Below, one piece after another: positions 1 through 64,000 of a stretch of 64,000 nt of DNA. Every line of letters begins with the position of its first letter. The first letter of the stretch is position 1. Source of the stretch: Acidobacteria bacterium 13_2_20CM_57_17 (lineage in GTDB: Bacteria > Acidobacteriota > Terriglobia > Acidiferrales > UBA7541); assembly GCA_001914785.1 (NCBI GenBank), contig MNDE01000154.1:44107-108106 (forward strand), in the 5' to 3' direction. The notes below the pieces were generated by a model. That model saw only the letters and a program-made list of their open reading frames with translations, searched no databases and was not told the DNA's origin. Position numbers and translations under genes: made by a program.

Positions 1-557
1 TTGACTGCGTCGAGTTCCATCTCGACTCCCGAAATGGTCTCAGGCCGCTTCCGAATGAATTTCCTGAGGGCCGTAAAGTAGTCTTCTCTTAGTTTTTTGT
101 ATTTCTCGGGATGCTCCGTCTGATCGACCTCAGAGAATTTTGGTTGAGGGAAACCCATCGTCACGCCGCCGCTGTTCGTCCGCTGGTACGCCAGCAGGAA
201 TTCCGGAGTGTTGAGGATATCGTCCGGTGTAAGCAGTTTGTCGAGGTCCAGTTGCGTGAGGTCCAGCGTGTCATGATCCTTCAGCCATGTCCGCAGCTCC
301 GGAGAAACCTTAAGCCCGTCAATGAACTGATCTCGCTGCGGAGCCGGATCCTTCTCTTCCACTTCCTTCACGATGTCCACGTAGCTCTTGGTGAGGATGA
401 AAAACGTGAATTGGCGCACGGGTTCCGGCCGCGCCGCTGTCGGCGTGATGCGCGCGACGAATTCGACCGCGCCAGTATCGCTTTGTGCCTGCGCACCACT
501 CACAAAAACAAATGCGCACAGCGCCACACTCATACTGAAAACAGCTCTTTTTCTCAT
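1..557 (-). CDS. Exported hypothetical protein, partial (runs off the window start)
   Basis: Read by hand: ATG at 557, MRKRAVFSMSVALCAFVFVSGAQAQ (signal peptide ending AQA), frame open to position 1. Not in the ORF track because it is truncated. Confidence 0.8.
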   Translation of the reverse strand, partial: MRKRAVFSMSVALCAFVFVSGAQAQSDTGAVEFVARITPTAARPEPVRQFTFFILTKSYVDIVKEVEEKDPAPQRDQFIDGLKVSPELRTWLKDHDTLDLTQLDLDKLLTPDDILNTPEFLLAYQRTNSGGVTMGFPQPKFSEVDQTEHPEKYKKLREDYFTALRKFIRKRPETISGVEMELDAV

Positions 558-656
558 GTCAAAATCGTAACAGAATTGCAAAACCAAAAGGCAGAACTTC
601 CCGCGCCGTATCCTGAACCGATAAATCAACGGTCCTCATTCGACCTGCAAACTTGC

Positions 657-1028
657 CTATCCGCCCTTGGCCTTGTTCTTAAGGAGCTTGGCGAGCCTTT
701 CTATCTCCTCGGTTTTCTTGACCATGTGGACGGAGAGCACTTCAGTCGTCGTGGTTTTCTGGACTTCTTCGCGCAACTCGCTTGTCAATTGGTACAGCCG
801 CTCGACTCCATCGCGGAATTCCTTCTCGTTTTGCTGCATGCGAGCGCGTCTCGCGGCAGCGGCGGCTCGCGGATTCGAGTGCATCTCCGCCGGGTTTGGT
901 GTCTCCGCCGGCTGCGGCGGTGGAGGTGGAGTTGGCGGATATTGGCCGACCAATCGGCTCTCCTCCGCTGCTAGAAAACCGGCCGCTCCCGCCATCGCCA
1001 GGACAAACATGCGCCTCGTCTCAAGCAT
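657..1028 (-). CDS. Small exported hypothetical protein (Pro-rich linker, coiled-coil C-terminus)
   Basis: GAGGAGG RBS; N-terminal TRRMFV plus hydrophobic stretch (Tat-like); helical C-terminus. Confidence 0.75.
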   Translation of the reverse strand: MLETRRMFVLAMAGAAGFLAAEESRLVGQYPPTPPPPPQPAETPNPAEMHSNPRAAAAARRARMQQNEKEFRDGVERLYQLTSELREEVQKTTTTEVLSVHMVKKTEEIERLAKLLKNKAKGG

Positions 1029-1084
1029 ACTGGCCTCCTCGCTGGAAAATTGATGATTGGGTTTTCGCGGCGCTCATGAACTGT

Positions 1085-1324
1085 TCAGCGAATTGCAAAG
1101 AGCAAGAAGAAAAGTGCCGTGGCAAGGCCGGCAAGCACTGCTCCCGCCAAGATTCGGAACATCATGGAAGAAGGCACTGTGGGAATGGGTCCAGGCGGCC
1201 TTTTGGGCGGAAACGGCGGATCCAAGACTCCAGCCCCTGTCAATTTGCGAGGCGGGCCGCCACCGCGGGCGGAGGAAGCTTGCGGGTCAAGTTCGTATTC
1301 GTTTTCGGCGAAGTCGTAGGGCAC
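1085..1324 (-). CDS. Small Pro-rich protein with C-terminal transmembrane helix
   Basis: Part of ORF 1085..1471; GTG at 1324 chosen because upstream codons overlap tonB; ends ILAGAVLAGLATALFFLLFAIR. Confidence 0.5.
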   Translation of the reverse strand: MPYDFAENEYELDPQASSARGGGPPRKLTGAGVLDPPFPPKRPPGPIPTVPSSMMFRILAGAVLAGLATALFFLLFAIR

Positions 1325-1358
1325 GTCAAAAAATGCTACTCCCTGGCCGAAGCGCTGT

Positions 1359-2306
1359 CTAGAACAGCCGGAAGAGCGCTTCGACCGTGACCCACGCCGA
1401 CACGGCTCGGTGCGCGTCATCATGCGCCGGAACAAATTTCCAGCCGCGAATGGCCTGCGCCGCGCGCTCATCCAGTCCCAGCCCTATTCCCTGCACGATT
1501 CGGATTTGCGAAGCGCGTCCGTCCGCGCAGACCAGGATGCGCAGTATCACCCTGCCTTGTAGTTTGGCTTCGCGCGCTTCGTCCGTGTATTGCGGGTCGG
1601 GGCAATACGCACATTTCGGTAACGTAACGCCGTTCCGGTATTTCGACTCCGACTCACCCAGCCCGCCCGGCCCATCGCGCCGACCATCACCCATGGTATT
1701 GCCGTCGCTGCTGCCAATCGTGTTGGAATCGCCCGGTCCTGGCGAGTTTGTATCGTCTTTCATCCACGGCAGGCCGATTTTGCTAACCGGAGTCAGGACT
1801 GGCGCTGCCGCTGGATCGAATATCGTCGGCGGCACTGGCATGTGTTCTTCCTGTTTCGGTGGGAGCGATGGCCGGACGATCTGAATGGAAGCAAGCGGCA
1901 CGAAATCTCCAGCCGTCGTTGGAATTGGCACGCGGCCCCCTCCGCTGCCGCTTCCCGGATCAGGAGCGCGGCCCGTGCTCGGTACAAACAAGCGCGACGG
2001 AACCGTAAGGCCTCTCAGGACTTTCATAGCGCCATTTTCCGGGGGATTCTCTGGCCTAAACGGATGAGCGGCGACTAGTGCAAGTGCCACGATGATTGTC
2101 GCATGCGTTAGAAAAGATACGCCCTGCGCGCGGCTCGAATGTGCCGGACTGTCAAAGCGCAAAAGATGCAGCGGTGCGCCATTCGCGGAACCTATCTTCC
2201 ATTTGCCCGGAATTAGGGCATCGCGAAAGTTTCCACGGATACGTTGAATCAGGGTATCTCTTGAATTCACTGAGGAAAGTAGCGAACGCACGAAGGAATC
2301 GCGCAT
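1359..2306 (-). CDS. Energy transducer TonB-family protein
   Basis: TM helix with His (SFLTHATIIVAL), Gly/Pro linker, TonB_C domain (CPDPQYTDEAREAKLQGRV...GLDERAAQAIRGWKFVPA). Confidence 0.88.
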   Translation of the reverse strand: MRDSFVRSLLSSVNSRDTLIQRIRGNFRDALIPGKWKIGSANGAPLHLLRFDSPAHSSRAQGVSFLTHATIIVALALVAAHPFRPENPPENGAMKVLRGLTVPSRLFVPSTGRAPDPGSGSGGGRVPIPTTAGDFVPLASIQIVRPSLPPKQEEHMPVPPTIFDPAAAPVLTPVSKIGLPWMKDDTNSPGPGDSNTIGSSDGNTMGDGRRDGPGGLGESESKYRNGVTLPKCAYCPDPQYTDEAREAKLQGRVILRILVCADGRASQIRIVQGIGLGLDERAAQAIRGWKFVPAHDDAHRAVSAWVTVEALFRLF

Positions 2307-2526
2307 GGGCAGGCCTCCGCGCCCGCCTCAAATTCTACCGCAGTTCCTCGACGAGGGGGCTGCGCACGCGTCATGAGAAGCCTGGCGCCCGCGATTGGTT
2401 GCCCGCAAAGAGGTCACTTAATGATGACAAGGCAAAATACCCTCGCGGCATGGGGATCGCGGAGCGCACAAATAGCCCGAAGGCCGCCCCAGCTTTTCGA
2501 TTTATCCGTGGAACAACTTGCTAGTA

Positions 2527-3747
2527 CTAGTAGAGGTGAAAAGTAACTTCAATCTGCACGCGGCAATTCACCGGCTTGCCGCTAGGGCCCACGGCCGGCC
2601 GCATCTTCCAATTCTTTACTTGGGAGAGAGCCTTTTCTTCCAAGCCGAGTCCGGGGCCCTTAATAACCACCGGGCTGATTACGCGCCCATCGGCAGTGAC
2701 CGTTACGTCGAGCAGCACGGTCCCTTGATACTTGGCTTTCCGAGCTTCGTCAGAATACTCTGGCTGCGGGCAGTAGATGCACATCGGCGAGCCCACGCCG
2801 TTCAGTCCTGCGCGGAAAACTCCGCCGCCTGTGCCGCCACCTTCGCCGGGGCCAAGGCCTCCGCCGGAACCGCTGCCGATACCAGTGCCATTACCATTCC
2901 CCAGCGAATCCGTGACATTTTTCGCCAGCGGATCACCGAAGTTCGCCATGTTAGGGCTCTGGATCTTCAGGTCCGGTGGACCAAGCAGCGAAGGATCCAT
3001 CGCTAGCTTGGGATTCAAATTCTGAATCTTCGCCTGAGGTGGCGTGAATTGTGTGTACGAAAACTTGGGCAGTTTGCCCTTCGACGTCGGAGTCAGCGTG
3101 TGGTTGTTTGCTCCGCCACCGCCGCCGGCCTTGTCATTGCCCGCGGGCAGCTTCGCTATATACGGCGAAATGTCCAGCGGCGTCACGGTCACTTTGTTCT
3201 TTGCCTCCGTCGAAGCGGGCAGCACATTCGTGAAAAGCGGAATCAGTAGGAGCCCGATCACCCCGATGTGCAGGACGACAGCAAGTATCTGGCTCGTGCC
3301 AAAGTTTTCATCCTTGGACCAGATGTCTTTCACTTTTACCGGCCGAATTCCAGGCGGCAGCGGCGCCTGCTTTGGAGGCGAGAAGAAGTCCCTGAGCCGG
3401 TCGCCGAATCCGCCGAAATTCGTGCCCCAGGCTACCGCCAACCTGCTGTTTACTCGCCCTCTGGATGCCGGGCCAGGACGCAAAAATTCAGCAAGGTTGC
3501 CCGCCAGTCCCGAGCCGAAATTCGTCTGTGTAAAGGGCGCATCTTTGCGCTCGCGCACCTTCACCGGGCGTTCCGTAAGGAACTGCTTCAGGTTCGACCA
3601 GAAATTATCCGGGATGAACAGATCGGGTTTGGTGAACTTTGGTACGGCCGAGGACGGGACCGGAACCGCAGGCGCACGGCCCACGGCGGACACCTTGGGT
3701 TTTGTAATTTGAGGCGGCAGCAGATTGATGAATTTGCCCGGCACCAT
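2527..3747 (-). CDS. Energy transducer TonB-family protein
   Basis: TM helix (ILAVVLHIGVIGLLL), GGGGG/GNGNGTGIGSG linker, TonB_C domain (CPQPEYSDEARKAKYQGTV). Confidence 0.9.
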   Translation of the reverse strand: MVPGKFINLLPPQITKPKVSAVGRAPAVPVPSSAVPKFTKPDLFIPDNFWSNLKQFLTERPVKVRERKDAPFTQTNFGSGLAGNLAEFLRPGPASRGRVNSRLAVAWGTNFGGFGDRLRDFFSPPKQAPLPPGIRPVKVKDIWSKDENFGTSQILAVVLHIGVIGLLLIPLFTNVLPASTEAKNKVTVTPLDISPYIAKLPAGNDKAGGGGGANNHTLTPTSKGKLPKFSYTQFTPPQAKIQNLNPKLAMDPSLLGPPDLKIQSPNMANFGDPLAKNVTDSLGNGNGTGIGSGSGGGLGPGEGGGTGGGVFRAGLNGVGSPMCIYCPQPEYSDEARKAKYQGTVLLDVTVTADGRVISPVVIKGPGLGLEEKALSQVKNWKMRPAVGPSGKPVNCRVQIEVTFHLY

Positions 3748-3953
3748 TTACCTCTTCAGTTTAGACGCACATTCCCTACATTCGGTGTACTCAACCGATA
3801 TGATTCGCGCTGGCCGGGAAAGGTTGCGCGCCCCACCCGGCTGACACCGGTTGCCATTCATTGTAACATAGCTGGTTACGCTGCTTCTCGATGTTTCCCG
3901 CCGTATACCTGTACAAACGGACGGCATAGAAGGGATTTACAAGCGCTCCAATT

Positions 3954-6803
3954 ATGACCGAACCACTCGAACTCAAGAAAACGCTGAATCTGCCGAAAAC
4001 GGATTTTCCGATGAAGGCCAGCCTCCCGCAGAACGAGCCCAAGCAGCTCGAAGCCTGGCACGGTGGAAATATTTACGAACGCATTCTGGAAGCGCGCAAA
4101 GGCAAGCCGCTCTTTGTTCTGCATGACGGCCCGCCATATCCCACGGGCGAAATTCATCTTGGCACCGGCCTGAACAAAATCCTCAAGGATCTGGTCGTCA
4201 AGACCAAGAGCATGGCGGGGCATTACGCGCCCTACGTGCCAGGCTGGGATTGCCACGGCCTGCCAATTGAGACCCAGGTGGAAAAAGAGCTGGGTGGAAA
4301 AGGAAAAGTACCCCCCGCGGAGTTCCGCAAGCTGTGCCGCCAGTTCGCGCTCCGTTACGTGGAACAGCACAAAAAAGATTTCAAGCGCCTCGGCATTTTC
4401 GGCCGCTGGAATGATCCCTATCTGACGATGAGCCACGAATACGAAGCCACCATCGCCAGCGCCTTTCTCGATTTCATGGAAAAAGGCTACGTCTACCGCG
4501 GCCGCAAGCCCGTCTACTGGTGCCTCTTTGATAGCACCGCTCTCGCCGAAGCCGAAGTCGAATACGAAGACCACACTAGCCCTTCAATCTGGGTGAAGTT
4601 CGCAGCTGTTGTTGGCGGCAGAGGCGAAGCTCCGAAAATTGGGCCTGATGTCAGCGCCGTTATCTGGACCACCACGCCCTGGACTATTCCGCACAATCAG
4701 GCGCTCGCCTTTCATCCCGACTTCGAATACGCCGTCGTCGAAACCGAAAAGGGCGCTCTACTTCTTGCCACCGATCGCGTCGCCGCGCTGCAAGCCGAAT
4801 GCGGGATCAAAGAAGCCAAAGCGCGCGCGACGTTCAAAGGCCGCGATTTCGATGGCATGAAGTTTCAGCACCCCTTTCTCCCCATTCACGTGCCCGGCAT
4901 TCTCGCCAATTACGTCACGCTCGATCAGGGCAGCGGTATTGTGCACACCGCTCCCGGCCACGGTGCCGACGACTTCTATTCTGGCCAAAAGTACGGGTTG
5001 GAGATCTATGCGCCCCTCGACGACAAGGGCGTCTACCTCGAAGGCTTGCCCGAATACAAGGGCAAAGACGTTTTCACCGCGAACCCCATCATCGTCAAAT
5101 TGCTCGGTGAGCGTGGCGCTCTTCTTGGCCATCACGAATACAAGCACAGCTATCCGCATTGCTGGCGCTGCCATAATCCGGTAATTTTCCGCGCCACCGA
5201 GCAGTGGTTCATCAAGATGGACCAGGCCGCTCACAGCAAGGACAAATCCCTGCGCCAGGAAGCGCTCGAAGAAATTCATCACGTGAAATGGATTCCCGCC
5301 TGGGGCGAGGACCGCATGTACGAAATGATCGAGAAGCGTCCGGACTGGTGCGTCTCGCGCCAGCGCTTCTGGGGCGTGCCTATCATCGTTTTTTATTGTG
5401 AAGGTTGTGGCACGCGCCTCGAAGATTTCAAAGCGCTGGGCAATGTCGTCAAATGGTTTGAAAAGGAAGGCGCCGACGCCTGGTACCAGCACACGCCGGA
5501 AGAATTGCTCCCTGCTGGCACCACTTGCACCTGCGGCGCGACAAAGTGGCGCAAGGAAAATGACATTCTCGACGTGTGGTTCGATTCCGGCTCTTCGAAC
5601 TTAGCCGTGCTGAAGGGAACCGAGTGGCCCGCCGACGTTTATCTCGAAGGCCCCGACCAATATCGCGGCTGGTTCCATAGTTCGCTGCTGGTGGCCACCG
5701 GCGTGCGCGACGCTGCGCCCTATCGCGGCGTCGTCACGCACGGTTGGACGCTCGACGAACAGGGCCGCCCGATGTCCAAGTCTCTGGGCAACGCCCTCTA
5801 TCCCATCGAAATTTGCGAAAAGTGGGGCGCGGATTTGCTTCGCCTTTGGGTTGGTTCCGTCGAATACCAGGCTGACGTGAAAATGAGCGAGCGCGTGATG
5901 ACCCAGCTCAGCGAAGCCTATCGCAAGATTCGCAACACCTTCCGCTTCGCACTCGGCAACCTCGGTGATTTCAATCCCTCGCGCGACGCGCTTTCGAACG
6001 ATCAACTCGAGGGATTTGACCGCTGGATGCTCGGCCGCACCGCCGAGCTCGTCAAGGAATGCCGCGAGTGGTACGCCAATTATGAATTCCACCGCGTCTA
6101 TCACGCCATCCACGACTATTGCGTCGTGGATCTCAGCGCGTTCTATTTCGATGTGCTGAAAGACCGGCTCTACACCAAAGCGCCCAGAAATAAATCGCGA
6201 CGCTCCGCGCAAACCGCCATCTGGAAAATCTCCAGCGCCCTGGTCCGTCTCGCCGCGCCAATTCTGGTTTTCACCTCCGAGGAAATCTGGAAGTATTTCC
6301 CCAAGTCACAGAGCGAACCGGAAAGCGTGCACTTGGCGCTCTTCCCGGAAGCTGCGGCAGTTGCTGGCGGACTCGCTAAAGACGCCGCCGAAAAGTGGGA
6401 GCGTCTCGCGCAAGTTCGCTCTGCTGTGCTCCTCGCCCTCGAGCAAGCGCGCGCCGCAAAAGCCATCGGTGGCAACCTCGAGGCCAAAGTCTTGCTCCAT
6501 GCCGATCCGCACGGCTCTGCTCTTCAAAAGCTCCTCGAAGAAAAACGTTCCGTTCTTCCCGCTCTCTTCATCGTTTCGCAAGTTGAAGTTCAGCCTTCGG
6601 CCATTCCCGGCTCCATCCAGGCCGAATCGCTGCCCGAGCTTTCCATCAAGATCGACCGCGCCGATGGCGCCAAATGCGATCGCTGCTGGAACTACTCCAC
6701 TCACGTCGGCGAAAACTCACGTTACCCGAAGGTCTGCGAGCGCTGCTCCGAAGCCCTCGCCGAAATCGAGAGAGATGGGTCGGTAAATGTGGCGGCGACT
6801 TAA
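3954..6803 (+). CDS. ileS: Isoleucine--tRNA ligase (type 1, C-terminal zinc finger)
   Basis: LNLPKTDFPM, LHDGPPY, PGWDCHGLPIE, WTTTPWT, DWCVSRQR, MSKSLGN, C-terminal CDRCW...CERC. Confidence 0.98.
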   Translation: MTEPLELKKTLNLPKTDFPMKASLPQNEPKQLEAWHGGNIYERILEARKGKPLFVLHDGPPYPTGEIHLGTGLNKILKDLVVKTKSMAGHYAPYVPGWDCHGLPIETQVEKELGGKGKVPPAEFRKLCRQFALRYVEQHKKDFKRLGIFGRWNDPYLTMSHEYEATIASAFLDFMEKGYVYRGRKPVYWCLFDSTALAEAEVEYEDHTSPSIWVKFAAVVGGRGEAPKIGPDVSAVIWTTTPWTIPHNQALAFHPDFEYAVVETEKGALLLATDRVAALQAECGIKEAKARATFKGRDFDGMKFQHPFLPIHVPGILANYVTLDQGSGIVHTAPGHGADDFYSGQKYGLEIYAPLDDKGVYLEGLPEYKGKDVFTANPIIVKLLGERGALLGHHEYKHSYPHCWRCHNPVIFRATEQWFIKMDQAAHSKDKSLRQEALEEIHHVKWIPAWGEDRMYEMIEKRPDWCVSRQRFWGVPIIVFYCEGCGTRLEDFKALGNVVKWFEKEGADAWYQHTPEELLPAGTTCTCGATKWRKENDILDVWFDSGSSNLAVLKGTEWPADVYLEGPDQYRGWFHSSLLVATGVRDAAPYRGVVTHGWTLDEQGRPMSKSLGNALYPIEICEKWGADLLRLWVGSVEYQADVKMSERVMTQLSEAYRKIRNTFRFALGNLGDFNPSRDALSNDQLEGFDRWMLGRTAELVKECREWYANYEFHRVYHAIHDYCVVDLSAFYFDVLKDRLYTKAPRNKSRRSAQTAIWKISSALVRLAAPILVFTSEEIWKYFPKSQSEPESVHLALFPEAAAVAGGLAKDAAEKWERLAQVRSAVLLALEQARAAKAIGGNLEAKVLLHADPHGSALQKLLEEKRSVLPALFIVSQVEVQPSAIPGSIQAESLPELSIKIDRADGAKCDRCWNYSTHVGENSRYPKVCERCSEALAEIERDGSVNVAAT

Positions 6804-6820
6804 AATGTTCTCCGCCGCTG

Positions 6821-6860
6821 TCTCCTGTACCTCCTTAATCTCCTTCACTTCCTTAACCTC
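6821..6860 (+). repeat. Tandem 9-nt pyrimidine-rich repeat (about 4.5 copies)
   Basis: TCTCCTGTA CCTCCTTAA TCTCCTTCA CTTCCTTAA CCTC directly before the lspA ATG. Confidence 0.8.
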
Positions 6861-7382
6861 ATGACCCTTGCTTCTCGCCTTCGCTTTCTCTGGCTCACTC
6901 TCGCCGTCGTCTTCCTCGATCGCGCCTCCAAGGCCTGGATCGAGTCCCGCCCCAGTGACCACTCTCCGCACCTCGTCATTCAAAACTTTTTCTATCTCGT
7001 TGACTCCCGCAACCCCGGCATCGCTTTCAGTTTTCTCGCCGGTCTTTCCTCTCCCGCCTTGCGCGTGTTCCTTATCTGCGGCTCCCTCATCATCATCGCT
7101 GTCATCGCTTGGCTGCTCGTCGCTGGCCGCGGCATCTGCTCCCTTCACGCCGCAGGCCTGGCCCTTCTCCTCGGCGGCGCCACTGGCAACGTCACCGACC
7201 GCATCCTGCATGGCGCCGTCACTGATTTCATCGAAGTCTATCTTCATTTCCTTCCATGGCGAATTTTCAATCCTTGGCCCGCTTTCAATGTTGCCGACTC
7301 CGCTATCACGATTGGCGCCATCCTTATCCTTATTGACGTATTATTTGGCCGCCGGTCTGATACACCGCATTCAAGTTCGTGA
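6861..7382 (+). CDS. lspA: Lipoprotein signal peptidase II
   Basis: DRASK, NPGIAFS, GATGNVTDR, GAVTDFI, WPAFNVADSAI motifs; follows ileS. Confidence 0.97.
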   Translation: MTLASRLRFLWLTLAVVFLDRASKAWIESRPSDHSPHLVIQNFFYLVDSRNPGIAFSFLAGLSSPALRVFLICGSLIIIAVIAWLLVAGRGICSLHAAGLALLLGGATGNVTDRILHGAVTDFIEVYLHFLPWRIFNPWPAFNVADSAITIGAILILIDVLFGRRSDTPHSSS

Positions 7383-7400
7383 CCGCCGCAGTCGAGGTGA

Positions 7401-8882
<1,482 letters not shown>

Positions 8883-8937
8883 TCTGTTGGAACACCATCG
8901 CTGGAAACCATTTTGTCCTAAACAACGTCATAAAATT

Positions 8938-9462
8938 ATGATGAGAACTATTCTCGCCGCCATTTTCCTGGCGGTTTTCGCCGTTCCGGTCTTGGCGCAA
9001 GACCCGCCACCAACGGCGTCTACCCGTGGCGGCTGCGGCCCCAGCGAGACGTATTTCGACGTAAAGACGAACAAGAAGCAGCGTCCTGTGGCACCCACGG
9101 ATAGTGGCAAGGCCCTCGTCTACGTCTTCGAGGATATTGAGCGTGGTCCCACAATGAGAGTGGGGTTCGATGGCGCGTGGGTCGGAGCCAACAAAGGCAA
9201 GTCTTATTTTTTCTTTTCCGTGGATCCCGGCGATCATCAAGTCTGCACCAATTGGCAATCGGGCACCTTCAAGGAAACCTCCAAGCGCATTGGTTCGGCC
9301 ACTACTATTACGGCCGAAGGAGGCAAGGTTTATTACTTGCGGGTCCAAGTCTATGAACGAAGCGAGCAGGACCGCAATGTGAAACTGGAACCGGTTGAGC
9401 CAGCCGAAGGCCAGTTCCTTATTTCCGCTTCCGCGTTCAGTACCTTCCGCGCCAAAAACTGA
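8938..9462 (+). CDS. Exported protein, DUF2846-like
   Basis: Signal peptide MMRTILAAIFLAVFAVPVLA; GKALVYVF, YFFFSVDPGDH, AEGGKVYYLR pattern. Confidence 0.75.
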   Translation: MMRTILAAIFLAVFAVPVLAQDPPPTASTRGGCGPSETYFDVKTNKKQRPVAPTDSGKALVYVFEDIERGPTMRVGFDGAWVGANKGKSYFFFSVDPGDHQVCTNWQSGTFKETSKRIGSATTITAEGGKVYYLRVQVYERSEQDRNVKLEPVEPAEGQFLISASAFSTFRAKN

Positions 9463-9839
9463 TTGGCTCTAACTTATTGCTGCGCTGGCCAGTTACGCGC
9501 CATTCAGGTGTCTCCCATCTCCTTTTGCAGCATCCACCCGATTGCCTTCGCGTTTCTGGTGGTGCATACCTAGAGCGGCTGCAAGCTGCCTCGAAGCTAG
9601 CCGAATGCGAGAAAGGGTGGATGATCAAGTTCAGGGCGTGCGAAGAAGAACGTAATCGCACTCTAAGCCCAAACGTTTGGAAGGCGCAGCACTTTTAGCG
9701 CGAATTCCAGGTGCTCCTCGTCCCTGCCGTTTCCATGACTCTGATTTGAAGCATGGCGCGCTCGCCCCGCGCGCTTCAGGCATGGGTAGTTTGTTCTGAC
9801 AGCGACAGAATCCATCGCCCAGCACCCTACGGAGGAAAG

Positions 9840-12245
9840 ATGCGCAAGCTGAATGCTGTACTGCTGCTGTGTCTCGCGTTGCTTTTTGGTTCGAACGTTC
9901 AAGCTCAGACCGGCTCTGGTGTGAACAATGCCGAGCTGAGTGGCAATTACGCTTTTACGTTCAGCGGATTCACCGGGAATAGCGGCGGCTCGTCCGTTTT
10001 CGCAACTGTTGGAAGATTCACAGCGGATGGTTCCGGCAATATTACCAGCGGCGAACTGGACACCAACGGTGTCGGCCCCGGAGCTGTGCTGACCGCGCAA
10101 GCGTTCACCGGGACCTATTCGATCGGTGCTGACCATCGCGGCGTCATGACTCTGAGTATTCCCGGCGGCGCAAAACTCGCCTTCGCCATGACGGCCAACG
10201 GTAATGCCCAGTTTATCGAGTTCGATGCTTCGGGAGGAACGGGAACGATCGGCTCCGGGACCATGGAAAAGGCGGACGCGTCCGCGTACAACGCTGCAGC
10301 CATTTCGGGAGACTACGCGTTTGGTGTTGGGGGGTTCGACGACGCCAACAATCGCGCGGCCATTGCCGGCCGGTTTACTTCGAATGGTGCGGGCGCTTTG
10401 ACCAATGAAGCCGCGGACATCAACGCTTATGGCACAACTTCTTCGATGACATTTTCGTCGGCAAATTACACCGTGTCCGATACCGCCACTGGGCGGGGCA
10501 CAATCAACTTTTCTTTCTCGCTCGGAGGTTCGCCGTTCAGTTTGAATTATGCATTTTATGTTGTGAATGCAGGAAAGCTCTTTGCGATGGGAAGTGACCC
10601 GGTCTCGGCTTCCACGCCGTTGCTGAATGGCGTTGTGTTGCGGCAACAAAGCCCTGCTGGAGGTTTCTCCAATGCCTCGCTGAATGGCGGCATGGTGATT
10701 TACATGACCGGATTCACTTTTTGCGGCAATGGATCCGGCCGTGCTTCTGATGCGCTCGCCGGTTTGCTCACCTTCGACGGTAACGGCGCCCTCGACGCTG
10801 CGTTTGATGAAAACTGCGGCGGGGTCTCCAATTCCATCAGCGGCCTGACGGGGACGTACAGTGTGGCGAGCAATGGCCGCGCATCCATCGCGGTCGCCAA
10901 TGGCGCGGTCGCCTACCTGGTGAGTCCGAATCAAGCATTCCTCTTCGCTACGGACAGTTCCATTGTGTCCGGCTTCGGTGAACCGCAAGCGTCCGCGTCG
11001 TTCGCGAATAGCACGCTGAACGGAAATTATGCGGGCGTGGCGGCTACGCCGGCGTCGTTTGGCGTTCAAGTTTTCTCCGGTGAGTTCACGGCGGACGGCG
11101 GCAGTCCCACGGGCAACATGACCGGCACAGAGGACATCGGCGCTTCCACTGGACCAGTCTCGGGCGCGGCGTTCCAGGCCGCGTACTCCGTAGCCTCCTC
11201 GCCGACAAACGGGCGGGGAACCATGACGGTTTCTTCCGGAACGGGAGGCAACGCCGTCATTTATATGATCTCCGCCTCGACGTTCGTAGCCGTCTCGCTG
11301 AACGATCCAAATCCGGCTGTCTTGCTCTTCGAGCTGTCTCCAACTTCTTCACCATCCGTTACCCTTTCCACGCTATCGCTGAATCCTACGACCGTCACTG
11401 GCGGAGACTCCTCTACAGGCACGGTAACGCTAAGCGGTCCAGCTCCATCAGGTGGAGCGCAAGTTGCGCTCTCCAGCAGCGACACATCGGTAGCTACGGT
11501 GCCTTCCAGCGTAACGGTTGCGGCTGGAGCCACCAGCGCGACGTTCGCGGTCAGCACCAGCACTGTCTCTGCGTCGACCATGGTCACTATCTCGGCATCT
11601 TACGCCGCAGTAACCAAAACGGCCTCGCTCACGGTGAACCCCGCACCGCCGCCGACGCCCACACTCACTTCACTGACACTAAGTCCCACGAGTGTCATCG
11701 GCGGAAGATCTTCCACGGGTACGGTAGCGCTGAGCGGCCCGGCTCCATCAGGCGGAGCGCAAGTCGCGCTCTCCAGCAGCGACACGTTAGTAGCTACAGT
11801 TCCTTCCAGCGTAACGGTTGCCGCCGGAGCCACCAGCGCGACGTTCACCGTCAGGACTAGCGCCGTTAGCGCGTCGACCACCGTCATTATCTCGGCGTCT
11901 TACGCCAGCTTAACCAAGACGGCTTCGCTCACCGTGAACCCCGCGCCTCCTCCGCCACCGACGCTGTCCTCGCTCACACTGAATCCCAGCACCGTCATCG
12001 GCGGCGTGCAATCTTCCACGGGCAGAGTCACACTCAGCGCACCCGCTCCAACAGGTGGCGCGACGGTCATCCTTTCCAGCAACAGCGGTGCAGCCAGCGT
12101 GCCGTCCAGCGTGTTCATTCCGGCAGGCGCAACCAGCGCGACGTTTACGGTGAACACATCCATCGTTCTCATTTCGACTTCCGCCAATATCTCTGCTATG
12201 TACAACGGTACGACGCGGACGGCAACTCTTACTGTACTGCTCTAG
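9840..12245 (+). CDS. Secreted Ser/Thr/Gly-rich beta-repeat protein with three C-terminal Ig-like repeats
   Basis: GGAGG RBS, ATG at 9840, signal peptide; repeated (L/I)xGxY(A)F...GxFTADG.G units, then three ~100-aa repeats separated by PAPPP linkers. Confidence 0.85.
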   Translation: MRKLNAVLLLCLALLFGSNVQAQTGSGVNNAELSGNYAFTFSGFTGNSGGSSVFATVGRFTADGSGNITSGELDTNGVGPGAVLTAQAFTGTYSIGADHRGVMTLSIPGGAKLAFAMTANGNAQFIEFDASGGTGTIGSGTMEKADASAYNAAAISGDYAFGVGGFDDANNRAAIAGRFTSNGAGALTNEAADINAYGTTSSMTFSSANYTVSDTATGRGTINFSFSLGGSPFSLNYAFYVVNAGKLFAMGSDPVSASTPLLNGVVLRQQSPAGGFSNASLNGGMVIYMTGFTFCGNGSGRASDALAGLLTFDGNGALDAAFDENCGGVSNSISGLTGTYSVASNGRASIAVANGAVAYLVSPNQAFLFATDSSIVSGFGEPQASASFANSTLNGNYAGVAATPASFGVQVFSGEFTADGGSPTGNMTGTEDIGASTGPVSGAAFQAAYSVASSPTNGRGTMTVSSGTGGNAVIYMISASTFVAVSLNDPNPAVLLFELSPTSSPSVTLSTLSLNPTTVTGGDSSTGTVTLSGPAPSGGAQVALSSSDTSVATVPSSVTVAAGATSATFAVSTSTVSASTMVTISASYAAVTKTASLTVNPAPPPTPTLTSLTLSPTSVIGGRSSTGTVALSGPAPSGGAQVALSSSDTLVATVPSSVTVAAGATSATFTVRTSAVSASTTVIISASYASLTKTASLTVNPAPPPPPTLSSLTLNPSTVIGGVQSSTGRVTLSAPAPTGGATVILSSNSGAASVPSSVFIPAGATSATFTVNTSIVLISTSANISAMYNGTTRTATLTVLL
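11358..12245 (+). repeat. Intragenic 300-bp tandem repeat (two close copies, one diverged)
   Basis: 11401-11640 aligns with 11701-11940 at an exact 300-nt offset with long identical runs; third copy from about 11958. Confidence 0.9.
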
Positions 12246-12266
12246 CGGATGCTCGTCTTGGCTCGT

Positions 12267-12301
12267 GAGCCGCGCCTTGCCTGGTTCCAAGCGCGCGGCT
12301 C
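12267..12301. terminator. GC-rich hairpin between convergent genes
   Basis: GAGCCGCGC...GCGCGGCTC inverted repeat; no U-tract. Confidence 0.5.
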
Positions 12302-12352
12302 CATTGGCCTTGAAAAGCGTTACCGCGGATTGCGGGAAGCAAAAACACCCTC

Positions 12353-13684
12353 TTACTTCTCGGCGCTTGCCAGTGGCTTCAACCGTTCCTTGTTGATCTT
12401 GAGCACCATCCCCGCGTTGCGGTCGGCAACTTCGCTCACTTTGTATTCCGCAGACGTGCCCAGCACCTGCGCGACCTCGGAAGGCGTTAACTTATATTCT
12501 TCCGTTAGCCATTGCGCCATGTTCGCTGTCGCTCCGCGGAATGCATCATCCAGCGATCCAGCGAGTCCCATGGCTATCAGGTGCGTTGCGGACTCCACGC
12601 GCGGCCCCGGGACTCGTTTCCCCGGAATTACATCCACGGTGAACTCCACGTCCATCGACGTTTCGAGAGCGTTGCCGTTGAGCTCTCCGTCGCCCTGCAG
12701 CGCGTGCCCATCGCCCACGTAGAGCAGCGCGCCAGGCACGCTCACCGGCAAATATACTGTTGCGCCTTCCACGATCTCGTTGAAGTCCATATTTCCTCCG
12801 TAGCGCCCGGAATCGCCGGATCCGGGAGGCGCTTGCGCCACGTTTGGCGCCACGGCGACGCATCCCAGCATTGGCCGCAGAGGCACCGAGTAACGCGTCA
12901 AATGCTCGGCCGGTTTTTCCGGTGTCGCCAGGCCGCGTTCCCTGTCCAGATGCCATCGCGCGGATTTGCCGGCGTCCTTCATCTTCACTGCCAGTTCGCT
13001 GTCTACGGCGCGTCCCACAAGAAAATCATCGCTCTCAGCCCAGTCGCGATTCAGGCGCACGCGCGTAAAGTGCACCGTTAGCGTGTCTCCCGGCGCCGCC
13101 GTCTCCACGTAAAAAGGCCCCGTCTCCGGATTTCCACCCAGCACGCGCGTCACACCCTTTTCATCCTTCCCGCCGGCATCGACGGTCGTCGTATGCACAC
13201 TGTCGCCTGGAGCGACCGTCAGCACCGGCTTGTTTAGCGCTGAGAATTGCCGGTAGAAAGTTGTGGGCACAAATTCATGGTGCTGTGACACTCCAGTGCG
13301 TCGCGCCGGAACGAGTTCCGCCGTGAACTTGTGCGTCTCCGGATGCGTCGGGTCATCAGTGTGTGTAAACACTACTGTTCCGGTGATCGCGCCGCCTTGC
13401 AGTGTGGCTTTGCCTTCGTCCGTACCGCCCTGCTCGTCCTTTGCCAGGAAATAAATCGTGTTGCCTTTCAGTGCTCCTTCTAGCTTGTCGCCATCAAAAT
13501 TCCCGCTCAGCTTTTCTCCTTCCTGCTTCAGCTCCATACGGAAGTAAATCGTCGAGCCATAAAAATCCGTGTTCACTACCCATCGTCCGGAAACGCCGCC
13601 TGTTGCGGGCCGCGCCGGTTCTTGCGTCTCGTGCGCCGCCAAAATCCCCGGAACAAGCATCAGCAAAAACAAGACTTTGCGCAT
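12353..13684 (-). CDS. Acetamidase/formamidase-family protein with signal peptide and extra N-terminal beta domain
   Basis: GAGGAG RBS, MRKVLFLLMLVPGILAA; NPETGPFYV, GGNMD, GDGHALQGDGE motifs. Confidence 0.9.
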   Translation of the reverse strand: MRKVLFLLMLVPGILAAHETQEPARPATGGVSGRWVVNTDFYGSTIYFRMELKQEGEKLSGNFDGDKLEGALKGNTIYFLAKDEQGGTDEGKATLQGGAITGTVVFTHTDDPTHPETHKFTAELVPARRTGVSQHHEFVPTTFYRQFSALNKPVLTVAPGDSVHTTTVDAGGKDEKGVTRVLGGNPETGPFYVETAAPGDTLTVHFTRVRLNRDWAESDDFLVGRAVDSELAVKMKDAGKSARWHLDRERGLATPEKPAEHLTRYSVPLRPMLGCVAVAPNVAQAPPGSGDSGRYGGNMDFNEIVEGATVYLPVSVPGALLYVGDGHALQGDGELNGNALETSMDVEFTVDVIPGKRVPGPRVESATHLIAMGLAGSLDDAFRGATANMAQWLTEEYKLTPSEVAQVLGTSAEYKVSEVADRNAGMVLKINKERLKPLASAEK

Positions 13685-13833
13685 GGTGGTCTCTCCTCGC
13701 TGCGACATTCTAGACGACCCCACATGCTCACAGTTAGTCCGTTTCCCCGACCTTTGGAGAAGCAAGTTTGCGTGCCGGGTCTAATTGGGGAACCTCTCCA
13801 TGTTCTCGTTTCTCCATTTGCGATTTTTCTTTG

Positions 13834-14211
13834 ACCCCATACCCCACCCGGATGTTTTTTGTAAAAGAGTTCGGAATTGCTTGAAAACAAGAGAGTTGAG
13901 TTTTTGATGAGTGCAAAAGAGCGCGCAAGCGTATGAAAGCAAAGGAGTTGAGTACAGTGGCAAGAGATGAATGGCGAGGAATTGATTCCAAAAGGTTGTC
14001 GATTGGCCGTTGTCTAGAAGAGCTGGCAATCGTCTGAAAAGAAAAGAGTTAAATGGAAGAGGACGGGAAGCGTAAAGACCTGGCGGGAAGAGATCGGGAT
14101 TGGTGAGCGGCAAACACGGGGAAATATTAGCATGAAACTAAGTTACGTGTTAAATAATTAGTTAGATACCATTCGAATGGAGGGCAATATGTTGGAAGGA
14201 CAGGGGTTGAG
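13834..14211. repeat. Non-coding purine-rich element with repeated 27-40-nt units
   Basis: Units at 13861-13900, 13913-13952 (29/40 identical), 14014-14053, plus degenerate copies; preceded by a C-rich tract. Confidence 0.65.
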
Positions 14212-14386
14212 GAGTTGACAAGTTGATGGGCGGAGATCAAGGGATGCGGATCTCGGGGAGGGAAAGCGGAGAATCTTGGGGAAATGAGGTCGCCGAAAAA
14301 GACGGCGGAGAAATCAAACCCGGACTACGGGGGTTGGCCACTCTTCACCACGCGCTGGCGTCAGAGTATCCAGTGGGATTTGATCC

Positions 14387-15463
14387 ATGAAAGTCATTCT
14401 TTCGAGGAGAGGGCTGGTTGCCGCGATATTAGGTGCTGGCTCTGTACTCGTTCAAGCCAAGCAATCGACTACTCAGGAAGCTCCACGCTCCCAAACGCAA
14501 CCCTCCGCTCAGCAAAGCGAAGCCAGAACTAAAATCAGCGTCAATTCCGAGCTTGTCGTCGTCCCGGTGACGGTCAAAGATCGTCACGGCAATCTCGTTC
14601 CCGGTCTTCAGAAAAACGACTTTCGCATTTTCGACGATAACGTTGAGCAATCCATTGACGTTTTCACTGCCGAGGCTTTTCCGCTATCGCTTGTCGTCCT
14701 GATCGACGACGATTTGAAATCGCAGGACGCCGCCCAGATGGCTCCCACTTTACGCGCCATCACTGGCGGAATTAGTCTCGACGACGAGGCCATCATCTGC
14801 CGCTTTGACCTCTCGTTCTATCCAGGCAATGGGTTTAGCAGCGACTTCAACAAGCTGTGGGCGGATCTAAAGGATGCTCAAGATCACAGCAGCCCCTCGA
14901 CGTCCGCCCCCGTCCCCTTTGTCACTCCTCCATCGAGCCACCAACTCGGAGTGGGCGAACCTCCCCTGGCCGCGCCGACTAATCTTGGTTCCCGCCCAAC
15001 CAAAGCTCTCGACGATGCCGTCCATTCTGCCGCTGAATTGCTTCATGATCGCGGGGCCAGTCGACGCAAGATCATCCTTCTGATCTCCGATGGTCTCAAC
15101 GAGCCCCAATTCAACCACCATACGTACGCCGACACTCTCGAGGTTCTCCTCCAGGACAACATATCTGTATACAGCCTGGCAGTTGGGCATTCCTTAAAAC
15201 GAAAGTTCTCCCGCCTGGTCAATTATGCGAACGATTCCGGTGGCGACATCTATTACGCCGTCCAAAGCGCCGCCATGGAAAGGCTCTATTCGCGAATAAC
15301 TGAGCAGGCCCGCCACGAGTACACCCTGGCCTACGTGCCTCACGTCAACAACCGCAACGCCAGCTATCACAAGGTAGAAGTCCATACCACACGCGAAGGT
15401 GTCACTATTAGGACTCGCCAGGGGTACTACACAGGTCCTCTCGTCGTTCCAGCAAAGCAGTAG
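14387..15463 (+). CDS. VWA-domain protein (acidobacterial type, degenerate MIDAS)
   Basis: VVVPVTVKD, DFRIFDDNVEQ, LIDDDLKS, ILLISDG, YTLAYVP, RQGYY. Confidence 0.9.
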   Translation: MKVILSRRGLVAAILGAGSVLVQAKQSTTQEAPRSQTQPSAQQSEARTKISVNSELVVVPVTVKDRHGNLVPGLQKNDFRIFDDNVEQSIDVFTAEAFPLSLVVLIDDDLKSQDAAQMAPTLRAITGGISLDDEAIICRFDLSFYPGNGFSSDFNKLWADLKDAQDHSSPSTSAPVPFVTPPSSHQLGVGEPPLAAPTNLGSRPTKALDDAVHSAAELLHDRGASRRKIILLISDGLNEPQFNHHTYADTLEVLLQDNISVYSLAVGHSLKRKFSRLVNYANDSGGDIYYAVQSAAMERLYSRITEQARHEYTLAYVPHVNNRNASYHKVEVHTTREGVTIRTRQGYYTGPLVVPAKQ

Positions 15464-15518
15464 CGTTGGCATTCCCTTATAGGACGTACCTCTCATCACA
15501 GCCTGCTACAATCGGCCT

Positions 15519-16544
15519 GTGCTGGCTGGGGCCCAACCCGAGACTCACGAACTTCTGGCGCTGGATACGGACGCTGGGACGCGGCTGGACCGGTTCGTGG
15601 CCGCGCATCGGCCGGAACTTTCACGCTCACGAGTCCAAGAACTGATCGATGGCGGACATGTCCTTGTCAATGGCAAGGCGGCGAAATCTTCGCAGAAACT
15701 TCGCGGCGGGGAACTCATCACCGTGTGGGCATATTCCCGGCCGGCGACCCGCGCCGAAGCGGAATCGATTCCGCTGGATGTGCTTTACGAAGACGACGAC
15801 GTCACCGCCATCAATAAGAGCGCCGGGATGACCGTTCACGCCGGGGCGGGAAATGTTTCGGGGACACTGGTCAACGCGCTTCTGGGGCGCGGGCAGGCGC
15901 TTTCAACGGGTGGCGATCCGCTGCGGCCGGGAATCGTACATCGGCTAGACAAGGAAACGTCGGGCGTGATCCTGGTGGCGAAGAACGACGCGGCACACGC
16001 CAAACTCGCGGAAGCGTTTCGCCAGCGCGCCATTAAAAAAACATATCTCGCCCTGGTGCAAGGTGTTCTCGCAGGGGAAAGCGGCCGCATCGAATTGGCG
16101 ATCGGGCGCGACCCGATTCATCGCACGCGCATGGCGACGCAGCGCAAGTCCTGGCACGGAGCGGGGATCGCGAATCCGCGCGAAGCGCGCACGGATTGGA
16201 AAGCGCTCGCCAAAATCAACAGCACGACACTGGTGGAAGTCCAACTCCATACCGGGCGAACGCATCAGATTCGAGTGCACTTCGCGGCGCTGAAACATCC
16301 GGTAGTGGGCGATACGCTGTACGGCGCGGCGCGGGAGTTGCGGATAGGCAAGCTCGATTTACCTGCTCTCGGGCGAAATTTTCTGCATGCCGCAAAGCTG
16401 GGATTCGCGCAGCCGCGGACCGGCGCATGGATCGAAGTTCGCGCGGAGTTGCCGGCAGAATTGCGCGATTACTTGAAGAAACTTTGCAATGCCGCGGGGG
16501 AATCGCAGAGCCGAATTGACGCTGCGCTAGCGGGATACCTATAA
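15519..16544 (+). CDS. rluD: RluA-family 23S rRNA pseudouridine synthase with S4 domain
   Basis: RLDRFVA (S4), RPGIVHRLDKETSG, TGRTHQIRVH, GDTLYG, LHAAKLGF. Confidence 0.93.
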   Translation: MLAGAQPETHELLALDTDAGTRLDRFVAAHRPELSRSRVQELIDGGHVLVNGKAAKSSQKLRGGELITVWAYSRPATRAEAESIPLDVLYEDDDVTAINKSAGMTVHAGAGNVSGTLVNALLGRGQALSTGGDPLRPGIVHRLDKETSGVILVAKNDAAHAKLAEAFRQRAIKKTYLALVQGVLAGESGRIELAIGRDPIHRTRMATQRKSWHGAGIANPREARTDWKALAKINSTTLVEVQLHTGRTHQIRVHFAALKHPVVGDTLYGAARELRIGKLDLPALGRNFLHAAKLGFAQPRTGAWIEVRAELPAELRDYLKKLCNAAGESQSRIDAALAGYL

Positions 16545-16547
16545 TCG

Positions 16548-17669
16548 ATGCACATGCGACGGATCATTACTTCCATCTTTTTGACGCTGGCGCTGCTGCT
16601 ACTTCCACTGCCCGACCGCGCGCAGCAGTCTTCGTCTGACAAGCCTCAAGCACCCTCGCCGGAGGCGAAACCCCAGGCGCCCGCACCGGCGCAGGCCGCC
16701 GCGCCGAAGCAAGATCCTGCGCAGCAAAGCGATCAAACGATCAAGTCGGTCGTCAACCTCGTCGATGTGCTCTTCACCGTGCTCAACCGCCGCAACAAAC
16801 TTGTCCCCGAACTCGAAAGGAGCGACTTCAAAATCTGGGACGACAAGTTCCCGCAGGAAATCCGTTACTTCAGCAAGCAGTCCGATTTGCCGCTGCGCAT
16901 CGGCATGCTGTTGGATACCTCCAACAGCATCCGCGACCGCATCAAGTTCGAGCAGGACGCTTCGATCAATTTTCTGTTCAGCGTGCTGCGCCGCAATAAA
17001 GATGAAGCATTTGTGATGACTTTCGACGACGAGCCGCAAATCGTGCAGGCCTTCACCGGCGATGCGGGAGCATTGCGCGACCAGATCACCAAGACGCGCG
17101 CGGGCGGCGGCACGGCGATTTACGACGCGATTTACCAAGCGTGCGTGAAGGAGCTGAGCCATCCGCCGCGCCCACCGGGCGATCAGCCGGACGTGGTGCG
17201 CCGCGTGATGATTCTCATCAGCGACGGCGAGGACAATTTATCGACGCACACGCGCACAGACGCCATCGAAATGGCGCAGCGCACCAGCGTGGTCATTTAC
17301 AGCATCAGCACGAGCACGCAGTGGGTTTCCCTCTCGCAGACCGATCCGAGCAAGGCGGCCGACCGCAAGTATCACCTGACGGACGGTGACAAGATTCTCC
17401 AGGACCTGGCCGAGGAAACCGGCGGCCGGGCGTTTTTTCCATATCACGTTGACGATCTGGACCAATCGTTCCAAGACATCGGCGACGAACTGCGCAACCA
17501 GTATTCCATCGCCTACCTCCCGACGAACTACGTTATGGATGGCCGCTACCATAAAATCCGCATCGAGGTGCCCGAACATAAGGGCTACCAGGTGCGCGCA
17601 CGCCGCGGCTATTTCGCCCGCGCCAACACGCCGGCCACGCCAACTGCTCCGAGCGGCACGATTCAGTAA
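16548..17669 (+). CDS. VWA-domain protein (acidobacterial type, canonical MIDAS)
   Basis: Signal peptide; LLDTSNS, GGTAIYDA, ISDGED, ETGG, QYSIAY, RRGYF. Confidence 0.92.
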   Translation: MHMRRIITSIFLTLALLLLPLPDRAQQSSSDKPQAPSPEAKPQAPAPAQAAAPKQDPAQQSDQTIKSVVNLVDVLFTVLNRRNKLVPELERSDFKIWDDKFPQEIRYFSKQSDLPLRIGMLLDTSNSIRDRIKFEQDASINFLFSVLRRNKDEAFVMTFDDEPQIVQAFTGDAGALRDQITKTRAGGGTAIYDAIYQACVKELSHPPRPPGDQPDVVRRVMILISDGEDNLSTHTRTDAIEMAQRTSVVIYSISTSTQWVSLSQTDPSKAADRKYHLTDGDKILQDLAEETGGRAFFPYHVDDLDQSFQDIGDELRNQYSIAYLPTNYVMDGRYHKIRIEVPEHKGYQVRARRGYFARANTPATPTAPSGTIQ

Positions 17670-17720
17670 AGTTTTTTGAAAGTATTTTTGCGCTGCGCGA
17701 TTCGAAAGTCAGCTTAATTA

Positions 17721-20447
17721 CTAGCGGGGAATATTGCGGAGCAGGACGGCGTCGGAATCGGCGTGGCCCCGTCCAACCGCGAGCCGCGTGCCGTCCTTCG
17801 AATATCCATACGCGCCGATTTTTTCCGAAGTGAAGCGCGTGAGCTGACGGCGCGCCGATCCATCCAGTGGCTGCACCCACAGATTGTCGACACCCTTTTC
17901 CCGCACCGCATAGAGGATCGCCTTACCGGAGGGCATGAACGCCAGGCTGGGGAGGGCGCGGGGATCAAATTCGAAGGAAGATTTTTCTCCATCCAAAAGA
18001 GAATACAAGACGAACATAACCGTGTGATCTGCTTCGCGTGCTTCGAATGAGGCGACAGTTTTGCCGTCGGGAGAAAGGTCATAAGGCTCTGAGGGGGACT
18101 TGATAATTGTTTCAGGCGTGCCGCCGTCGATGGGAATGCGCTTCAGGAAATGGTTTTCTGCGGCGTCGATGAAGTACAGCCATTTGCCGTCACGCGAACA
18201 GACCGGCACTCTATCGTTGACGCCAAAAGTAAGACGCACAAGGTTTGCGCCATTTGAATCCACACGCCAAAGATTGGTTTCGGCGCCGCCGGACCGGCCG
18301 ATACTTCGAAAGACGACATAGCGCCCCTGGCCGCACGAGGCGACCTGGTCCACCGCATATTTCGGGTCGGAGAAAATGACGCGGTCTCCGCCAGATGGAT
18401 TGACCAGGCGGATGTCGGAGCCCTGGATAAGAAGAACTTGAGAGTCGGGAGTCAAGTCCCAACTCCGAATAGGCAGAGTTGAAGGTAATTTCAGCGGATT
18501 GAAGTTCTCGAGCGGGCCCGCGGGCGCGATCTCCACCCGGTATTTTGCCTGGCTCTGATTGGCAGCGATGGATTGGCCATCCGCGGAAAGGCTGGGATGA
18601 AAGTAGTCGTTGGTATCTGTGGTCAAGAGACGGAAGGCGCCGTCAGGGAAGGAAACGATGCCAATTTGTCTGCGCCTAAACCCAGTTTCCGCCATGGCGG
18701 CAGAGACGAGGAGACCGGTCATGTCCGGGAGCCAGACTGGCTCGTTATAGAGGCGATCCTTGGCAATGGCTACCTGCTTCATGGAACCGCTCGCGACGTC
18801 CACGGCGAGGAATCCGCCGATATCCTGTGGCGTAGGCTGGACGATGGGAATCACGATAGTTTTTCCATCGGGAGACCATGCGAGTGTCAGGTTATCGACG
18901 TGAAGTTCCTTGTGATGGAAGAGATCACGTTCGAGTGTGCCATCGCGCCGAGCGATCTTGAGGTCAGCCACATGGGAATCGCCATGTTGGTGCAAGTAGG
19001 CGAAGCGCTGGCCATCTGGTGAAAACGAGATGGGACTGTCCACGTCTTTTATGAGCAGGCGCGGAGTTCCCCCGAGCATGGGGGCGTCATAGAGGGAAGC
19101 GATGGCTTGCTCGGAGTCGTCGCGGCGGACGCAATAAATGTAATTGCCGTCGGGAGAAAACGTGAGGCCGCTGTAGCGCGTGGCGGCAGGCGTGATGACT
19201 TGAGTGTTGCTGCCCGTGGGAATGTGCCGGAGCCAGAGGGATTGTAACCCATTCTCGTCAAGGACATGGAGCAGGTATTTTCCGTCAGGCGAAATTCTGG
19301 AGAGGAACACGTGCCCGTTGTTGGTGAGATTTTCGACCGACATTTGTTCGACGGGTAAAACTTTCTTGCGCGGCAAGAAGGAGTAGACGCCGAACGCGGC
19401 AGCGACGAGCAGCAGGACAACGATTCCCATCAGGAGAGCCGTGCCGAATTTGTTTTTGCTCGCAGCGGCGATGAGGATGGAGCTGCTTGAGGGCGCGCGC
19501 GGAGACTCGGCGGGAGTGACGGCAGGCGCGGATGATTGGGCAGGGATGCGTGTTGAAGAAGACGTGACAGGAGCGGCTTTTCCGGAGTCCAATTCGCGCT
19601 GAAGGCGTTTGAGGTCGGCGCGCATTTCCGCGGCGACCTGGTAGCGGACGTCGCGATCTTTTTCGAGGGCTTTGTTGAGGATACGCTCGAGTTCGGCAGG
19701 CGAGCCGGGATTCAGGGTGACGGGAGCTACAGGCGCGCTGTGCAAGATGTTGTCAAAGACGACGGCGCTGGTGCTGCCCGGGAAAGGGAGCTTGCCGGTG
19801 GTCAATTGATAGAGGACGCCGCCGAGCGAGAAGAGATCGCTTCGAGCGTCGAGTTCCTCGCCGCGCGCTTGTTCAGGAGACATGTAGGAGATGGTGCCGA
19901 CGGCGGTGCCGGGGCTGGTGAGGAGGAGAGTTTCGGAGTCGCCAATCGTCTCGCCACCCAAGCCAGCATGATGTTCGGGGAGAAGCTTGGCGAGACCAAA
20001 ATCGAGGATTTTGACGGTGCCGCGTTCGGTGACGAAAATGTTGGCGGGCTTGATGTCGCGATGGATGATGCCCTTCTTGTGGGCAGAGTCAAGAGCGTCG
20101 GCGAGCTGGACGCCGATGTCGATGGTGCGCGAAATGGGAAGGGAGCCGGCGGGGATGAGTTTGTCGAGGGTTTGGCCTTCGAGTAGCTCCATAGCGATGA
20201 AGGTTCGGCCATCGTGTTCTTCGATGGCGTGAATCGTGCAAATGCCGGGATGATTGAGCGCGGAAGCCGCGCGGGCTTCACGGAGGAAACGCTCGAGGGC
20301 TTGTTCGTCGCGATGCGTGGCTTCCGGAAGAAACTTCAGGGCGACACGCCGGCCAAGCTTGGTGTCTTCGGCTTCGTAGACGACGCCCATGCCGCCTTTG
20401 CCGAGCTGGCGGAGAATGCGGTAATGGGCGATGGTTTCGTTGAGCAT
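17721..20447 (-). CDS. Hanks-type Ser/Thr kinase with TM helix and TolB/PD40 beta-propeller
   Basis: [33 protein letters not shown]; TM helix; repeated SPDG motifs. Confidence 0.96.
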
Positions 20448-20562
20448 GAGTGAGGAATGAAGAAAGGATGGTAGACGGTCGGGGGATTGGGGTCAATTCG
20501 TGGTGTGTTATACAATGCTTGGCGCTTCCGCCTCTAAAATCGTGAGAGGAGATTTTGACCTC

Positions 20563-22434
20563 ATGATCTGCAATAACACACACCGGATCTTACAAAGCAA
20601 TGTTAGTTCCACACGAAACAAATATCGATCCAACCCAGTGGCATATAGGGGGCAATTGTTCGTTGCGATTCTGTTGTTGATTGTCTGTGCGCCGGTCGCA
20701 CACGGGCAGACGCAGGACGTCACAAGCAAACTGAGCGGTTTTGACTCCTACATGGAGCAGGTCCTGAAGGATTGGAACACTCCCGGAATTGGCGTGGGCA
20801 TCGTGGTCAACGACAAACTGGTTTTCGCCAAGGGCTACGGCTATCGCGACTATGAGAAGAAGCTGCCCTTCACGCCGACGACGCTGTGCCAGATTGCCTC
20901 GAACTCAAAACTATTCACCGCTGTTTCCGCGGGCATGCTCGTCGAAGAAGGGAAGCTGACTTGGGACAAGCCGGTGCGCGAGTCGGTTCCAACGATTCAG
21001 TTTTACAACGATCAGCTGAACAACAACGTCACGCTGCGCGACATGTTGTCGCACCGCACCGGAGTTACACGTCACGACTTGATCTGGTTCAGGTCCCCTT
21101 TTACAAGGAAGGAACTCTTCGAAAAGTTGAAGTATCTCGAACCGCAAGAACCGATGCGGGAAGCGTTCCTCTACAACAACCTGATGTACGCGGCTGCCGG
21201 CGAAATCATCGAATTAAAATCCGGGAAGCGCTGGGAGGAGTTCGTGCGCGAGAGGATTTTCTCGCCGCTTGGTATGAACACGACGGCCTTCACGATTTCC
21301 GATATGACGCAGCATCCGGACCACGGCGTTCCCTACCGCGAAAAGCGTGACTCGTTCGAGCTGTACAAGATTCCTTATTATGAGGACACCGAGGGCGTGG
21401 CTCCGGCGGGCGCCATCATTTCCAATATCGATGAGCTGTCCCACTGGCTGATTGCGCTGATGAATGAAGGAAAGTACAACGGGAAACAAGCCCTGCCGGC
21501 GAGTGTGCTCAAAGCCACCTTGCAACCGGCCATTGGCTTGCCAAACACCCTTGGGGAAGCCCTAGGATTTTGGGAGCTGCTCAATCCAGCTTATGGCATG
21601 GGCCGGCAAACCGCGGCCTATCGCGGCCATCTGCTTACCTATCACGGCGGTGACCTTCCCGGTTTCCATTCGCAGGTTTCCTTCATGCCCAACGACAAGA
21701 TTGGCGTGATCGTCCTGGTAATCAGCGATCATAGCGCTCCGCTGTACAACATCGTCAGCTACAACGTGTACGAGCGGCTTCTCGGCTTGGACCAGACACC
21801 TTGGAGCCAGCGCCAACTCCAACAGCGGCTCGCGGGAAAGAAAGCAGCCACGGAAGCGCGCGCGAAGGCCGGCGGTGACCGAGTTCCAAACACAAAGCCA
21901 TCTCATTCGCTGGCGGACTACGCCGGCGATTATGAGAATGCGGCTTACGGCATCCTGAAAATCGGGCTTAAGAGCGACGCGCTGCAATTCGGTTTTCACG
22001 CGTTCGATTTTCCGCTGAGCCACTTTCACTACGATCGCTTTGACACGCCCGATGACGAGCAATACGGCAAGTTTTCCGTCAATTTCCGGACGAATCCGCA
22101 AGGTGATATTGATGGCGCCGTGATATCACTGGACCAGGCGGAAGTTGTATTCACACGCAAGCCCGAAACGCTGGACCCGGCGCTGCTCGAAAAGCTTGCG
22201 GGTGGATACTTGACTCCGACCAAGGTCAAATTTGAAGTTCTCTATCAGCCGGGGGCCGGTCTCTCGCTCGCCTTCCCGGGCGGACCTCCTATCAAGCTGA
22301 TTCCACTCAAGGGGCTCAAATTCAGGACCCCGCAATTTGCCGATATCATCTATGAGTTTGTCATGGAGAACAGCAAAGTGACCGCGCTGAAGCAGCGCAA
22401 CCCGTCCGGCGAATTCACGTTCCCGCGGCAATAG
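20563..22434 (+). CDS. Serine hydrolase, beta-lactamase/peptidase S12 family, with DUF3471-like C-terminal domain
   Basis: IASNSK (SxxK), YNN, HGG, LLTYHGGDLPGF; start uncertain (ATG 20563 follows GAGGAG). Confidence 0.9.
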   Translation: MICNNTHRILQSNVSSTRNKYRSNPVAYRGQLFVAILLLIVCAPVAHGQTQDVTSKLSGFDSYMEQVLKDWNTPGIGVGIVVNDKLVFAKGYGYRDYEKKLPFTPTTLCQIASNSKLFTAVSAGMLVEEGKLTWDKPVRESVPTIQFYNDQLNNNVTLRDMLSHRTGVTRHDLIWFRSPFTRKELFEKLKYLEPQEPMREAFLYNNLMYAAAGEIIELKSGKRWEEFVRERIFSPLGMNTTAFTISDMTQHPDHGVPYREKRDSFELYKIPYYEDTEGVAPAGAIISNIDELSHWLIALMNEGKYNGKQALPASVLKATLQPAIGLPNTLGEALGFWELLNPAYGMGRQTAAYRGHLLTYHGGDLPGFHSQVSFMPNDKIGVIVLVISDHSAPLYNIVSYNVYERLLGLDQTPWSQRQLQQRLAGKKAATEARAKAGGDRVPNTKPSHSLADYAGDYENAAYGILKIGLKSDALQFGFHAFDFPLSHFHYDRFDTPDDEQYGKFSVNFRTNPQGDIDGAVISLDQAEVVFTRKPETLDPALLEKLAGGYLTPTKVKFEVLYQPGAGLSLAFPGGPPIKLIPLKGLKFRTPQFADIIYEFVMENSKVTALKQRNPSGEFTFPRQ

Positions 22435-22589
22435 CGGGGCGTGAGCTGATAACGCGTAGCAATGGCAGCCGCGAGAATAAGTGGCCCGCGCGTGCTCAAG
22501 AACCCGTCGAAGAATAAACTCCAAGTCATTCCAGACTAGAGGGATGTTGCGCCTTATCCGTGCGTCTTATGCAGGGACAAGAATAATGC

Positions 22590-22619
22590 TTGACATATTC
22601 CTATATAGGAATGTATTGT
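22590..22619 (+). promoter_or_regulatory. Sigma70 promoter with palindromic operator
   Basis: TTGACA (22590-95), TATTGT (22614-19); the perfect 16-bp palindrome ATTCCTATATAGGAAT (22597-22612) fills the spacer. Confidence 0.8.
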
Positions 22620-22625
22620 GAGGAC

Positions 22626-23018
22626 ATGGCACGAGCGGCGACAACTTCGGATGCGTTCAACGCGGTGGCCGAGCCGCGGCGTCGGGCTATCCTGAACTAC
22701 CTTGCGATGCAGGAGCGGCCCGTCGGTGAGATTGTGGATTCGCTGGGGTTGGAGCAGCCTTCGGTATCCAAGCACTTGCGAGTGTTGCTCGAAGTGGGCC
22801 TGGTCAATGTGCGGCGCGACGGCCGCCGCATGCTGTATCGAACCAATGCCGAAGCGATCCGTCCGCTTCACGAGTGGACGGAAACATTTGAACGATTCTG
22901 GCGTCACCAATTGAGCCGCATCAAGGAACGCGCCGAAGGAAAAAGCAATCCGCCAAAAGATTCAGGTCCGCATTTCATTCCACGGAGGAAGCATGATTAC
23001 GACGGGAATAAAAATTGA
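22626..23018 (+). CDS. ArsR/SmtB-family transcriptional regulator
   Basis: FNAVAEPRRRAIL, QPSVSKHLRVL, GLVNVRRDGRRMLY. Confidence 0.93.
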   Translation: MARAATTSDAFNAVAEPRRRAILNYLAMQERPVGEIVDSLGLEQPSVSKHLRVLLEVGLVNVRRDGRRMLYRTNAEAIRPLHEWTETFERFWRHQLSRIKERAEGKSNPPKDSGPHFIPRRKHDYDGNKN

Positions 23019-23451
23019 GGATTTGACGTTGAATGTCACAGAGGAAATCCAAGTGCGCGCGCCGCTGGAAGCGACGTTCGCCGCTCTCCTGGAACAACTC
23101 GGGCCATTCAACGAAACGGCCGAAGGCAAGCCCATGCCCATGAAGATCGAGCCATGGCCGGGTGGCAGGTGGTACCGCGACCTGGGCGACAGCAACGGCC
23201 ACTTTTGGGGAAGCGTGCAGGCCATCAAGCGCCCGACTTTGCTCGAAATTACGGGGCCGTTGTTTATGTCCTATCCGGTTGTTTCCAACGTGCAGTACCG
23301 CTTGAACCAGGTGGACGGCGGGACGCTGATTCAGTTCCGGCACTCGGCGCTGGGATTGATTCAGGACGATCATCGCAAGGGAGTTACAGGTGGCTGGAAG
23401 CACATCAACGAAGGTGTCAGGAAGCGGGCGGAGGCGGCGCGTCCGCGGTGA
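22993..23451 (+). CDS. SRPBCC/AHA1-like domain protein
   Basis: GGAGG RBS; EPWPGGRWYRDLG, C-terminal GW helix; typical partner of ArsR genes. Confidence 0.85.
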   Translation: MITTGIKIEDLTLNVTEEIQVRAPLEATFAALLEQLGPFNETAEGKPMPMKIEPWPGGRWYRDLGDSNGHFWGSVQAIKRPTLLEITGPLFMSYPVVSNVQYRLNQVDGGTLIQFRHSALGLIQDDHRKGVTGGWKHINEGVRKRAEAARPR

Positions 23452-23479
23452 GCGCGGTTGTCGAGGAAGGAGATACTTT

Positions 23480-23635
23480 ATGTGCCCGGCGTGTATTGCG
23501 AGTGCGACTATGGTGCTCTCGAGCGTCATGTTGACGGGTGGATTAACTGCACTTGTCCTGAAGGTTAGGGCGAACAAGGGCGCAAAGAATTCAGTTCAGC
23601 ACACAAATCCAAAGGAGGAAACATGGGCCAAGTAA
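23480..23635 (+). CDS. 51-aa CxxC membrane microprotein
   Basis: AAGGAG RBS, MCPACIASATMVLSSVMLTGGLTALVLKV...; its end overlaps the next start codon. Confidence 0.7.
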   Translation: MCPACIASATMVLSSVMLTGGLTALVLKVRANKGAKNSVQHTNPKEETWAK

Positions 23636-24099
23636 CCAACGAGCAGGTGAATCTGATGTTGCGGCTGTACGAGGAACGGCGCGAGCCTAAGTTGAGAGAA
23701 GCGCGCGACTGGTTCTCGGCAAACTTCCACGTGAAAACTGCCGACGACTTGATACGCGTGTGTCCTCCCGGCAGCAAGGAAAACACGTACATGCGCATGG
23801 TGCTGGGTTACTGGGAGATGGTGGCCAGCATCGTGAACCGCGGGCTGATCGACGAAGAGTTTTTCTTCGAAAGCAACGGGGAACAGTGGGCTGTCTGGGA
23901 ACAGGTGAAGCCGGTGATCGGCGCGTGGCGCGCCATGTTCAGCAGCCCGAACTTCCTCGCCAACCTGGAGACGCAGTGCAATCACCTGGAGGTCTGGAGA
24001 GAAAAGCGCAGCCCAGGATCCAACGATGCCATTCGCAAGGTTCTTGCGCAAACGCAACAGGCGACGCAAGCACAAAAGGCGCAGGCCGCCGCCAGCTAG
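23623..24099 (+). CDS. Helical hypothetical protein, DUF4760-like
   Basis: AGGAGG RBS; LRLYEERRE..LREARDWF, YWEMVAS, FLANLE. Confidence 0.75.
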   Translation: MGQVTNEQVNLMLRLYEERREPKLREARDWFSANFHVKTADDLIRVCPPGSKENTYMRMVLGYWEMVASIVNRGLIDEEFFFESNGEQWAVWEQVKPVIGAWRAMFSSPNFLANLETQCNHLEVWREKRSPGSNDAIRKVLAQTQQATQAQKAQAAAS

Positions 24100-24232
24100 A
24101 ACCGCGGTTCGCACAGTTATCGGTAACAGCCAGTGGATGCGGGGCTCGGCCGAAGCTCGGCCGGGCTTCCGCATTCACCTGGCGCAAGACTATCTTCGGT
24201 GAGAATAGACAAGCAGGAGAGGAGAATCAGGC

Positions 24233-25036
24233 ATGGCAACGAGAGCGATGGAACATGCAAAAGTCGTGTCGCCGACGGAATGGCTGGCCGCACGCAAGGA
24301 GCTGCTAAAGAAGGAGAAGGAGTTCTCGCGGCTTCGCGACCAGTTGAGCAAGCAGCGCCGCGAGCTGCCGTGGGAGAATGTTGAGAAGGTTTACGTCTTC
24401 GATGGGCCAAAAGGCAAAGAGACGCTCGCGGATCTTTTCGGCGGCAGAAGCCAGCTGATCGTGTATCACTTCATGTTGGGTCCGGGGTGGGCGGAAGGCT
24501 GCCCAAGCTGCTCGTTCATCTCGGATCACATTGACGGCAGCATGGTGCACCTTGCAGCGCGCGATGTCAGGCTGGCGGTCATCTCTCGCGCGCCGCTGGC
24601 GGAGATCGAGGCGTTCAAGAAGCGCATGGGCTGGCGGTTCCATTGGGTGTCGTCGCACGGCAGCGACTTCAATTATGACTACCAGGTGTCGATGAATAAA
24701 GAAGAGTTGGGCAAAGGCGAAGTCTATTACAACTACGGAATGCAGCAATTCCCCAGCGAGGAACGCCCCGGGACGAGTGTGTTTTACAAAGACGCGGCCG
24801 GCAATATCTTTCACACCTATTCGAGCTACGCTCGCGGACTGGACATCCTCATCGGCGCGTACAACTGGCTGGATATCACGCCAAAGGGCCGCGACGAAGA
24901 AGGACTAAAACATACCATGGCCTGGGTGCGGCATCACGACAAGTACGATGAGGGGTACAAGGTAGACGCGAAGGCCGAATACGTGCAACCTGCCAAAGCC
25001 GCAGACGTTGCAGGCAGTTGTTGCGAGCATCATTGA
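24233..25036 (+). CDS. DUF899 thioredoxin-like family protein
   Basis: EWLAARKELL, RRELPW, LIVYHFM, GCPSCS, FHTYSSYARG, LDITPKGRDE. Confidence 0.9.
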   Translation: MATRAMEHAKVVSPTEWLAARKELLKKEKEFSRLRDQLSKQRRELPWENVEKVYVFDGPKGKETLADLFGGRSQLIVYHFMLGPGWAEGCPSCSFISDHIDGSMVHLAARDVRLAVISRAPLAEIEAFKKRMGWRFHWVSSHGSDFNYDYQVSMNKEELGKGEVYYNYGMQQFPSEERPGTSVFYKDAAGNIFHTYSSYARGLDILIGAYNWLDITPKGRDEEGLKHTMAWVRHHDKYDEGYKVDAKAEYVQPAKAADVAGSCCEHH

Positions 25037-25136
25037 TCGCGAAGCTTTCGGATTGCACGCAAGCACGATCGGGCGGCGACGCGTACTTCTTCAGAAGGAG
25101 TCCGCGTCAGCTTTGCCGCCCACAACTTCGGAAGGC

Positions 25137-26114
25137 TCACTCTTTAGGCGCGTAGTATCCCCTGCGGGCGAGAGCTTTCAATTCCTTGTCGGCCATTTCC
25201 ATTTTGATTTTGCGGAATTTCCCATCGTGTGCCGAATTTGTAGGGTAATATCCGAGCGTGTATTGGTCGCGCAACTCCTCTGCGATCTGGTCGAACGCTT
25301 CCTGCAGATGTTTCATCGATCCCACGTCAATGACGCGCCCGCCGGTTTCCTCGGCCATTTTTTTGGCGACGTCGGGCCGCGTGCCGTAACCGGGATCGTG
25401 GACCAGCAGGATATGAATCACGGCGTCCGTGCGCTCGGCGACTTCGATGGCTTCCTTTAGCTCTACTTTGCTCCCTTGATCGTCTGCGTCGGTGATGATC
25501 ACCAGCGCCTTGCGTCCTGCCTCGGTCGCCAGCTTTTCGGTGCACGCCACCCAAACAGCGTCGTAGAAGGCCGTTCCGCGCAAGCCGCGAGTCCGCGATT
25601 CGGGCGGTAGCGGCCCCGCATTGACCATGCTCACGTTCGGAGCGTTGATGCGCGCGCTGCGGATGGCACGGTCAAGCTGCGCTCGGTCATCGGTAAAATC
25701 GGAAAGCAGGTCAACGTCGGTCCCGAACGAAATCACCATGGCTTCGTCGCCCTTGCGGAGGACTTGGTTCAGAAAGCCCGTGGCAGCTTCCTGCTCGGCG
25801 GGCAGACGATTCTCCTCGCTAAGGCTGGTATCGATGAGCAACCCGAGGGTGATGGGCAAAGCTCTCTCATTCGAGAAGAAGGCGATCTTCTGCTCTTGGT
25901 CGTCTTCGAAGACATGAAAGTCTTCCTTCTTCAGGCTGGGCATGATGTGTTTTTTCTTGTCGCGGACGGTGGCGAAAATGTTTACGAGGTTCACTTGGCT
26001 CTTGATCACCGGCGGTGCTTGCGCGGCAGGCTCCTGCGACGTGGCGGGAATCGATAAACTCGCCGCAACCGTTGCCGTCACACAGTGCATCAAAAGCTTA
26101 TGCATCGATTGCAT
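25137..26114 (-). CDS. VWA-domain protein (canonical MIDAS)
   Basis: LIDTSLS, GTAFYDA, ITDADD, ETGG, QYTLGY, RRGYY. Confidence 0.92.
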   Translation of the reverse strand: MQSMHKLLMHCVTATVAASLSIPATSQEPAAQAPPVIKSQVNLVNIFATVRDKKKHIMPSLKKEDFHVFEDDQEQKIAFFSNERALPITLGLLIDTSLSEENRLPAEQEAATGFLNQVLRKGDEAMVISFGTDVDLLSDFTDDRAQLDRAIRSARINAPNVSMVNAGPLPPESRTRGLRGTAFYDAVWVACTEKLATEAGRKALVIITDADDQGSKVELKEAIEVAERTDAVIHILLVHDPGYGTRPDVAKKMAEETGGRVIDVGSMKHLQEAFDQIAEELRDQYTLGYYPTNSAHDGKFRKIKMEMADKELKALARRGYYAPKE

Positions 26115-26260
26115 GTATACTTTCCTCAGCGAGAGATGCCCGGCTGTAAAAATGCCGCGGGGTTACTGCCGCCCTGTAGGATGCCGCGAAGCGGTGCGAT
26201 GGATGCGTGACCGAAATCGCCGGCGCGGATAATTTCAATAGGAAGTTTGGCTTGAGGACT

Positions 26261-27355
26261 ATGAAAAGTCTACGAAAAACGGTGTGGATGGCTGGAGCGC
26301 TGTTCTTCGCTGTACCCTTTGCCTATCTTGGCGCGCAAACCACGAAGCAAAGTGCTCCTCCTGCAACGCAGGAACAGGGCTCTCCGGCGCCCGCTCAACA
26401 AGGCGGTCCAGCCACCATCCGCATTCCTGTTAACCAGGTCATCGTCCCAGTCACCGTTAAAGATGGAGCCGGCCGGCTCGTTCCCGACCTTCGCCGGGAT
26501 GAATTTCGCGTCTTCGAGGATAACGTCGAGCAAAAAATCGCTTCCTTTATTGCCGAGCCGATTGCCATCTCCATGGTTGTGCTGATTGATAACGACCTGA
26601 ATTCCAGGGACGCCAGGCAGGTAGAGCAAAGTCTCCGCGCGATTGTTGCCGGACTGAGTCTGACTGATGAAGCCTGGGTTTGCCGCTTCGACCAGCGCTT
26701 TCACCCGGGCAAAGGCTTCCTCAGCGACCAGGACAAGCTGCTTACGGAATTGAAGCGAACGCGCCTGGACGGCCCCCCCCCCGCGGGACCTTCGAGCGCG
26801 GCCATCGCCAATAGCCCTTCGATTAACGGACATTCCGCCATCGGTGATGCGCCGAATATCGCCGGAGGTCTGACGAATCTCAAGGGCCAGCCGACCAAGG
26901 CATTGGACGATGCGGTCTACGCCGCAGCCCAGTTGCTGAAAGACCGTGATCCAGAGCGCCAGCGCCGGAAGATTATTTTTTTGATTTCCGACGGCGTCAA
27001 CGGGCCAAAGTTCAATGTGAATAACTACGACACCGTGCTGAAGGAACTGCTTCGCTACAACATTACGGTTTACGGAATTGGCGTGGGCAGCGCTTATTTC
27101 GAACGAAGATTCGAACGCCTTTCCAAGTACGCGCACGATACGGGAGGCGATGTCTACTATGGAATGAAGAGCCGGGCCATGGAGGAGCTATACGCCCGAG
27201 TTACGGAAGAGGCTCGCAACCAATACACGCTGGCCTACGCTCCCAGCGGAACGGACCGCGGCCTGGAATATCATTCCATCGAGGTCCGTGTGAGGCGCGA
27301 AGGCTTGACCATCCTGACCCGCGAGGGGTACTACACTGGGGCGATGCCGAGATAG
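26261..27355 (+). CDS. VWA-domain protein (degenerate MIDAS)
   Basis: GAGG RBS before ATG 26261; LIDNDLNS, TKALDDAV, ISDG, QYTLAY; clear paralogue of 14387..15463. Confidence 0.9.
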   Translation: MKSLRKTVWMAGALFFAVPFAYLGAQTTKQSAPPATQEQGSPAPAQQGGPATIRIPVNQVIVPVTVKDGAGRLVPDLRRDEFRVFEDNVEQKIASFIAEPIAISMVVLIDNDLNSRDARQVEQSLRAIVAGLSLTDEAWVCRFDQRFHPGKGFLSDQDKLLTELKRTRLDGPPPAGPSSAAIANSPSINGHSAIGDAPNIAGGLTNLKGQPTKALDDAVYAAAQLLKDRDPERQRRKIIFLISDGVNGPKFNVNNYDTVLKELLRYNITVYGIGVGSAYFERRFERLSKYAHDTGGDVYYGMKSRAMEELYARVTEEARNQYTLAYAPSGTDRGLEYHSIEVRVRREGLTILTREGYYTGAMPR

Positions 27356-27472
27356 CCTAGTTTTTTTCTTGCAAATTATCTTGACTCTTGCACGGACCAC
27401 TCGTATATGAGGTCGGAGGCGAGTGGCTGGCGGTGACGCTGGTTGTCTGCCCAGACTGAGGAGGAATTTCGC

Positions 27473-27526
27473 ATGAAGAAAAAGACTAAGAAGGACGAGA
27501 AAAAAGCCCCAAAGAAAAAGAAATAA
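27473..27526 (+). CDS. 17-aa lysine-rich micropeptide MKKKTKKDEKKAPKKKK
   Basis: GAGGAGGA RBS 7 nt upstream; own promoter-like sequence and terminator. Confidence 0.65.
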   Translation: MKKKTKKDEKKAPKKKK

Positions 27527-27554
27527 GTGATCTCCAACAAGATTTTGCAGCTTG

Positions 27555-27590
27555 GGCGCCCTGACGAAGGTTGGGGCGCCTCTTCTTTTT
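27555..27590 (+). terminator. Intrinsic terminator
   Basis: GGCGCCCTGAC-GAAG-GTTGGGGCGCC stem followed by TCTTCTTTTT. Confidence 0.8.
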
Positions 27591-27620
27591 CGCCTTAGTC
27601 GCGAAGGAAGAGAGATTCGG

Positions 27621-27977
27621 TCAGGTCTTGCCCACCACAACAGCTTCACCTGTTCCCGGTAACCCTTCCATTGCGCGTTCGCGAAGATAGAGAAACAGTG
27701 GGAACGCCAGGCTCACTCCAACTGCGCATAGACCGGCAATCGGAAGCCAACGGAACGGCAGCCGGAGCCGTCGTCCCTCGATGCGCATAAACACCAAGAG
27801 GACTATGGAAGAGACGAGGACGTCCAGACCGAAGAACGCGCTGATGCGGTTGGCGAAAAGCTGGCGCATCAGCAGCCCGAGCGGCAGTCCATTCTCCATG
27901 ACCCACGGGACGAATTGCGAGTAGGGGATCGCTGTGCCCAGAACGCAAAGGAACAAGTAAACATTTTTGCGGTTCAT
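27621..27977 (-). CDS. DUF2834-like membrane protein
   Basis: GGAG RBS; YLFLCVLG, LFANRISAFFGLD, VGVSLAFPLFLYLRE. Confidence 0.8.
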   Translation of the reverse strand: MNRKNVYLFLCVLGTAIPYSQFVPWVMENGLPLGLLMRQLFANRISAFFGLDVLVSSIVLLVFMRIEGRRLRLPFRWLPIAGLCAVGVSLAFPLFLYLRERAMEGLPGTGEAVVVGKT

Positions 27978-28043
27978 AGGATATTCTCCAATTCGTCGAG
28001 CGTTGCGAGGTTTGCGGATATTCACTCTTCCAAAAAAATTGCT

Positions 28044-31016
28044 TCAACCGCTCAGCGTTTCTTCATGCGCCGGGCAAATCGGCCTATAGGCGCAATTGCG
28101 GCAGACGAAGCCTCGTTTCGCTCGGAATTCTCCCGCGCGAATGTCCCCAGCTACTTCTTGCACGATTTTCTGCGCTTCATCCAATTGCTTGGCGTCCCGC
28201 GTGGTTTCTTGCCGCTGATTGTCTTGCAAATAATGAAACACGAGCCGTACCGGGTTCAGCTCCAAAATTTCTTTAACAGCCAGCGCGTACAAGCTCAACT
28301 GTAAATCTTTCTTCGCGTCCACATCCTTTTTTGGGCGTCCCGTTTTGTAATCGACGATTTCCACGTCCCGCTCGTTCCCCAACGCATTGATCTGGTCGAT
28401 GCGCCCCTTAATGATCACGTCGTTGTCGAGGGGCAATTCGAACGCCTTCTCCTGCCCCAGCGCTTGCGGCAATTCCTCCATCATACCCGCATGAAACGCT
28501 CGTAACTGCTCCAGCCCGTCTTTCTTGTATTCCTGTTCCTGATATTCGTCCTCGAATCCTTTCGAATTCCATTCTGTCTCAAAAATTCTTTGCACTTCTT
28601 CGAAGGGGAGCTTCACTCCCTTGCGCAGTTGGTCCACAAAACGTTTGATCGTAGTGTGCATCACCGCTCCAAAACTCATCGCCGCCTTCGGTCCCTCTCG
28701 AAGCGACCACAAATACCCGAACAGATACCGTTGCGGGCAAGTCCGGTAGCCGCTCAGCGCTGAAGGGCTGAGCGTCAACGGCTCCGGTGACGGCGGGTGA
28801 AACTCCTCCGCCCAATCCGCGATGCGCGAAAAAATCCTTGCCGGCTCTGCCGCGGCGGGGAAGAGCTGCGCATCTTCTCGATCGTGTTGCGGCGCTCGAT
28901 CCTCCGGTCCCGCAGGAGCCAGTTTTGGCATCATTTGACGCACGTCCTGCCGCTTGATCGCCGGTTCCATAACGATGTCCTCGATGAACACCGGCACTTT
29001 TCCTTTTTTCTCCGTAACAGTCGTGATGGTCAGGCGTTCTTCCGCGCGTGTCAGCGCCACGTAAAACAGCCGCCGCTCTTCCTGGATGTGAAACTGCTCT
29101 GCGGGCGCGCCCTCTTTCATGAGTTCCACAGGGAATTCGAACACGCGCGGCCTCTCGGTTGCCGGAAAGGCGCGGTTGTTCACGCGCAACAGAAACACCT
29201 GCGGAAACTCCAGACCCTTCGCTCCATGGACGGTCATCAACTGCACTGCGTCCGGCGGCGCGTCGTCTTCCAGGCTCACCACTCCGCCGGCCTGAGCGTA
29301 GTAATCCAGATATTCGATAAACTCAGGAAGGCCGCGCGTTTCGCTTTTCGGTTCCCACTCCTTCATGAATTCCGCCAGCCGCTTGACGTATTTTCGGTCG
29401 TGCTGCTTCGCGCGCTGCGGAATCTCCAGCCACTCCGTCAGAGTTCCCAGAATCTCTCGTGCCGTGGAGCGCTTCAGCGTTTTTCTCTGCGAAGAAATAA
29501 ATTCCACCAGTTCCCCGAGCGCCGCATGCGAGCGGTCGAACGCCAGTTGCCCCTGGGGCAGTTGCAGAAGGTCGTAGACTGCCTTTTTCTCTTTTCGCGC
29601 GCGCTCGGCCAGGCGCACTAAGTCCTCCGCTTCCGAGTGCCATGCTGGCGCTGCCAGCACGCGCGCGCAGGCGATGTCGTCGTACGGCGCGGCAATCAGC
29701 CGCAGGTACGCGAGCACGTCTCTTACCAGCGGATGCTCCAGGATGGAAAGTCTCGTGATTACAAAAGGAATCTTTCGCCGCGATAGCTCTTCCACCAGAT
29801 CGTCCCGGTGCGCATGCTGGCGATAGAGCACGGCAAAATCCTTCCAGCGACGCCCTGCTCCATGAATGCGCTCCAGTTCGCTCGCCACCCATCGCGCTTC
29901 TTCTTCCGGAGTTGCCAGCTCCACGATGCGGATTTTTTCGCCAGGAGGTTTGTTTGGCGAGAGGACTTTCTTTGGAAAGTCGGCGCTTACGGCGTTTTGC
30001 CCGATCACTTGCATCGCCACGCGCAGGATGTTCGGCGTCGAGCGGTAGTTCTCCGTTAGCGCCACGCGGAACGATGTGGAGTCCTGGCCCTCCTTCCATC
30101 CCGCAAATCGCTCCAGGAACAATTTGAAACTCCCGAACGAAGCTCCGCGGAACCGGTAAATCGCCTGGTCGTTGTCGCCGACTGCGACGATATTCTTCGC
30201 CGACCCGGCCAGCAGCTCCAGCAGTCGGAGCTGTGCGATGTTGGTATCTTGAAATTCATCCACAAGGATGTAGCGGTATTTGTTTTGCAGAGCCTCGCGC
30301 AGTTGCGTGTCCCGCTCCAGCAGCCCAACCGCTCCGGTGATCAGCGAGCCGAAAGAAACGCGGTTCTTTTCGCGCAGGAGCTCTTCGCTGGCTCGGTAGG
30401 CGCGCGCCAGTTCCTGCTGCAAAGCCACCGTCTCAAGGCGTTCCGCGAAGGTGTCATCGTCCAGCATTCCCCGCTCTGCCTCCAGGCGCGCCGCCAGCCC
30501 GTCGGCATAGCGCTGATAGTCTTCGCCGGATACCAGTTCGTCCTGGCAGCGCGAAAAAAACTCCACGAAATCATTTAGGAATTGCCCGGGGTCGGCCAAT
30601 CTCCGGTATTTTTCCAGACGCAGCCGCCGCAGGTTGCGCCGCAGCAGAATCCAGTGATCGAACTCGTCCAGCATCACGCGTTGCGGTTCGGCTGCCGCCA
30701 GCAGCGTTTCGCAGAAGGAATGAAACGTCGCCAGCGTCACCGCTTTGCCGCGCTCGCCGGTGGCTTTCACCACGCGGGCTTTCATTTCGCCGGCAGCTTT
30801 CTTCGTGAATGTCAGCCCAAGAATATTTTCACCGGAGAGCGTTTCATCCGATTGCAGCAGGTGCCGGATGCGTTCTGTGATGACGCGCGTTTTTCCGGTT
30901 CCCGCGCCGGCAATCACCAGCAGCGGCCCTTCGCCGTGCGTGATCGCACGCCTTTGCGCGTCATTCAGCTTCAGCCCGCTCTCTTCCTGCGGCGTCATTT
31001 CAAACAGCGTGGCCAT
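28044..31016 (-). CDS. UvrD/PcrA-type SF1 helicase fused to a PD-(D/E)xK nuclease with Fe-S-type cysteines (AdnAB/AddAB-like)
   Basis: AGAGTGKT, DEFQD, VGDNDQAIY, ENYRS, TVHGAKGLEF, EERRLFYVALTRA; then TCP, GRID, VDYKTG, QLSLY, CRNC...C. Confidence 0.93.
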   Translation of the reverse strand: MATLFEMTPQEESGLKLNDAQRRAITHGEGPLLVIAGAGTGKTRVITERIRHLLQSDETLSGENILGLTFTKKAAGEMKARVVKATGERGKAVTLATFHSFCETLLAAAEPQRVMLDEFDHWILLRRNLRRLRLEKYRRLADPGQFLNDFVEFFSRCQDELVSGEDYQRYADGLAARLEAERGMLDDDTFAERLETVALQQELARAYRASEELLREKNRVSFGSLITGAVGLLERDTQLREALQNKYRYILVDEFQDTNIAQLRLLELLAGSAKNIVAVGDNDQAIYRFRGASFGSFKLFLERFAGWKEGQDSTSFRVALTENYRSTPNILRVAMQVIGQNAVSADFPKKVLSPNKPPGEKIRIVELATPEEEARWVASELERIHGAGRRWKDFAVLYRQHAHRDDLVEELSRRKIPFVITRLSILEHPLVRDVLAYLRLIAAPYDDIACARVLAAPAWHSEAEDLVRLAERARKEKKAVYDLLQLPQGQLAFDRSHAALGELVEFISSQRKTLKRSTAREILGTLTEWLEIPQRAKQHDRKYVKRLAEFMKEWEPKSETRGLPEFIEYLDYYAQAGGVVSLEDDAPPDAVQLMTVHGAKGLEFPQVFLLRVNNRAFPATERPRVFEFPVELMKEGAPAEQFHIQEERRLFYVALTRAEERLTITTVTEKKGKVPVFIEDIVMEPAIKRQDVRQMMPKLAPAGPEDRAPQHDREDAQLFPAAAEPARIFSRIADWAEEFHPPSPEPLTLSPSALSGYRTCPQRYLFGYLWSLREGPKAAMSFGAVMHTTIKRFVDQLRKGVKLPFEEVQRIFETEWNSKGFEDEYQEQEYKKDGLEQLRAFHAGMMEELPQALGQEKAFELPLDNDVIIKGRIDQINALGNERDVEIVDYKTGRPKKDVDAKKDLQLSLYALAVKEILELNPVRLVFHYLQDNQRQETTRDAKQLDEAQKIVQEVAGDIRAGEFRAKRGFVCRNCAYRPICPAHEETLSG

Positions 31017-31042
31017 GACTCAGGCAGAGTATCGGATTGTGG

Positions 31043-31060
31043 GGCGAAGGGGAAGCGAAG
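31043..31060 (-). promoter_or_regulatory. Putative LexA box
   Basis: Minus strand CTTCGC-TTCCCC-TTCGCC, 26 nt upstream of the helicase ATG. Confidence 0.65.
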
Positions 31061-31082
31061 ATTGCAGAACTTTAGTCCATCC

Positions 31083-31631
31083 CTAACGTTGCGACTTCTC
31101 CCCGACGGCAACCTGCTTGTTGAACTCGCCCGACTTCTTTTTCGGGATCGTTAGCGATTGCCACTTGTCACCGGCGAAGTGCCGCGCGAGATAGACAATT
31201 TGCCCCACGTGATAAGAGTAGTGCGCGATCTGGCGGTTGATTGCTTGCATCACGGAATGCGGCTCTGTCCGAATTGTCACTGTTCGCGACGCGTCCGTAT
31301 CAGTGAGCGGTTCGAGCGCATCGAACAAATATTTCCACCCGCGCTCCCATAGCTCCATCAATTCCGCGCGCGTCGCTGGCGGTTCTTCAAATTCCGTATC
31401 GCGGTTGCGGTCCGGTTTCTCTCCATCGGTGGTCAGAAAATCCGTCCAGCGCGACCGCATGTTGCCGGCCAGGTGTTTTACGATGATGGCGATAGAATTC
31501 GATTCCGCATCCACTACAGTGAAGATCCCTTCGTCCGGACACTGCACCATCGCGCGCTCGCCCAGCTTCTTGTAGTAACGAAAAAGGTCGATGGAATCCT
31601 TCAAGTAGGACGTCGTCAACTGGTGTGCCAT
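31083..31631 (-). CDS. DUF1572 / DinB-like fold protein
   Basis: NSIAIIVKHLAGNMRSRWTDFLTTDGEK, RNRDTEF, HYSYHVGQI. Confidence 0.88.
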   Translation of the reverse strand: MAHQLTTSYLKDSIDLFRYYKKLGERAMVQCPDEGIFTVVDAESNSIAIIVKHLAGNMRSRWTDFLTTDGEKPDRNRDTEFEEPPATRAELMELWERGWKYLFDALEPLTDTDASRTVTIRTEPHSVMQAINRQIAHYSYHVGQIVYLARHFAGDKWQSLTIPKKKSGEFNKQVAVGEKSQR

Positions 31632-31797
31632 AGCGCCATTTTCTACCGTGGACGGAACTTGTCAACCTCCGCTTTCATTTCTGACGCGCACGTCAATTTT
31701 CATTCATCGCAGGCAACCGAGCGCCTCGCTCGCGCAACGAAACAGAGCACGAGTTGAGCCGCCCGAAGAACGGTTTCGAGCGACGAGAAAGAAATGC

Positions 31798-31827
31798 TTG
31801 ACAATTCGCTTTTTGTTCGCCTAATAT
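31798..31827 (+). promoter_or_regulatory. Sigma70 promoter with putative LexA box in the spacer
   Basis: TTGACA (31798-803), ATTCGC-TTTTTG-TTCGCC (31804-21), TAATAT (31822-27). Confidence 0.8.
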
Positions 31828-31866
31828 CGCTGCGCTGAAATTTCGAATTTCACAACGGAGGTTCGT

Positions 31867-32400
31867 ATGACCATTGGACAAACCATGCTGTCCGAATTCG
31901 ACGAGGAGATGAAAAACACCCGCAAAGTCCTGGAACGCTGTCCCGACGAAAAGTGGAACTGGAAGCCGCACGAAAAATCCGGCACGCTCGGCTGGCTCGC
32001 CGGCCACGTCGGCACTGTCCCTGAGTGGATTACCATGACCATTAACACGGAAGAGCTCGATTACGCCCCCGTTGGAGGCCCCGCCTTTGAGCCGCCGAAA
32101 ATCACCAACCGCAAGGAACTCCTGGCTGCTTTTGATAAAGGCGCTGCCGAAGCCCGCGCTGCGCTCGCCAAAGTCAGTGACGCCGACATGGCGAAAGGTT
32201 GGAAACTGCTGGCAGGTGGCCAGGAGATCTTCACCATGCCGCGTGTCGCGTGCATTCGCGGCATGTGCCTCAACCATCTCATCCATCATCGCGCGCAGCT
32301 CACGGTTTACTTCCGGCTCATCGGAGTTCCCGTGCCAGGCCTCTACGGTCCCAGCGCGGATGAAAGCCAGCCGGGCGCGGCCGAAGCGGCGGCTCATTGA
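31867..32400 (+). CDS. DinB-family (Bacillus-type damage-inducible, four-helix bundle) protein
   Basis: WKPHEKS..LGWLAGH, NHLIHHRAQL.VY.R, VPGLYGPSAD. Confidence 0.9.
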   Translation: MTIGQTMLSEFDEEMKNTRKVLERCPDEKWNWKPHEKSGTLGWLAGHVGTVPEWITMTINTEELDYAPVGGPAFEPPKITNRKELLAAFDKGAAEARAALAKVSDADMAKGWKLLAGGQEIFTMPRVACIRGMCLNHLIHHRAQLTVYFRLIGVPVPGLYGPSADESQPGAAEAAAH

Positions 32401-32420
32401 GCCCAGCATGATTTATCTGG

Positions 32421-32447
32421 GGGGCGGAGCAATCCGCCCTGTGTTTT
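32421..32447 (+). terminator. Intrinsic terminator
   Basis: GGGGCGGA-GCAA-TCCGCCCT followed by GTGTTTT. Confidence 0.7.
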
Positions 32448-32516
32448 GTCCGTGGCGACAGCCTCCTTCATCGCATCGCGCTATAATAGTGTGCGTCTCT
32501 CCTCTGGAGGCGCGTC

Positions 32517-33707
32517 ATGACCACGGAAACCCCCGTCATTCTCTCCGCTGTTCGAACGCCCATCGGCAAATTCCAGGGCGGCCTTGCTGGATTCTCCGCG
32601 CCCGAACTTGGCGGCAAAATCGTCGCTGAAGCGATTCGCCGTGCGGGCCTCGATTCAAATCAGATTGACGAAGCGATCCTGGGCAACGTGGTGCAGGCGG
32701 GCCTCGGACAGAATCCCGCGCGCCAGGCTGCGCTCAAGGGCGGCTGCAATCCTCGCGTCGCTGCCATGACCATTAATAAAGTCTGCGGCTCCGGATTGAA
32801 GGCCGTCGCTTTGGCCGCACAAGCCGTGCAGCTTGGCGAATCGGAAATCGTCGTCGCAGGGGGCATGGAGTCCATGTCGAACTGTCCGTATCTTTTGCCG
32901 CAAGCGCGCACGGGTTACCGCATCGGTGATGGAAAAATTGTCGACTCCATGATCAATGACGGCCTCTGGGACGCTTACGAAAATTTTCACATGGGCATGA
33001 CCGGCGAACTGGTCGCCGAAAAATACGGCATTACGCGCGAAGAGCAGGACCGCTTCGCGTTCGAGAGCCACCAGAAAGCGGTGCGCGCGCGTAAGTCCTG
33101 CTTCTTCGAAGCGCAAATTCTGCCCATCGAAGTGCCGCAGAAAAAAGGCGAGCCGTTCGTCATCAAATACGATGAATCGCCGCGTGAAGACACGAGCATG
33201 GAAGCGCTCGGGAAATTAAAGCCCGCGTTCAAAAGAGATGGGACAGTCACCGCAGGCAATGCGCCCGGCACCAACGATGGCGCGGCGGCGCTGGTGGTCA
33301 CCAGCGAGCGCAACGCTTCGCGCCTCGGCAAGCAGCCCGTCGCGCGCATCGTCGCACAAGCCTTCAGCGGCGTGGAACCTAAGTGGGTGATGATGGCGCC
33401 CGTTGACGCTGTCGAAAAGCTCCTCACAAAAACCGGCTGGGACCGCGACAAAGATGTTGATTTGGTCGAGTTGAACGAAGCTTTTTCCGTTGCGGCCATC
33501 GCCGTCACGCGTCAGCTCAAACTCAATCCCGAAAGAGTAAACGTCAATGGCGGCGCGGTCGCGCTCGGTCATCCCATTGGCGCGAGCGGCGCGCGCATCC
33601 TCGTTACCCTGCTCTATGAATTGGAGCGCCGCAACCTTAAGCGCGGCATTGCCGCACTCTGCCTCGGCGGAGGCAACGCCGTTGCCCTCGCCGTCGAACG
33701 TTTCTAA
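32517..33707 (+). CDS. Acetyl-CoA C-acetyltransferase (thiolase)
   Basis: [27 protein letters not shown]. Confidence 0.97.
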
Positions 33708-33724
33708 ATTCTCGAAATTATTTT

Positions 33725-34168
33725 TTACTGGACGAGCGTGCTTTGGCTGGCCACGCATTTCCACTGGCCGTTCTGCTTGATCCAGGTGTCCGTGAATCGC
33801 GCTCGCCGCGTGTACGGTTTTCCCTTGGTCATTCCCGTTTCGCGATAGACGCCGGAGACTACTCCCGCGTTGCTGTAGACATGAACCTGCATGCCCTCGT
33901 CGTACATGTGGTCCGGAGTCGAACTGGGGCTGGCAACGGATCGCAGGTATTCCGCTCTAGTCTTGAGTGAGCCGTCGTAATCCACATAAACGAGCGTGTC
34001 GTCGAAGAGCGAAGCGATGGCTCCGGCGTCGCGTCCCATTTCCGCTTGATTCCAGGAGCGTTCCAGTTGGATGAGCTGAGTTTCGTCGTCGGCCGCTTTG
34101 GCGCGCCCCTGGATCAGGACTACGAACCCGACCGCCATGATCGGCACAAGCAGCAAAATTCTTCTCAT
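33725..34168 (-). CDS. Exported NTF2-like (DUF4440) protein
   Basis: GGAGG RBS, signal peptide; LERSW, RFTDTWIKQNGQWKCVASQ. Confidence 0.88.
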   Translation of the reverse strand: MRRILLLVPIMAVGFVVLIQGRAKAADDETQLIQLERSWNQAEMGRDAGAIASLFDDTLVYVDYDGSLKTRAEYLRSVASPSSTPDHMYDEGMQVHVYSNAGVVSGVYRETGMTKGKPYTRRARFTDTWIKQNGQWKCVASQSTLVQ

Positions 34169-34554
34169 GAGGACTTCCCTCCACGTGCTAAACGTTACGG
34201 CAACAATGCTATCGGCCACTTCGTCCGTCAAGAAGAAAGGGCGCTAAGGAAGCGGTGAAGTAACAGCCCGCCATATTCCTCGGAAAATTCTAAGGAGCTG
34301 ACCGACGCATATCTTCTCTGGACCGGGAATACACCTTGTGGCAATATGCGAGCCGCTCATTCTGCGTAAGCCGTGTCTCGGAAGATTATTCGGGTATTTA
34401 CCTGACTGGAATTTCGAGCATGGCAAGAATAGAGTACCGCGGGGCGGGGAGGGTGGTCTCCACGTCCGGTCGGTGTTCGGGAAACAGGGTCGGTGTCCGG
34501 AAAAACAGGTCGGCCCAGGAACCAGCTTTCATTCTTCTCGCGATGGGGTGACGT

Positions 34555-37500
34555 ATGATGAATGCCTTCTCCAAATTTGTGCTGGTAGTGTGCTTTGCCT
34601 TGTTCGTTTCGCAGGGATTGCTCGCGCAGTCAGACCTCGGCAAGATTTCAGGTTTTATCAAGGACCCGTCAGGCGCGACGATTGCCAACGCCAAGGTTAC
34701 GATTCGAAATAACACGGGCGGCGTCGAGCGCCAAACGACGACCAACGATTCCGGGTACTACGTCGTTACGAATGTGCCGCCTGGCCTCTACACGATGATC
34801 GCAGAGGCAACTGGTTTCCAGAAGTACGAGAGCACGAACAACAAGCTAGATCCGGCCGCGGATCTCGTCATCGATGCGACGCTGAGCGTTGGTTCGTCCA
34901 GTCAAACCGTCGAGGTTTCGGCATCGACGGTGCAACTGCAGACGGAATCAGCAGCAGTGCAAAAACTGGTCACACGGGAACAGATTGACTTGCTCGAGTT
35001 GAATGGGCGGAACCCGATCGGCCTCGCGGGACTGGTTCCCGGGGCACGCGGCGGCACGGCGGCGAGCCTGACGTTTGCTTTCAGCCAGGGTCCGGCGAAT
35101 TTCAACGGCTCGCGCAACCCGGAGAATTTGATCACCTACGACGGTGCTCCGGCTACGCGCACGCGCTCCAACGGAACGAGCCTGGGTGCCGCGGACGTGG
35201 ACTCCACACAGGAAGTCGAGATACTGACCTCGAACTACGCCCCTGAGTATGGCCGCACGTCCGGCGCGCAGATTCGCATCGTCACTAAGACCGGCACGCA
35301 GAACTTCCACGGCGCCGCTTACGAATACCTGAGGAATGACGCGTTCAACGCCAACACCTGGACGCGCAACACTAATGCTTTGACAGCGTATGTGGCGCCC
35401 ATGAAATACAACCAGTTTGGATACAACCTCGGCGGCCCGTTCTACATCCCCGGGAAATTCAACACCAATAAGAAAAAGGTTTTCTTCTATTGGGGGGAGG
35501 AATGGGTCAAGTACCACTTTCTCGAATCGGGTTCATCGGTCGGGTCGGCAGGCCTGCTATCGGTTCCGACGCTCAAAATGCGGCAAGGGGATTTCAGCGA
35601 ATTGCTCAGCCCGAATCCCTTCTACTCAGCAACCAAGATTATCAACGATCCGAACACGGGCACGCAATTCGTTGCATCAGCGAGTCCCGCCGCCCCCAAT
35701 TACAGTCCCGCTTGCACGAGCGCGGCTGGCTGTCCCAACGTCATCCCGGTCAACCGACTTAGCCCGAACGGCGTCGGCATCCTGAATGCGTGGCCAATTC
35801 CCAACCTCACGAACTTTATCGGCGGCAATGGCAACTGGTTTGCCGCGAAGCTGCACACTTTCGACCAGCGCAAGGATACCGCCGGTGTGGATGTAAACCT
35901 CACAGAGAAGCAGCGTCTCAGGTTTCACGCAATGAATTACGCATATCTGGAGTACCAACCTCTTGACGGCAATACCGATCGCACCCCGAAGTTTTTCAAT
36001 CGCCCCAACAAGACCGGCTCACTCAACCATACGTGGACGCTCAACCCCAGAATGGTGAATGAGGTTCTGATCAGCGCCAGCGAGGACGTCGTGTTGATAC
36101 CTGTCGACACGGCGAACTTCTTCGATCGAACGAAGGCGTGCGCACAATCCACCGTGCCATGCAGCCTCAATTACCCCTACATATTTCCGACTGGGAAGCT
36201 GCTTCCGAACCGCATCCCGACGGTGAATTTGTCCAACTTCTCGGGACTGAGCGGCGGGCCGTATCCGTCGCATTCCGCGGGCCCCATCTATGACATATCC
36301 GACAGCTTCACCTGGGTAAAACAAAATCACACGCTGAAATTCGGTGCTCTTTGGGAGCGCTCCGGCGAAAACGACAATGACGAGATAAACGTTCAGGCTT
36401 GCCCGACTTGTACGAACAACCAGAATGGCCAATTCCTCTTCACCGATGGCCGTGCCGGCGGGACAGGGGTCGCCGCCGCTAACGCCGCTTTGGGCCTGTT
36501 CGACAGCTATTCAGAAATCGGGCATCGTGCATACACGATCTTTCGCGCCAACATGTGGGAGTCGTTCGCGCAAGACTCTTGGAAGATGAGGCAGAATTTG
36601 ACTCTTACCTTCGGCCTCCGCTATTCCGTCATTGTTCCCTACCATGCCCTGTGGGGAAACATGATTGTTTTCGACCCGCGGTTTTATGATCCGGCTAAGG
36701 CAGTTACCATCAGCCCGACGACCGGTCTCATTCAAGGCACCGTTGACCCAAAGACGGGTCTTGTTACCGGCACCGGAGCAGACACTTATAACGGCATGGT
36801 CATCCCCGGCAGCGGGTTCCCATCTTCCGCAATAAAGCACTTTCCGGAGGCCGACCCGACTCAGTTCGATTTCAGCCGCCTGTTTCGCGGCGTTTCCGAC
36901 CATTACTCCGACATTCAGTGGGGTGAAATCCAGCCTCGTCTCGGTATTGCTTACCAGTTGAACAAAAAGAACGTGTTTCGCCTTGGCGCGGGGCGCTACA
37001 CGACTCGTTTGGGCGTGAGTGACTCGATCTTCCTCGGCGGGAATCCGCCGTTCCAACCGAACGCCAGTGTCGCCAACGGCTCGGCAGATAACCCCGGAGC
37101 TGGCGGCGGAGCCAACATTACCCGGGTGGTCACAACGCAAAGCAAAGGTTTTAAGCCTCCTGAATCGTGGGCCTGGAATGTCACCTATGAGCGCGAGATG
37201 TTCTGGAAGTCGCTCGTGAGTGTAGGATACGTGGCACGTCGCGGCTTGCATCTGCAGCGCGAGGCCGACATCAACCAGCCGACGACAGCAGTTGTGGCGG
37301 CGAATCCTGGTGTCAACATTAACGCGCTGCGGCCCTACAAGGGCTTCGGCTCCATTCGACAAACGGATAACGCAGCCAACTCCATGTATAATTCACTCCA
37401 GATTTCTTGGAACCGCCGCTACTCGAACGGGCTACTGTTCGGAGCGTCCTACACATTGTCCAAGAGCATAGACAATGGCTCGAACCAGCGTGACGTTGTC

Positions 37501-38127
37501 CCCGATACATATGACATAAGCATGCTATGGGGCCCGTCGGAATTCGACGCCCGGCACATCTTGGTGTTCAACTACCTCTACGACCTGCCATTCTTCAAGG
37601 ACCGCTCCAAGTTGACTGGGAAGGTGATAGGGGGCTGGCAAATCAGCGGCATCACTCAGTTCCAGACAGGCACGCCCTGCGGCGCTGCCGAGGCTAAAGA
37701 CTACGCTGGCGTGGGCCTGGACTCGAACTTTGGGTGCGGTACTAACGGGCAGTATTATACCGTCAACGGCACTCCCAGAATCATCGGAACGTTCGGCACC
37801 ACTGGTCAGTGGTTCGACACCTCAGTTTTCTCCAAACCGGCTGCGGGAACTTTCAACACGCAGCGCGTTCGCGACTTGATCTACCAGCCCGGATACCAGA
37901 ACTGGAACCTTGGGCTGTTCAAGACGTTCCCCATTACCGAGAAAATAGGTCTCCAGTTCCGCGCCGAGGCGTACAACTTCATCAACCACCCAAACTGGGG
38001 CGGAGGTAGCGGCGGCGGCGTGAACTTCAATCCGACCAGCTCAAACTTTGGGAAAGTGACAACAAAGGGAGGCGGTGTCGCGGGCGGCGAGCGGAACCTG
38101 CAGCTGTCGCTGCGCTTCTATTTCTAG
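34555..38127 (+). CDS. TonB-dependent outer-membrane receptor (Oar-like) with carboxypeptidase-regulatory N-domain
   Basis: ISGFIKDPSGATIANAKVT, LELNGRN, YAPEYGR, FHGAAYEYLRN, QFRAEAYNFINHPN, C-terminal QLSLRFYF. Confidence 0.95.
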   Translation: MMNAFSKFVLVVCFALFVSQGLLAQSDLGKISGFIKDPSGATIANAKVTIRNNTGGVERQTTTNDSGYYVVTNVPPGLYTMIAEATGFQKYESTNNKLDPAADLVIDATLSVGSSSQTVEVSASTVQLQTESAAVQKLVTREQIDLLELNGRNPIGLAGLVPGARGGTAASLTFAFSQGPANFNGSRNPENLITYDGAPATRTRSNGTSLGAADVDSTQEVEILTSNYAPEYGRTSGAQIRIVTKTGTQNFHGAAYEYLRNDAFNANTWTRNTNALTAYVAPMKYNQFGYNLGGPFYIPGKFNTNKKKVFFYWGEEWVKYHFLESGSSVGSAGLLSVPTLKMRQGDFSELLSPNPFYSATKIINDPNTGTQFVASASPAAPNYSPACTSAAGCPNVIPVNRLSPNGVGILNAWPIPNLTNFIGGNGNWFAAKLHTFDQRKDTAGVDVNLTEKQRLRFHAMNYAYLEYQPLDGNTDRTPKFFNRPNKTGSLNHTWTLNPRMVNEVLISASEDVVLIPVDTANFFDRTKACAQSTVPCSLNYPYIFPTGKLLPNRIPTVNLSNFSGLSGGPYPSHSAGPIYDISDSFTWVKQNHTLKFGALWERSGENDNDEINVQACPTCTNNQNGQFLFTDGRAGGTGVAAANAALGLFDSYSEIGHRAYTIFRANMWESFAQDSWKMRQNLTLTFGLRYSVIVPYHALWGNMIVFDPRFYDPAKAVTISPTTGLIQGTVDPKTGLVTGTGADTYNGMVIPGSGFPSSAIKHFPEADPTQFDFSRLFRGVSDHYSDIQWGEIQPRLGIAYQLNKKNVFRLGAGRYTTRLGVSDSIFLGGNPPFQPNASVANGSADNPGAGGGANITRVVTTQSKGFKPPESWAWNVTYEREMFWKSLVSVGYVARRGLHLQREADINQPTTAVVAANPGVNINALRPYKGFGSIRQTDNAANSMYNSLQISWNRRYSNGLLFGASYTLSKSIDNGSNQRDVVPDTYDISMLWGPSEFDARHILVFNYLYDLPFFKDRSKLTGKVIGGWQISGITQFQTGTPCGAAEAKDYAGVGLDSNFGCGTNGQYYTVNGTPRIIGTFGTTGQWFDTSVFSKPAAGTFNTQRVRDLIYQPGYQNWNLGLFKTFPITEKIGLQFRAEAYNFINHPNWGGGSGGGVNFNPTSSNFGKVTTKGGGVAGGERNLQLSLRFYF

Positions 38128-38150
38128 CTGTCGCTATCCTGCGCACGGCA

Positions 38151-38789
38151 CTAGGCTGTGCCTTGCGCGGGAATCTCGGCGGCGTTTAGCGCTGATTTCA
38201 GATCGTTGCCGCAGTAGGGGCAGAACTTGTCGGATTCCGCGATTTCGCGCTTGCACTGCGGGCACGAAGGATGCAAGTTGCACTTGCAGTTCGGGCAGAA
38301 GTTGAACCGCGCGCCCACGGTGTTTCCGCATTGCGGGCAAGGATACGGAAGCGGCTCGCGCATCAGAAAATAAATCACGAAGCCGATGAAGCCCCACGCG
38401 GGCAGAAGAATAAGCACAAGAATTGTCCACAAGGCAGCGCTCATTCCGCGGCGCGAAGCATCGCGGTTGACGTAGGCGATCATGAAAATCATCACCGCCA
38501 TGCAAAGGCTGGCCGCGGTGACGATTCCTGCCAAAGCTAACGATGCCAGCGCCGGGTTATCCCGCAGTTCCGGCGGAAAAATCTGGTCCCCGCGCTGAGG
38601 CGCGCTCATGTTCACCAGAAAAGCGATTGCTTGCGCGGCGAGGAAGAGCACAATCACCAGAATAATCAGCCATCGGGGAATAATTCCAAACTCTTGCCAG
38701 AAGCGCAGATTTTCTTTCCGCCGTCGAAGGCGAATCAGACGCTTTCTCTCGTTGAATGAATCGGTCACGCGTTGCTGGTAGTCAGACAT
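38151..38789 (-). CDS. Membrane protein with double zinc ribbon
   Basis: TM helices, YVNRDASRRGM, four CxxC pairs. Confidence 0.88.
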   Translation of the reverse strand: MSDYQQRVTDSFNERKRLIRLRRRKENLRFWQEFGIIPRWLIILVIVLFLAAQAIAFLVNMSAPQRGDQIFPPELRDNPALASLALAGIVTAASLCMAVMIFMIAYVNRDASRRGMSAALWTILVLILLPAWGFIGFVIYFLMREPLPYPCPQCGNTVGARFNFCPNCKCNLHPSCPQCKREIAESDKFCPYCGNDLKSALNAAEIPAQGTA

Positions 38790-38814
38790 TCTTTTCTCTC
38801 TCCACGTGTCGCAG

Positions 38815-39303
38815 TCAGCTTCCCTGATTGATCCAATCGGCTTGCTCGCCCCTTCGCGAAGCTTCCATCAGCAGCACCGCCACGGCAAACAGCGCCGGAA
38901 TTGACCACCACAGACCAAATCCAACTTCCCAGACCAGCTTGGGAACTCCGGTGCGCTGGCCGAGCCATTGAAACAAGCTCCACACGTACGGCGCGCTCGC
39001 GACGCCAAAAATCCAGGACAGGCCGCAAGCCAGCCACAGTGCGCGGCGCTTGGGTTCCCGCTCGCGCAATTCCTGGGCGCGCAGGCGTACACGGAATTGC
39101 GTGCGGCTAGCAAGTCCCGCCGGAAGGGAAATGGGCGCGGTCCGCAACAACCGCAAAGCGCGATCGGTCTGGCGCGCATGCTTGGCGCAGAAATCACATT
39201 CTTCGAGATGCGCGCGGAGCCAGTTGCGGTCGGTTTCCGGCATTCCTTCCACGCGCGCTTGCGCGATCAATTGCAGGGCGCGTTGGTGCATGTTTTCGCT
39301 CAT
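38815..39303 (-). CDS. Putative zinc-binding anti-sigma factor
   Basis: HLEECDFC (HxxxCxxC), two TM helices; overlaps the sigma factor stop codon. Confidence 0.82.
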   Translation of the reverse strand: MSENMHQRALQLIAQARVEGMPETDRNWLRAHLEECDFCAKHARQTDRALRLLRTAPISLPAGLASRTQFRVRLRAQELREREPKRRALWLACGLSWIFGVASAPYVWSLFQWLGQRTGVPKLVWEVGFGLWWSIPALFAVAVLLMEASRRGEQADWINQGS

Positions 39304-39866
39304 GCTGCGGCGCCTCCCTGAAGCGCTCCGCGAAGCGCTTCGAGGCCGCGATACAACCGCGACTTCACGGTCGAGAGGGGAATGCTGAGCACGCCCGCCA
39401 TTTCGTCGATTTGCAATTCTTCCTGGAAGCGCAGGACCAACACTTCGCGATAAATGGCGGGAATTCTCTGCAGAGATGCTTGAACGCTTTCTTCGGCCTC
39501 TTGGCTAAGAACCTGGCGCAGCGGCGAAGGATCATTTTCGTCCGCGAGTTGGAGCGGATGCTCCTGTTCGGGATCCGTCAGCGTGTCCAGACTTTGCGCT
39601 TTCTTGGAGCGTTGCCAGTCGATCACCAGGTTTCGCGCAATCGCGAAGAGCCAGGCTTCGAATTTTGATTTGCCATTGTATTGATGGCCGCGCTCGAGGA
39701 CGCGGATCCAGGTTTCCTGAAAAAAATCTTCGGCGCGTTCCTTGTTCCCGGTGATGTAGATGAGATAGCGGAACAGGCGGTATTGATATTGCTCGATGAG
39801 GCGGTCGAGGAGATCGGGGTCGCGGCGTTGCAAACCGCGCGCGATGGACTTTGCTTCACCGCTCAT
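39300..39866 (-). CDS. ECF RNA polymerase sigma factor
   Basis: AEDFFQETW, FEAWLFAIARN, REVLVLRF, STVKSRLYRG; alternative start at 39959. Confidence 0.93.
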   Translation of the reverse strand: MSGEAKSIARGLQRRDPDLLDRLIEQYQYRLFRYLIYITGNKERAEDFFQETWIRVLERGHQYNGKSKFEAWLFAIARNLVIDWQRSKKAQSLDTLTDPEQEHPLQLADENDPSPLRQVLSQEAEESVQASLQRIPAIYREVLVLRFQEELQIDEMAGVLSIPLSTVKSRLYRGLEALRGALQGGAAA

Positions 39867-40020
39867 CAGCGTGGAAAAAAACAGCGTCGGTACCGGCGTC
39901 GCCGACGGACCGAAGAAGATGGACGGCTGCGGCGTCAAGCATGAGGTCGTGGCGCACATTCTAATGGGTATACGAGGAAGTATGGAAAAAGACTCAGCAG
40001 GTGACAGAGAGGCTAGATGC

Positions 40021-40111
40021 CCCCCCACCCCCCCTATGATTATGTATGAATATAAAAACAAAAGAGTTACAGAAAAAGCATTTCGTAAGCCGTTGATTCT
40101 AAAGGACACGA
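40021..40111. repeat. Second copy of the C-tract plus 27-nt-unit element
   Basis: CCCCCCACCCCCCC followed by GTATGAATATAAAAACAAAAGAGTTAC and GTAAGCCGTTGATTCTAAAGGACACGA. Confidence 0.6.
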
Positions 40112-40162
40112 TTTTGGTTGTTTTGGGTTGGCAACGGGCCGAAATTGCCGGTCTGAAAAGAA

Positions 40163-40191
40163 AAAGCGGGAGCAAGCTCCCGCACTCCAAA
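40163..40191. repeat. REP-like palindrome
   Basis: AAA-GCGGGAGC-AA-GCTCCCGC-ACTCCAAA. Confidence 0.6.
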
Positions 40192-40335
40192 TGCAGTTTT
40201 CTACGGAAGGAAGTGTACCACAAATTACTGGAAAGTCAAAGGAAAACCTTGGGAATGTCAAACCCCTTTTTGAAATGTCCCCTTAGCCAGACTCGAGAAA
40301 GTGTAACCTTGGGGGCTGGAAAGGCCTGGAGCACC

Positions 40336-41106
40336 ATGTATTGTCCCCGGTGTAAAGCGGAGTATCGACAAGGGTTTACGCGTTGCGCCGATTGCGACGT
40401 AGATTTGGTGTATGAGCCTCCCGCGTCTGCGGGCGGCCCAGGCGAAACAGGTGGACGGCCTCAAACTCCGGAGGATCCTTTTTGTTCCTTTTGGCGCGGC
40501 GACGACCCACGCATTCATGCCGAACTTTGCGAACTGTTGAACGAGGAAGGAATACCTCACAGGACTGTCCGGCGGGAAGACCACCTTTTCAACCTGAATA
40601 CCAAGAGTGCCTTTGAGATTGGGATTCCGTTTTCACAATTCGAGAAGGCGGAAGCCGCGATTAAGGCGGCATATGGGACGGAAGAAGAGCAGCAGGATGC
40701 TGCTCGCCTTCTGCCTTATGGAGAGGGGTACACGCCGGGGGTTCGCGGCGTTTTTCCGTGGCGACCTTCGGTAAAGGGTTTTGTTCGAGCCGCAATTGAT
40801 GGGGAAGAGGAACCCGAGAATGTAATGACGCCGGCTTCTGAAGAACCCGATATAGACGGGCAAGCGGAAAACATCCCGAAGGGTTGGGATCCCACGAAGT
40901 GGAATCCCGAAGAGGCCACGGTGCAAGTGTGGCTAGGGGAACAGTCTTATCCCGGAGAGATCATCGAAATGGCGCTGCGGGAAAATCAGATTCATTCGCG
41001 CTTCGAAAAGAAAACTGGAAGAAACACCATTTGCGTTTTATCAGAGGATGAAACGCGTGCCCTAGCGGTTGTGAAGGAAATCGTCGAAGGCGCGCCGCCC
41101 GAGTAG
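40336..41106 (+). CDS. Hypothetical protein with N-terminal zinc finger and two DUF2007-like domains
   Basis: GGAG RBS; MYCPRC.AEYRQGFTRCADC.VDLV; L.EEGI and LRENQI repeats. Confidence 0.78.
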   Translation: MYCPRCKAEYRQGFTRCADCDVDLVYEPPASAGGPGETGGRPQTPEDPFCSFWRGDDPRIHAELCELLNEEGIPHRTVRREDHLFNLNTKSAFEIGIPFSQFEKAEAAIKAAYGTEEEQQDAARLLPYGEGYTPGVRGVFPWRPSVKGFVRAAIDGEEEPENVMTPASEEPDIDGQAENIPKGWDPTKWNPEEATVQVWLGEQSYPGEIIEMALRENQIHSRFEKKTGRNTICVLSEDETRALAVVKEIVEGAPPE

Positions 41107-41116
41107 GTTATTCGCG

Positions 41117-41764
41117 ATGGCTCATTTGAAACAGGCGGCTGTGGGGTTTCGCGTGCACTCCGGGTGGAGCGCGGCTGTTGCGGTATCGCTTGAAAAGGGG
41201 GCGCCGGTGGTGCTGGCACGGCAGCGCATCCACCTGGTTGAAACTTTCACGTATGAGTTCCGGCAGCCGTATCACACGGCCGAGAAAATGCTGGGTGGGC
41301 AGGCACGTGAATTCATTTCGCAGATGCAGCTAGAGGCGAGACGGCTTGCTTACCGCGCGATCCGGGAGCTTCTATCCAGGACGCGAGAACAAGGGGTGAA
41401 ACTCACGCGGTGCGGGCTGCTGCTTGCTTCCGGCAGAGCGCTTCCTGAGCTGGACAAGATTCTTGCTTCGCATGCACTGATACACACTGCAGATGGGGAG
41501 CTCTTCCGCGAGGGGATTCTCCACGCGATCGCCCGTTGTGGCCTGGAAGATTTCCGAATCAAAGAAAAAGAACTCCTGGACCGCGCTGGGCGAATGCTGC
41601 GTATCAAGCCAAATGCGCTGATGCGACGCGTTACCGACCTTGGGCGGTCGGTTGGCTCCCCGTGGTCGCAGGATGAAAAATTTGCGATGTTGGTCGCATG
41701 GCTGGCCCTGGCCGCTCCCTCGAATAATAATTCCAAGAAGCGCGAGAAGGCTGCGGCATCTTGA
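41117..41764 (+). CDS. Hypothetical protein (possible RNase H-like fold)
   Basis: AVGFRVHSGWSAAVAV, QPYH, ILASHALIHTADGELFR, GSPWSQDEK. Confidence 0.75.
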   Translation: MAHLKQAAVGFRVHSGWSAAVAVSLEKGAPVVLARQRIHLVETFTYEFRQPYHTAEKMLGGQAREFISQMQLEARRLAYRAIRELLSRTREQGVKLTRCGLLLASGRALPELDKILASHALIHTADGELFREGILHAIARCGLEDFRIKEKELLDRAGRMLRIKPNALMRRVTDLGRSVGSPWSQDEKFAMLVAWLALAAPSNNNSKKREKAAAS

Positions 41765-41833
41765 CGTTCCTGCTTGTCCTGTGATTCTGTTGCCGCTGAC
41801 GTTTTCTCTGGAGGTTTCTTGAACTTTGTTGAT

Positions 41834-42679
41834 ATGAAGACGGTGGCGGTGCTGGGTGCGGGGACGATGGGGAATGGCATCGCGCATGTGTTTGCGCGGT
41901 CGGGATTCAAGGTGATTCTGCGAGACGTGGAGAAACGGTTCCTGGATCGCGGGATGGAGACGATCGGGAAGAATCTCGACCGGGAAATCAAGAAGGGGAA
42001 GATTGCGGAGGCGGAGAAGGGAACAGTGCTCGGGCGGTTGCGGCCGGTGACGGATATGGGCGCGATTGCAGTGGCGGATTTTGTCGTAGAAGCGGTGCCG
42101 GAAAAAATCGAGATCAAACGGATGGTGCTTGGCGAAGCGGAGGGAATTCTGCGGCCGGAGGTGATTATTGCGAGCAATACTTCTTCGATTTCCATGACGG
42201 CACTGGCGGCGTTGACGAAGCGGCCGGACCGGTTTGTGGGGATGCACTTCATGAATCCGGTGCCGGTGATGGCGCTGGTGGAAGTGATTCGCGCGCTGCA
42301 GACCAGCGACGCGACGTTTGAAACGACGATGAAGCTGGCGGAGAAATTGGAGAAGAAGCCGGTGGCGGTGAACGATGCGCCGGGGTTTGTTTCGAACCGC
42401 GTGCTGATGCCGCTGATTAATGAAGCGGCTTACTGCGTTATGGAAGGTGTTGCCACGGCAGAAGCTGTAGACGCGGTGATGAAGCTAGGAATGAACCATC
42501 CCATGGGGCCGCTGGAGTTGGCGGATTTTATTGGGCTGGATGTTTGCGTGGACATCATGCACGTGCTGCAGGAAGGTTTGGGCGATCCGAAATATCGCGC
42601 GTGCCCTTTGCTGAAGAAATATGTGGCGGCAGGTTGGCTTGGGCGGAAATCGGGGCGCGGGTTTTACGGCTACTCTTAG
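41834..42679 (+). CDS. hbd: 3-hydroxybutyryl-CoA dehydrogenase
   Basis: [38 protein letters not shown]. Confidence 0.95.
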
Positions 42680-42711
42680 GATCAATAATTTTCGCCTTGA
42701 GCATAGGAGAC

Positions 42712-43065
42712 TTGGAGTTCATCTTGAGATTCATACCAGTGATTGTGATTCTTGGCTTGGTGGGAGCCTTTGTTATCTTTAAGGTTCTTACTCGGAATAA
42801 GCGGTATAAGCGTACAAGCACGGAAGTTGCGGATCTTCTAGAGGCTTTCTTGTTGCCGACTGGGGATCCTTGGGCCTTTGACACTCTTACCTCCTTTCCA
42901 CTTGAGGATGAAGAACTCGAGAAGATTCGCATTCGGTGTGCGAACCTCGACTCTGAGTTCCCGCCGGAAATAAAAGGACACTTCTGCGGTGAAAAGGGAC
43001 TTGAAGTGATTCGGGGCTATATTAGCCAGTTGCGAGCGGCGGCGAAGACAGGCGCGTCGAAATAG
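42712..43065 (+). CDS. Membrane-anchored hypothetical protein, lower GC
   Basis: AGGAG RBS, TTG start (alternative 42697); N-terminal TM helix; LEKIRIRC...EFPP...HFC. Confidence 0.65.
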   Translation: MEFILRFIPVIVILGLVGAFVIFKVLTRNKRYKRTSTEVADLLEAFLLPTGDPWAFDTLTSFPLEDEELEKIRIRCANLDSEFPPEIKGHFCGEKGLEVIRGYISQLRAAAKTGASK

Positions 43066-43119
43066 GCGAACATAAGGCGAAAAATAATGTTTGCTTTTTG
43101 TTCGCCATAGTGATAGTTT
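43065..43119 (+). promoter_or_regulatory. Double putative LexA box overlapping a promoter
   Basis: Box on minus strand 43065-82 (TTTCGC-CTTATG-TTCGCC), box on plus strand 43089-106 (GTTTGC-TTTTTG-TTCGCC); TTGCTT-N17-TAGTTT with extended TG. Confidence 0.75.
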
Positions 43120-43146
43120 GGCCTCGCTGTTTTCAACAGGTGCACC

Positions 43147-43350
43147 ATGCACGGTTTTTCAAGCAGTGTTCTAAGCTGTCTGGAACGTAAGAGACTCGAA
43201 GAGGATCTCTCCGAGGCGCGCATCCGGGGCCGGAACCTTTCCCGGCTGCGGCAACTGACCCGGCGGGAACGGATGGCACTGGATGAACGCGAGCAGACGG
43301 CTCAGGCGCAGCTGAGAGACCATGATGCGGAGCACGGTTGTCAACGGTGA
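43147..43350 (+). CDS. 67-aa helical protein with Cys...HxxxHGC motif
   Basis: AGGT RBS-like site; CLERKRL...LRDHDAEHGC. Confidence 0.65.
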   Translation: MHGFSSSVLSCLERKRLEEDLSEARIRGRNLSRLRQLTRRERMALDEREQTAQAQLRDHDAEHGCQR

Positions 43351-43402
43351 TCTTGATGACACTCAAGCTGTTCTGAGGCTCGAGGTTTGGACGAAGCGAA
43401 GA

Positions 43403-43429
43403 GAGATTTCTCGCTTCGCTCGAAATGAC
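43403..43429. repeat. REP-like unit inside a long stem-loop
   Basis: GAGATTTCTCGCTTCGCTCGAAATGAC, flanked by TGATCTTGATG (43348) and CGTCAAGATCA (43447). Confidence 0.55.
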
Positions 43430-43608
43430 GAGATGACGTCAAGATCAAAAGCGGGCGGCTGAAAAAAGGGATGGCGCGAAGATGAATCGAGTGGTAAACT
43501 CCACACTTCGTTACGCCCCTGGGCACAGGCGATGCGCTTTCCCTGCGCGGAACCTAGGCCGTCGGCCCCGCAGGCCAAGGCTCCTACTTTCCTCCACCGA
43601 GGTGTGAA

Positions 43609-44733
43609 ATGGCAGACGACAGAGAAAGATTGCTGGCAGCGGCGATATCGCAAATTGAAAAGGACCACGGCAAGGGCGCGATCATGCGCCTGGGCAGCCG
43701 CGATATTCTGGTGCCCGTTAGTGTGATCCCCAGCGGATGCCTCTCGATTGACGCGGCGCTGGGGGTTGGCGGTTTTCCGCGTGGGCGCGTGATCGAGATT
43801 TACGGGCCGGAATCCGGCGGCAAGACCACGATGACACTGCACGTGATCGCCGAGGCGCAGAAGCTCGGTGGACAGGCGGCGTTCATTGACGCGGAGCATG
43901 CGCTCGATCCCGTCTATGCGCGGAAATTAGGCGTGGACGTGGACAACCTGCTGGTGTCGCAGCCGGATAACGGCGAGCAGGCGTTGGAAATCGCGGAAAC
44001 GCTGATTCGTTCCGGCGGCGTGGACATCGTCGTGGTGGACTCCGTCGCAGCACTGGTTCCCAAGGCTGAACTCGAAGGCGACATGGGCGACCCGCAGATG
44101 GGACTGCAAGCGCGCTTGATGTCGCAGGCGCTGCGCAAGCTGACCGGCATCGTCTCGAAGTCGCGAACTTGCCTGATTTTCATCAACCAGATCCGCGAAA
44201 AAATTGGCGTGATGTTCGGCAACCCGGAAACGACCACGGGCGGTCGCGCGCTGAAGTTCTACGCCTCGATGCGCGTGGATATCCGGCGAATTCAGGCCAT
44301 CAAAGAAGCCGACAAGGTGGTTGGTTCGCGGACACGTGCGAAAGTAGTGAAGAACAAGGTAGCAGCGCCGTTCCGCGAAGCCGAATTCGACATCGTCTAT
44401 GGCGAGGGGATTTCGCGCGAAGGCGACTTGATCGATTTGGGCGTGGATAAGGGTGTGCTGGAAAAGAGCGGCACGTGGATTAGCTTCGGCGGCGAGCGCA
44501 TGGGCCAAGGCCGCGAAAATGCTCGCGTCTTCCTGAAGGAAAACAAGGACATTCGCGACAAGCTGGAAAATGTGCTGAGGAAAAAGCTCGAAATCCCGGT
44601 ACCGGGCAATTCAAACGCTGCTGCGACGGGGCCGAATGGGCACGCTGCCTCTGCACAGGCGGAGAAGCCGCCGATGAAGACCTCGGCGGCAACGGCAGGC
44701 GCGGATGCGTCCAAAGCGCGTCCAACCCGTTAA
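43609..44733 (+). CDS. recA: Recombinase RecA
   Basis: [53 protein letters not shown]. Confidence 0.99.
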
Positions 44734-45244
44734 ACACAACCGCATGACGGTTTGAGTCGGCTCTTCTGCCAACAGGCGAATGTGCTGCGTCTTTCTCATG
44801 GAGACGGCAACGCCTGGAATTCCACGCGCAGGCTGCCGCCTTGACCGGACGAAGGTTCAGGCTCCTGTCCTGATGGTCAGCTATTCAAAATAAAGCACAT
44901 AGCTCGTACTAGCGCTGGAAGACTATTGTGCAGGCTGGCCAGAAAACTCTAAAATATGTCTCATTCTGAGAGAAAGTGTTTCTCTTGGATACTGAGATTC
45001 CTGGCCGCACTGCGGCTAAGTTGCATCAAATCAATGGTGCTCTTGAGTGGCGGGCGGGATGCAATGTGTCTCGGCAGCGTGTCCGACGGCAGTAGCGAGC
45101 CGGTAGCAGCGACCAACAGTTTTTGTGAATGTTTGTTGACCCTGCGGGGCACGTAAGGTAAAAGTCTGACCCCGGGTGTTTTTTTTGCGTGGGCAGAACG
45201 GGGCGAGTTGACCGGTTTGCGGTCATCCGGAAAAGGCGGGAACG

Positions 45245-46336
45245 GTGAAGCAGTTCGGAAAAGCAAGTATCGCGATGTTAATGGCGGCAGTCACTGCCAT
45301 GCCTTTGCCGGCAGCGCCCGGGGCTGCGCGTACTCCCGTGAGGCGCGCTCGCAAATCCGTTGCGCGATATCGCGGAGTTCCCACGTTTGCGGATTCCACC
45401 AAGGCGGATGACGGCGCATACGATGATCCCATCGTTCGCGAAGCCGCGGTTTCCGCGCTTGGCCGTTATAACGGAGCAGTTGTCGCGGTCGACCCGAACA
45501 CCGGGCGGATCCTCACGGTCGTGAACCAAAAGATTGCTTTCGGAGACGGCTACATTCCTTGCTCTACGATTAAGCCGACCATCGCGCTGGCTGCCCTGGA
45601 AGAAAATGTCATCACTCGCGACACCATGCTCAAGGTGGGGCGCCGCAAGTACATGAACTTGACGGAAGCGATGGCGCACTCGAACAACGTGTTTTTCGAG
45701 CAGCTCGGATCGCGGATGGGATTTGAGACAGTTTCCAAGTACGGCCGCCTGCTCGGGCTGGGAGAACTCGCCGGATACAACCTGCCTGATGAGCATCCGG
45801 GATCGTTTCCGACCACGCCTCCTGCCTACGGCGGAGTCGCGCGAATGTCCAGCTTTGGCGAAGGGATTCAGGTGACCCCGCTGCAACTTGCCGCGCTCTC
45901 TGCTGCCTTTGCCAATGGCGGGACACTGTATTATTTACAGTATCCGCACAGCCAGGAAGAGGTTGAGAATTTCACGCCGCGCGTGAAGAGGGAATTGAAC
46001 ATTGGTCCGATATTGCCGGAAATCCGCGAGGGCCTGCTCGCCGCGGTGCTTTATGGGACCGGCAAATCCAGTTTCGACCGGGGCGGAGACGAGATGCCGC
46101 TCGGCAAGACGGGCACTTGCGACGACCACACGAATCCTTCGAAAATCGGCTGGTTCCTTACCTACGCCGATGACGCGCACCCGAAAATCGCGCTCGCGGT
46201 TCTGTTGCGTGGAAACACGCGCCGAGTAAAGGGTCCTACGGCCGCCGTTGTGGCGGGGCGCATCTACCGCAGACTCCGCGAACAGAATTACTTTGCGGAC
46301 TCCGCGCACGCCGTAGCCATCAATACCGGTAATTAA
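45245..46336 (+). CDS. Penicillin-binding transpeptidase-domain-only protein
   Basis: Signal peptide; STIK (SxxK), SNN, KTGT; no dimerisation or glycosyltransferase domain. Confidence 0.88.
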   Translation: MKQFGKASIAMLMAAVTAMPLPAAPGAARTPVRRARKSVARYRGVPTFADSTKADDGAYDDPIVREAAVSALGRYNGAVVAVDPNTGRILTVVNQKIAFGDGYIPCSTIKPTIALAALEENVITRDTMLKVGRRKYMNLTEAMAHSNNVFFEQLGSRMGFETVSKYGRLLGLGELAGYNLPDEHPGSFPTTPPAYGGVARMSSFGEGIQVTPLQLAALSAAFANGGTLYYLQYPHSQEEVENFTPRVKRELNIGPILPEIREGLLAAVLYGTGKSSFDRGGDEMPLGKTGTCDDHTNPSKIGWFLTYADDAHPKIALAVLLRGNTRRVKGPTAAVVAGRIYRRLREQNYFADSAHAVAINTGN

Positions 46337-46423
46337 CCTGGTATTTGGATCGCCTGCTCCTCAAACGCTGCAATCTCAAATTTATCATTCGTCCCAACAG
46401 AAAATTCATCCAATGTGAAGGAT

Positions 46424-46795
46424 TTAGGATTTAAGGAGGCCAAGTAGATCGAGTTTTTGCCGGAGGCTATCCATCGTGCATGGTTTCTGGATGTATTCGT
46501 TGGCTCCAGCATCCATCGCCGTGCCAACAAAGTCGGATTCCGAGTTTGTAGTCACCATGATCAGGGGAAGCGGGTCGTAGACGTGCAACTCGCGAACTGC
46601 ACGGATGAAATCGATGCCGCTCATCACGGGCATGTTCCAATCGACCAGCACAAGATCGGGAGGGGACATCTTCTTCAAGCGCTCCAAGGCTTCGCGGCCG
46701 TCGGCAGCCTCAACGACCTGAATGTCCATCTTCCGCAGATATTCGCAGAGGATCATGCGAATGGTCTTGGAATCTTCAACGACGAGAGCGCGCAT
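46424..46795 (-). CDS. Single-domain response regulator (CheY-like)
   Basis: VVEDS, LVDWNMP, MVTT, YIQKP. Confidence 0.92.
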   Translation of the reverse strand: MRALVVEDSKTIRMILCEYLRKMDIQVVEAADGREALERLKKMSPPDLVLVDWNMPVMSGIDFIRAVRELHVYDPLPLIMVTTNSESDFVGTAMDAGANEYIQKPCTMDSLRQKLDLLGLLKS

Positions 46796-46898
46796 GCTGT
46801 CTCTTTTCTGCGCAAAATGTATTGTCCGGCGAGCAATCTCCGCATCTCCCTGCGGAATGAAGAAGTGCCCCTAGACGCGGCCCCTGCGACGCGCAGTG

Positions 46899-47288
46899 CT
46901 AAGAAGGCTTCCGGAGCTGAGTGAGTGTGCTCATCAGAGCCGTATAGTCTTTGCTTCCTTCCTGGCCGGTCGCCGCTATTTCCGTCAAGATTTCACGGAC
47001 CGCATCCACCAGGGACAGGAGCGCGCTGATGATTTCCTGGTTGGTTACCAAGGCGCCGTCGCGCAGGGGAACCAGCAAGCTTTCGCCCGTGTGTGTGAGC
47101 GCGCAGAGTTTCGTGAAGCCTAGGAAACTCGTAGCTCCCTTTATCGTGTGCATGGCCCGGGAAACTTCAGCCAGCAATTCCCGCGAGCCTGGATTTTTTT
47201 CCAACTGAATCAGGTGGCGCTCGACTTGGTCTGCCTTTTCATTGCCTTCTTCAATAAATTCCGTGACGATGGCGCTCATATCCCCCAT
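46899..47288 (-). CDS. Stand-alone Hpt protein (CheA P1-like)
   Basis: EFIEEG, RAMHTIKG, LTHTGESLL..LRDG; stops after the P1 domain. Confidence 0.85.
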   Translation of the reverse strand: MGDMSAIVTEFIEEGNEKADQVERHLIQLEKNPGSRELLAEVSRAMHTIKGATSFLGFTKLCALTHTGESLLVPLRDGALVTNQEIISALLSLVDAVREILTEIAATGQEGSKDYTALMSTLTQLRKPS

Positions 47289-47351
47289 AACGCGATCCTT
47301 TCTCTAACACTGGCCTTGACCTTCCTGATGAGGTCCTGGTTCATCTGAAAC

Positions 47352-49625
47352 TCAGGGCACGGGAGCCGGCTGCGCTCGCAGCGACCTCGCGAGTAGAGAC
47401 CTCACACGAGCCGCAAGGCGGCGAGGCTCGACGGGCTTCAGGATGTAGTCATCGACTCCAGCCTCAAGCGCGAGCGCTTCTTTTTCGACGCTGTCTTCTG
47501 AAGTCAACATCAAGACCGCGATCCCGCGCGTCGCGGCCTCAGCGCGAAGTGTCTTGACCATGGACATGCCATCCATGCCCGGCATGTTGTAATCCGTTAC
47601 AATGACGCGCGGTTGATCTCTTCTGGCGGATTCCAGGCCGGAGATTCCATCCTTGGCCAGCAAGACCTCGAAGCCCTCTAGCTCCAGAAAATACTTCACC
47701 ACTGAGGCAATGGTGGTGCTGTCCTCGACAACGAGCACCCGTTCTTTGGTTTGCGCTTCGCCGGGGTTGCCCACTTGACTCCTCGGTAGACTAGGTGCTT
47801 CATCCAAGTCGGACGCTTCCCGCTGTTTGGCTTCTTGGTGCGCTGCGGAGTCGTCACGACGAGCGGGAGAGGAGCCTCTCGTTTCTGGTTTGGTGGCTTC
47901 CTCTTTGTGGGCGGCTGCTTCATCCGAGGCCACGACGCGAACGACGTCTTCTAACGTGGTGAGGCCTTGGGCAGCCTTGAGAATTCCATCTTCAAGAAGC
48001 GTGCGCATCCCTGCGATTCGCGCGGCTTTGCGTACCGCGTGTTCCGACGCACGGCGGGTAATCAACTCCCGCACTTCATCGTTTACGACTAGAAGTTCAT
48101 GAATGGCAATGCGGCCTTTGCTCCCTGACTGCCCGCATTCCTCACAGCCACGACCCGCAAGCCACCTGGCATTGGCCGGCAAGCGGGAGGCTCCTCCCGC
48201 TTTTTCAATCGAGTCCGCGCAGGGAGCCTGAGGAACACAGCAGGAAGGACAAGGCCTGCGCACCAACCGCTGGGCAAGAATGCCGATCACTGCCGATGAA
48301 ATCAGAAAGGGCTCAATTCCCAGGTCCAGCAAGCGGGTGATCGTTCCAGGGGCGTCGTTGGTATGCAGGGTGCTCAGCAACAGGTGGCCGGTCTGGGCCG
48401 CTTCAAGCGCAATGCCGGCGGTTTCCCGATCGCGGATCTCTCCAACCAGAATGATGTTGGGATCTTGCCGCAGAATGGATCGCAGTCCAGCCGCGAAGGT
48501 GACGTCCGCCTTAGTATTGATCTGGACCTGGTTTACTCCTTCCAGTTGATACTCAATGGGATCTTCGACGGTGATGATATTCTTGGCCGGAGACTTGACC
48601 CAATTCAGGGCTGTGTAGAGCGTCGAGGTTTTCCCGCTGCCCGTTGGCCCGGTGACCAGGACCATTCCTTGCGGCCGCGACAACATCAATTGAAACGCGT
48701 GTTTATTTTCGGCGGTTAGCCCCAATTGCTCCATCGTCACCTGCGCGCGCTTATTGTCTAGAAGACGGATCACTACTTTTTCGCCGAATTGTGTCGGGAG
48801 CGTTGAGACGCGAAGGTCAATTCGCTTGCCCTCGTATTTAAGACGGCTCCTACCGTCCTGCGGGCGCCGCCGGTCTGCGATGTCCATTCCCGAAATAATT
48901 TTCATGCGGGAAATAGTGGCATCCATTTGATTTTTGGGAACCTTGATGATCTCGCGCAGGAGTCCGTCCACGCGATAGCGGACTTGCAGGAAATTCTCTT
49001 TCGGCTCCATATGGATGTCGCTGGCGCCGTTCTTTGCCGCTCCGCTCAGGATCAGATTCACCAGACGAACGACCGGCGGCATCTTGGTGTCTTTTGCTAA
49101 TTTTGCTGGGTCGATGACCTCGATTTCTGCATCTCCAACAGTTTCCACTTCGCCTTGGGCATCAGCGCCGCCCAGGGTGTCCAGAGGTGTGGGAACTTCT
49201 TCAGGATAAATCTGCTGGATCAAGGCCCGGATCTGACTATGGCTGGCAACGACGGCCAGAACCCGTTTGCCGCTGCGAAATTCCGCATCCTGGATCGTCG
49301 AATAGTCCATGGGGTCAGCAAGCGCCAACCTGAGGATCTTCCCTTGGAGTCTCAGAGGCGCAACCGTTCGTTTGCGACAAAAATCGGCCGGGAGAAGCGC
49401 TGCCACTTCGGCCTCAACCTCAGGCAATTCCGGACCAAGCGCCTCCAAACGCATACTCGTGGCGATCGCCGCAATCACTCCCTGCTCATCTGCCAATCCC
49501 AATGTTGCTAGAGTCGTGGTCAAAGGAAGCCCGCTCTTCTCCTGAGCCTTTCGAGCGCGGGCGAGTCCGGCAGCGTCGACCACTCCCGAACGCATGAGTA
49601 GATCACCTATTCCTGTTTCCTTCAT
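47352..49625 (-). CDS. GspE/PilB-family secretion ATPase with C-terminal receiver domain
   Basis: MshEN-like N-terminus, ASDIHMEP, GPTGSGKT, ILVGEIRD, TGHLLLSTLHTN, CPSC...CEEC; REC domain (VVEDS, TDYNMP, KP). Confidence 0.93.
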   Translation of the reverse strand: MKETGIGDLLMRSGVVDAAGLARARKAQEKSGLPLTTTLATLGLADEQGVIAAIATSMRLEALGPELPEVEAEVAALLPADFCRKRTVAPLRLQGKILRLALADPMDYSTIQDAEFRSGKRVLAVVASHSQIRALIQQIYPEEVPTPLDTLGGADAQGEVETVGDAEIEVIDPAKLAKDTKMPPVVRLVNLILSGAAKNGASDIHMEPKENFLQVRYRVDGLLREIIKVPKNQMDATISRMKIISGMDIADRRRPQDGRSRLKYEGKRIDLRVSTLPTQFGEKVVIRLLDNKRAQVTMEQLGLTAENKHAFQLMLSRPQGMVLVTGPTGSGKTSTLYTALNWVKSPAKNIITVEDPIEYQLEGVNQVQINTKADVTFAAGLRSILRQDPNIILVGEIRDRETAGIALEAAQTGHLLLSTLHTNDAPGTITRLLDLGIEPFLISSAVIGILAQRLVRRPCPSCCVPQAPCADSIEKAGGASRLPANARWLAGRGCEECGQSGSKGRIAIHELLVVNDEVRELITRRASEHAVRKAARIAGMRTLLEDGILKAAQGLTTLEDVVRVVASDEAAAHKEEATKPETRGSSPARRDDSAAHQEAKQREASDLDEAPSLPRSQVGNPGEAQTKERVLVVEDSTTIASVVKYFLELEGFEVLLAKDGISGLESARRDQPRVIVTDYNMPGMDGMSMVKTLRAEAATRGIAVLMLTSEDSVEKEALALEAGVDDYILKPVEPRRLAARVRSLLARSLRAQPAPVP

Positions 49626-49698
49626 TTGTATGCCATCTAATCGCTTTTAGGGAAACAGAGACCCTATGGTCGAGGGGAGGCCCTTCTGACCGAACAAA

Positions 49699-49837
49699 TC
49701 CAAATGCATGCCATCAACCAACCGACAATCCGGCGACAGCGTGTAACCTATAGAAAACCAACAAGCTACGCCAAAGAAGGATGCCACCCAGTGTGCGGGG
49801 TTTCCCGGTTCGGAACACAAGGGCCACTCTGGAACAT
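49699..49837 (-). promoter_or_regulatory. Possible sigma54 promoter with IHF-like site and upstream repeats
   Basis: TGGCATGCATTTGGA (49713-49699), IHF-like 27-mer at 49743-69, GGAACA repeats at 49812 and 49831. Confidence 0.45.
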
Positions 49838-49909
49838 CCGCCTTAGGACGAGAATCGCGCTTGGGCTTAGGCTTTGAAGATGCGTTAACAGAGTGTGGGA
49901 TATTCAGTA

Positions 49910-51277
49910 TCAGTAAATGATAGGTAGCTTTGAAAAGTCCGAGGCAGTTTCGTCCGTTACCCGGAGGACGACGAGGGTGCGATCGTCGTGCGGGGCAGAA
50001 TCAGCGCCGCTGTGATTGTCGGTTTCAGCGAGGATTCGATCGGCAATCGCGCGAGCGGAATCCTCCGGAGAAATTCCCGAGAGGAGGGCAGACAAACGCT
50101 GCAAGCCGAACTCCTCTTCCGTGGCGTTTGCTGATTCGAGGATGCCGTCGGAAGCAAAAATAATCACGTCACCGGGTTGCAGATCGATGGTGGATTCATC
50201 ATATTCCGTGCCGGGTAGCAGGCCGAGCGGCACACCTTCCAGTCGAATCGAAATCACATGGCCATCGCGGACAAGGAGCGGATAAGGTCCACCGGCGTTG
50301 GAGAGCGTAAGCCGCCGAGTGGACGCGTCGTAAATGGCAAAGAGCATGGCGATAAAACGCGAATCCAGCCGCGCGGCGTGCAACCGTTGATTCAGAAGGG
50401 CCAGCATGGACGCCGGTTCACAAGCATGGTCGACGACAATTTCGCGAACGGTGCCGATGGCCAGAGAGCCGTACAACGCCGCAGCCGTGCCTTTACCCGA
50501 GACATCGCCCAGAGCCAAGGCTAGGCGGCCTTCGCCATACGGAAGAAAATCGTAAAAGTCTCCGCCCAACTCCCGCGCAGGAACATACCCCGCCGCCAAA
50601 TCGAGACCCGGCACTTCACGTGCGCCCGTAGGAAGAAGTTGCCGCTGGATTTCCCTCGCGGTGTCCAGTTCGCTGCGGAGCCGGCGTTCGCTTTCCCGGG
50701 CCTCCTGATAGAGCCGGGCGTTTTCGAGGGCCACGGCGACATATGAGCCAAGTGTCGAAAGCATCCGTTCGTGCTGCATGGTGAAGGCGTGAGGCTCGCA
50801 GCTTTCGAGATCGAGGACTCCGATGAGACGGTCGCGCAACAGAAGCGGCACGACAAGCTCCGAGCGAGCGACGAGACCGCCATCACAGTGGAGGTAACGC
50901 GGATCTTCCGTAACGTCATTGACCCGTAGAACGCGGCGCTCGCCTGCAGCCGATCCGGTGAGCCCTTTGTGCAGCGGGACGCGCGTGCGTGCGGCAATGG
51001 AATCGCCGCAGCACATGGCAAAAACGCTTTCCAGATGCTGAGACTGCTCGTTCCAGAGCATAACGCTGAAAACGTCATACTTCACGATCTTCTTGATGCG
51101 CTCGGCGACGCGGCGAAGAAGTTCTTCGCGGTCGAGGATGGAGGTTACTTCGCGGCTGACGTCGTAGAGCAGAGCGAGCGTATTGGCCTGATCCGGATGA
51201 GAAAGGAACAGGCTCTGCGGGACAGGGTCCGCGTCACCCAACAGCGCAAAGGAGCCGATTTTTGAAAGGTCTTCCAT
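49910..51277 (-). CDS. GAF plus SpoIIE/RsbU-type PP2C phosphatase
   Basis: RSELVVPL (GAF), GGDFYD, GDVSGKG, ASDGILE, DDRT. Confidence 0.95.
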   Translation of the reverse strand: MEDLSKIGSFALLGDADPVPQSLFLSHPDQANTLALLYDVSREVTSILDREELLRRVAERIKKIVKYDVFSVMLWNEQSQHLESVFAMCCGDSIAARTRVPLHKGLTGSAAGERRVLRVNDVTEDPRYLHCDGGLVARSELVVPLLLRDRLIGVLDLESCEPHAFTMQHERMLSTLGSYVAVALENARLYQEARESERRLRSELDTAREIQRQLLPTGAREVPGLDLAAGYVPARELGGDFYDFLPYGEGRLALALGDVSGKGTAAALYGSLAIGTVREIVVDHACEPASMLALLNQRLHAARLDSRFIAMLFAIYDASTRRLTLSNAGGPYPLLVRDGHVISIRLEGVPLGLLPGTEYDESTIDLQPGDVIIFASDGILESANATEEEFGLQRLSALLSGISPEDSARAIADRILAETDNHSGADSAPHDDRTLVVLRVTDETASDFSKLPIIY

Positions 51278-51441
51278 GGAGCGTTCGAAGGCTAGCCTTC
51301 ATTGGATGTAGCAAATCCGCGGAGGTTTCACAATTGAATTCTTAGGGATGGCTGGAAAGGCCAAGGAATGGCATGACCACAATGGCCACGGCGCTTTCGG
51401 ATGTATCAGGGAAAAAGGCGGCCTTCGCAGTGAACCAACGA

Positions 51442-52473
51442 CTACTTTACTTCCCAGGTGTCGCCGGCCCGCAAAAGCTTCCCAAGGTCGCCGGGGCCGC
51501 GCTTGGCGATGACGTCCTTGATCTGCTGGTTCATGACGTCTTCGTATCGAGGAAGATCATCCCAGGCTCTGAAAACGCCGATCGGCGTGGGGAAGCCCGG
51601 CCGGTGCTCCATATGCGAGAGTAGGAAGGCGTAGGAAGGACGCGGGTGGTGTGCGTCGTGCACCGCGAGATCGCTCTCCGTAATGCCGTTGCCGAGCTGG
51701 ACGACTTCAATGTCACCATCCGGCTTCCGGCGGATTCCCTTGTCGCGGTTCTTGCCGAAAACGAGGGGCTTACCATGTTCGAGCTGAATCACGTGTTCGC
51801 TGCGCGCATCGCGCTCGGTCAGGGAGAACCACGCTCCATCATTGAAAATGTTGCAGTTCTGAAGAATCTCCACAAACGCGGAACCTTTGTGCGCCGCAGC
51901 GTGCTTCAAGGTTTCTTTCAGGTGCCCCTGGAAAACATCCACGGAGCGCGCCACAAACGTCGCTTCCGAACCAATCGCCAGCGACATCGGATTGAAGGGC
52001 CGGTCCACGGACCCGAACGGCGTCGATTTCGTCTTCTTGTTGAATTCAGAGGTCGGCGAATACTGGCCTTTCGTCAAACCGTAAATCTTATTATTGAAAA
52101 GGAGAACCTTGATGCCGACATTGCGCCGCAGCATGTGAATCGTGTGATTTCCGCCGATGGAAAGCGCGTCCCCGTCGCCGGTAGCTACCCAAACTTCCAA
52201 GTCCGGCCGAATCGCCTTAATGCCGGTGGCCACTGCGGGCGCGCGGCCATGAATCGTGTGGAAGCCAAAAGTGTTCATGTAATACGGGAAACGGCTGGAG
52301 CAGCCGATGCCGGAAACGACCACGAAGTTCTCGCGCTTGATGCCCAGCTCCGGAAAAACGGATTGCACGGCAGAGAGAATCGCGTAGTCCCCGCAGCCGG
52401 GGCACCAGCGTACTTCCTGGTCAGTTTGAAAGTCCTTTTTCGTGAGAGGCGGTGGCAGAGTCGCTGTTCCCAT
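51442..52473 (-). CDS. korB: 2-oxoacid:ferredoxin oxidoreductase beta subunit
   Basis: WCPGCGD, SGIGCSSR, GDGD, NNKIYGLTKGQYSPT. Confidence 0.95.
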   Translation of the reverse strand: MGTATLPPPLTKKDFQTDQEVRWCPGCGDYAILSAVQSVFPELGIKRENFVVVSGIGCSSRFPYYMNTFGFHTIHGRAPAVATGIKAIRPDLEVWVATGDGDALSIGGNHTIHMLRRNVGIKVLLFNNKIYGLTKGQYSPTSEFNKKTKSTPFGSVDRPFNPMSLAIGSEATFVARSVDVFQGHLKETLKHAAAHKGSAFVEILQNCNIFNDGAWFSLTERDARSEHVIQLEHGKPLVFGKNRDKGIRRKPDGDIEVVQLGNGITESDLAVHDAHHPRPSYAFLLSHMEHRPGFPTPIGVFRAWDDLPRYEDVMNQQIKDVIAKRGPGDLGKLLRAGDTWEVK

Positions 52474-52484
52474 GGTGGATTCTC

Positions 52485-54344
52485 CTAGAGTCCCAACATC
52501 TCTTCGATTTTTTGTTCCAGCTCGGCTTGCTTAAACGGGCGGCCCTGAATCTTGTTGAGGCCGATGGCATCCACCAGATACTTCGCGCGCAGCACCCACA
52601 AGAGCTGGCCCATGTTCAATTCCGGCACGAGCACTTTCTTATAGCGCTTTAAAATGTCGCCCAAATTTGACGGGAGCGGATTGAGGTGCCGCAGGTGAAG
52701 ATGGCCGATCCTGCGCCCCTTGGCGCGCTGCGCCTTCAAGGCCGCGGTAATCGAGCCGCAAGTCGAGCCCCATGCCACGATCAGCAAATCGCCTTCCGGA
52801 TCGCCCGCGGGAAGCAAATTGGGAATGTCCTGCGCGACCGCCGCGACCTTGGCTGCTCGAACGCGCACCATATTCTCGTGGTTCAGCGGCTCGTAGTTGA
52901 TGTTCCCCGTCGGATCCTGTTTCTCAAGTCCGCCGATGCGATGTTCGAGGCCGGGAGTTCCCGGCACCGCCCATGGGCGAGCCAGAGTCTCCGGGTCGCG
53001 CTTGTAAGGCAGGAAGCTGGCCGGGTCGGTCGCAAATTTTACCGGGAAATCCGGGATGTCTTTCAGCTCCGGTATTCGCCACGGTTCCGCTCCGTTTGCC
53101 AGGTAGCCGTCCGAGAGAATGATTACCGGCACCATGTACTTGACGGCAATGCGGCAGGCTTCGATGGCTACCCAGAAGCAATCCGCAGGCGTCGCCGCAG
53201 CCAGAACTGGAATCGGTGCTTCCGAGTTGCGGCCGAAGAGCGCCTGCAGCAGGTCTGCTTGTTCGGTCTTGGTCGGAAGGCCGGTGGATGGTCCGCCGCG
53301 CTGGATGTCGCATATAACAAGCGGGATCTCCACGGCAACGGCCAAGCCCAGCGCTTCCGTTTTCAAAGCCATTCCGGGGCCAGACGTCGTCGTGATGGCC
53401 AGCGCCCCCGCGTACGCCGCGCCGATCGCCGACGTGATGGCGGCGATCTCGTCTTCCGCCTGAAAGGTCATAACGCCAAAGTCTTTGTACTGCGAGAGTT
53501 CATGCAGAATGTCCGAAGCTGGCGTAATGGGGTAACTGCCTTGGAAAAGCCTTAGCCCGGATTTCTGCGCCGCCGTAACAAATCCCAGTGCGAGCGCCTG
53601 ATTGCCGCTCATGCTCCGGTAGAGTCCCGGCGTAAGCTGCGCCGGCGGAATCTCATAGCTGATCTGAAATGCTTCCGTGGCCTCGCAGTACGAATAGCCG
53701 CCCTTCAACGCGAGTTTGTTCGCTTCCACCAGAAGCGGCTTGTTCTTGAACTTGTCCTCGATCCACCGGACGGTCGGATCCATCGAGCGGTTGTAGAGCC
53801 AATAGCACATGCCCAGCGCGAAGAAGTTCTTGCAGCGGTCCATGGACTTGGCATCGAGTCCCAGATGTTCGAGGGAGCGCCGTGTCAGCCGTTCGAGTTC
53901 CACCGAAAACAGCCGGAACTTGTCGAGGGAATGATCTTCCAGCGGATTCGAGGTCATTTGCGCTTTGCGCAGGTCGCCTTCTTTGAAGCTATCGCTGTTG
54001 ACGATCAGGATCCCGTTGGCTTTGAGGTCGGCAATGTTCACTTTTAATGCCGCCGGATTCATGGCAATCAGCACGTCGATGGCGTCGCCGGGCGTATAAA
54101 CCTCATTGGAAGAGAAGTGCAACTGAAAACCGCTGACGCCGGGAATCGTTCCGGCAGGGGCGCGAATTTCGGCGGGGTAGTCCGGAAACGTAGCAATATC
54201 ATTGCCGTAGAGGGCGGCGGTATTCGTGAACTGGTTGCCGGTGATCTGCATGCCGTCACCGGAGTCTCCCGCGAAGCGGATGACCGCCTGATCCAGAACT
54301 TCGCGCTTGTTTTTTACTGGTGGAACCTCTGCAAGCGTAGACAT
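52485..54344 (-). CDS. korA: 2-oxoacid:ferredoxin oxidoreductase alpha subunit (gamma-alpha fusion)
   Basis: AGDSGDG, YPAEIR, YPITPAS, QAEDEIAA, QRGGPSTGLPT. Confidence 0.95.
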   Translation of the reverse strand: MSTLAEVPPVKNKREVLDQAVIRFAGDSGDGMQITGNQFTNTAALYGNDIATFPDYPAEIRAPAGTIPGVSGFQLHFSSNEVYTPGDAIDVLIAMNPAALKVNIADLKANGILIVNSDSFKEGDLRKAQMTSNPLEDHSLDKFRLFSVELERLTRRSLEHLGLDAKSMDRCKNFFALGMCYWLYNRSMDPTVRWIEDKFKNKPLLVEANKLALKGGYSYCEATEAFQISYEIPPAQLTPGLYRSMSGNQALALGFVTAAQKSGLRLFQGSYPITPASDILHELSQYKDFGVMTFQAEDEIAAITSAIGAAYAGALAITTTSGPGMALKTEALGLAVAVEIPLVICDIQRGGPSTGLPTKTEQADLLQALFGRNSEAPIPVLAAATPADCFWVAIEACRIAVKYMVPVIILSDGYLANGAEPWRIPELKDIPDFPVKFATDPASFLPYKRDPETLARPWAVPGTPGLEHRIGGLEKQDPTGNINYEPLNHENMVRVRAAKVAAVAQDIPNLLPAGDPEGDLLIVAWGSTCGSITAALKAQRAKGRRIGHLHLRHLNPLPSNLGDILKRYKKVLVPELNMGQLLWVLRAKYLVDAIGLNKIQGRPFKQAELEQKIEEMLGL

Positions 54345-54641
54345 TCTTGTCCGAACCTCCGCACTTCGATGAACTCCCTTGTCCCCCGGGAGTGTGGCTC
54401 ATTCACAAGGATGAGGCGGTGCGGTAAAAGGATGGTCTCTAAGGCAGCCCGCCAGGAGCCGACACCCAAAGGATATCACACCGGCCTGCGTGCGGCGGAG
54501 AGAGTGCCCGCCGCAACGGGATGTGCCTTATCCAGAAAGGGATGCGGTATGCGCCTTGGCTTTATCGAGGGTCCGGAGAAACAGTTGAGATTGAAGAAGG
54601 TCTACGGAAATGAGCTTCGCTGGGGCACTCCAGCCTACTGG

Positions 54642-55780
54642 TTATTGGTCCATATGGTTGATGAGCGCTTTCGCTTCTTCCAGGCCGTTCTGTAAATCTG
54701 CCGTCGTCTTGACAGTGAGTAGCTCAGCGCCGATTCGGACCAAAGTATCCGCGATCCCTAACGAAATGCCGGCAAGGATGACGTGCGCTCCCAGGAGGCG
54801 GACCGCGTCCACAGTGCGCAGCAAACCATCGGCAGTTTCCGGGTCAATCTTCGGGACTCCCGTCAAATCAATCACCACGGCCTTGGCACGTTGCGCGCGG
54901 ATGTCATTTAGCAGTTGGCTGCGCAATTGCATCGCGCGCCGCGCGTCCACCAGGCCGATCAGCGGTACAACGAGCAGTCCTTCCTGCGCCTGCAGGACCG
55001 GCGTAGACAATTCCTCGATGGCCGCTTCCAATCTGCGCCTCTCCGTAATATCCATGATCGTCGCAAACAGGCAAGGATTGCCGGTGAACTCGATTAAGTC
55101 AGCGGAGAGTTGCACTGTCCGTATCTGGCCCGACTTGGTCCGCATTGTGGTCTCCACTTCCCGGACTGGATGCCCAGCGGATAATTCGGAGACGATGCGC
55201 GTACGCACGTCCGGTTCCACCCAAATCCCCAGGTCGATTGACGTTTGACCGATTAATTCTTTGGCGCTGTAGCCTGTCAACCTGCAAAAGGATGCGTTCA
55301 CCTCAAGATAGCGCCCGTCTTCCAACGTGCTGAGCATAATCGGATAGGGGTTGACACGAAACAGCTTCTCGAACGTGGAGCCCATGGCCCACTTGCGCTC
55401 CGTCAAATCGCGCGTGACTTTTCCAAAGCCGCACAGCCGTCCCTGCTCATCTTTAATCGCAGTGATGATCACGTTGGCCCAAAAACGCGTGCCGTCCTTC
55501 CGCACACGCCAGCCTTCCGCTTCGAACCGCCCCTCGGCAGACGCGATGCGCAGTCGTTCGCGGGCTTTCCCTGCTCCATTTCCTCCGGAGTGTAAAAAAT
55601 CGAGAAGTGCCGGCCCCGAACCTCTTCCGCCTTGTACCCTTTAATGAGTTCAGCTCCCTGGTTCCACGTCGTAACATTCCCTTCGACATCGAGCATGAAA
55701 ATTGCGTAGTCCTTTACGCTCTCCACCAGCAATTGGAGCTGATCTTCGATTCTCCACGAAAGTTGAGTTCCCTGATTCAC
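54642..55780 (-). pseudogene. PAS-PAS-STAS (RsbR-like) protein with a single-base frameshift
   Basis: PAS N-half (DYAIFMLD...WNQGAE...FYTPEE) and C-half (EGRFEAEGWRVRKDGTRFWANV) are in different frames, switching near 55554; STAS domain ELSTPVL...IDLTGV. Confidence 0.8.
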
Positions 55781-55921
55781 GGTATCCGTAACCTCGGTCG
55801 CAGAATAAAAAAATTTGACAGCGGAGGCCGATTGATTGGCCTCCGGGCAATTCCCAAGGGAAACTCTCAGTCGAGAGCCGGAAAATGAGTTCAAGCAGCG
55901 ATGATGCGTGACTGGGGATGA

Positions 55922-56824
55922 TTACAAGAGATAAGTGGCTCCGTATTCGATCAAACCCTTGCCAGCGCCCTTGCGCGAACTAACGATCCTGGCAGGCGCG
56001 TAGATATTCGGGGCTCTGGAAGTGTAGGGCACCGCCATTTCCACCTGCGATCCTTCGGGATAATTGCTGGCGCTAAAGAAGCTGAGGCCCCCGCGCGCCA
56101 AGTCTCTAACGAGCACAACTTCGCTTCCAAGAGTGGGATGCCGAACACAACCAACCGCCTCGACTCGGACGCGCTCGTGGGAGCGCTGATTCTGCGTTCC
56201 AGGGGCCAAGAGGTGGCGTGACGCGGGGTGAAGACTATCTTGCTCATCCAGAGTCCCTGGCGCCGGGGAAGTATGACTGTATGGCCGAGTCCAGGTAGTC
56301 CATCCACCGCAATGCTGGCAGATGCGGGAGATGCAGTGGTGGTGAAGGAAAAGATCGGCCTCAAATTCGCTAAGGTAGGACACCGCCAGCCGGCCACAGG
56401 CGATACATCGGAGCAACGCCCGGAGCACAGCCTTCTCTGCGTCAGCCAGCGAGGGAAAAGAAATGTCCCACAGATTAACTTCGGGATCGAGCAAAACCAG
56501 CCCGAACAGATTTCCCCCCGAACCGCCTGGAATGCGGCCTACGACACGGGCCATCGCCTCCTTGCCAACTCCAACTCGCTGGATCTTTACGGCCTGGCCG
56601 GGGGACAGTTCCCGTTCCACCATGATAGCGGCGCCTTGCCGGCTAACGTCTACCGTTTGCGCCTCCTCCACGAAATCAGCGCCTTGTTTTCCGGCACCAG
56701 AAATGCGAACAGGCAAAGTCAGAAAAACACGTTCGGTAAGGCGGTGATTTTTGTCCAGAACAGGAGGAGCATGACCCTGCGCAACAGCGCTCGTGCTGGA
56801 TTCGTTGCCGAGATGGTTCGCCAT
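55922..56824 (-). CDS. Tandem PilZ-domain protein with central Cys cluster
   Basis: RLTER...DVSRQG and RSHER...DLARGG; CIAC...CQHC between them. Confidence 0.85.
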   Translation of the reverse strand: MANHLGNESSTSAVAQGHAPPVLDKNHRLTERVFLTLPVRISGAGKQGADFVEEAQTVDVSRQGAAIMVERELSPGQAVKIQRVGVGKEAMARVVGRIPGGSGGNLFGLVLLDPEVNLWDISFPSLADAEKAVLRALLRCIACGRLAVSYLSEFEADLFLHHHCISRICQHCGGWTTWTRPYSHTSPAPGTLDEQDSLHPASRHLLAPGTQNQRSHERVRVEAVGCVRHPTLGSEVVLVRDLARGGLSFFSASNYPEGSQVEMAVPYTSRAPNIYAPARIVSSRKGAGKGLIEYGATYLL

Positions 56825-57047
56825 GTGGCACCACCGCTGATACAAGAACTCAACAGGTTTCCGCTTCTCAATCTCGGCGGAACAGGTCCATCCGAGAGCC
56901 ACGGGCATAGCAACGCGGGCTGGACTGCCAGTACAGTTTCATGAGATTCATGCACATGACAATCAGGTGAAAGAAGGATTTAGGAGAGGGTAATTCCACC
57001 TACACAGTGACCTGAGTCAGTCCAATCGTTGAAGGTAAAATTTAAGC

Positions 57048-57076
57048 TTGACGTTCGCTTTCTTTTCGCCTAAAGT
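57048..57076 (+). promoter_or_regulatory. lexA promoter with putative LexA box
   Basis: TTGACG (57048-53), GTTCGC-TTTCTT-TTCGCC (57053-70), TAAAGT (57071-76). Confidence 0.85.
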
Positions 57077-57111
57077 GCCTGTGGAAAACATTTGCAATCG
57101 GAGGCGCGCAC

Positions 57112-57735
57112 ATGGCTCTGACCAAACGGCAAAAAGAAGTTCTCGACTACCTCGTGGCGTTTGAGACCAAGCATGGCTACGCGCCAAGCTTTGAAGAAAT
57201 CGGCAAGGGTCTGAAACTCACTTCCCTGGCCACCGTGCACAAGCACATTACTACGCTCGAGAAAAAAGGCTTCATTCGCCGCGGTTACAATCAGAGCCGC
57301 TCCATTGAAATTGTGCAATTGCCGAAGTCGGTCAAGGAACAGGTCATCGACCGCAAGATGCAGGAGCTTCCGCTGGTTGGAAGGATCGCTGCGGGACGTC
57401 CGCTGGAGGCCGTGGAAGAACGCGAAACGATTTCGCTGGGCGATTTCGCGCGCGGTGGCAACTCCTTTGTTTTGCAGGTCAAAGGCACTTCCATGATCGA
57501 GGACCACATCATGGATGGAGACTTTGTTGTCTGCGAGCAAACCCAGGTCGCCAATGCCGGTGACATCGTTGTGGCCCTGATCGGCGGCGAGGAAGCGACT
57601 CTCAAGCGCTTCTATCGCGAAGGCCCGGGGAAAATACGCCTCCAGCCGGCAAATTCGGAAATGTCTCCCATTATGGTTGCGGCGAACGACGTCAAGATTC
57701 AGGGCCGCGTGATCGGCGTCCTTCGCAAATATTAG
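57112..57735 (+). CDS. lexA: SOS repressor LexA
   Basis: LTKRQ, wHTH, GRIAAG cleavage site, GTSM (Ser), ATLKR (Lys). Confidence 0.98.
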   Translation: MALTKRQKEVLDYLVAFETKHGYAPSFEEIGKGLKLTSLATVHKHITTLEKKGFIRRGYNQSRSIEIVQLPKSVKEQVIDRKMQELPLVGRIAAGRPLEAVEERETISLGDFARGGNSFVLQVKGTSMIEDHIMDGDFVVCEQTQVANAGDIVVALIGGEEATLKRFYREGPGKIRLQPANSEMSPIMVAANDVKIQGRVIGVLRKY

Positions 57736-57965
57736 TTCTTAGCACTCGAAGTACACGCCAACTGTAGGCAACCCGCCTTCAGGAATGTTGGCCCTCCGTG
57801 GCCAACCTTCGTCGCCACTCCCTCCCTGTTGGTAAATTGTTTGTGTCAGAATCCCGTTGCGTGCATCAGAAGAGTGTTACCGGTTATCCTCATGGAGCCC
57901 TTTCGGGCAACGTGGCAGGGAAAATCAAATTCGCCGAGAGATCCTAAACTCTTGAGGTCGCAAAC

Positions 57966-59639
57966 TTGTCCTCGAACCGCCAGAGCATTTTGATCGTTGA
58001 CCCCGACGCGGTCTCGCGCCAAGTGCTTGAGGAACTTGTGCGTTCGGCTGGCTACGACGTGGCCGTGTCTTCCTCCCAGGTCGAAGGATTCAAGTTTGTT
58101 CAAGAGGCCAGCATCGACCTCTTGATTCTGTCTGCCGACCTTGCCGACATCCAGTGCTGCGACGCGCTCGCCGAAGTCAAAGGCAATGCCGCCACTGCCG
58201 GGACACGCGTGATCCTTCTCACGAAAGGGGGCGGGGCGGAACGGGCTCGGGGCCTCGATCTCGGCGCGGATGAAGTGCTCACTTCGCCGTGGGAAGCGGC
58301 CGAATTGCTCGCGCGGGTTCGTGTCCAGTTGCGCGATAAACATGCGTTCGATCAACTCCAGGAGAAAACGCGTATCGCCGACGAAAGCCGGGAGGTGGCG
58401 CAGACGGCTTTTCAGGCCCTCGCCGTCACGGAGAAGATGACCCGCGATGCCTTTTCGCTCGAGCGTGCGTTGAAGATTGGCGTCTCCGCTCTATTTGCAA
58501 TTGCCTTGGTGATCGCCGGAATTTTCGTTCTTTTCTCCAGGCGTGCCAGCAAGGAAGCGAATCGCGCCTATGCGGTGATTGCCCAGATGGAGCGTGGCGC
58601 CCATCGCCAGGAACAATTGATCGCGGATGCTCGCAGCGCGCGCGCCGATCTTAAGCAATCGGATGTTCTCGAGCAAAAGCAGCAGCTCAAGCAGCAATCG
58701 GATGTTCTGCGGCAGAAAATCTCGGACGCCGAGCCTGGCGACGTGTCCGCGCTTCGCAAGGAGCTCGAGGAAACCACTACACGCCTAAAACGTGTGGAGA
58801 CCGAGTCGCAGTCCGCGGAAGAAGTGATTCGTGCCTACGCGCCGAGCGTGTGCCTCATCCACGTGTCCGTGGCCTTTGTAGACCGCGCTTCGGGCCGCCC
58901 CCTGCGATATGGCGGAATCAATCCGGACGGCGAGCCGCTTCACGACAGCGACGGCAATCCGGTGTATACCTTGGAGGGGCGCGCACCCGAAGTTCGCGCT
59001 GATTTCTTCGGCACCGGATTCATGGCCGGAGAAGGCCGCATTCTTACGAACCATCACGTCGCGCAACCCTGGTGGAAGAATGACGAGCTCACGGCCGTCA
59101 CCAGCCAGGGGCTTAACCCCACAATTTCAGACCTGACTGCCTATTTTCCAGACACGAGCGCTGGCGTTCCCGTCAGCGTTTCCGAAATTTCCGAGGTAGC
59201 GGACCTGGCAGTGCTGAAAGGCGATTTGTCCGGCTTGAAGAAACCCGTCCTTAAAATGGATGCGCGCAAGGAAGCGGCGGTCAGCGGCCAGCCTCTGCTT
59301 TCGCTTGGCTATGCCACGGGTATCAGCGCCATTCTTGCGCGCGCGGGCGAAGACGTGGTAGACGAAATCGCCAAGACCACCGGCGGGAAGCCGAAAGAGG
59401 TTGTCAACGAACTTCTTCGGCGCAAACTCATTCGCCCGCTGGTTACTCAGGGTCATATCGGCGACGTTCTTCCGGACAAAATTGTCTACGATGCGCAAAC
59501 CACTTCCGGCGGCTCGGGCGGGCCGCTCATCAATCGCGATGGAGAAGTGATTGGCGTGACGTTTGCCGTGGTCAAGGGATTTGGCGGTTCAAATTTTGGC
59601 GTTCCCATTCGCTTTGCTCAGCCCCTCCTCAAGCCATGA
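57966..59639 (+). CDS. Pseudo-receiver / TM / coiled-coil / trypsin-like serine protease fusion
   Basis: REC fold at the N-terminus, one TM helix, LTNHHVA, DLAVL, GGSGGP. Confidence 0.88.
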   Translation: MSSNRQSILIVDPDAVSRQVLEELVRSAGYDVAVSSSQVEGFKFVQEASIDLLILSADLADIQCCDALAEVKGNAATAGTRVILLTKGGGAERARGLDLGADEVLTSPWEAAELLARVRVQLRDKHAFDQLQEKTRIADESREVAQTAFQALAVTEKMTRDAFSLERALKIGVSALFAIALVIAGIFVLFSRRASKEANRAYAVIAQMERGAHRQEQLIADARSARADLKQSDVLEQKQQLKQQSDVLRQKISDAEPGDVSALRKELEETTTRLKRVETESQSAEEVIRAYAPSVCLIHVSVAFVDRASGRPLRYGGINPDGEPLHDSDGNPVYTLEGRAPEVRADFFGTGFMAGEGRILTNHHVAQPWWKNDELTAVTSQGLNPTISDLTAYFPDTSAGVPVSVSEISEVADLAVLKGDLSGLKKPVLKMDARKEAAVSGQPLLSLGYATGISAILARAGEDVVDEIAKTTGGKPKEVVNELLRRKLIRPLVTQGHIGDVLPDKIVYDAQTTSGGSGGPLINRDGEVIGVTFAVVKGFGGSNFGVPIRFAQPLLKP

Positions 59640-59666
59640 GGGAGCGTTTTGTTTTATTCTTTAGCC

Positions 59667-61028
59667 GTGGAGCGGAGACGACATCAACCTTTGCTAACTC
59701 AAAACAGGAAGCGGTTGCCCAATCCTATTCGTTTGACTCTCGCTTTCCTGATCGCCCTTCTGCTGGCCTTGCCAGCTCCCGTTTACGCCTACGCTGTTCT
59801 GTCTCATGAGGCCATCGTTGACGCGGCTTGGGAAACGCACATCAAGCCTCTCCTCTTGAAAGAATTCCCTCAGGCAAGCGAGGAAGATCTGAGCAGGGCG
59901 CAAGCTTACGCTTACGGTGGCGCCATCATTCAAGACATGGGCTATTACCCGTACGGCAGCCCGTTTTTCAGCGACCTCACCCACTACATCCGCAGTGGCG
60001 ATTTCATCCAGGCTCTGCTGCGCGATGCTAAGGACCTCAATGGGTACGCTTTCGCCGTTGGTGCGCTGGCGCACTACGCCGCGGACAATGACGGTCACCG
60101 CCTTGGCACCAACCGGGCAGTTCCGATCCTATATCCAGGCCTTGGCAAGAAATTCGGCGACAGCGTTGCGTTTGAGGACAACCGGCTGGCGCACGTGAAA
60201 ACTGAATTTGGTTTTGATGTTCTCGAAATCGCGCGCGAACGCTACGCTCCCGACAGCTATCACGACTTCATCGGCTTCGAAGTTTCTCGCCCGGTTCTCG
60301 AGCAAGCCTTTCGGGAAACCTACGGCCTCGAGTTGAAAGATGTACTCGTGAGCGAAGAGAAGGTTCTCAACTCCTACCGCCGCGACGTCAGCAAACTGAT
60401 TCCGAAGGCTACTCGCATCGCCTGGCACCTCAAGAAAGACGAAATCAAGGACGATATTCCGGACGCGACGAAGAAAAAGTTTCTCTTCAACCTGTCCCGC
60501 GCCAATTACGAGCGCGAATGGGGCAAGGACTATCGCAAGCCCAGTCCGGGCGAGCGTTTTCTGGCTTTTCTCTACAAGCTAATTCCCAAATTCGGGCCCC
60601 TCAAGATCCTGCAATTCCGGACGCCTACGCCGCAAACCGAACAGATGTTTGAAGCCAGTTTCAATGCCACTCTCGACCGCTACCGGGAGCTATTGACTGA
60701 AGTTCGCGAGGGCAGGCTGGACTTGCCCAATAATAATTTCGACACTGGCGAGAAAACCGGCCCCGGGAAATACCGTTTGAACGATGAAGCCCATGCGGAA
60801 CTGCTGGATAAGCTGGCGGAAAACAAATTCGTCGGCGCCACTTCGGAAGTAAAAGCGGAGCTTTTGCGCTTTTTTGCCGAGCCGGATGCTCCGTACGCGA
60901 CGAAACGCAACGCCAAAGCCTGGACTAGAGTCCAAACGCAGTTGCAACGGTTGAAATCAGCGCAGATCGCAGCCGCCCCTGCCAATTCTGCTCAACAGAT
61001 CCCGTGCGACCCTCCAGTCAATCTGTAG
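59667..61028 (+). CDS. Zinc-dependent phospholipase C-family protein
   Basis: Signal peptide then YAVLSHEA, QDMGYYP, SDLTHY, LAHYAAD, HVKTEFGFD; start uncertain (59667 or 59715). Confidence 0.8.
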   Translation: MERRRHQPLLTQNRKRLPNPIRLTLAFLIALLLALPAPVYAYAVLSHEAIVDAAWETHIKPLLLKEFPQASEEDLSRAQAYAYGGAIIQDMGYYPYGSPFFSDLTHYIRSGDFIQALLRDAKDLNGYAFAVGALAHYAADNDGHRLGTNRAVPILYPGLGKKFGDSVAFEDNRLAHVKTEFGFDVLEIARERYAPDSYHDFIGFEVSRPVLEQAFRETYGLELKDVLVSEEKVLNSYRRDVSKLIPKATRIAWHLKKDEIKDDIPDATKKKFLFNLSRANYEREWGKDYRKPSPGERFLAFLYKLIPKFGPLKILQFRTPTPQTEQMFEASFNATLDRYRELLTEVREGRLDLPNNNFDTGEKTGPGKYRLNDEAHAELLDKLAENKFVGATSEVKAELLRFFAEPDAPYATKRNAKAWTRVQTQLQRLKSAQIAAAPANSAQQIPCDPPVNL

Positions 61029-61164
61029 GTCAGGACTGAGGGTGCGGCTCCCTCTCTCGACGCACAAAAATAATTGATTCTCTAAATCGAAAAAACTGCA
61101 ACTGAGTCGCGTCGTCTGCATGAAACAATGTAGAATTTCGCGCGACGCCTTGATCGCCTCTGAG

Positions 61165-64000
61165 ATGAAGAAGACCAAACCTATTCGAAAACTCCTCGCC
61201 GCCAATCGCAGCGAAATCGCCATCCGCATCTTCCGCGCAGCCAATGAGCTCGGCTTGCGCACCGTAGCCATCTATTCGCAGGAAGACCGGCTTTCGCTGC
61301 ATCGCTTTAAGGCCGATGAAGCCTATCAGGTTGGCGTCGGCAAAGGCCCCGTGGAAGCCTACCTGGACATCGCGGGAATCGTCGCCCTGGCAAAAGAAAA
61401 GAGCGTCGACGCCATCCATCCCGGTTACGGTTTTCTTTCCGAGAATCCTGCGTTTGCGCGCGCCTGCGAAAAGGCCGGCATCACTTTCGTTGGTCCCCCG
61501 CCGCAGCTTCTTGAGTTGCTTGGAGACAAGACAGCCGCTCGAAGACTCGCTACATTGGCAGGCGTTCCCGTCCTTCCCGGAGCTGAAAATCCCATCAAGT
61601 CGCCAGCGGAGGCGCAAAAAGTTGCTCGGGAGATCGGCTATCCCGTCATCGTGAAAGCGGCGATGGGCGGGGGCGGCCGCGGCATGCGCGTCGTCCATGA
61701 CGCCGCGCAGCTCGATGCCCTCCTCGAAGAAGCGCAGGGTGAAGCGCGCTCCGCCTTCGGTGACCCTTCCGTTTTCCTTGAAAAATATTTGCCGCGCGCA
61801 CGCCATTTGGAAGTCCAGATCCTCGCCGACCATCAAGGTAACCTACTCCATCTTTACGAACGCGACTGCTCTGTTCAGCGCCGCCACCAAAAGGTTGTCG
61901 AAGTTGCTCCGGCTGCGAATCTTTCCGCGAGTATTCGCGCCGAACTCTGCAATGCCGCCGTGCAGCTCGCGCGCAAAGCCAACTATCGCAACGCCGGCAC
62001 CGTCGAGTTTCTCTACGATGTCGATTCGCAGAAATGGTATTTCATTGAGGTCAATCCGCGCATTCAAGTCGAACACACCGTGACCGAGATGGTCACCGGC
62101 ATCGATCTGGTGCGCTCACAGATTCTTGTCGCGCAGGGTTACCAGCTACACCAGCCGCCAATGGACTTGCCAAGGCAGGAGGGTGTTCCGCTCAACGGCG
62201 CGGCTCTCCAGTGTCGCGTTACGACGGAGGATCCGGAGAACAACTTTGCCCCGGATTATGGAAAGCTTTCCACCTATCGTTCGCCCGCGGGCTTTGGCAT
62301 TCGTCTCGATGGCGGCACCGCTTATGCCGGAGCCACGCTTGCCGCGTATTACGATTCGCTGCTCGTCAAAGTGACGGCGTGGGGTGCCAACCTTCCCGAA
62401 GCTTGCCAGCGAATGGACCGTGCTCTCCGCGAATTCCGCATTCGTGGCGTGAAAACGAACATTCCCTTTGTGGAAAACGTTGTCAATCACCCGAAGTTCC
62501 GCGCCGGCGAAGTCACCACGTCTTTCCTCGACGAGTCGCCTGAACTTTTCCGCTTTCCCAGCCGCGGCGATCGCGCCACAAAACTCCTTTCCTATCTCGG
62601 CGATGTCATCCTAAACGGCAATCCCGAGGTGAAGGGCAAGCAAGTCCCGAAAGAAATCGAGACCGCGGTAATTCCGGCGTCACCGACGGACAAGCCGTCC
62701 GCCGGCACACGTCAGCTCCTGCAAAAGCTTGGGCCGGCAAAATTTGCCGCCTGGGCGAGAAAAGAAAAGCGCCTGCTCATCACCGACACAACTTTCCGCG
62801 ACGCTCATCAATCCTTGATGGCTACCCGCGTTCGCACATTCGACTTGCTCGCTACTGCAACCGCCGTCGCGCATCGCCTGCCCAATCTTTTCAGCCTCGA
62901 GATGTGGGGCGGCGCAACGTTTGACACTTCGATGCGCTTCCTGCACGAAGATCCCTGGCAACGCTTGCGCGACCTGCGTGAGCGCATTCCCAACATCTGT
63001 TTCCAGATGCTTCTTCGCGGCGCCAACGCTGTCGGCTACACTTCTTATCCCGACGGTCTCATCACTGAATTCGTCCGCGAAGCACATTCCCAGGGCATCG
63101 ACATCTTTCGCATTTTCGATTCACTCAATTCCGTCGAAAACATGCGCGTCTCGATCGATGCCGCGCTCGAAGCCGGCGCCGTTTGCGAAGCCGCCATTTG
63201 CTACACCGGTGACATTCTCGATAAAAACCGCCCGAAATATTCGCTCAAGTATTACGTCGCGATGGCCAAGCAACTGGAAAAACTGGGCACCCACTTCCTG
63301 GCCATAAAGGATATGGCGGGACTTTGCAAACCTTATGCCGCGTTCGAATTGGTGAAAGCTCTCCGCGACGAAGTCGGCATTCCGATCCACTTTCACACGC
63401 ATGACACCAGCGGCATCAACTCCGCCTCCGTGTTGAAAGCTGCCGATGCCGGAGTCGACGTCGCCGACGGCGCCATCGCCGCCATGAGCGGCGGCACCAG
63501 CCAGCCCAATCTCAATTCCATCGTCGCCTCGCTTCGTCACACTCCGCGCGACACGCAGCTCGACGTCGACACGCTCAACGAGTGCTCCGACTATTGGGAA
63601 ACGGTTCGCACGTATTATCTTCCGTTTGATTCCGGTCCCAAGGCCGGTTCCGCGCGTTTGTATCAGCATGAAATCCCCGGCGGCCAGTTCACCAACTTGC
63701 GCGAACAGGCCGCCGCCATGGGCCTCGGCCATCGTTGGCGCGAAGTCGAAAAAATGTATGCCGAGGTCAACCAGCTTTTCGGCGATATCGTCAAAGTCAC
63801 GCCTTCCAGCAAAGTCGTCGGCGACATGACACTTTTTCTGATGGCCAAGGAGACGCAGCCGTCTGATGTTCTCAAGCTCGACGAAAAACATGACGTGTCC
63901 TTTCCCAATTCCGTCGTCGAAATGTTTTCCGGTGTTCTCGGCGTCCCTCCCGGCGGCTGGCCGAGAAAATTGCAGAAAATCGTTCTGCGTGGCCAGGCTC
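61165..64000 (+). CDS. pyc: Pyruvate carboxylase, partial (runs off the window end)
   Basis: Read by hand: ANRSEIAIR, GGGGRGMR, ERDCSVQRRHQK, EVNPRIQVEH, TDTTFRDAHQS, IKDMAG, HTHDT, VKVTPSSK. Confidence 0.97.
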   Translation, partial: MKKTKPIRKLLAANRSEIAIRIFRAANELGLRTVAIYSQEDRLSLHRFKADEAYQVGVGKGPVEAYLDIAGIVALAKEKSVDAIHPGYGFLSENPAFARACEKAGITFVGPPPQLLELLGDKTAARRLATLAGVPVLPGAENPIKSPAEAQKVAREIGYPVIVKAAMGGGGRGMRVVHDAAQLDALLEEAQGEARSAFGDPSVFLEKYLPRARHLEVQILADHQGNLLHLYERDCSVQRRHQKVVEVAPAANLSASIRAELCNAAVQLARKANYRNAGTVEFLYDVDSQKWYFIEVNPRIQVEHTVTEMVTGIDLVRSQILVAQGYQLHQPPMDLPRQEGVPLNGAALQCRVTTEDPENNFAPDYGKLSTYRSPAGFGIRLDGGTAYAGATLAAYYDSLLVKVTAWGANLPEACQRMDRALREFRIRGVKTNIPFVENVVNHPKFRAGEVTTSFLDESPELFRFPSRGDRATKLLSYLGDVILNGNPEVKGKQVPKEIETAVIPASPTDKPSAGTRQLLQKLGPAKFAAWARKEKRLLITDTTFRDAHQSLMATRVRTFDLLATATAVAHRLPNLFSLEMWGGATFDTSMRFLHEDPWQRLRDLRERIPNICFQMLLRGANAVGYTSYPDGLITEFVREAHSQGIDIFRIFDSLNSVENMRVSIDAALEAGAVCEAAICYTGDILDKNRPKYSLKYYVAMAKQLEKLGTHFLAIKDMAGLCKPYAAFELVKALRDEVGIPIHFHTHDTSGINSASVLKAADAGVDVADGAIAAMSGGTSQPNLNSIVASLRHTPRDTQLDVDTLNECSDYWETVRTYYLPFDSGPKAGSARLYQHEIPGGQFTNLREQAAAMGLGHRWREVEKMYAEVNQLFGDIVKVTPSSKVVGDMTLFLMAKETQPSDVLKLDEKHDVSFPNSVVEMFSGVLGVPPGGWPRKLQKIVLRGQA

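What the first reader, a model, noticed from the sequence alone, without database searches (positions are those of the whole stretch)
31043..57070. SOS regulon readable from one window: shared operator TTCGC-N6-TTCGCC
Seen: five 18-nt sites with an 11-nt period: lexA GTTCGCTTTCTTTTCGCC (57053), DinB-family gene ATTCGCTTTTTGTTCGCC (31804), helicase-nuclease CTTCGCTTCCCCTTCGCC (31060-43, minus), and two upstream of the small ORF/recA (43082-65 minus; 43089-106 plus, first half TTTGC). Two lie exactly between -35 and -10 hexamers. Known: the LexA box described for Acidobacterium capsulatum and Alphaproteobacteria is the direct repeat GTTC-N7-GTTC, also with period 11. Inference: here the leading G is variable and the conserved core is shifted to TTCGC(C), so none of the five sites matches the published consensus exactly and a strict search would miss this regulon.
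Basis: partly seen in the sequence, partly recalled or inferred. Interest (0 to 1): 0.8.

Follow-up and report, generated by a model that had tools for sequence, protein, structure and literature searches.

The report
Refined Acidobacterial LexA (SOS) operator
A short head-to-tail DNA repeat sits in the promoters of lexA, recA and other DNA-repair genes of this soil Acidobacterium and its relatives, and is likely the site where the DNA-damage repressor LexA binds, a sharper version of a box already reported for Acidobacterium rather than a new kind of switch.

Summary
All five 18-nt sites are at the stated coordinates. The motif nTTCGCYTT-N3-TTCGCY (period 11) lies in 104 of 104 close lexA promoters. 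A matrix trained only on distant lexA promoters gives 11 genome hits at ≥20 bits, all intergenic. They precede lexA, recA (2), the DinB-family gene, an SplB-like radical SAM gene (2), dnaB, an MrfAB-like helicase, a dCTP-deaminase-like gene and two ECF sigmas. Conservation in relatives: radical SAM 26/26, recA 26/30, MrfA-like 15/17, dnaB 17/17 within the order. uvrA, uvrB and ssb lack it. The site changes to TTCAC in a LexA clade with Asn in the recognition helix, which points to LexA as the binder; binding itself is untested. It is in register with GTTC-N7-GTTC, which only 8 of 108 distinct sites match. Corrections: the helicase-nuclease site is weak (5/16 genus loci); the recA boxes lie ~500 bp upstream, and recA has a second, box-less candidate promoter. 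This scan found the motif before on other DNA (five notes). Not found in 10 literature searches; the key 2006 paper was unreadable.

The parts
57053..57070 (+). LexA box in the lexA promoter, filling the 17-nt spacer between -35 (57048-57053) and -10 (57071-57076)
   Evidence: ≥15 bits in 104 of 104 close lexA loci
57112..57735 (+). lexA, 207 aa, with recognition helix SLATVHKH at 38, Ala-Gly cleavage site at 94-95, catalytic Ser127 and Lys165
31804..31821 (+). LexA box between -35 TTGACA (31798-31803) and -10 TAATAT (31822-31827) of the DinB-family gene
   Evidence: kept in 11 of 14 loci at ≥63% protein identity
31867..32400 (+). DinB-superfamily (four-helix, not Pol IV) gene, 177 aa
   Evidence: Pfam PF12867, PF05163
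31083..31631 (-). DUF1572 (DinB superfamily) gene, divergent from the DinB-family gene, 173 bp from its box and directly upstream of the helicase-nuclease
31043..31060 (-). weak box (15.5 bits) 27 bp upstream of the helicase-nuclease; turns over within the genus
28044..31016 (-). UvrD-type helicase fused to a PD-(D/E)XK nuclease, 990 aa
43065..43082 (-). upstream box of the inverted pair before the small ORF and recA (25.7 bits)
   Evidence: present in 13 of 14 genus recA loci
43089..43106 (+). downstream box of the pair (21.1 bits), 4 nt before an extended -10 TGATAGTTT (43111-43119)
   Evidence: present in 14 of 14 genus recA loci
43147..43350 (+). conserved 67-aa helical-hairpin ORF without Pfam family; near-invariant C11, H59, H63, C65
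43389..43433 (.). short palindromic repeat with similar copies on 6 other contigs, between the small ORF and recA
   Evidence: blastn
43492..43500 (+). second, box-less extended -10 (TGGTAAACT) 117 nt before recA: candidate LexA-independent promoter
   Evidence: exact TGnTAnnnT in 12 of 15 genus sequences; background 0.22 per kb
43609..44733 (+). recA, 374 aa

Best explanation
The repeat nTTCGCYTT-N3-TTCGCY is likely the operator of this organism's LexA repressor, and it is shared across its order and class. LexA would sit on two half-sites one helical turn apart (11 bp), on or beside the -35/-10 elements, and block RNA polymerase. After DNA damage, RecA filaments would trigger LexA self-cleavage and free the promoters (established SOS mechanism; the cleavage and catalytic residues are intact here). 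The predicted regulon in this genome is lexA, small ORF-recA, an SplB-like radical SAM gene, dnaB, an MrfAB-like helicase-exonuclease pair, the DinB-family gene and one ECF sigma; the dCTP-deaminase-like gene, a second ECF sigma and the helicase-nuclease are less sure. uvrA, uvrB and ssb appear to lie outside it. recA likely also has a box-less proximal promoter for basal expression. Shown: the sites, their position, conservation and co-variation with LexA. Inferred: binding, repression, induction.
For: Autoregulatory position in 104/104 close lexA loci, with flanks and distance to ATG varying freely (some loci are the same genome fetched twice). A matrix trained only on distant lexA promoters (35 distinct sites) ranks repair and replication genes first in G000; 11/11 hits ≥20 bits are intergenic. 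Footprints at ≥15 bits: radical SAM 26/26, recA 26/30, MrfA-like 15/17, dnaB 20/30 (17/17 in the order), ECF 13/23 (13/16 genus loci); only 33 of 3718 called genes (0.9%) reach 15 bits. In G230, G211, G005 and G010, matches also precede recN, an ImuA-like gene, Lhr, Ku, RecQ and a Y-family polymerase gene (60 of 110 matches were laid as loci). The recA box stays where the small ORF is missing (L200, L203, L210, L211). A LexA clade with Asn at helix position 3 (9 loci, SH-aLRT 97, quick tree) has TTCAC/TACAC half-sites at lexA (8 scored, 1 by eye), and the same variant precedes radical SAM homologues in G055 and G072 and an ImuA-like gene in G072. SplB-type radical SAM genes are described as SOS-regulated in other phyla (PMC8565304, passages).
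Against: No binding or induction data. Kin are not independent. The Asn-to-TTCAC link has one origin and one exception (L152 has TTCAC without Asn), and 18 of 75 lexA loci could not be assigned to either type. uvrA 0/10, uvrB 0/5 and ssb 1/20 lack the box, and in G000 so do ku, lhr, the uvrD-like gene and Pol IV within 400 bp. Three f2/f3 recA loci and L225 have none. Several strong sites precede genes with no repair annotation. G000 is 78% complete.
Confidence: 0.92

Rival explanations
1. The repeat is bound by a different DNA-damage regulator (for example a WYL-type activator or another repressor) that also controls lexA.
For: Direct repeats are unusual for a symmetric LexA dimer; uvrA, uvrB and ssb are not covered; other phyla use non-LexA damage regulators (PMC10693628, PMC8682763: search listings only).
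Against: The site changes along the LexA tree and with its recognition helix, at lexA and at other targets. It fills the -35/-10 spacer or covers the start region in either orientation, as a repressor site would. It is in register with the direct-repeat LexA box of Alphaproteobacteria (PMC3323433, PMC9578287, passages).
Confidence: 0.05
2. The T-rich repeat is part of the promoter itself (a spacer preference or an alternative sigma motif) and not a protein operator.
For: In lexA and DinB-family promoters it is contiguous with TTGAC and TAnnnT.
Against: It occurs in both orientations relative to transcription (reverse at dnaB, MrfA-like, radical SAM and ECF) and at different offsets from the -10. 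It is confined to about 11 strong intergenic sites in the genome.
Confidence: 0.02
3. The five sites are chance matches in T-rich intergenic DNA.
For: No genome-wide excess of the bare pattern. The helicase-nuclease site alone could be chance or decaying.
Against: Permuted-matrix and shifted-spacer controls; conservation in orthologous promoters of 6 genes.
Confidence: 0.01

Closest known systems
Acidobacterium capsulatum LexA box (Mazon et al. 2006, Microbiology 152:1109, PMID 16549674; only the title was seen, in reference lists; motif GTTC-N7-GTTC and 'recA has no box' are recalled)
   Same: Same phylum, direct repeat, 11-bp period and TTC core in the same register; some sites satisfy both (e.g. 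L241/L465 before the radical SAM gene of G230).
   Different: The first base is free (G in 24/108 and 31/108), and GC(Y) after TTC plus a T-rich spacer are conserved instead. 8 of 108 sites match the strict box. 10 of 11 recA promoters in same-class family f4 carry the refined box and 0 of 11 the strict one.
Alphaproteobacterial SOS box GTTC-N7-GTTC (PMC3323433 passage; PMC9578287 Table 1 for Caulobacter crescentus)
   Same: Direct repeat with 11-bp period and a TTC core.
   Different: The conserved letters are shifted 3' (TTCGC instead of GTTC). I did not compare LexA proteins with alphaproteobacterial ones here.
Gram-positive (Cheo) box CGAAC-N4-GTTCG (PMC9578287 Table 1)
   Same: Its right arm ends in TTCG, the same four letters that begin each half-site here.
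   Different: That box is a palindrome; this is a head-to-tail repeat. Descent from it is an inference.
Balneolaeota direct-repeat LexA motif (PMC7739468, passages)
   Same: LexA on a direct repeat, with a regulon including lexA, recA, a helicase and a radical SAM gene.
   Different: Unrelated half-site sequence.

Membership tests
LexA/SOS operator | A genuine, cleavable LexA is encoded | tested here: met
   TIGR00498 above cut-off; Ala-Gly, Ser and Lys motifs present; single copy in G000
LexA/SOS operator | Conserved site in the lexA promoter (autoregulation) | tested here: met
   104/104 close loci; 48 TTCGC-type and 9 TTCAC-type among 75 loci across the phylum
LexA/SOS operator | Same site before recA and other repair genes, overlapping promoter elements | tested here: met
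LexA/SOS operator | Site before uvrA/uvrB (common but not universal members) | tested here: not met
   0/10 uvrA and 0/5 uvrB loci in 5 genomes; upstream operon leaders were not traced
LexA/SOS operator | LexA binds the site; genes are damage-inducible via RecA | not testable with these tools
   needs EMSA/ChIP and RNA-seq; the RNA contigs laid cannot show it
GTTC-N7-GTTC box (Alphaproteobacteria; recalled for A. capsulatum) | Direct repeat, period 11, TTC core | tested here: met
   only the native spacing gives intergenic hits at ≥23 bits
GTTC-N7-GTTC box (Alphaproteobacteria; recalled for A. capsulatum) | G at the start of both half-sites | tested here: not met
   9 of 108 distinct sites have both G; 8 match exactly
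GTTC-N7-GTTC box (Alphaproteobacteria; recalled for A. capsulatum) | Same physical site as the one footprinted in A. capsulatum | not tested
   paper not held; no named A. capsulatum sequence was in hand
Gram-positive palindromic box | Palindrome CGAAC-N4-GTTCG | tested here: not met
   sites are direct repeats; the inverted pair at recA varies in spacing by 23-25 bp, so they are two separate boxes

The most novel reading that the evidence does not exclude
The published acidobacterial LexA consensus is mis-centred. The true operator is TTCGC-N6-TTCGCY. It does control recA in the class that holds Acidobacterium (against the recalled report of LexA-independent recA), and it runs an unusual regulon (SplB-like radical SAM, MrfAB-like, dnaB, an ECF sigma, an unnamed Cys/His helical hairpin; no uvrAB). 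One recognition-helix residue (Ala versus Asn) switches the half-site between TTCGC and TTCAC, giving a natural series to test how LexA reads direct repeats.
Probability: 0.5. Interest if true: 0.55.

Novelty: new variant of a known kind. Interest (0 to 1): 0.35.

Why it matters
Acidobacteriota are abundant, mostly uncultured soil bacteria, and the consensus in use would miss over 90% of these sites. A correct matrix makes their SOS regulons readable from genomes alone and nominates new damage-response genes (the 67-aa hairpin, an ECF sigma, a dCTP-deaminase-like gene). It makes one older claim directly testable (recA outside LexA control in Acidobacterium; recalled) and bears on how direct-repeat LexA boxes arose. 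The mechanism itself is textbook SOS repression.

Tried and rejected
Bare-pattern counts show no enrichment; only position and the weighted matrix do. The ssb site in G000 (16.0 bits) is not conserved (1/20): rejected as a member. The Pol IV hit (16.3 bits, 384 bp away) and the C146/C178 contig-start hits were not pursued and are not counted. The simple promoter scan found no sigma-70 site at 42900-43700, so the two recA promoters rest on conserved extended -10 elements. RNA runs: 5 found, all with word share ≤0.10; 4 were laid. Near-identical contig pieces cover the small ORF in X1-X3 (one study), but contigs give no strand, start or level and may be DNA, so they are no evidence for transcription or read-through to recA. 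Fold search of the hairpin: no PDB match at E ≤0.001. recN was not found in G000, G005 or G010 at E ≤1e-60. ImuA-like was not found in G000 by tblastn and only one DnaE match was found; G000 is 78% complete, so absence is not shown. G173 was included by a handle mix-up and is not used. The careful LexA tree did not finish; the quick tree was used. Literature: 10 searches found no paper describing a TTCGC repeat or an acidobacterial regulon. Not held: Mazon 2006, Erill 2016, da Rocha 2008 and two Erill papers of 2006-2007. No supplements were read; the unread papers, their supplements or regulon databases may already hold this motif.
Full report
Source. The closest named LexA relatives (92-99.5% identical) come mostly from Acidobacteria gp2 and Candidatus Acidiferrum/Acidoferrales MAGs. 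The window lies in G000 contig C187 (4.58 Mb, 78% complete).

Observation. The five sites are at the stated places, and the gene labels hold. The 'DinB' gene is a DinB-superfamily protein, not polymerase IV. The lexA box fills a 17-nt spacer between TTGACG and TAAAGT; the DinB-family box fills an 18-nt spacer between TTGACA and TAATAT. The bare pattern is not enriched genome-wide (38 matches at spacer 6, against 30-86 at other spacers), nor in the window with one mismatch (14 vs 15.7). The case therefore rests on position and conservation.

Independent matrix. I built a weight matrix from 35 distinct sites in lexA promoters of other genera, families and classes only (41 of 74 loci gave a site under the filter). 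In G000 it gives 11 hits at ≥20 bits, all intergenic, and 8 at ≥23. Twenty permuted matrices average 2.2 hits at ≥20 (0.45 intergenic). Eight shifted spacers give 0-1 hits at ≥23, none intergenic. The +3 control had 14 hits at ≥20, half of them in 7-bp tandem arrays. The 11 hits precede an Rv2578c/PA0069-like (SplB-type) radical SAM gene (two boxes), dnaB, the DinB-family gene, an MrfA/Hrq1-like helicase followed by an RNase_H_2 gene, a dCTP-deaminase-like gene, small ORF-recA (two), lexA and two ECF sigma genes. The helicase-nuclease site scores 15.5; 33 of 3718 called genes reach 15.

Footprints (≥15 bits). lexA 104/104 close loci (not in the training set; some duplicates). Radical SAM 26/26. 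recA 26/30: 14/14 genus loci, G011's second copy, G054, 10/11 in same-class family f4, 0/3 in f2/f3, where recA seems to lie inside an operon. MrfA-like 15/17 (15/15 in the order). dnaB 17/17 in the order, 3/10 in f4, 0/3 beyond. ECF 13/16 genus loci, 0/7 outside. DinB-family 11/14 at ≥63% identity and 2/16 in more distant paralogues, one of which is really the helicase site. Helicase-nuclease 5/16 genus loci, 0/4 outside; in its four closest relatives the first half is eroded. Negative: uvrA 0/10, uvrB 0/5, ssb 1/20; recN 1/2. Pattern scans of G230, G211, G010 and G005 (60 of 110 matches laid as loci) add sites before recN, an ImuA-like gene, Lhr, Ku, RecQ, a Y-family polymerase gene and mraZ, and several unannotated genes. 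Kin are not independent, so these are footprints and not statistical tests.

recA region. Two boxes in opposite orientation, 23-25 bp apart across the genus, sit just before an extended -10 (11 of 15 exact), followed by a conserved 67-aa hairpin ORF. The boxes persist in four loci that lack this ORF, so they track recA. A second extended -10 without a box lies 80-127 nt before recA in 12 of 15 sequences (background 0.22 per kb). recA likely has an inducible distal and a basal proximal promoter; read-through is inferred, and RNA contigs could not test it.

Is LexA the binder? On a quick tree of 75 LexA proteins, the 28-member clade holding this genome (SH-aLRT 99) is all TTCGC-type (most of these promoters trained the matrix, but the typing used a separate G/A-neutral score). 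A 9-member clade with Asn at recognition-helix position 3 (97) has TTCAC/TACAC in its lexA promoters (8 scored, 1 by eye), and 18 loci were unassigned. In G055 and G072 of that clade, the TTCAC form also precedes radical SAM homologues, and in G072 an ImuA-like gene (30 of 44 matches laid). This is one origin with one exception (L152), so it supports LexA as binder without proving a residue code.

Mechanism. Shown: site, position, conservation, intact LexA. From established SOS biology: repression, and RecA-stimulated cleavage. Inferred: two DNA-binding domains on one helix face 11 bp apart; the half-site TTCG equals the end of the Gram-positive arm GTTCG (PMC9578287 Table 1).

Comparison with what is known. 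GTTC-N7-GTTC is the alphaproteobacterial box (PMC3323433 passage; PMC9578287 passages). The A. capsulatum paper was seen as a title only; its motif and its statement that recA lacks a box are recalled. The present sites are in the same register but G is optional: 24/108 and 31/108, with 8 exact matches (the core columns are selected by the matrix and so circular, the two G columns hardly so). In f4, which by its class label likely includes Acidobacterium's relatives (not tested), 0 of 11 recA promoters have the strict box and 10 have the refined one. Other papers seen as passages: PMC6511836, PMC7739468, PMC1978210, PMC3789691, PMC3901139, PMC8565304; none describes this motif in the passages read. 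Ten searches found no description, but the key subscription papers are not held. This scan noted the same motif before in other genomes; those notes are not independent support.

Verdict. A real and very probably functional LexA operator: a refined variant of a known box. Its value lies in the corrected consensus, the regulon it opens and the recA question. Interest 0.35.

Noticed in passing
window 43147-43350: Unnamed 67-aa family (261 hits, no Pfam; Atlas clusters mostly Acidobacteriota) directly behind the twin boxes. Predicted two-helix hairpin, pLDDT 89, with C11, H59, H63 and C65 at the open end, possibly a metal site. Present in 10 of 14 genus recA loci.
   Followed up: partly
window 43492-43500; L199-L211, L227: Conserved box-less extended -10 element 80-127 nt before recA (12 of 15), suggesting two recA promoters in this genus.
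   Followed up: partly
L183 3387-4037 (G000 C173); L469-L491: An ECF sigma factor with a box 21-28 bp upstream in 13 of 16 genus loci and 0 of 7 outside: a possible second tier of the damage response.
   Followed up: partly
L180 4809-4831 (G000 C14): The box lies 4 bp from the dnaB start codon; kept in 17 of 17 loci of the order.
   Followed up: yes
L182 4938-6171 (G000 C178): Strong box (26.3 bits) 227 bp before a 318-aa dCTP-deaminase-like gene at a contig end; conservation not tested.
   Followed up: no
L228 (G011 C28): A second recA in a same-genus genome, only 76% identical and with a promoter like those of family f4; a possible transfer or bin contamination.
   Followed up: no
L243, L254, L256: Boxes 330-450 bp from mraZ in both f4 genomes examined, a possible link to the cell-division cluster; not seen in G000.
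   Followed up: no
L166, L170, L171, L175, L176: LexA proteins with Gly at helix position 3 have a TTACGC-like repeat in their promoters: a third variant, read by eye only.
   Followed up: no
family f22: 0 of 18 genomes of family f22 and 0 of 3 of f12 had a LexA match at E ≤1e-20 with this query.
   Followed up: no
window 43389-43433: Short palindromic repeat with similar copies on six other contigs; contigs of relatives in run X5 skip it.
   Followed up: no
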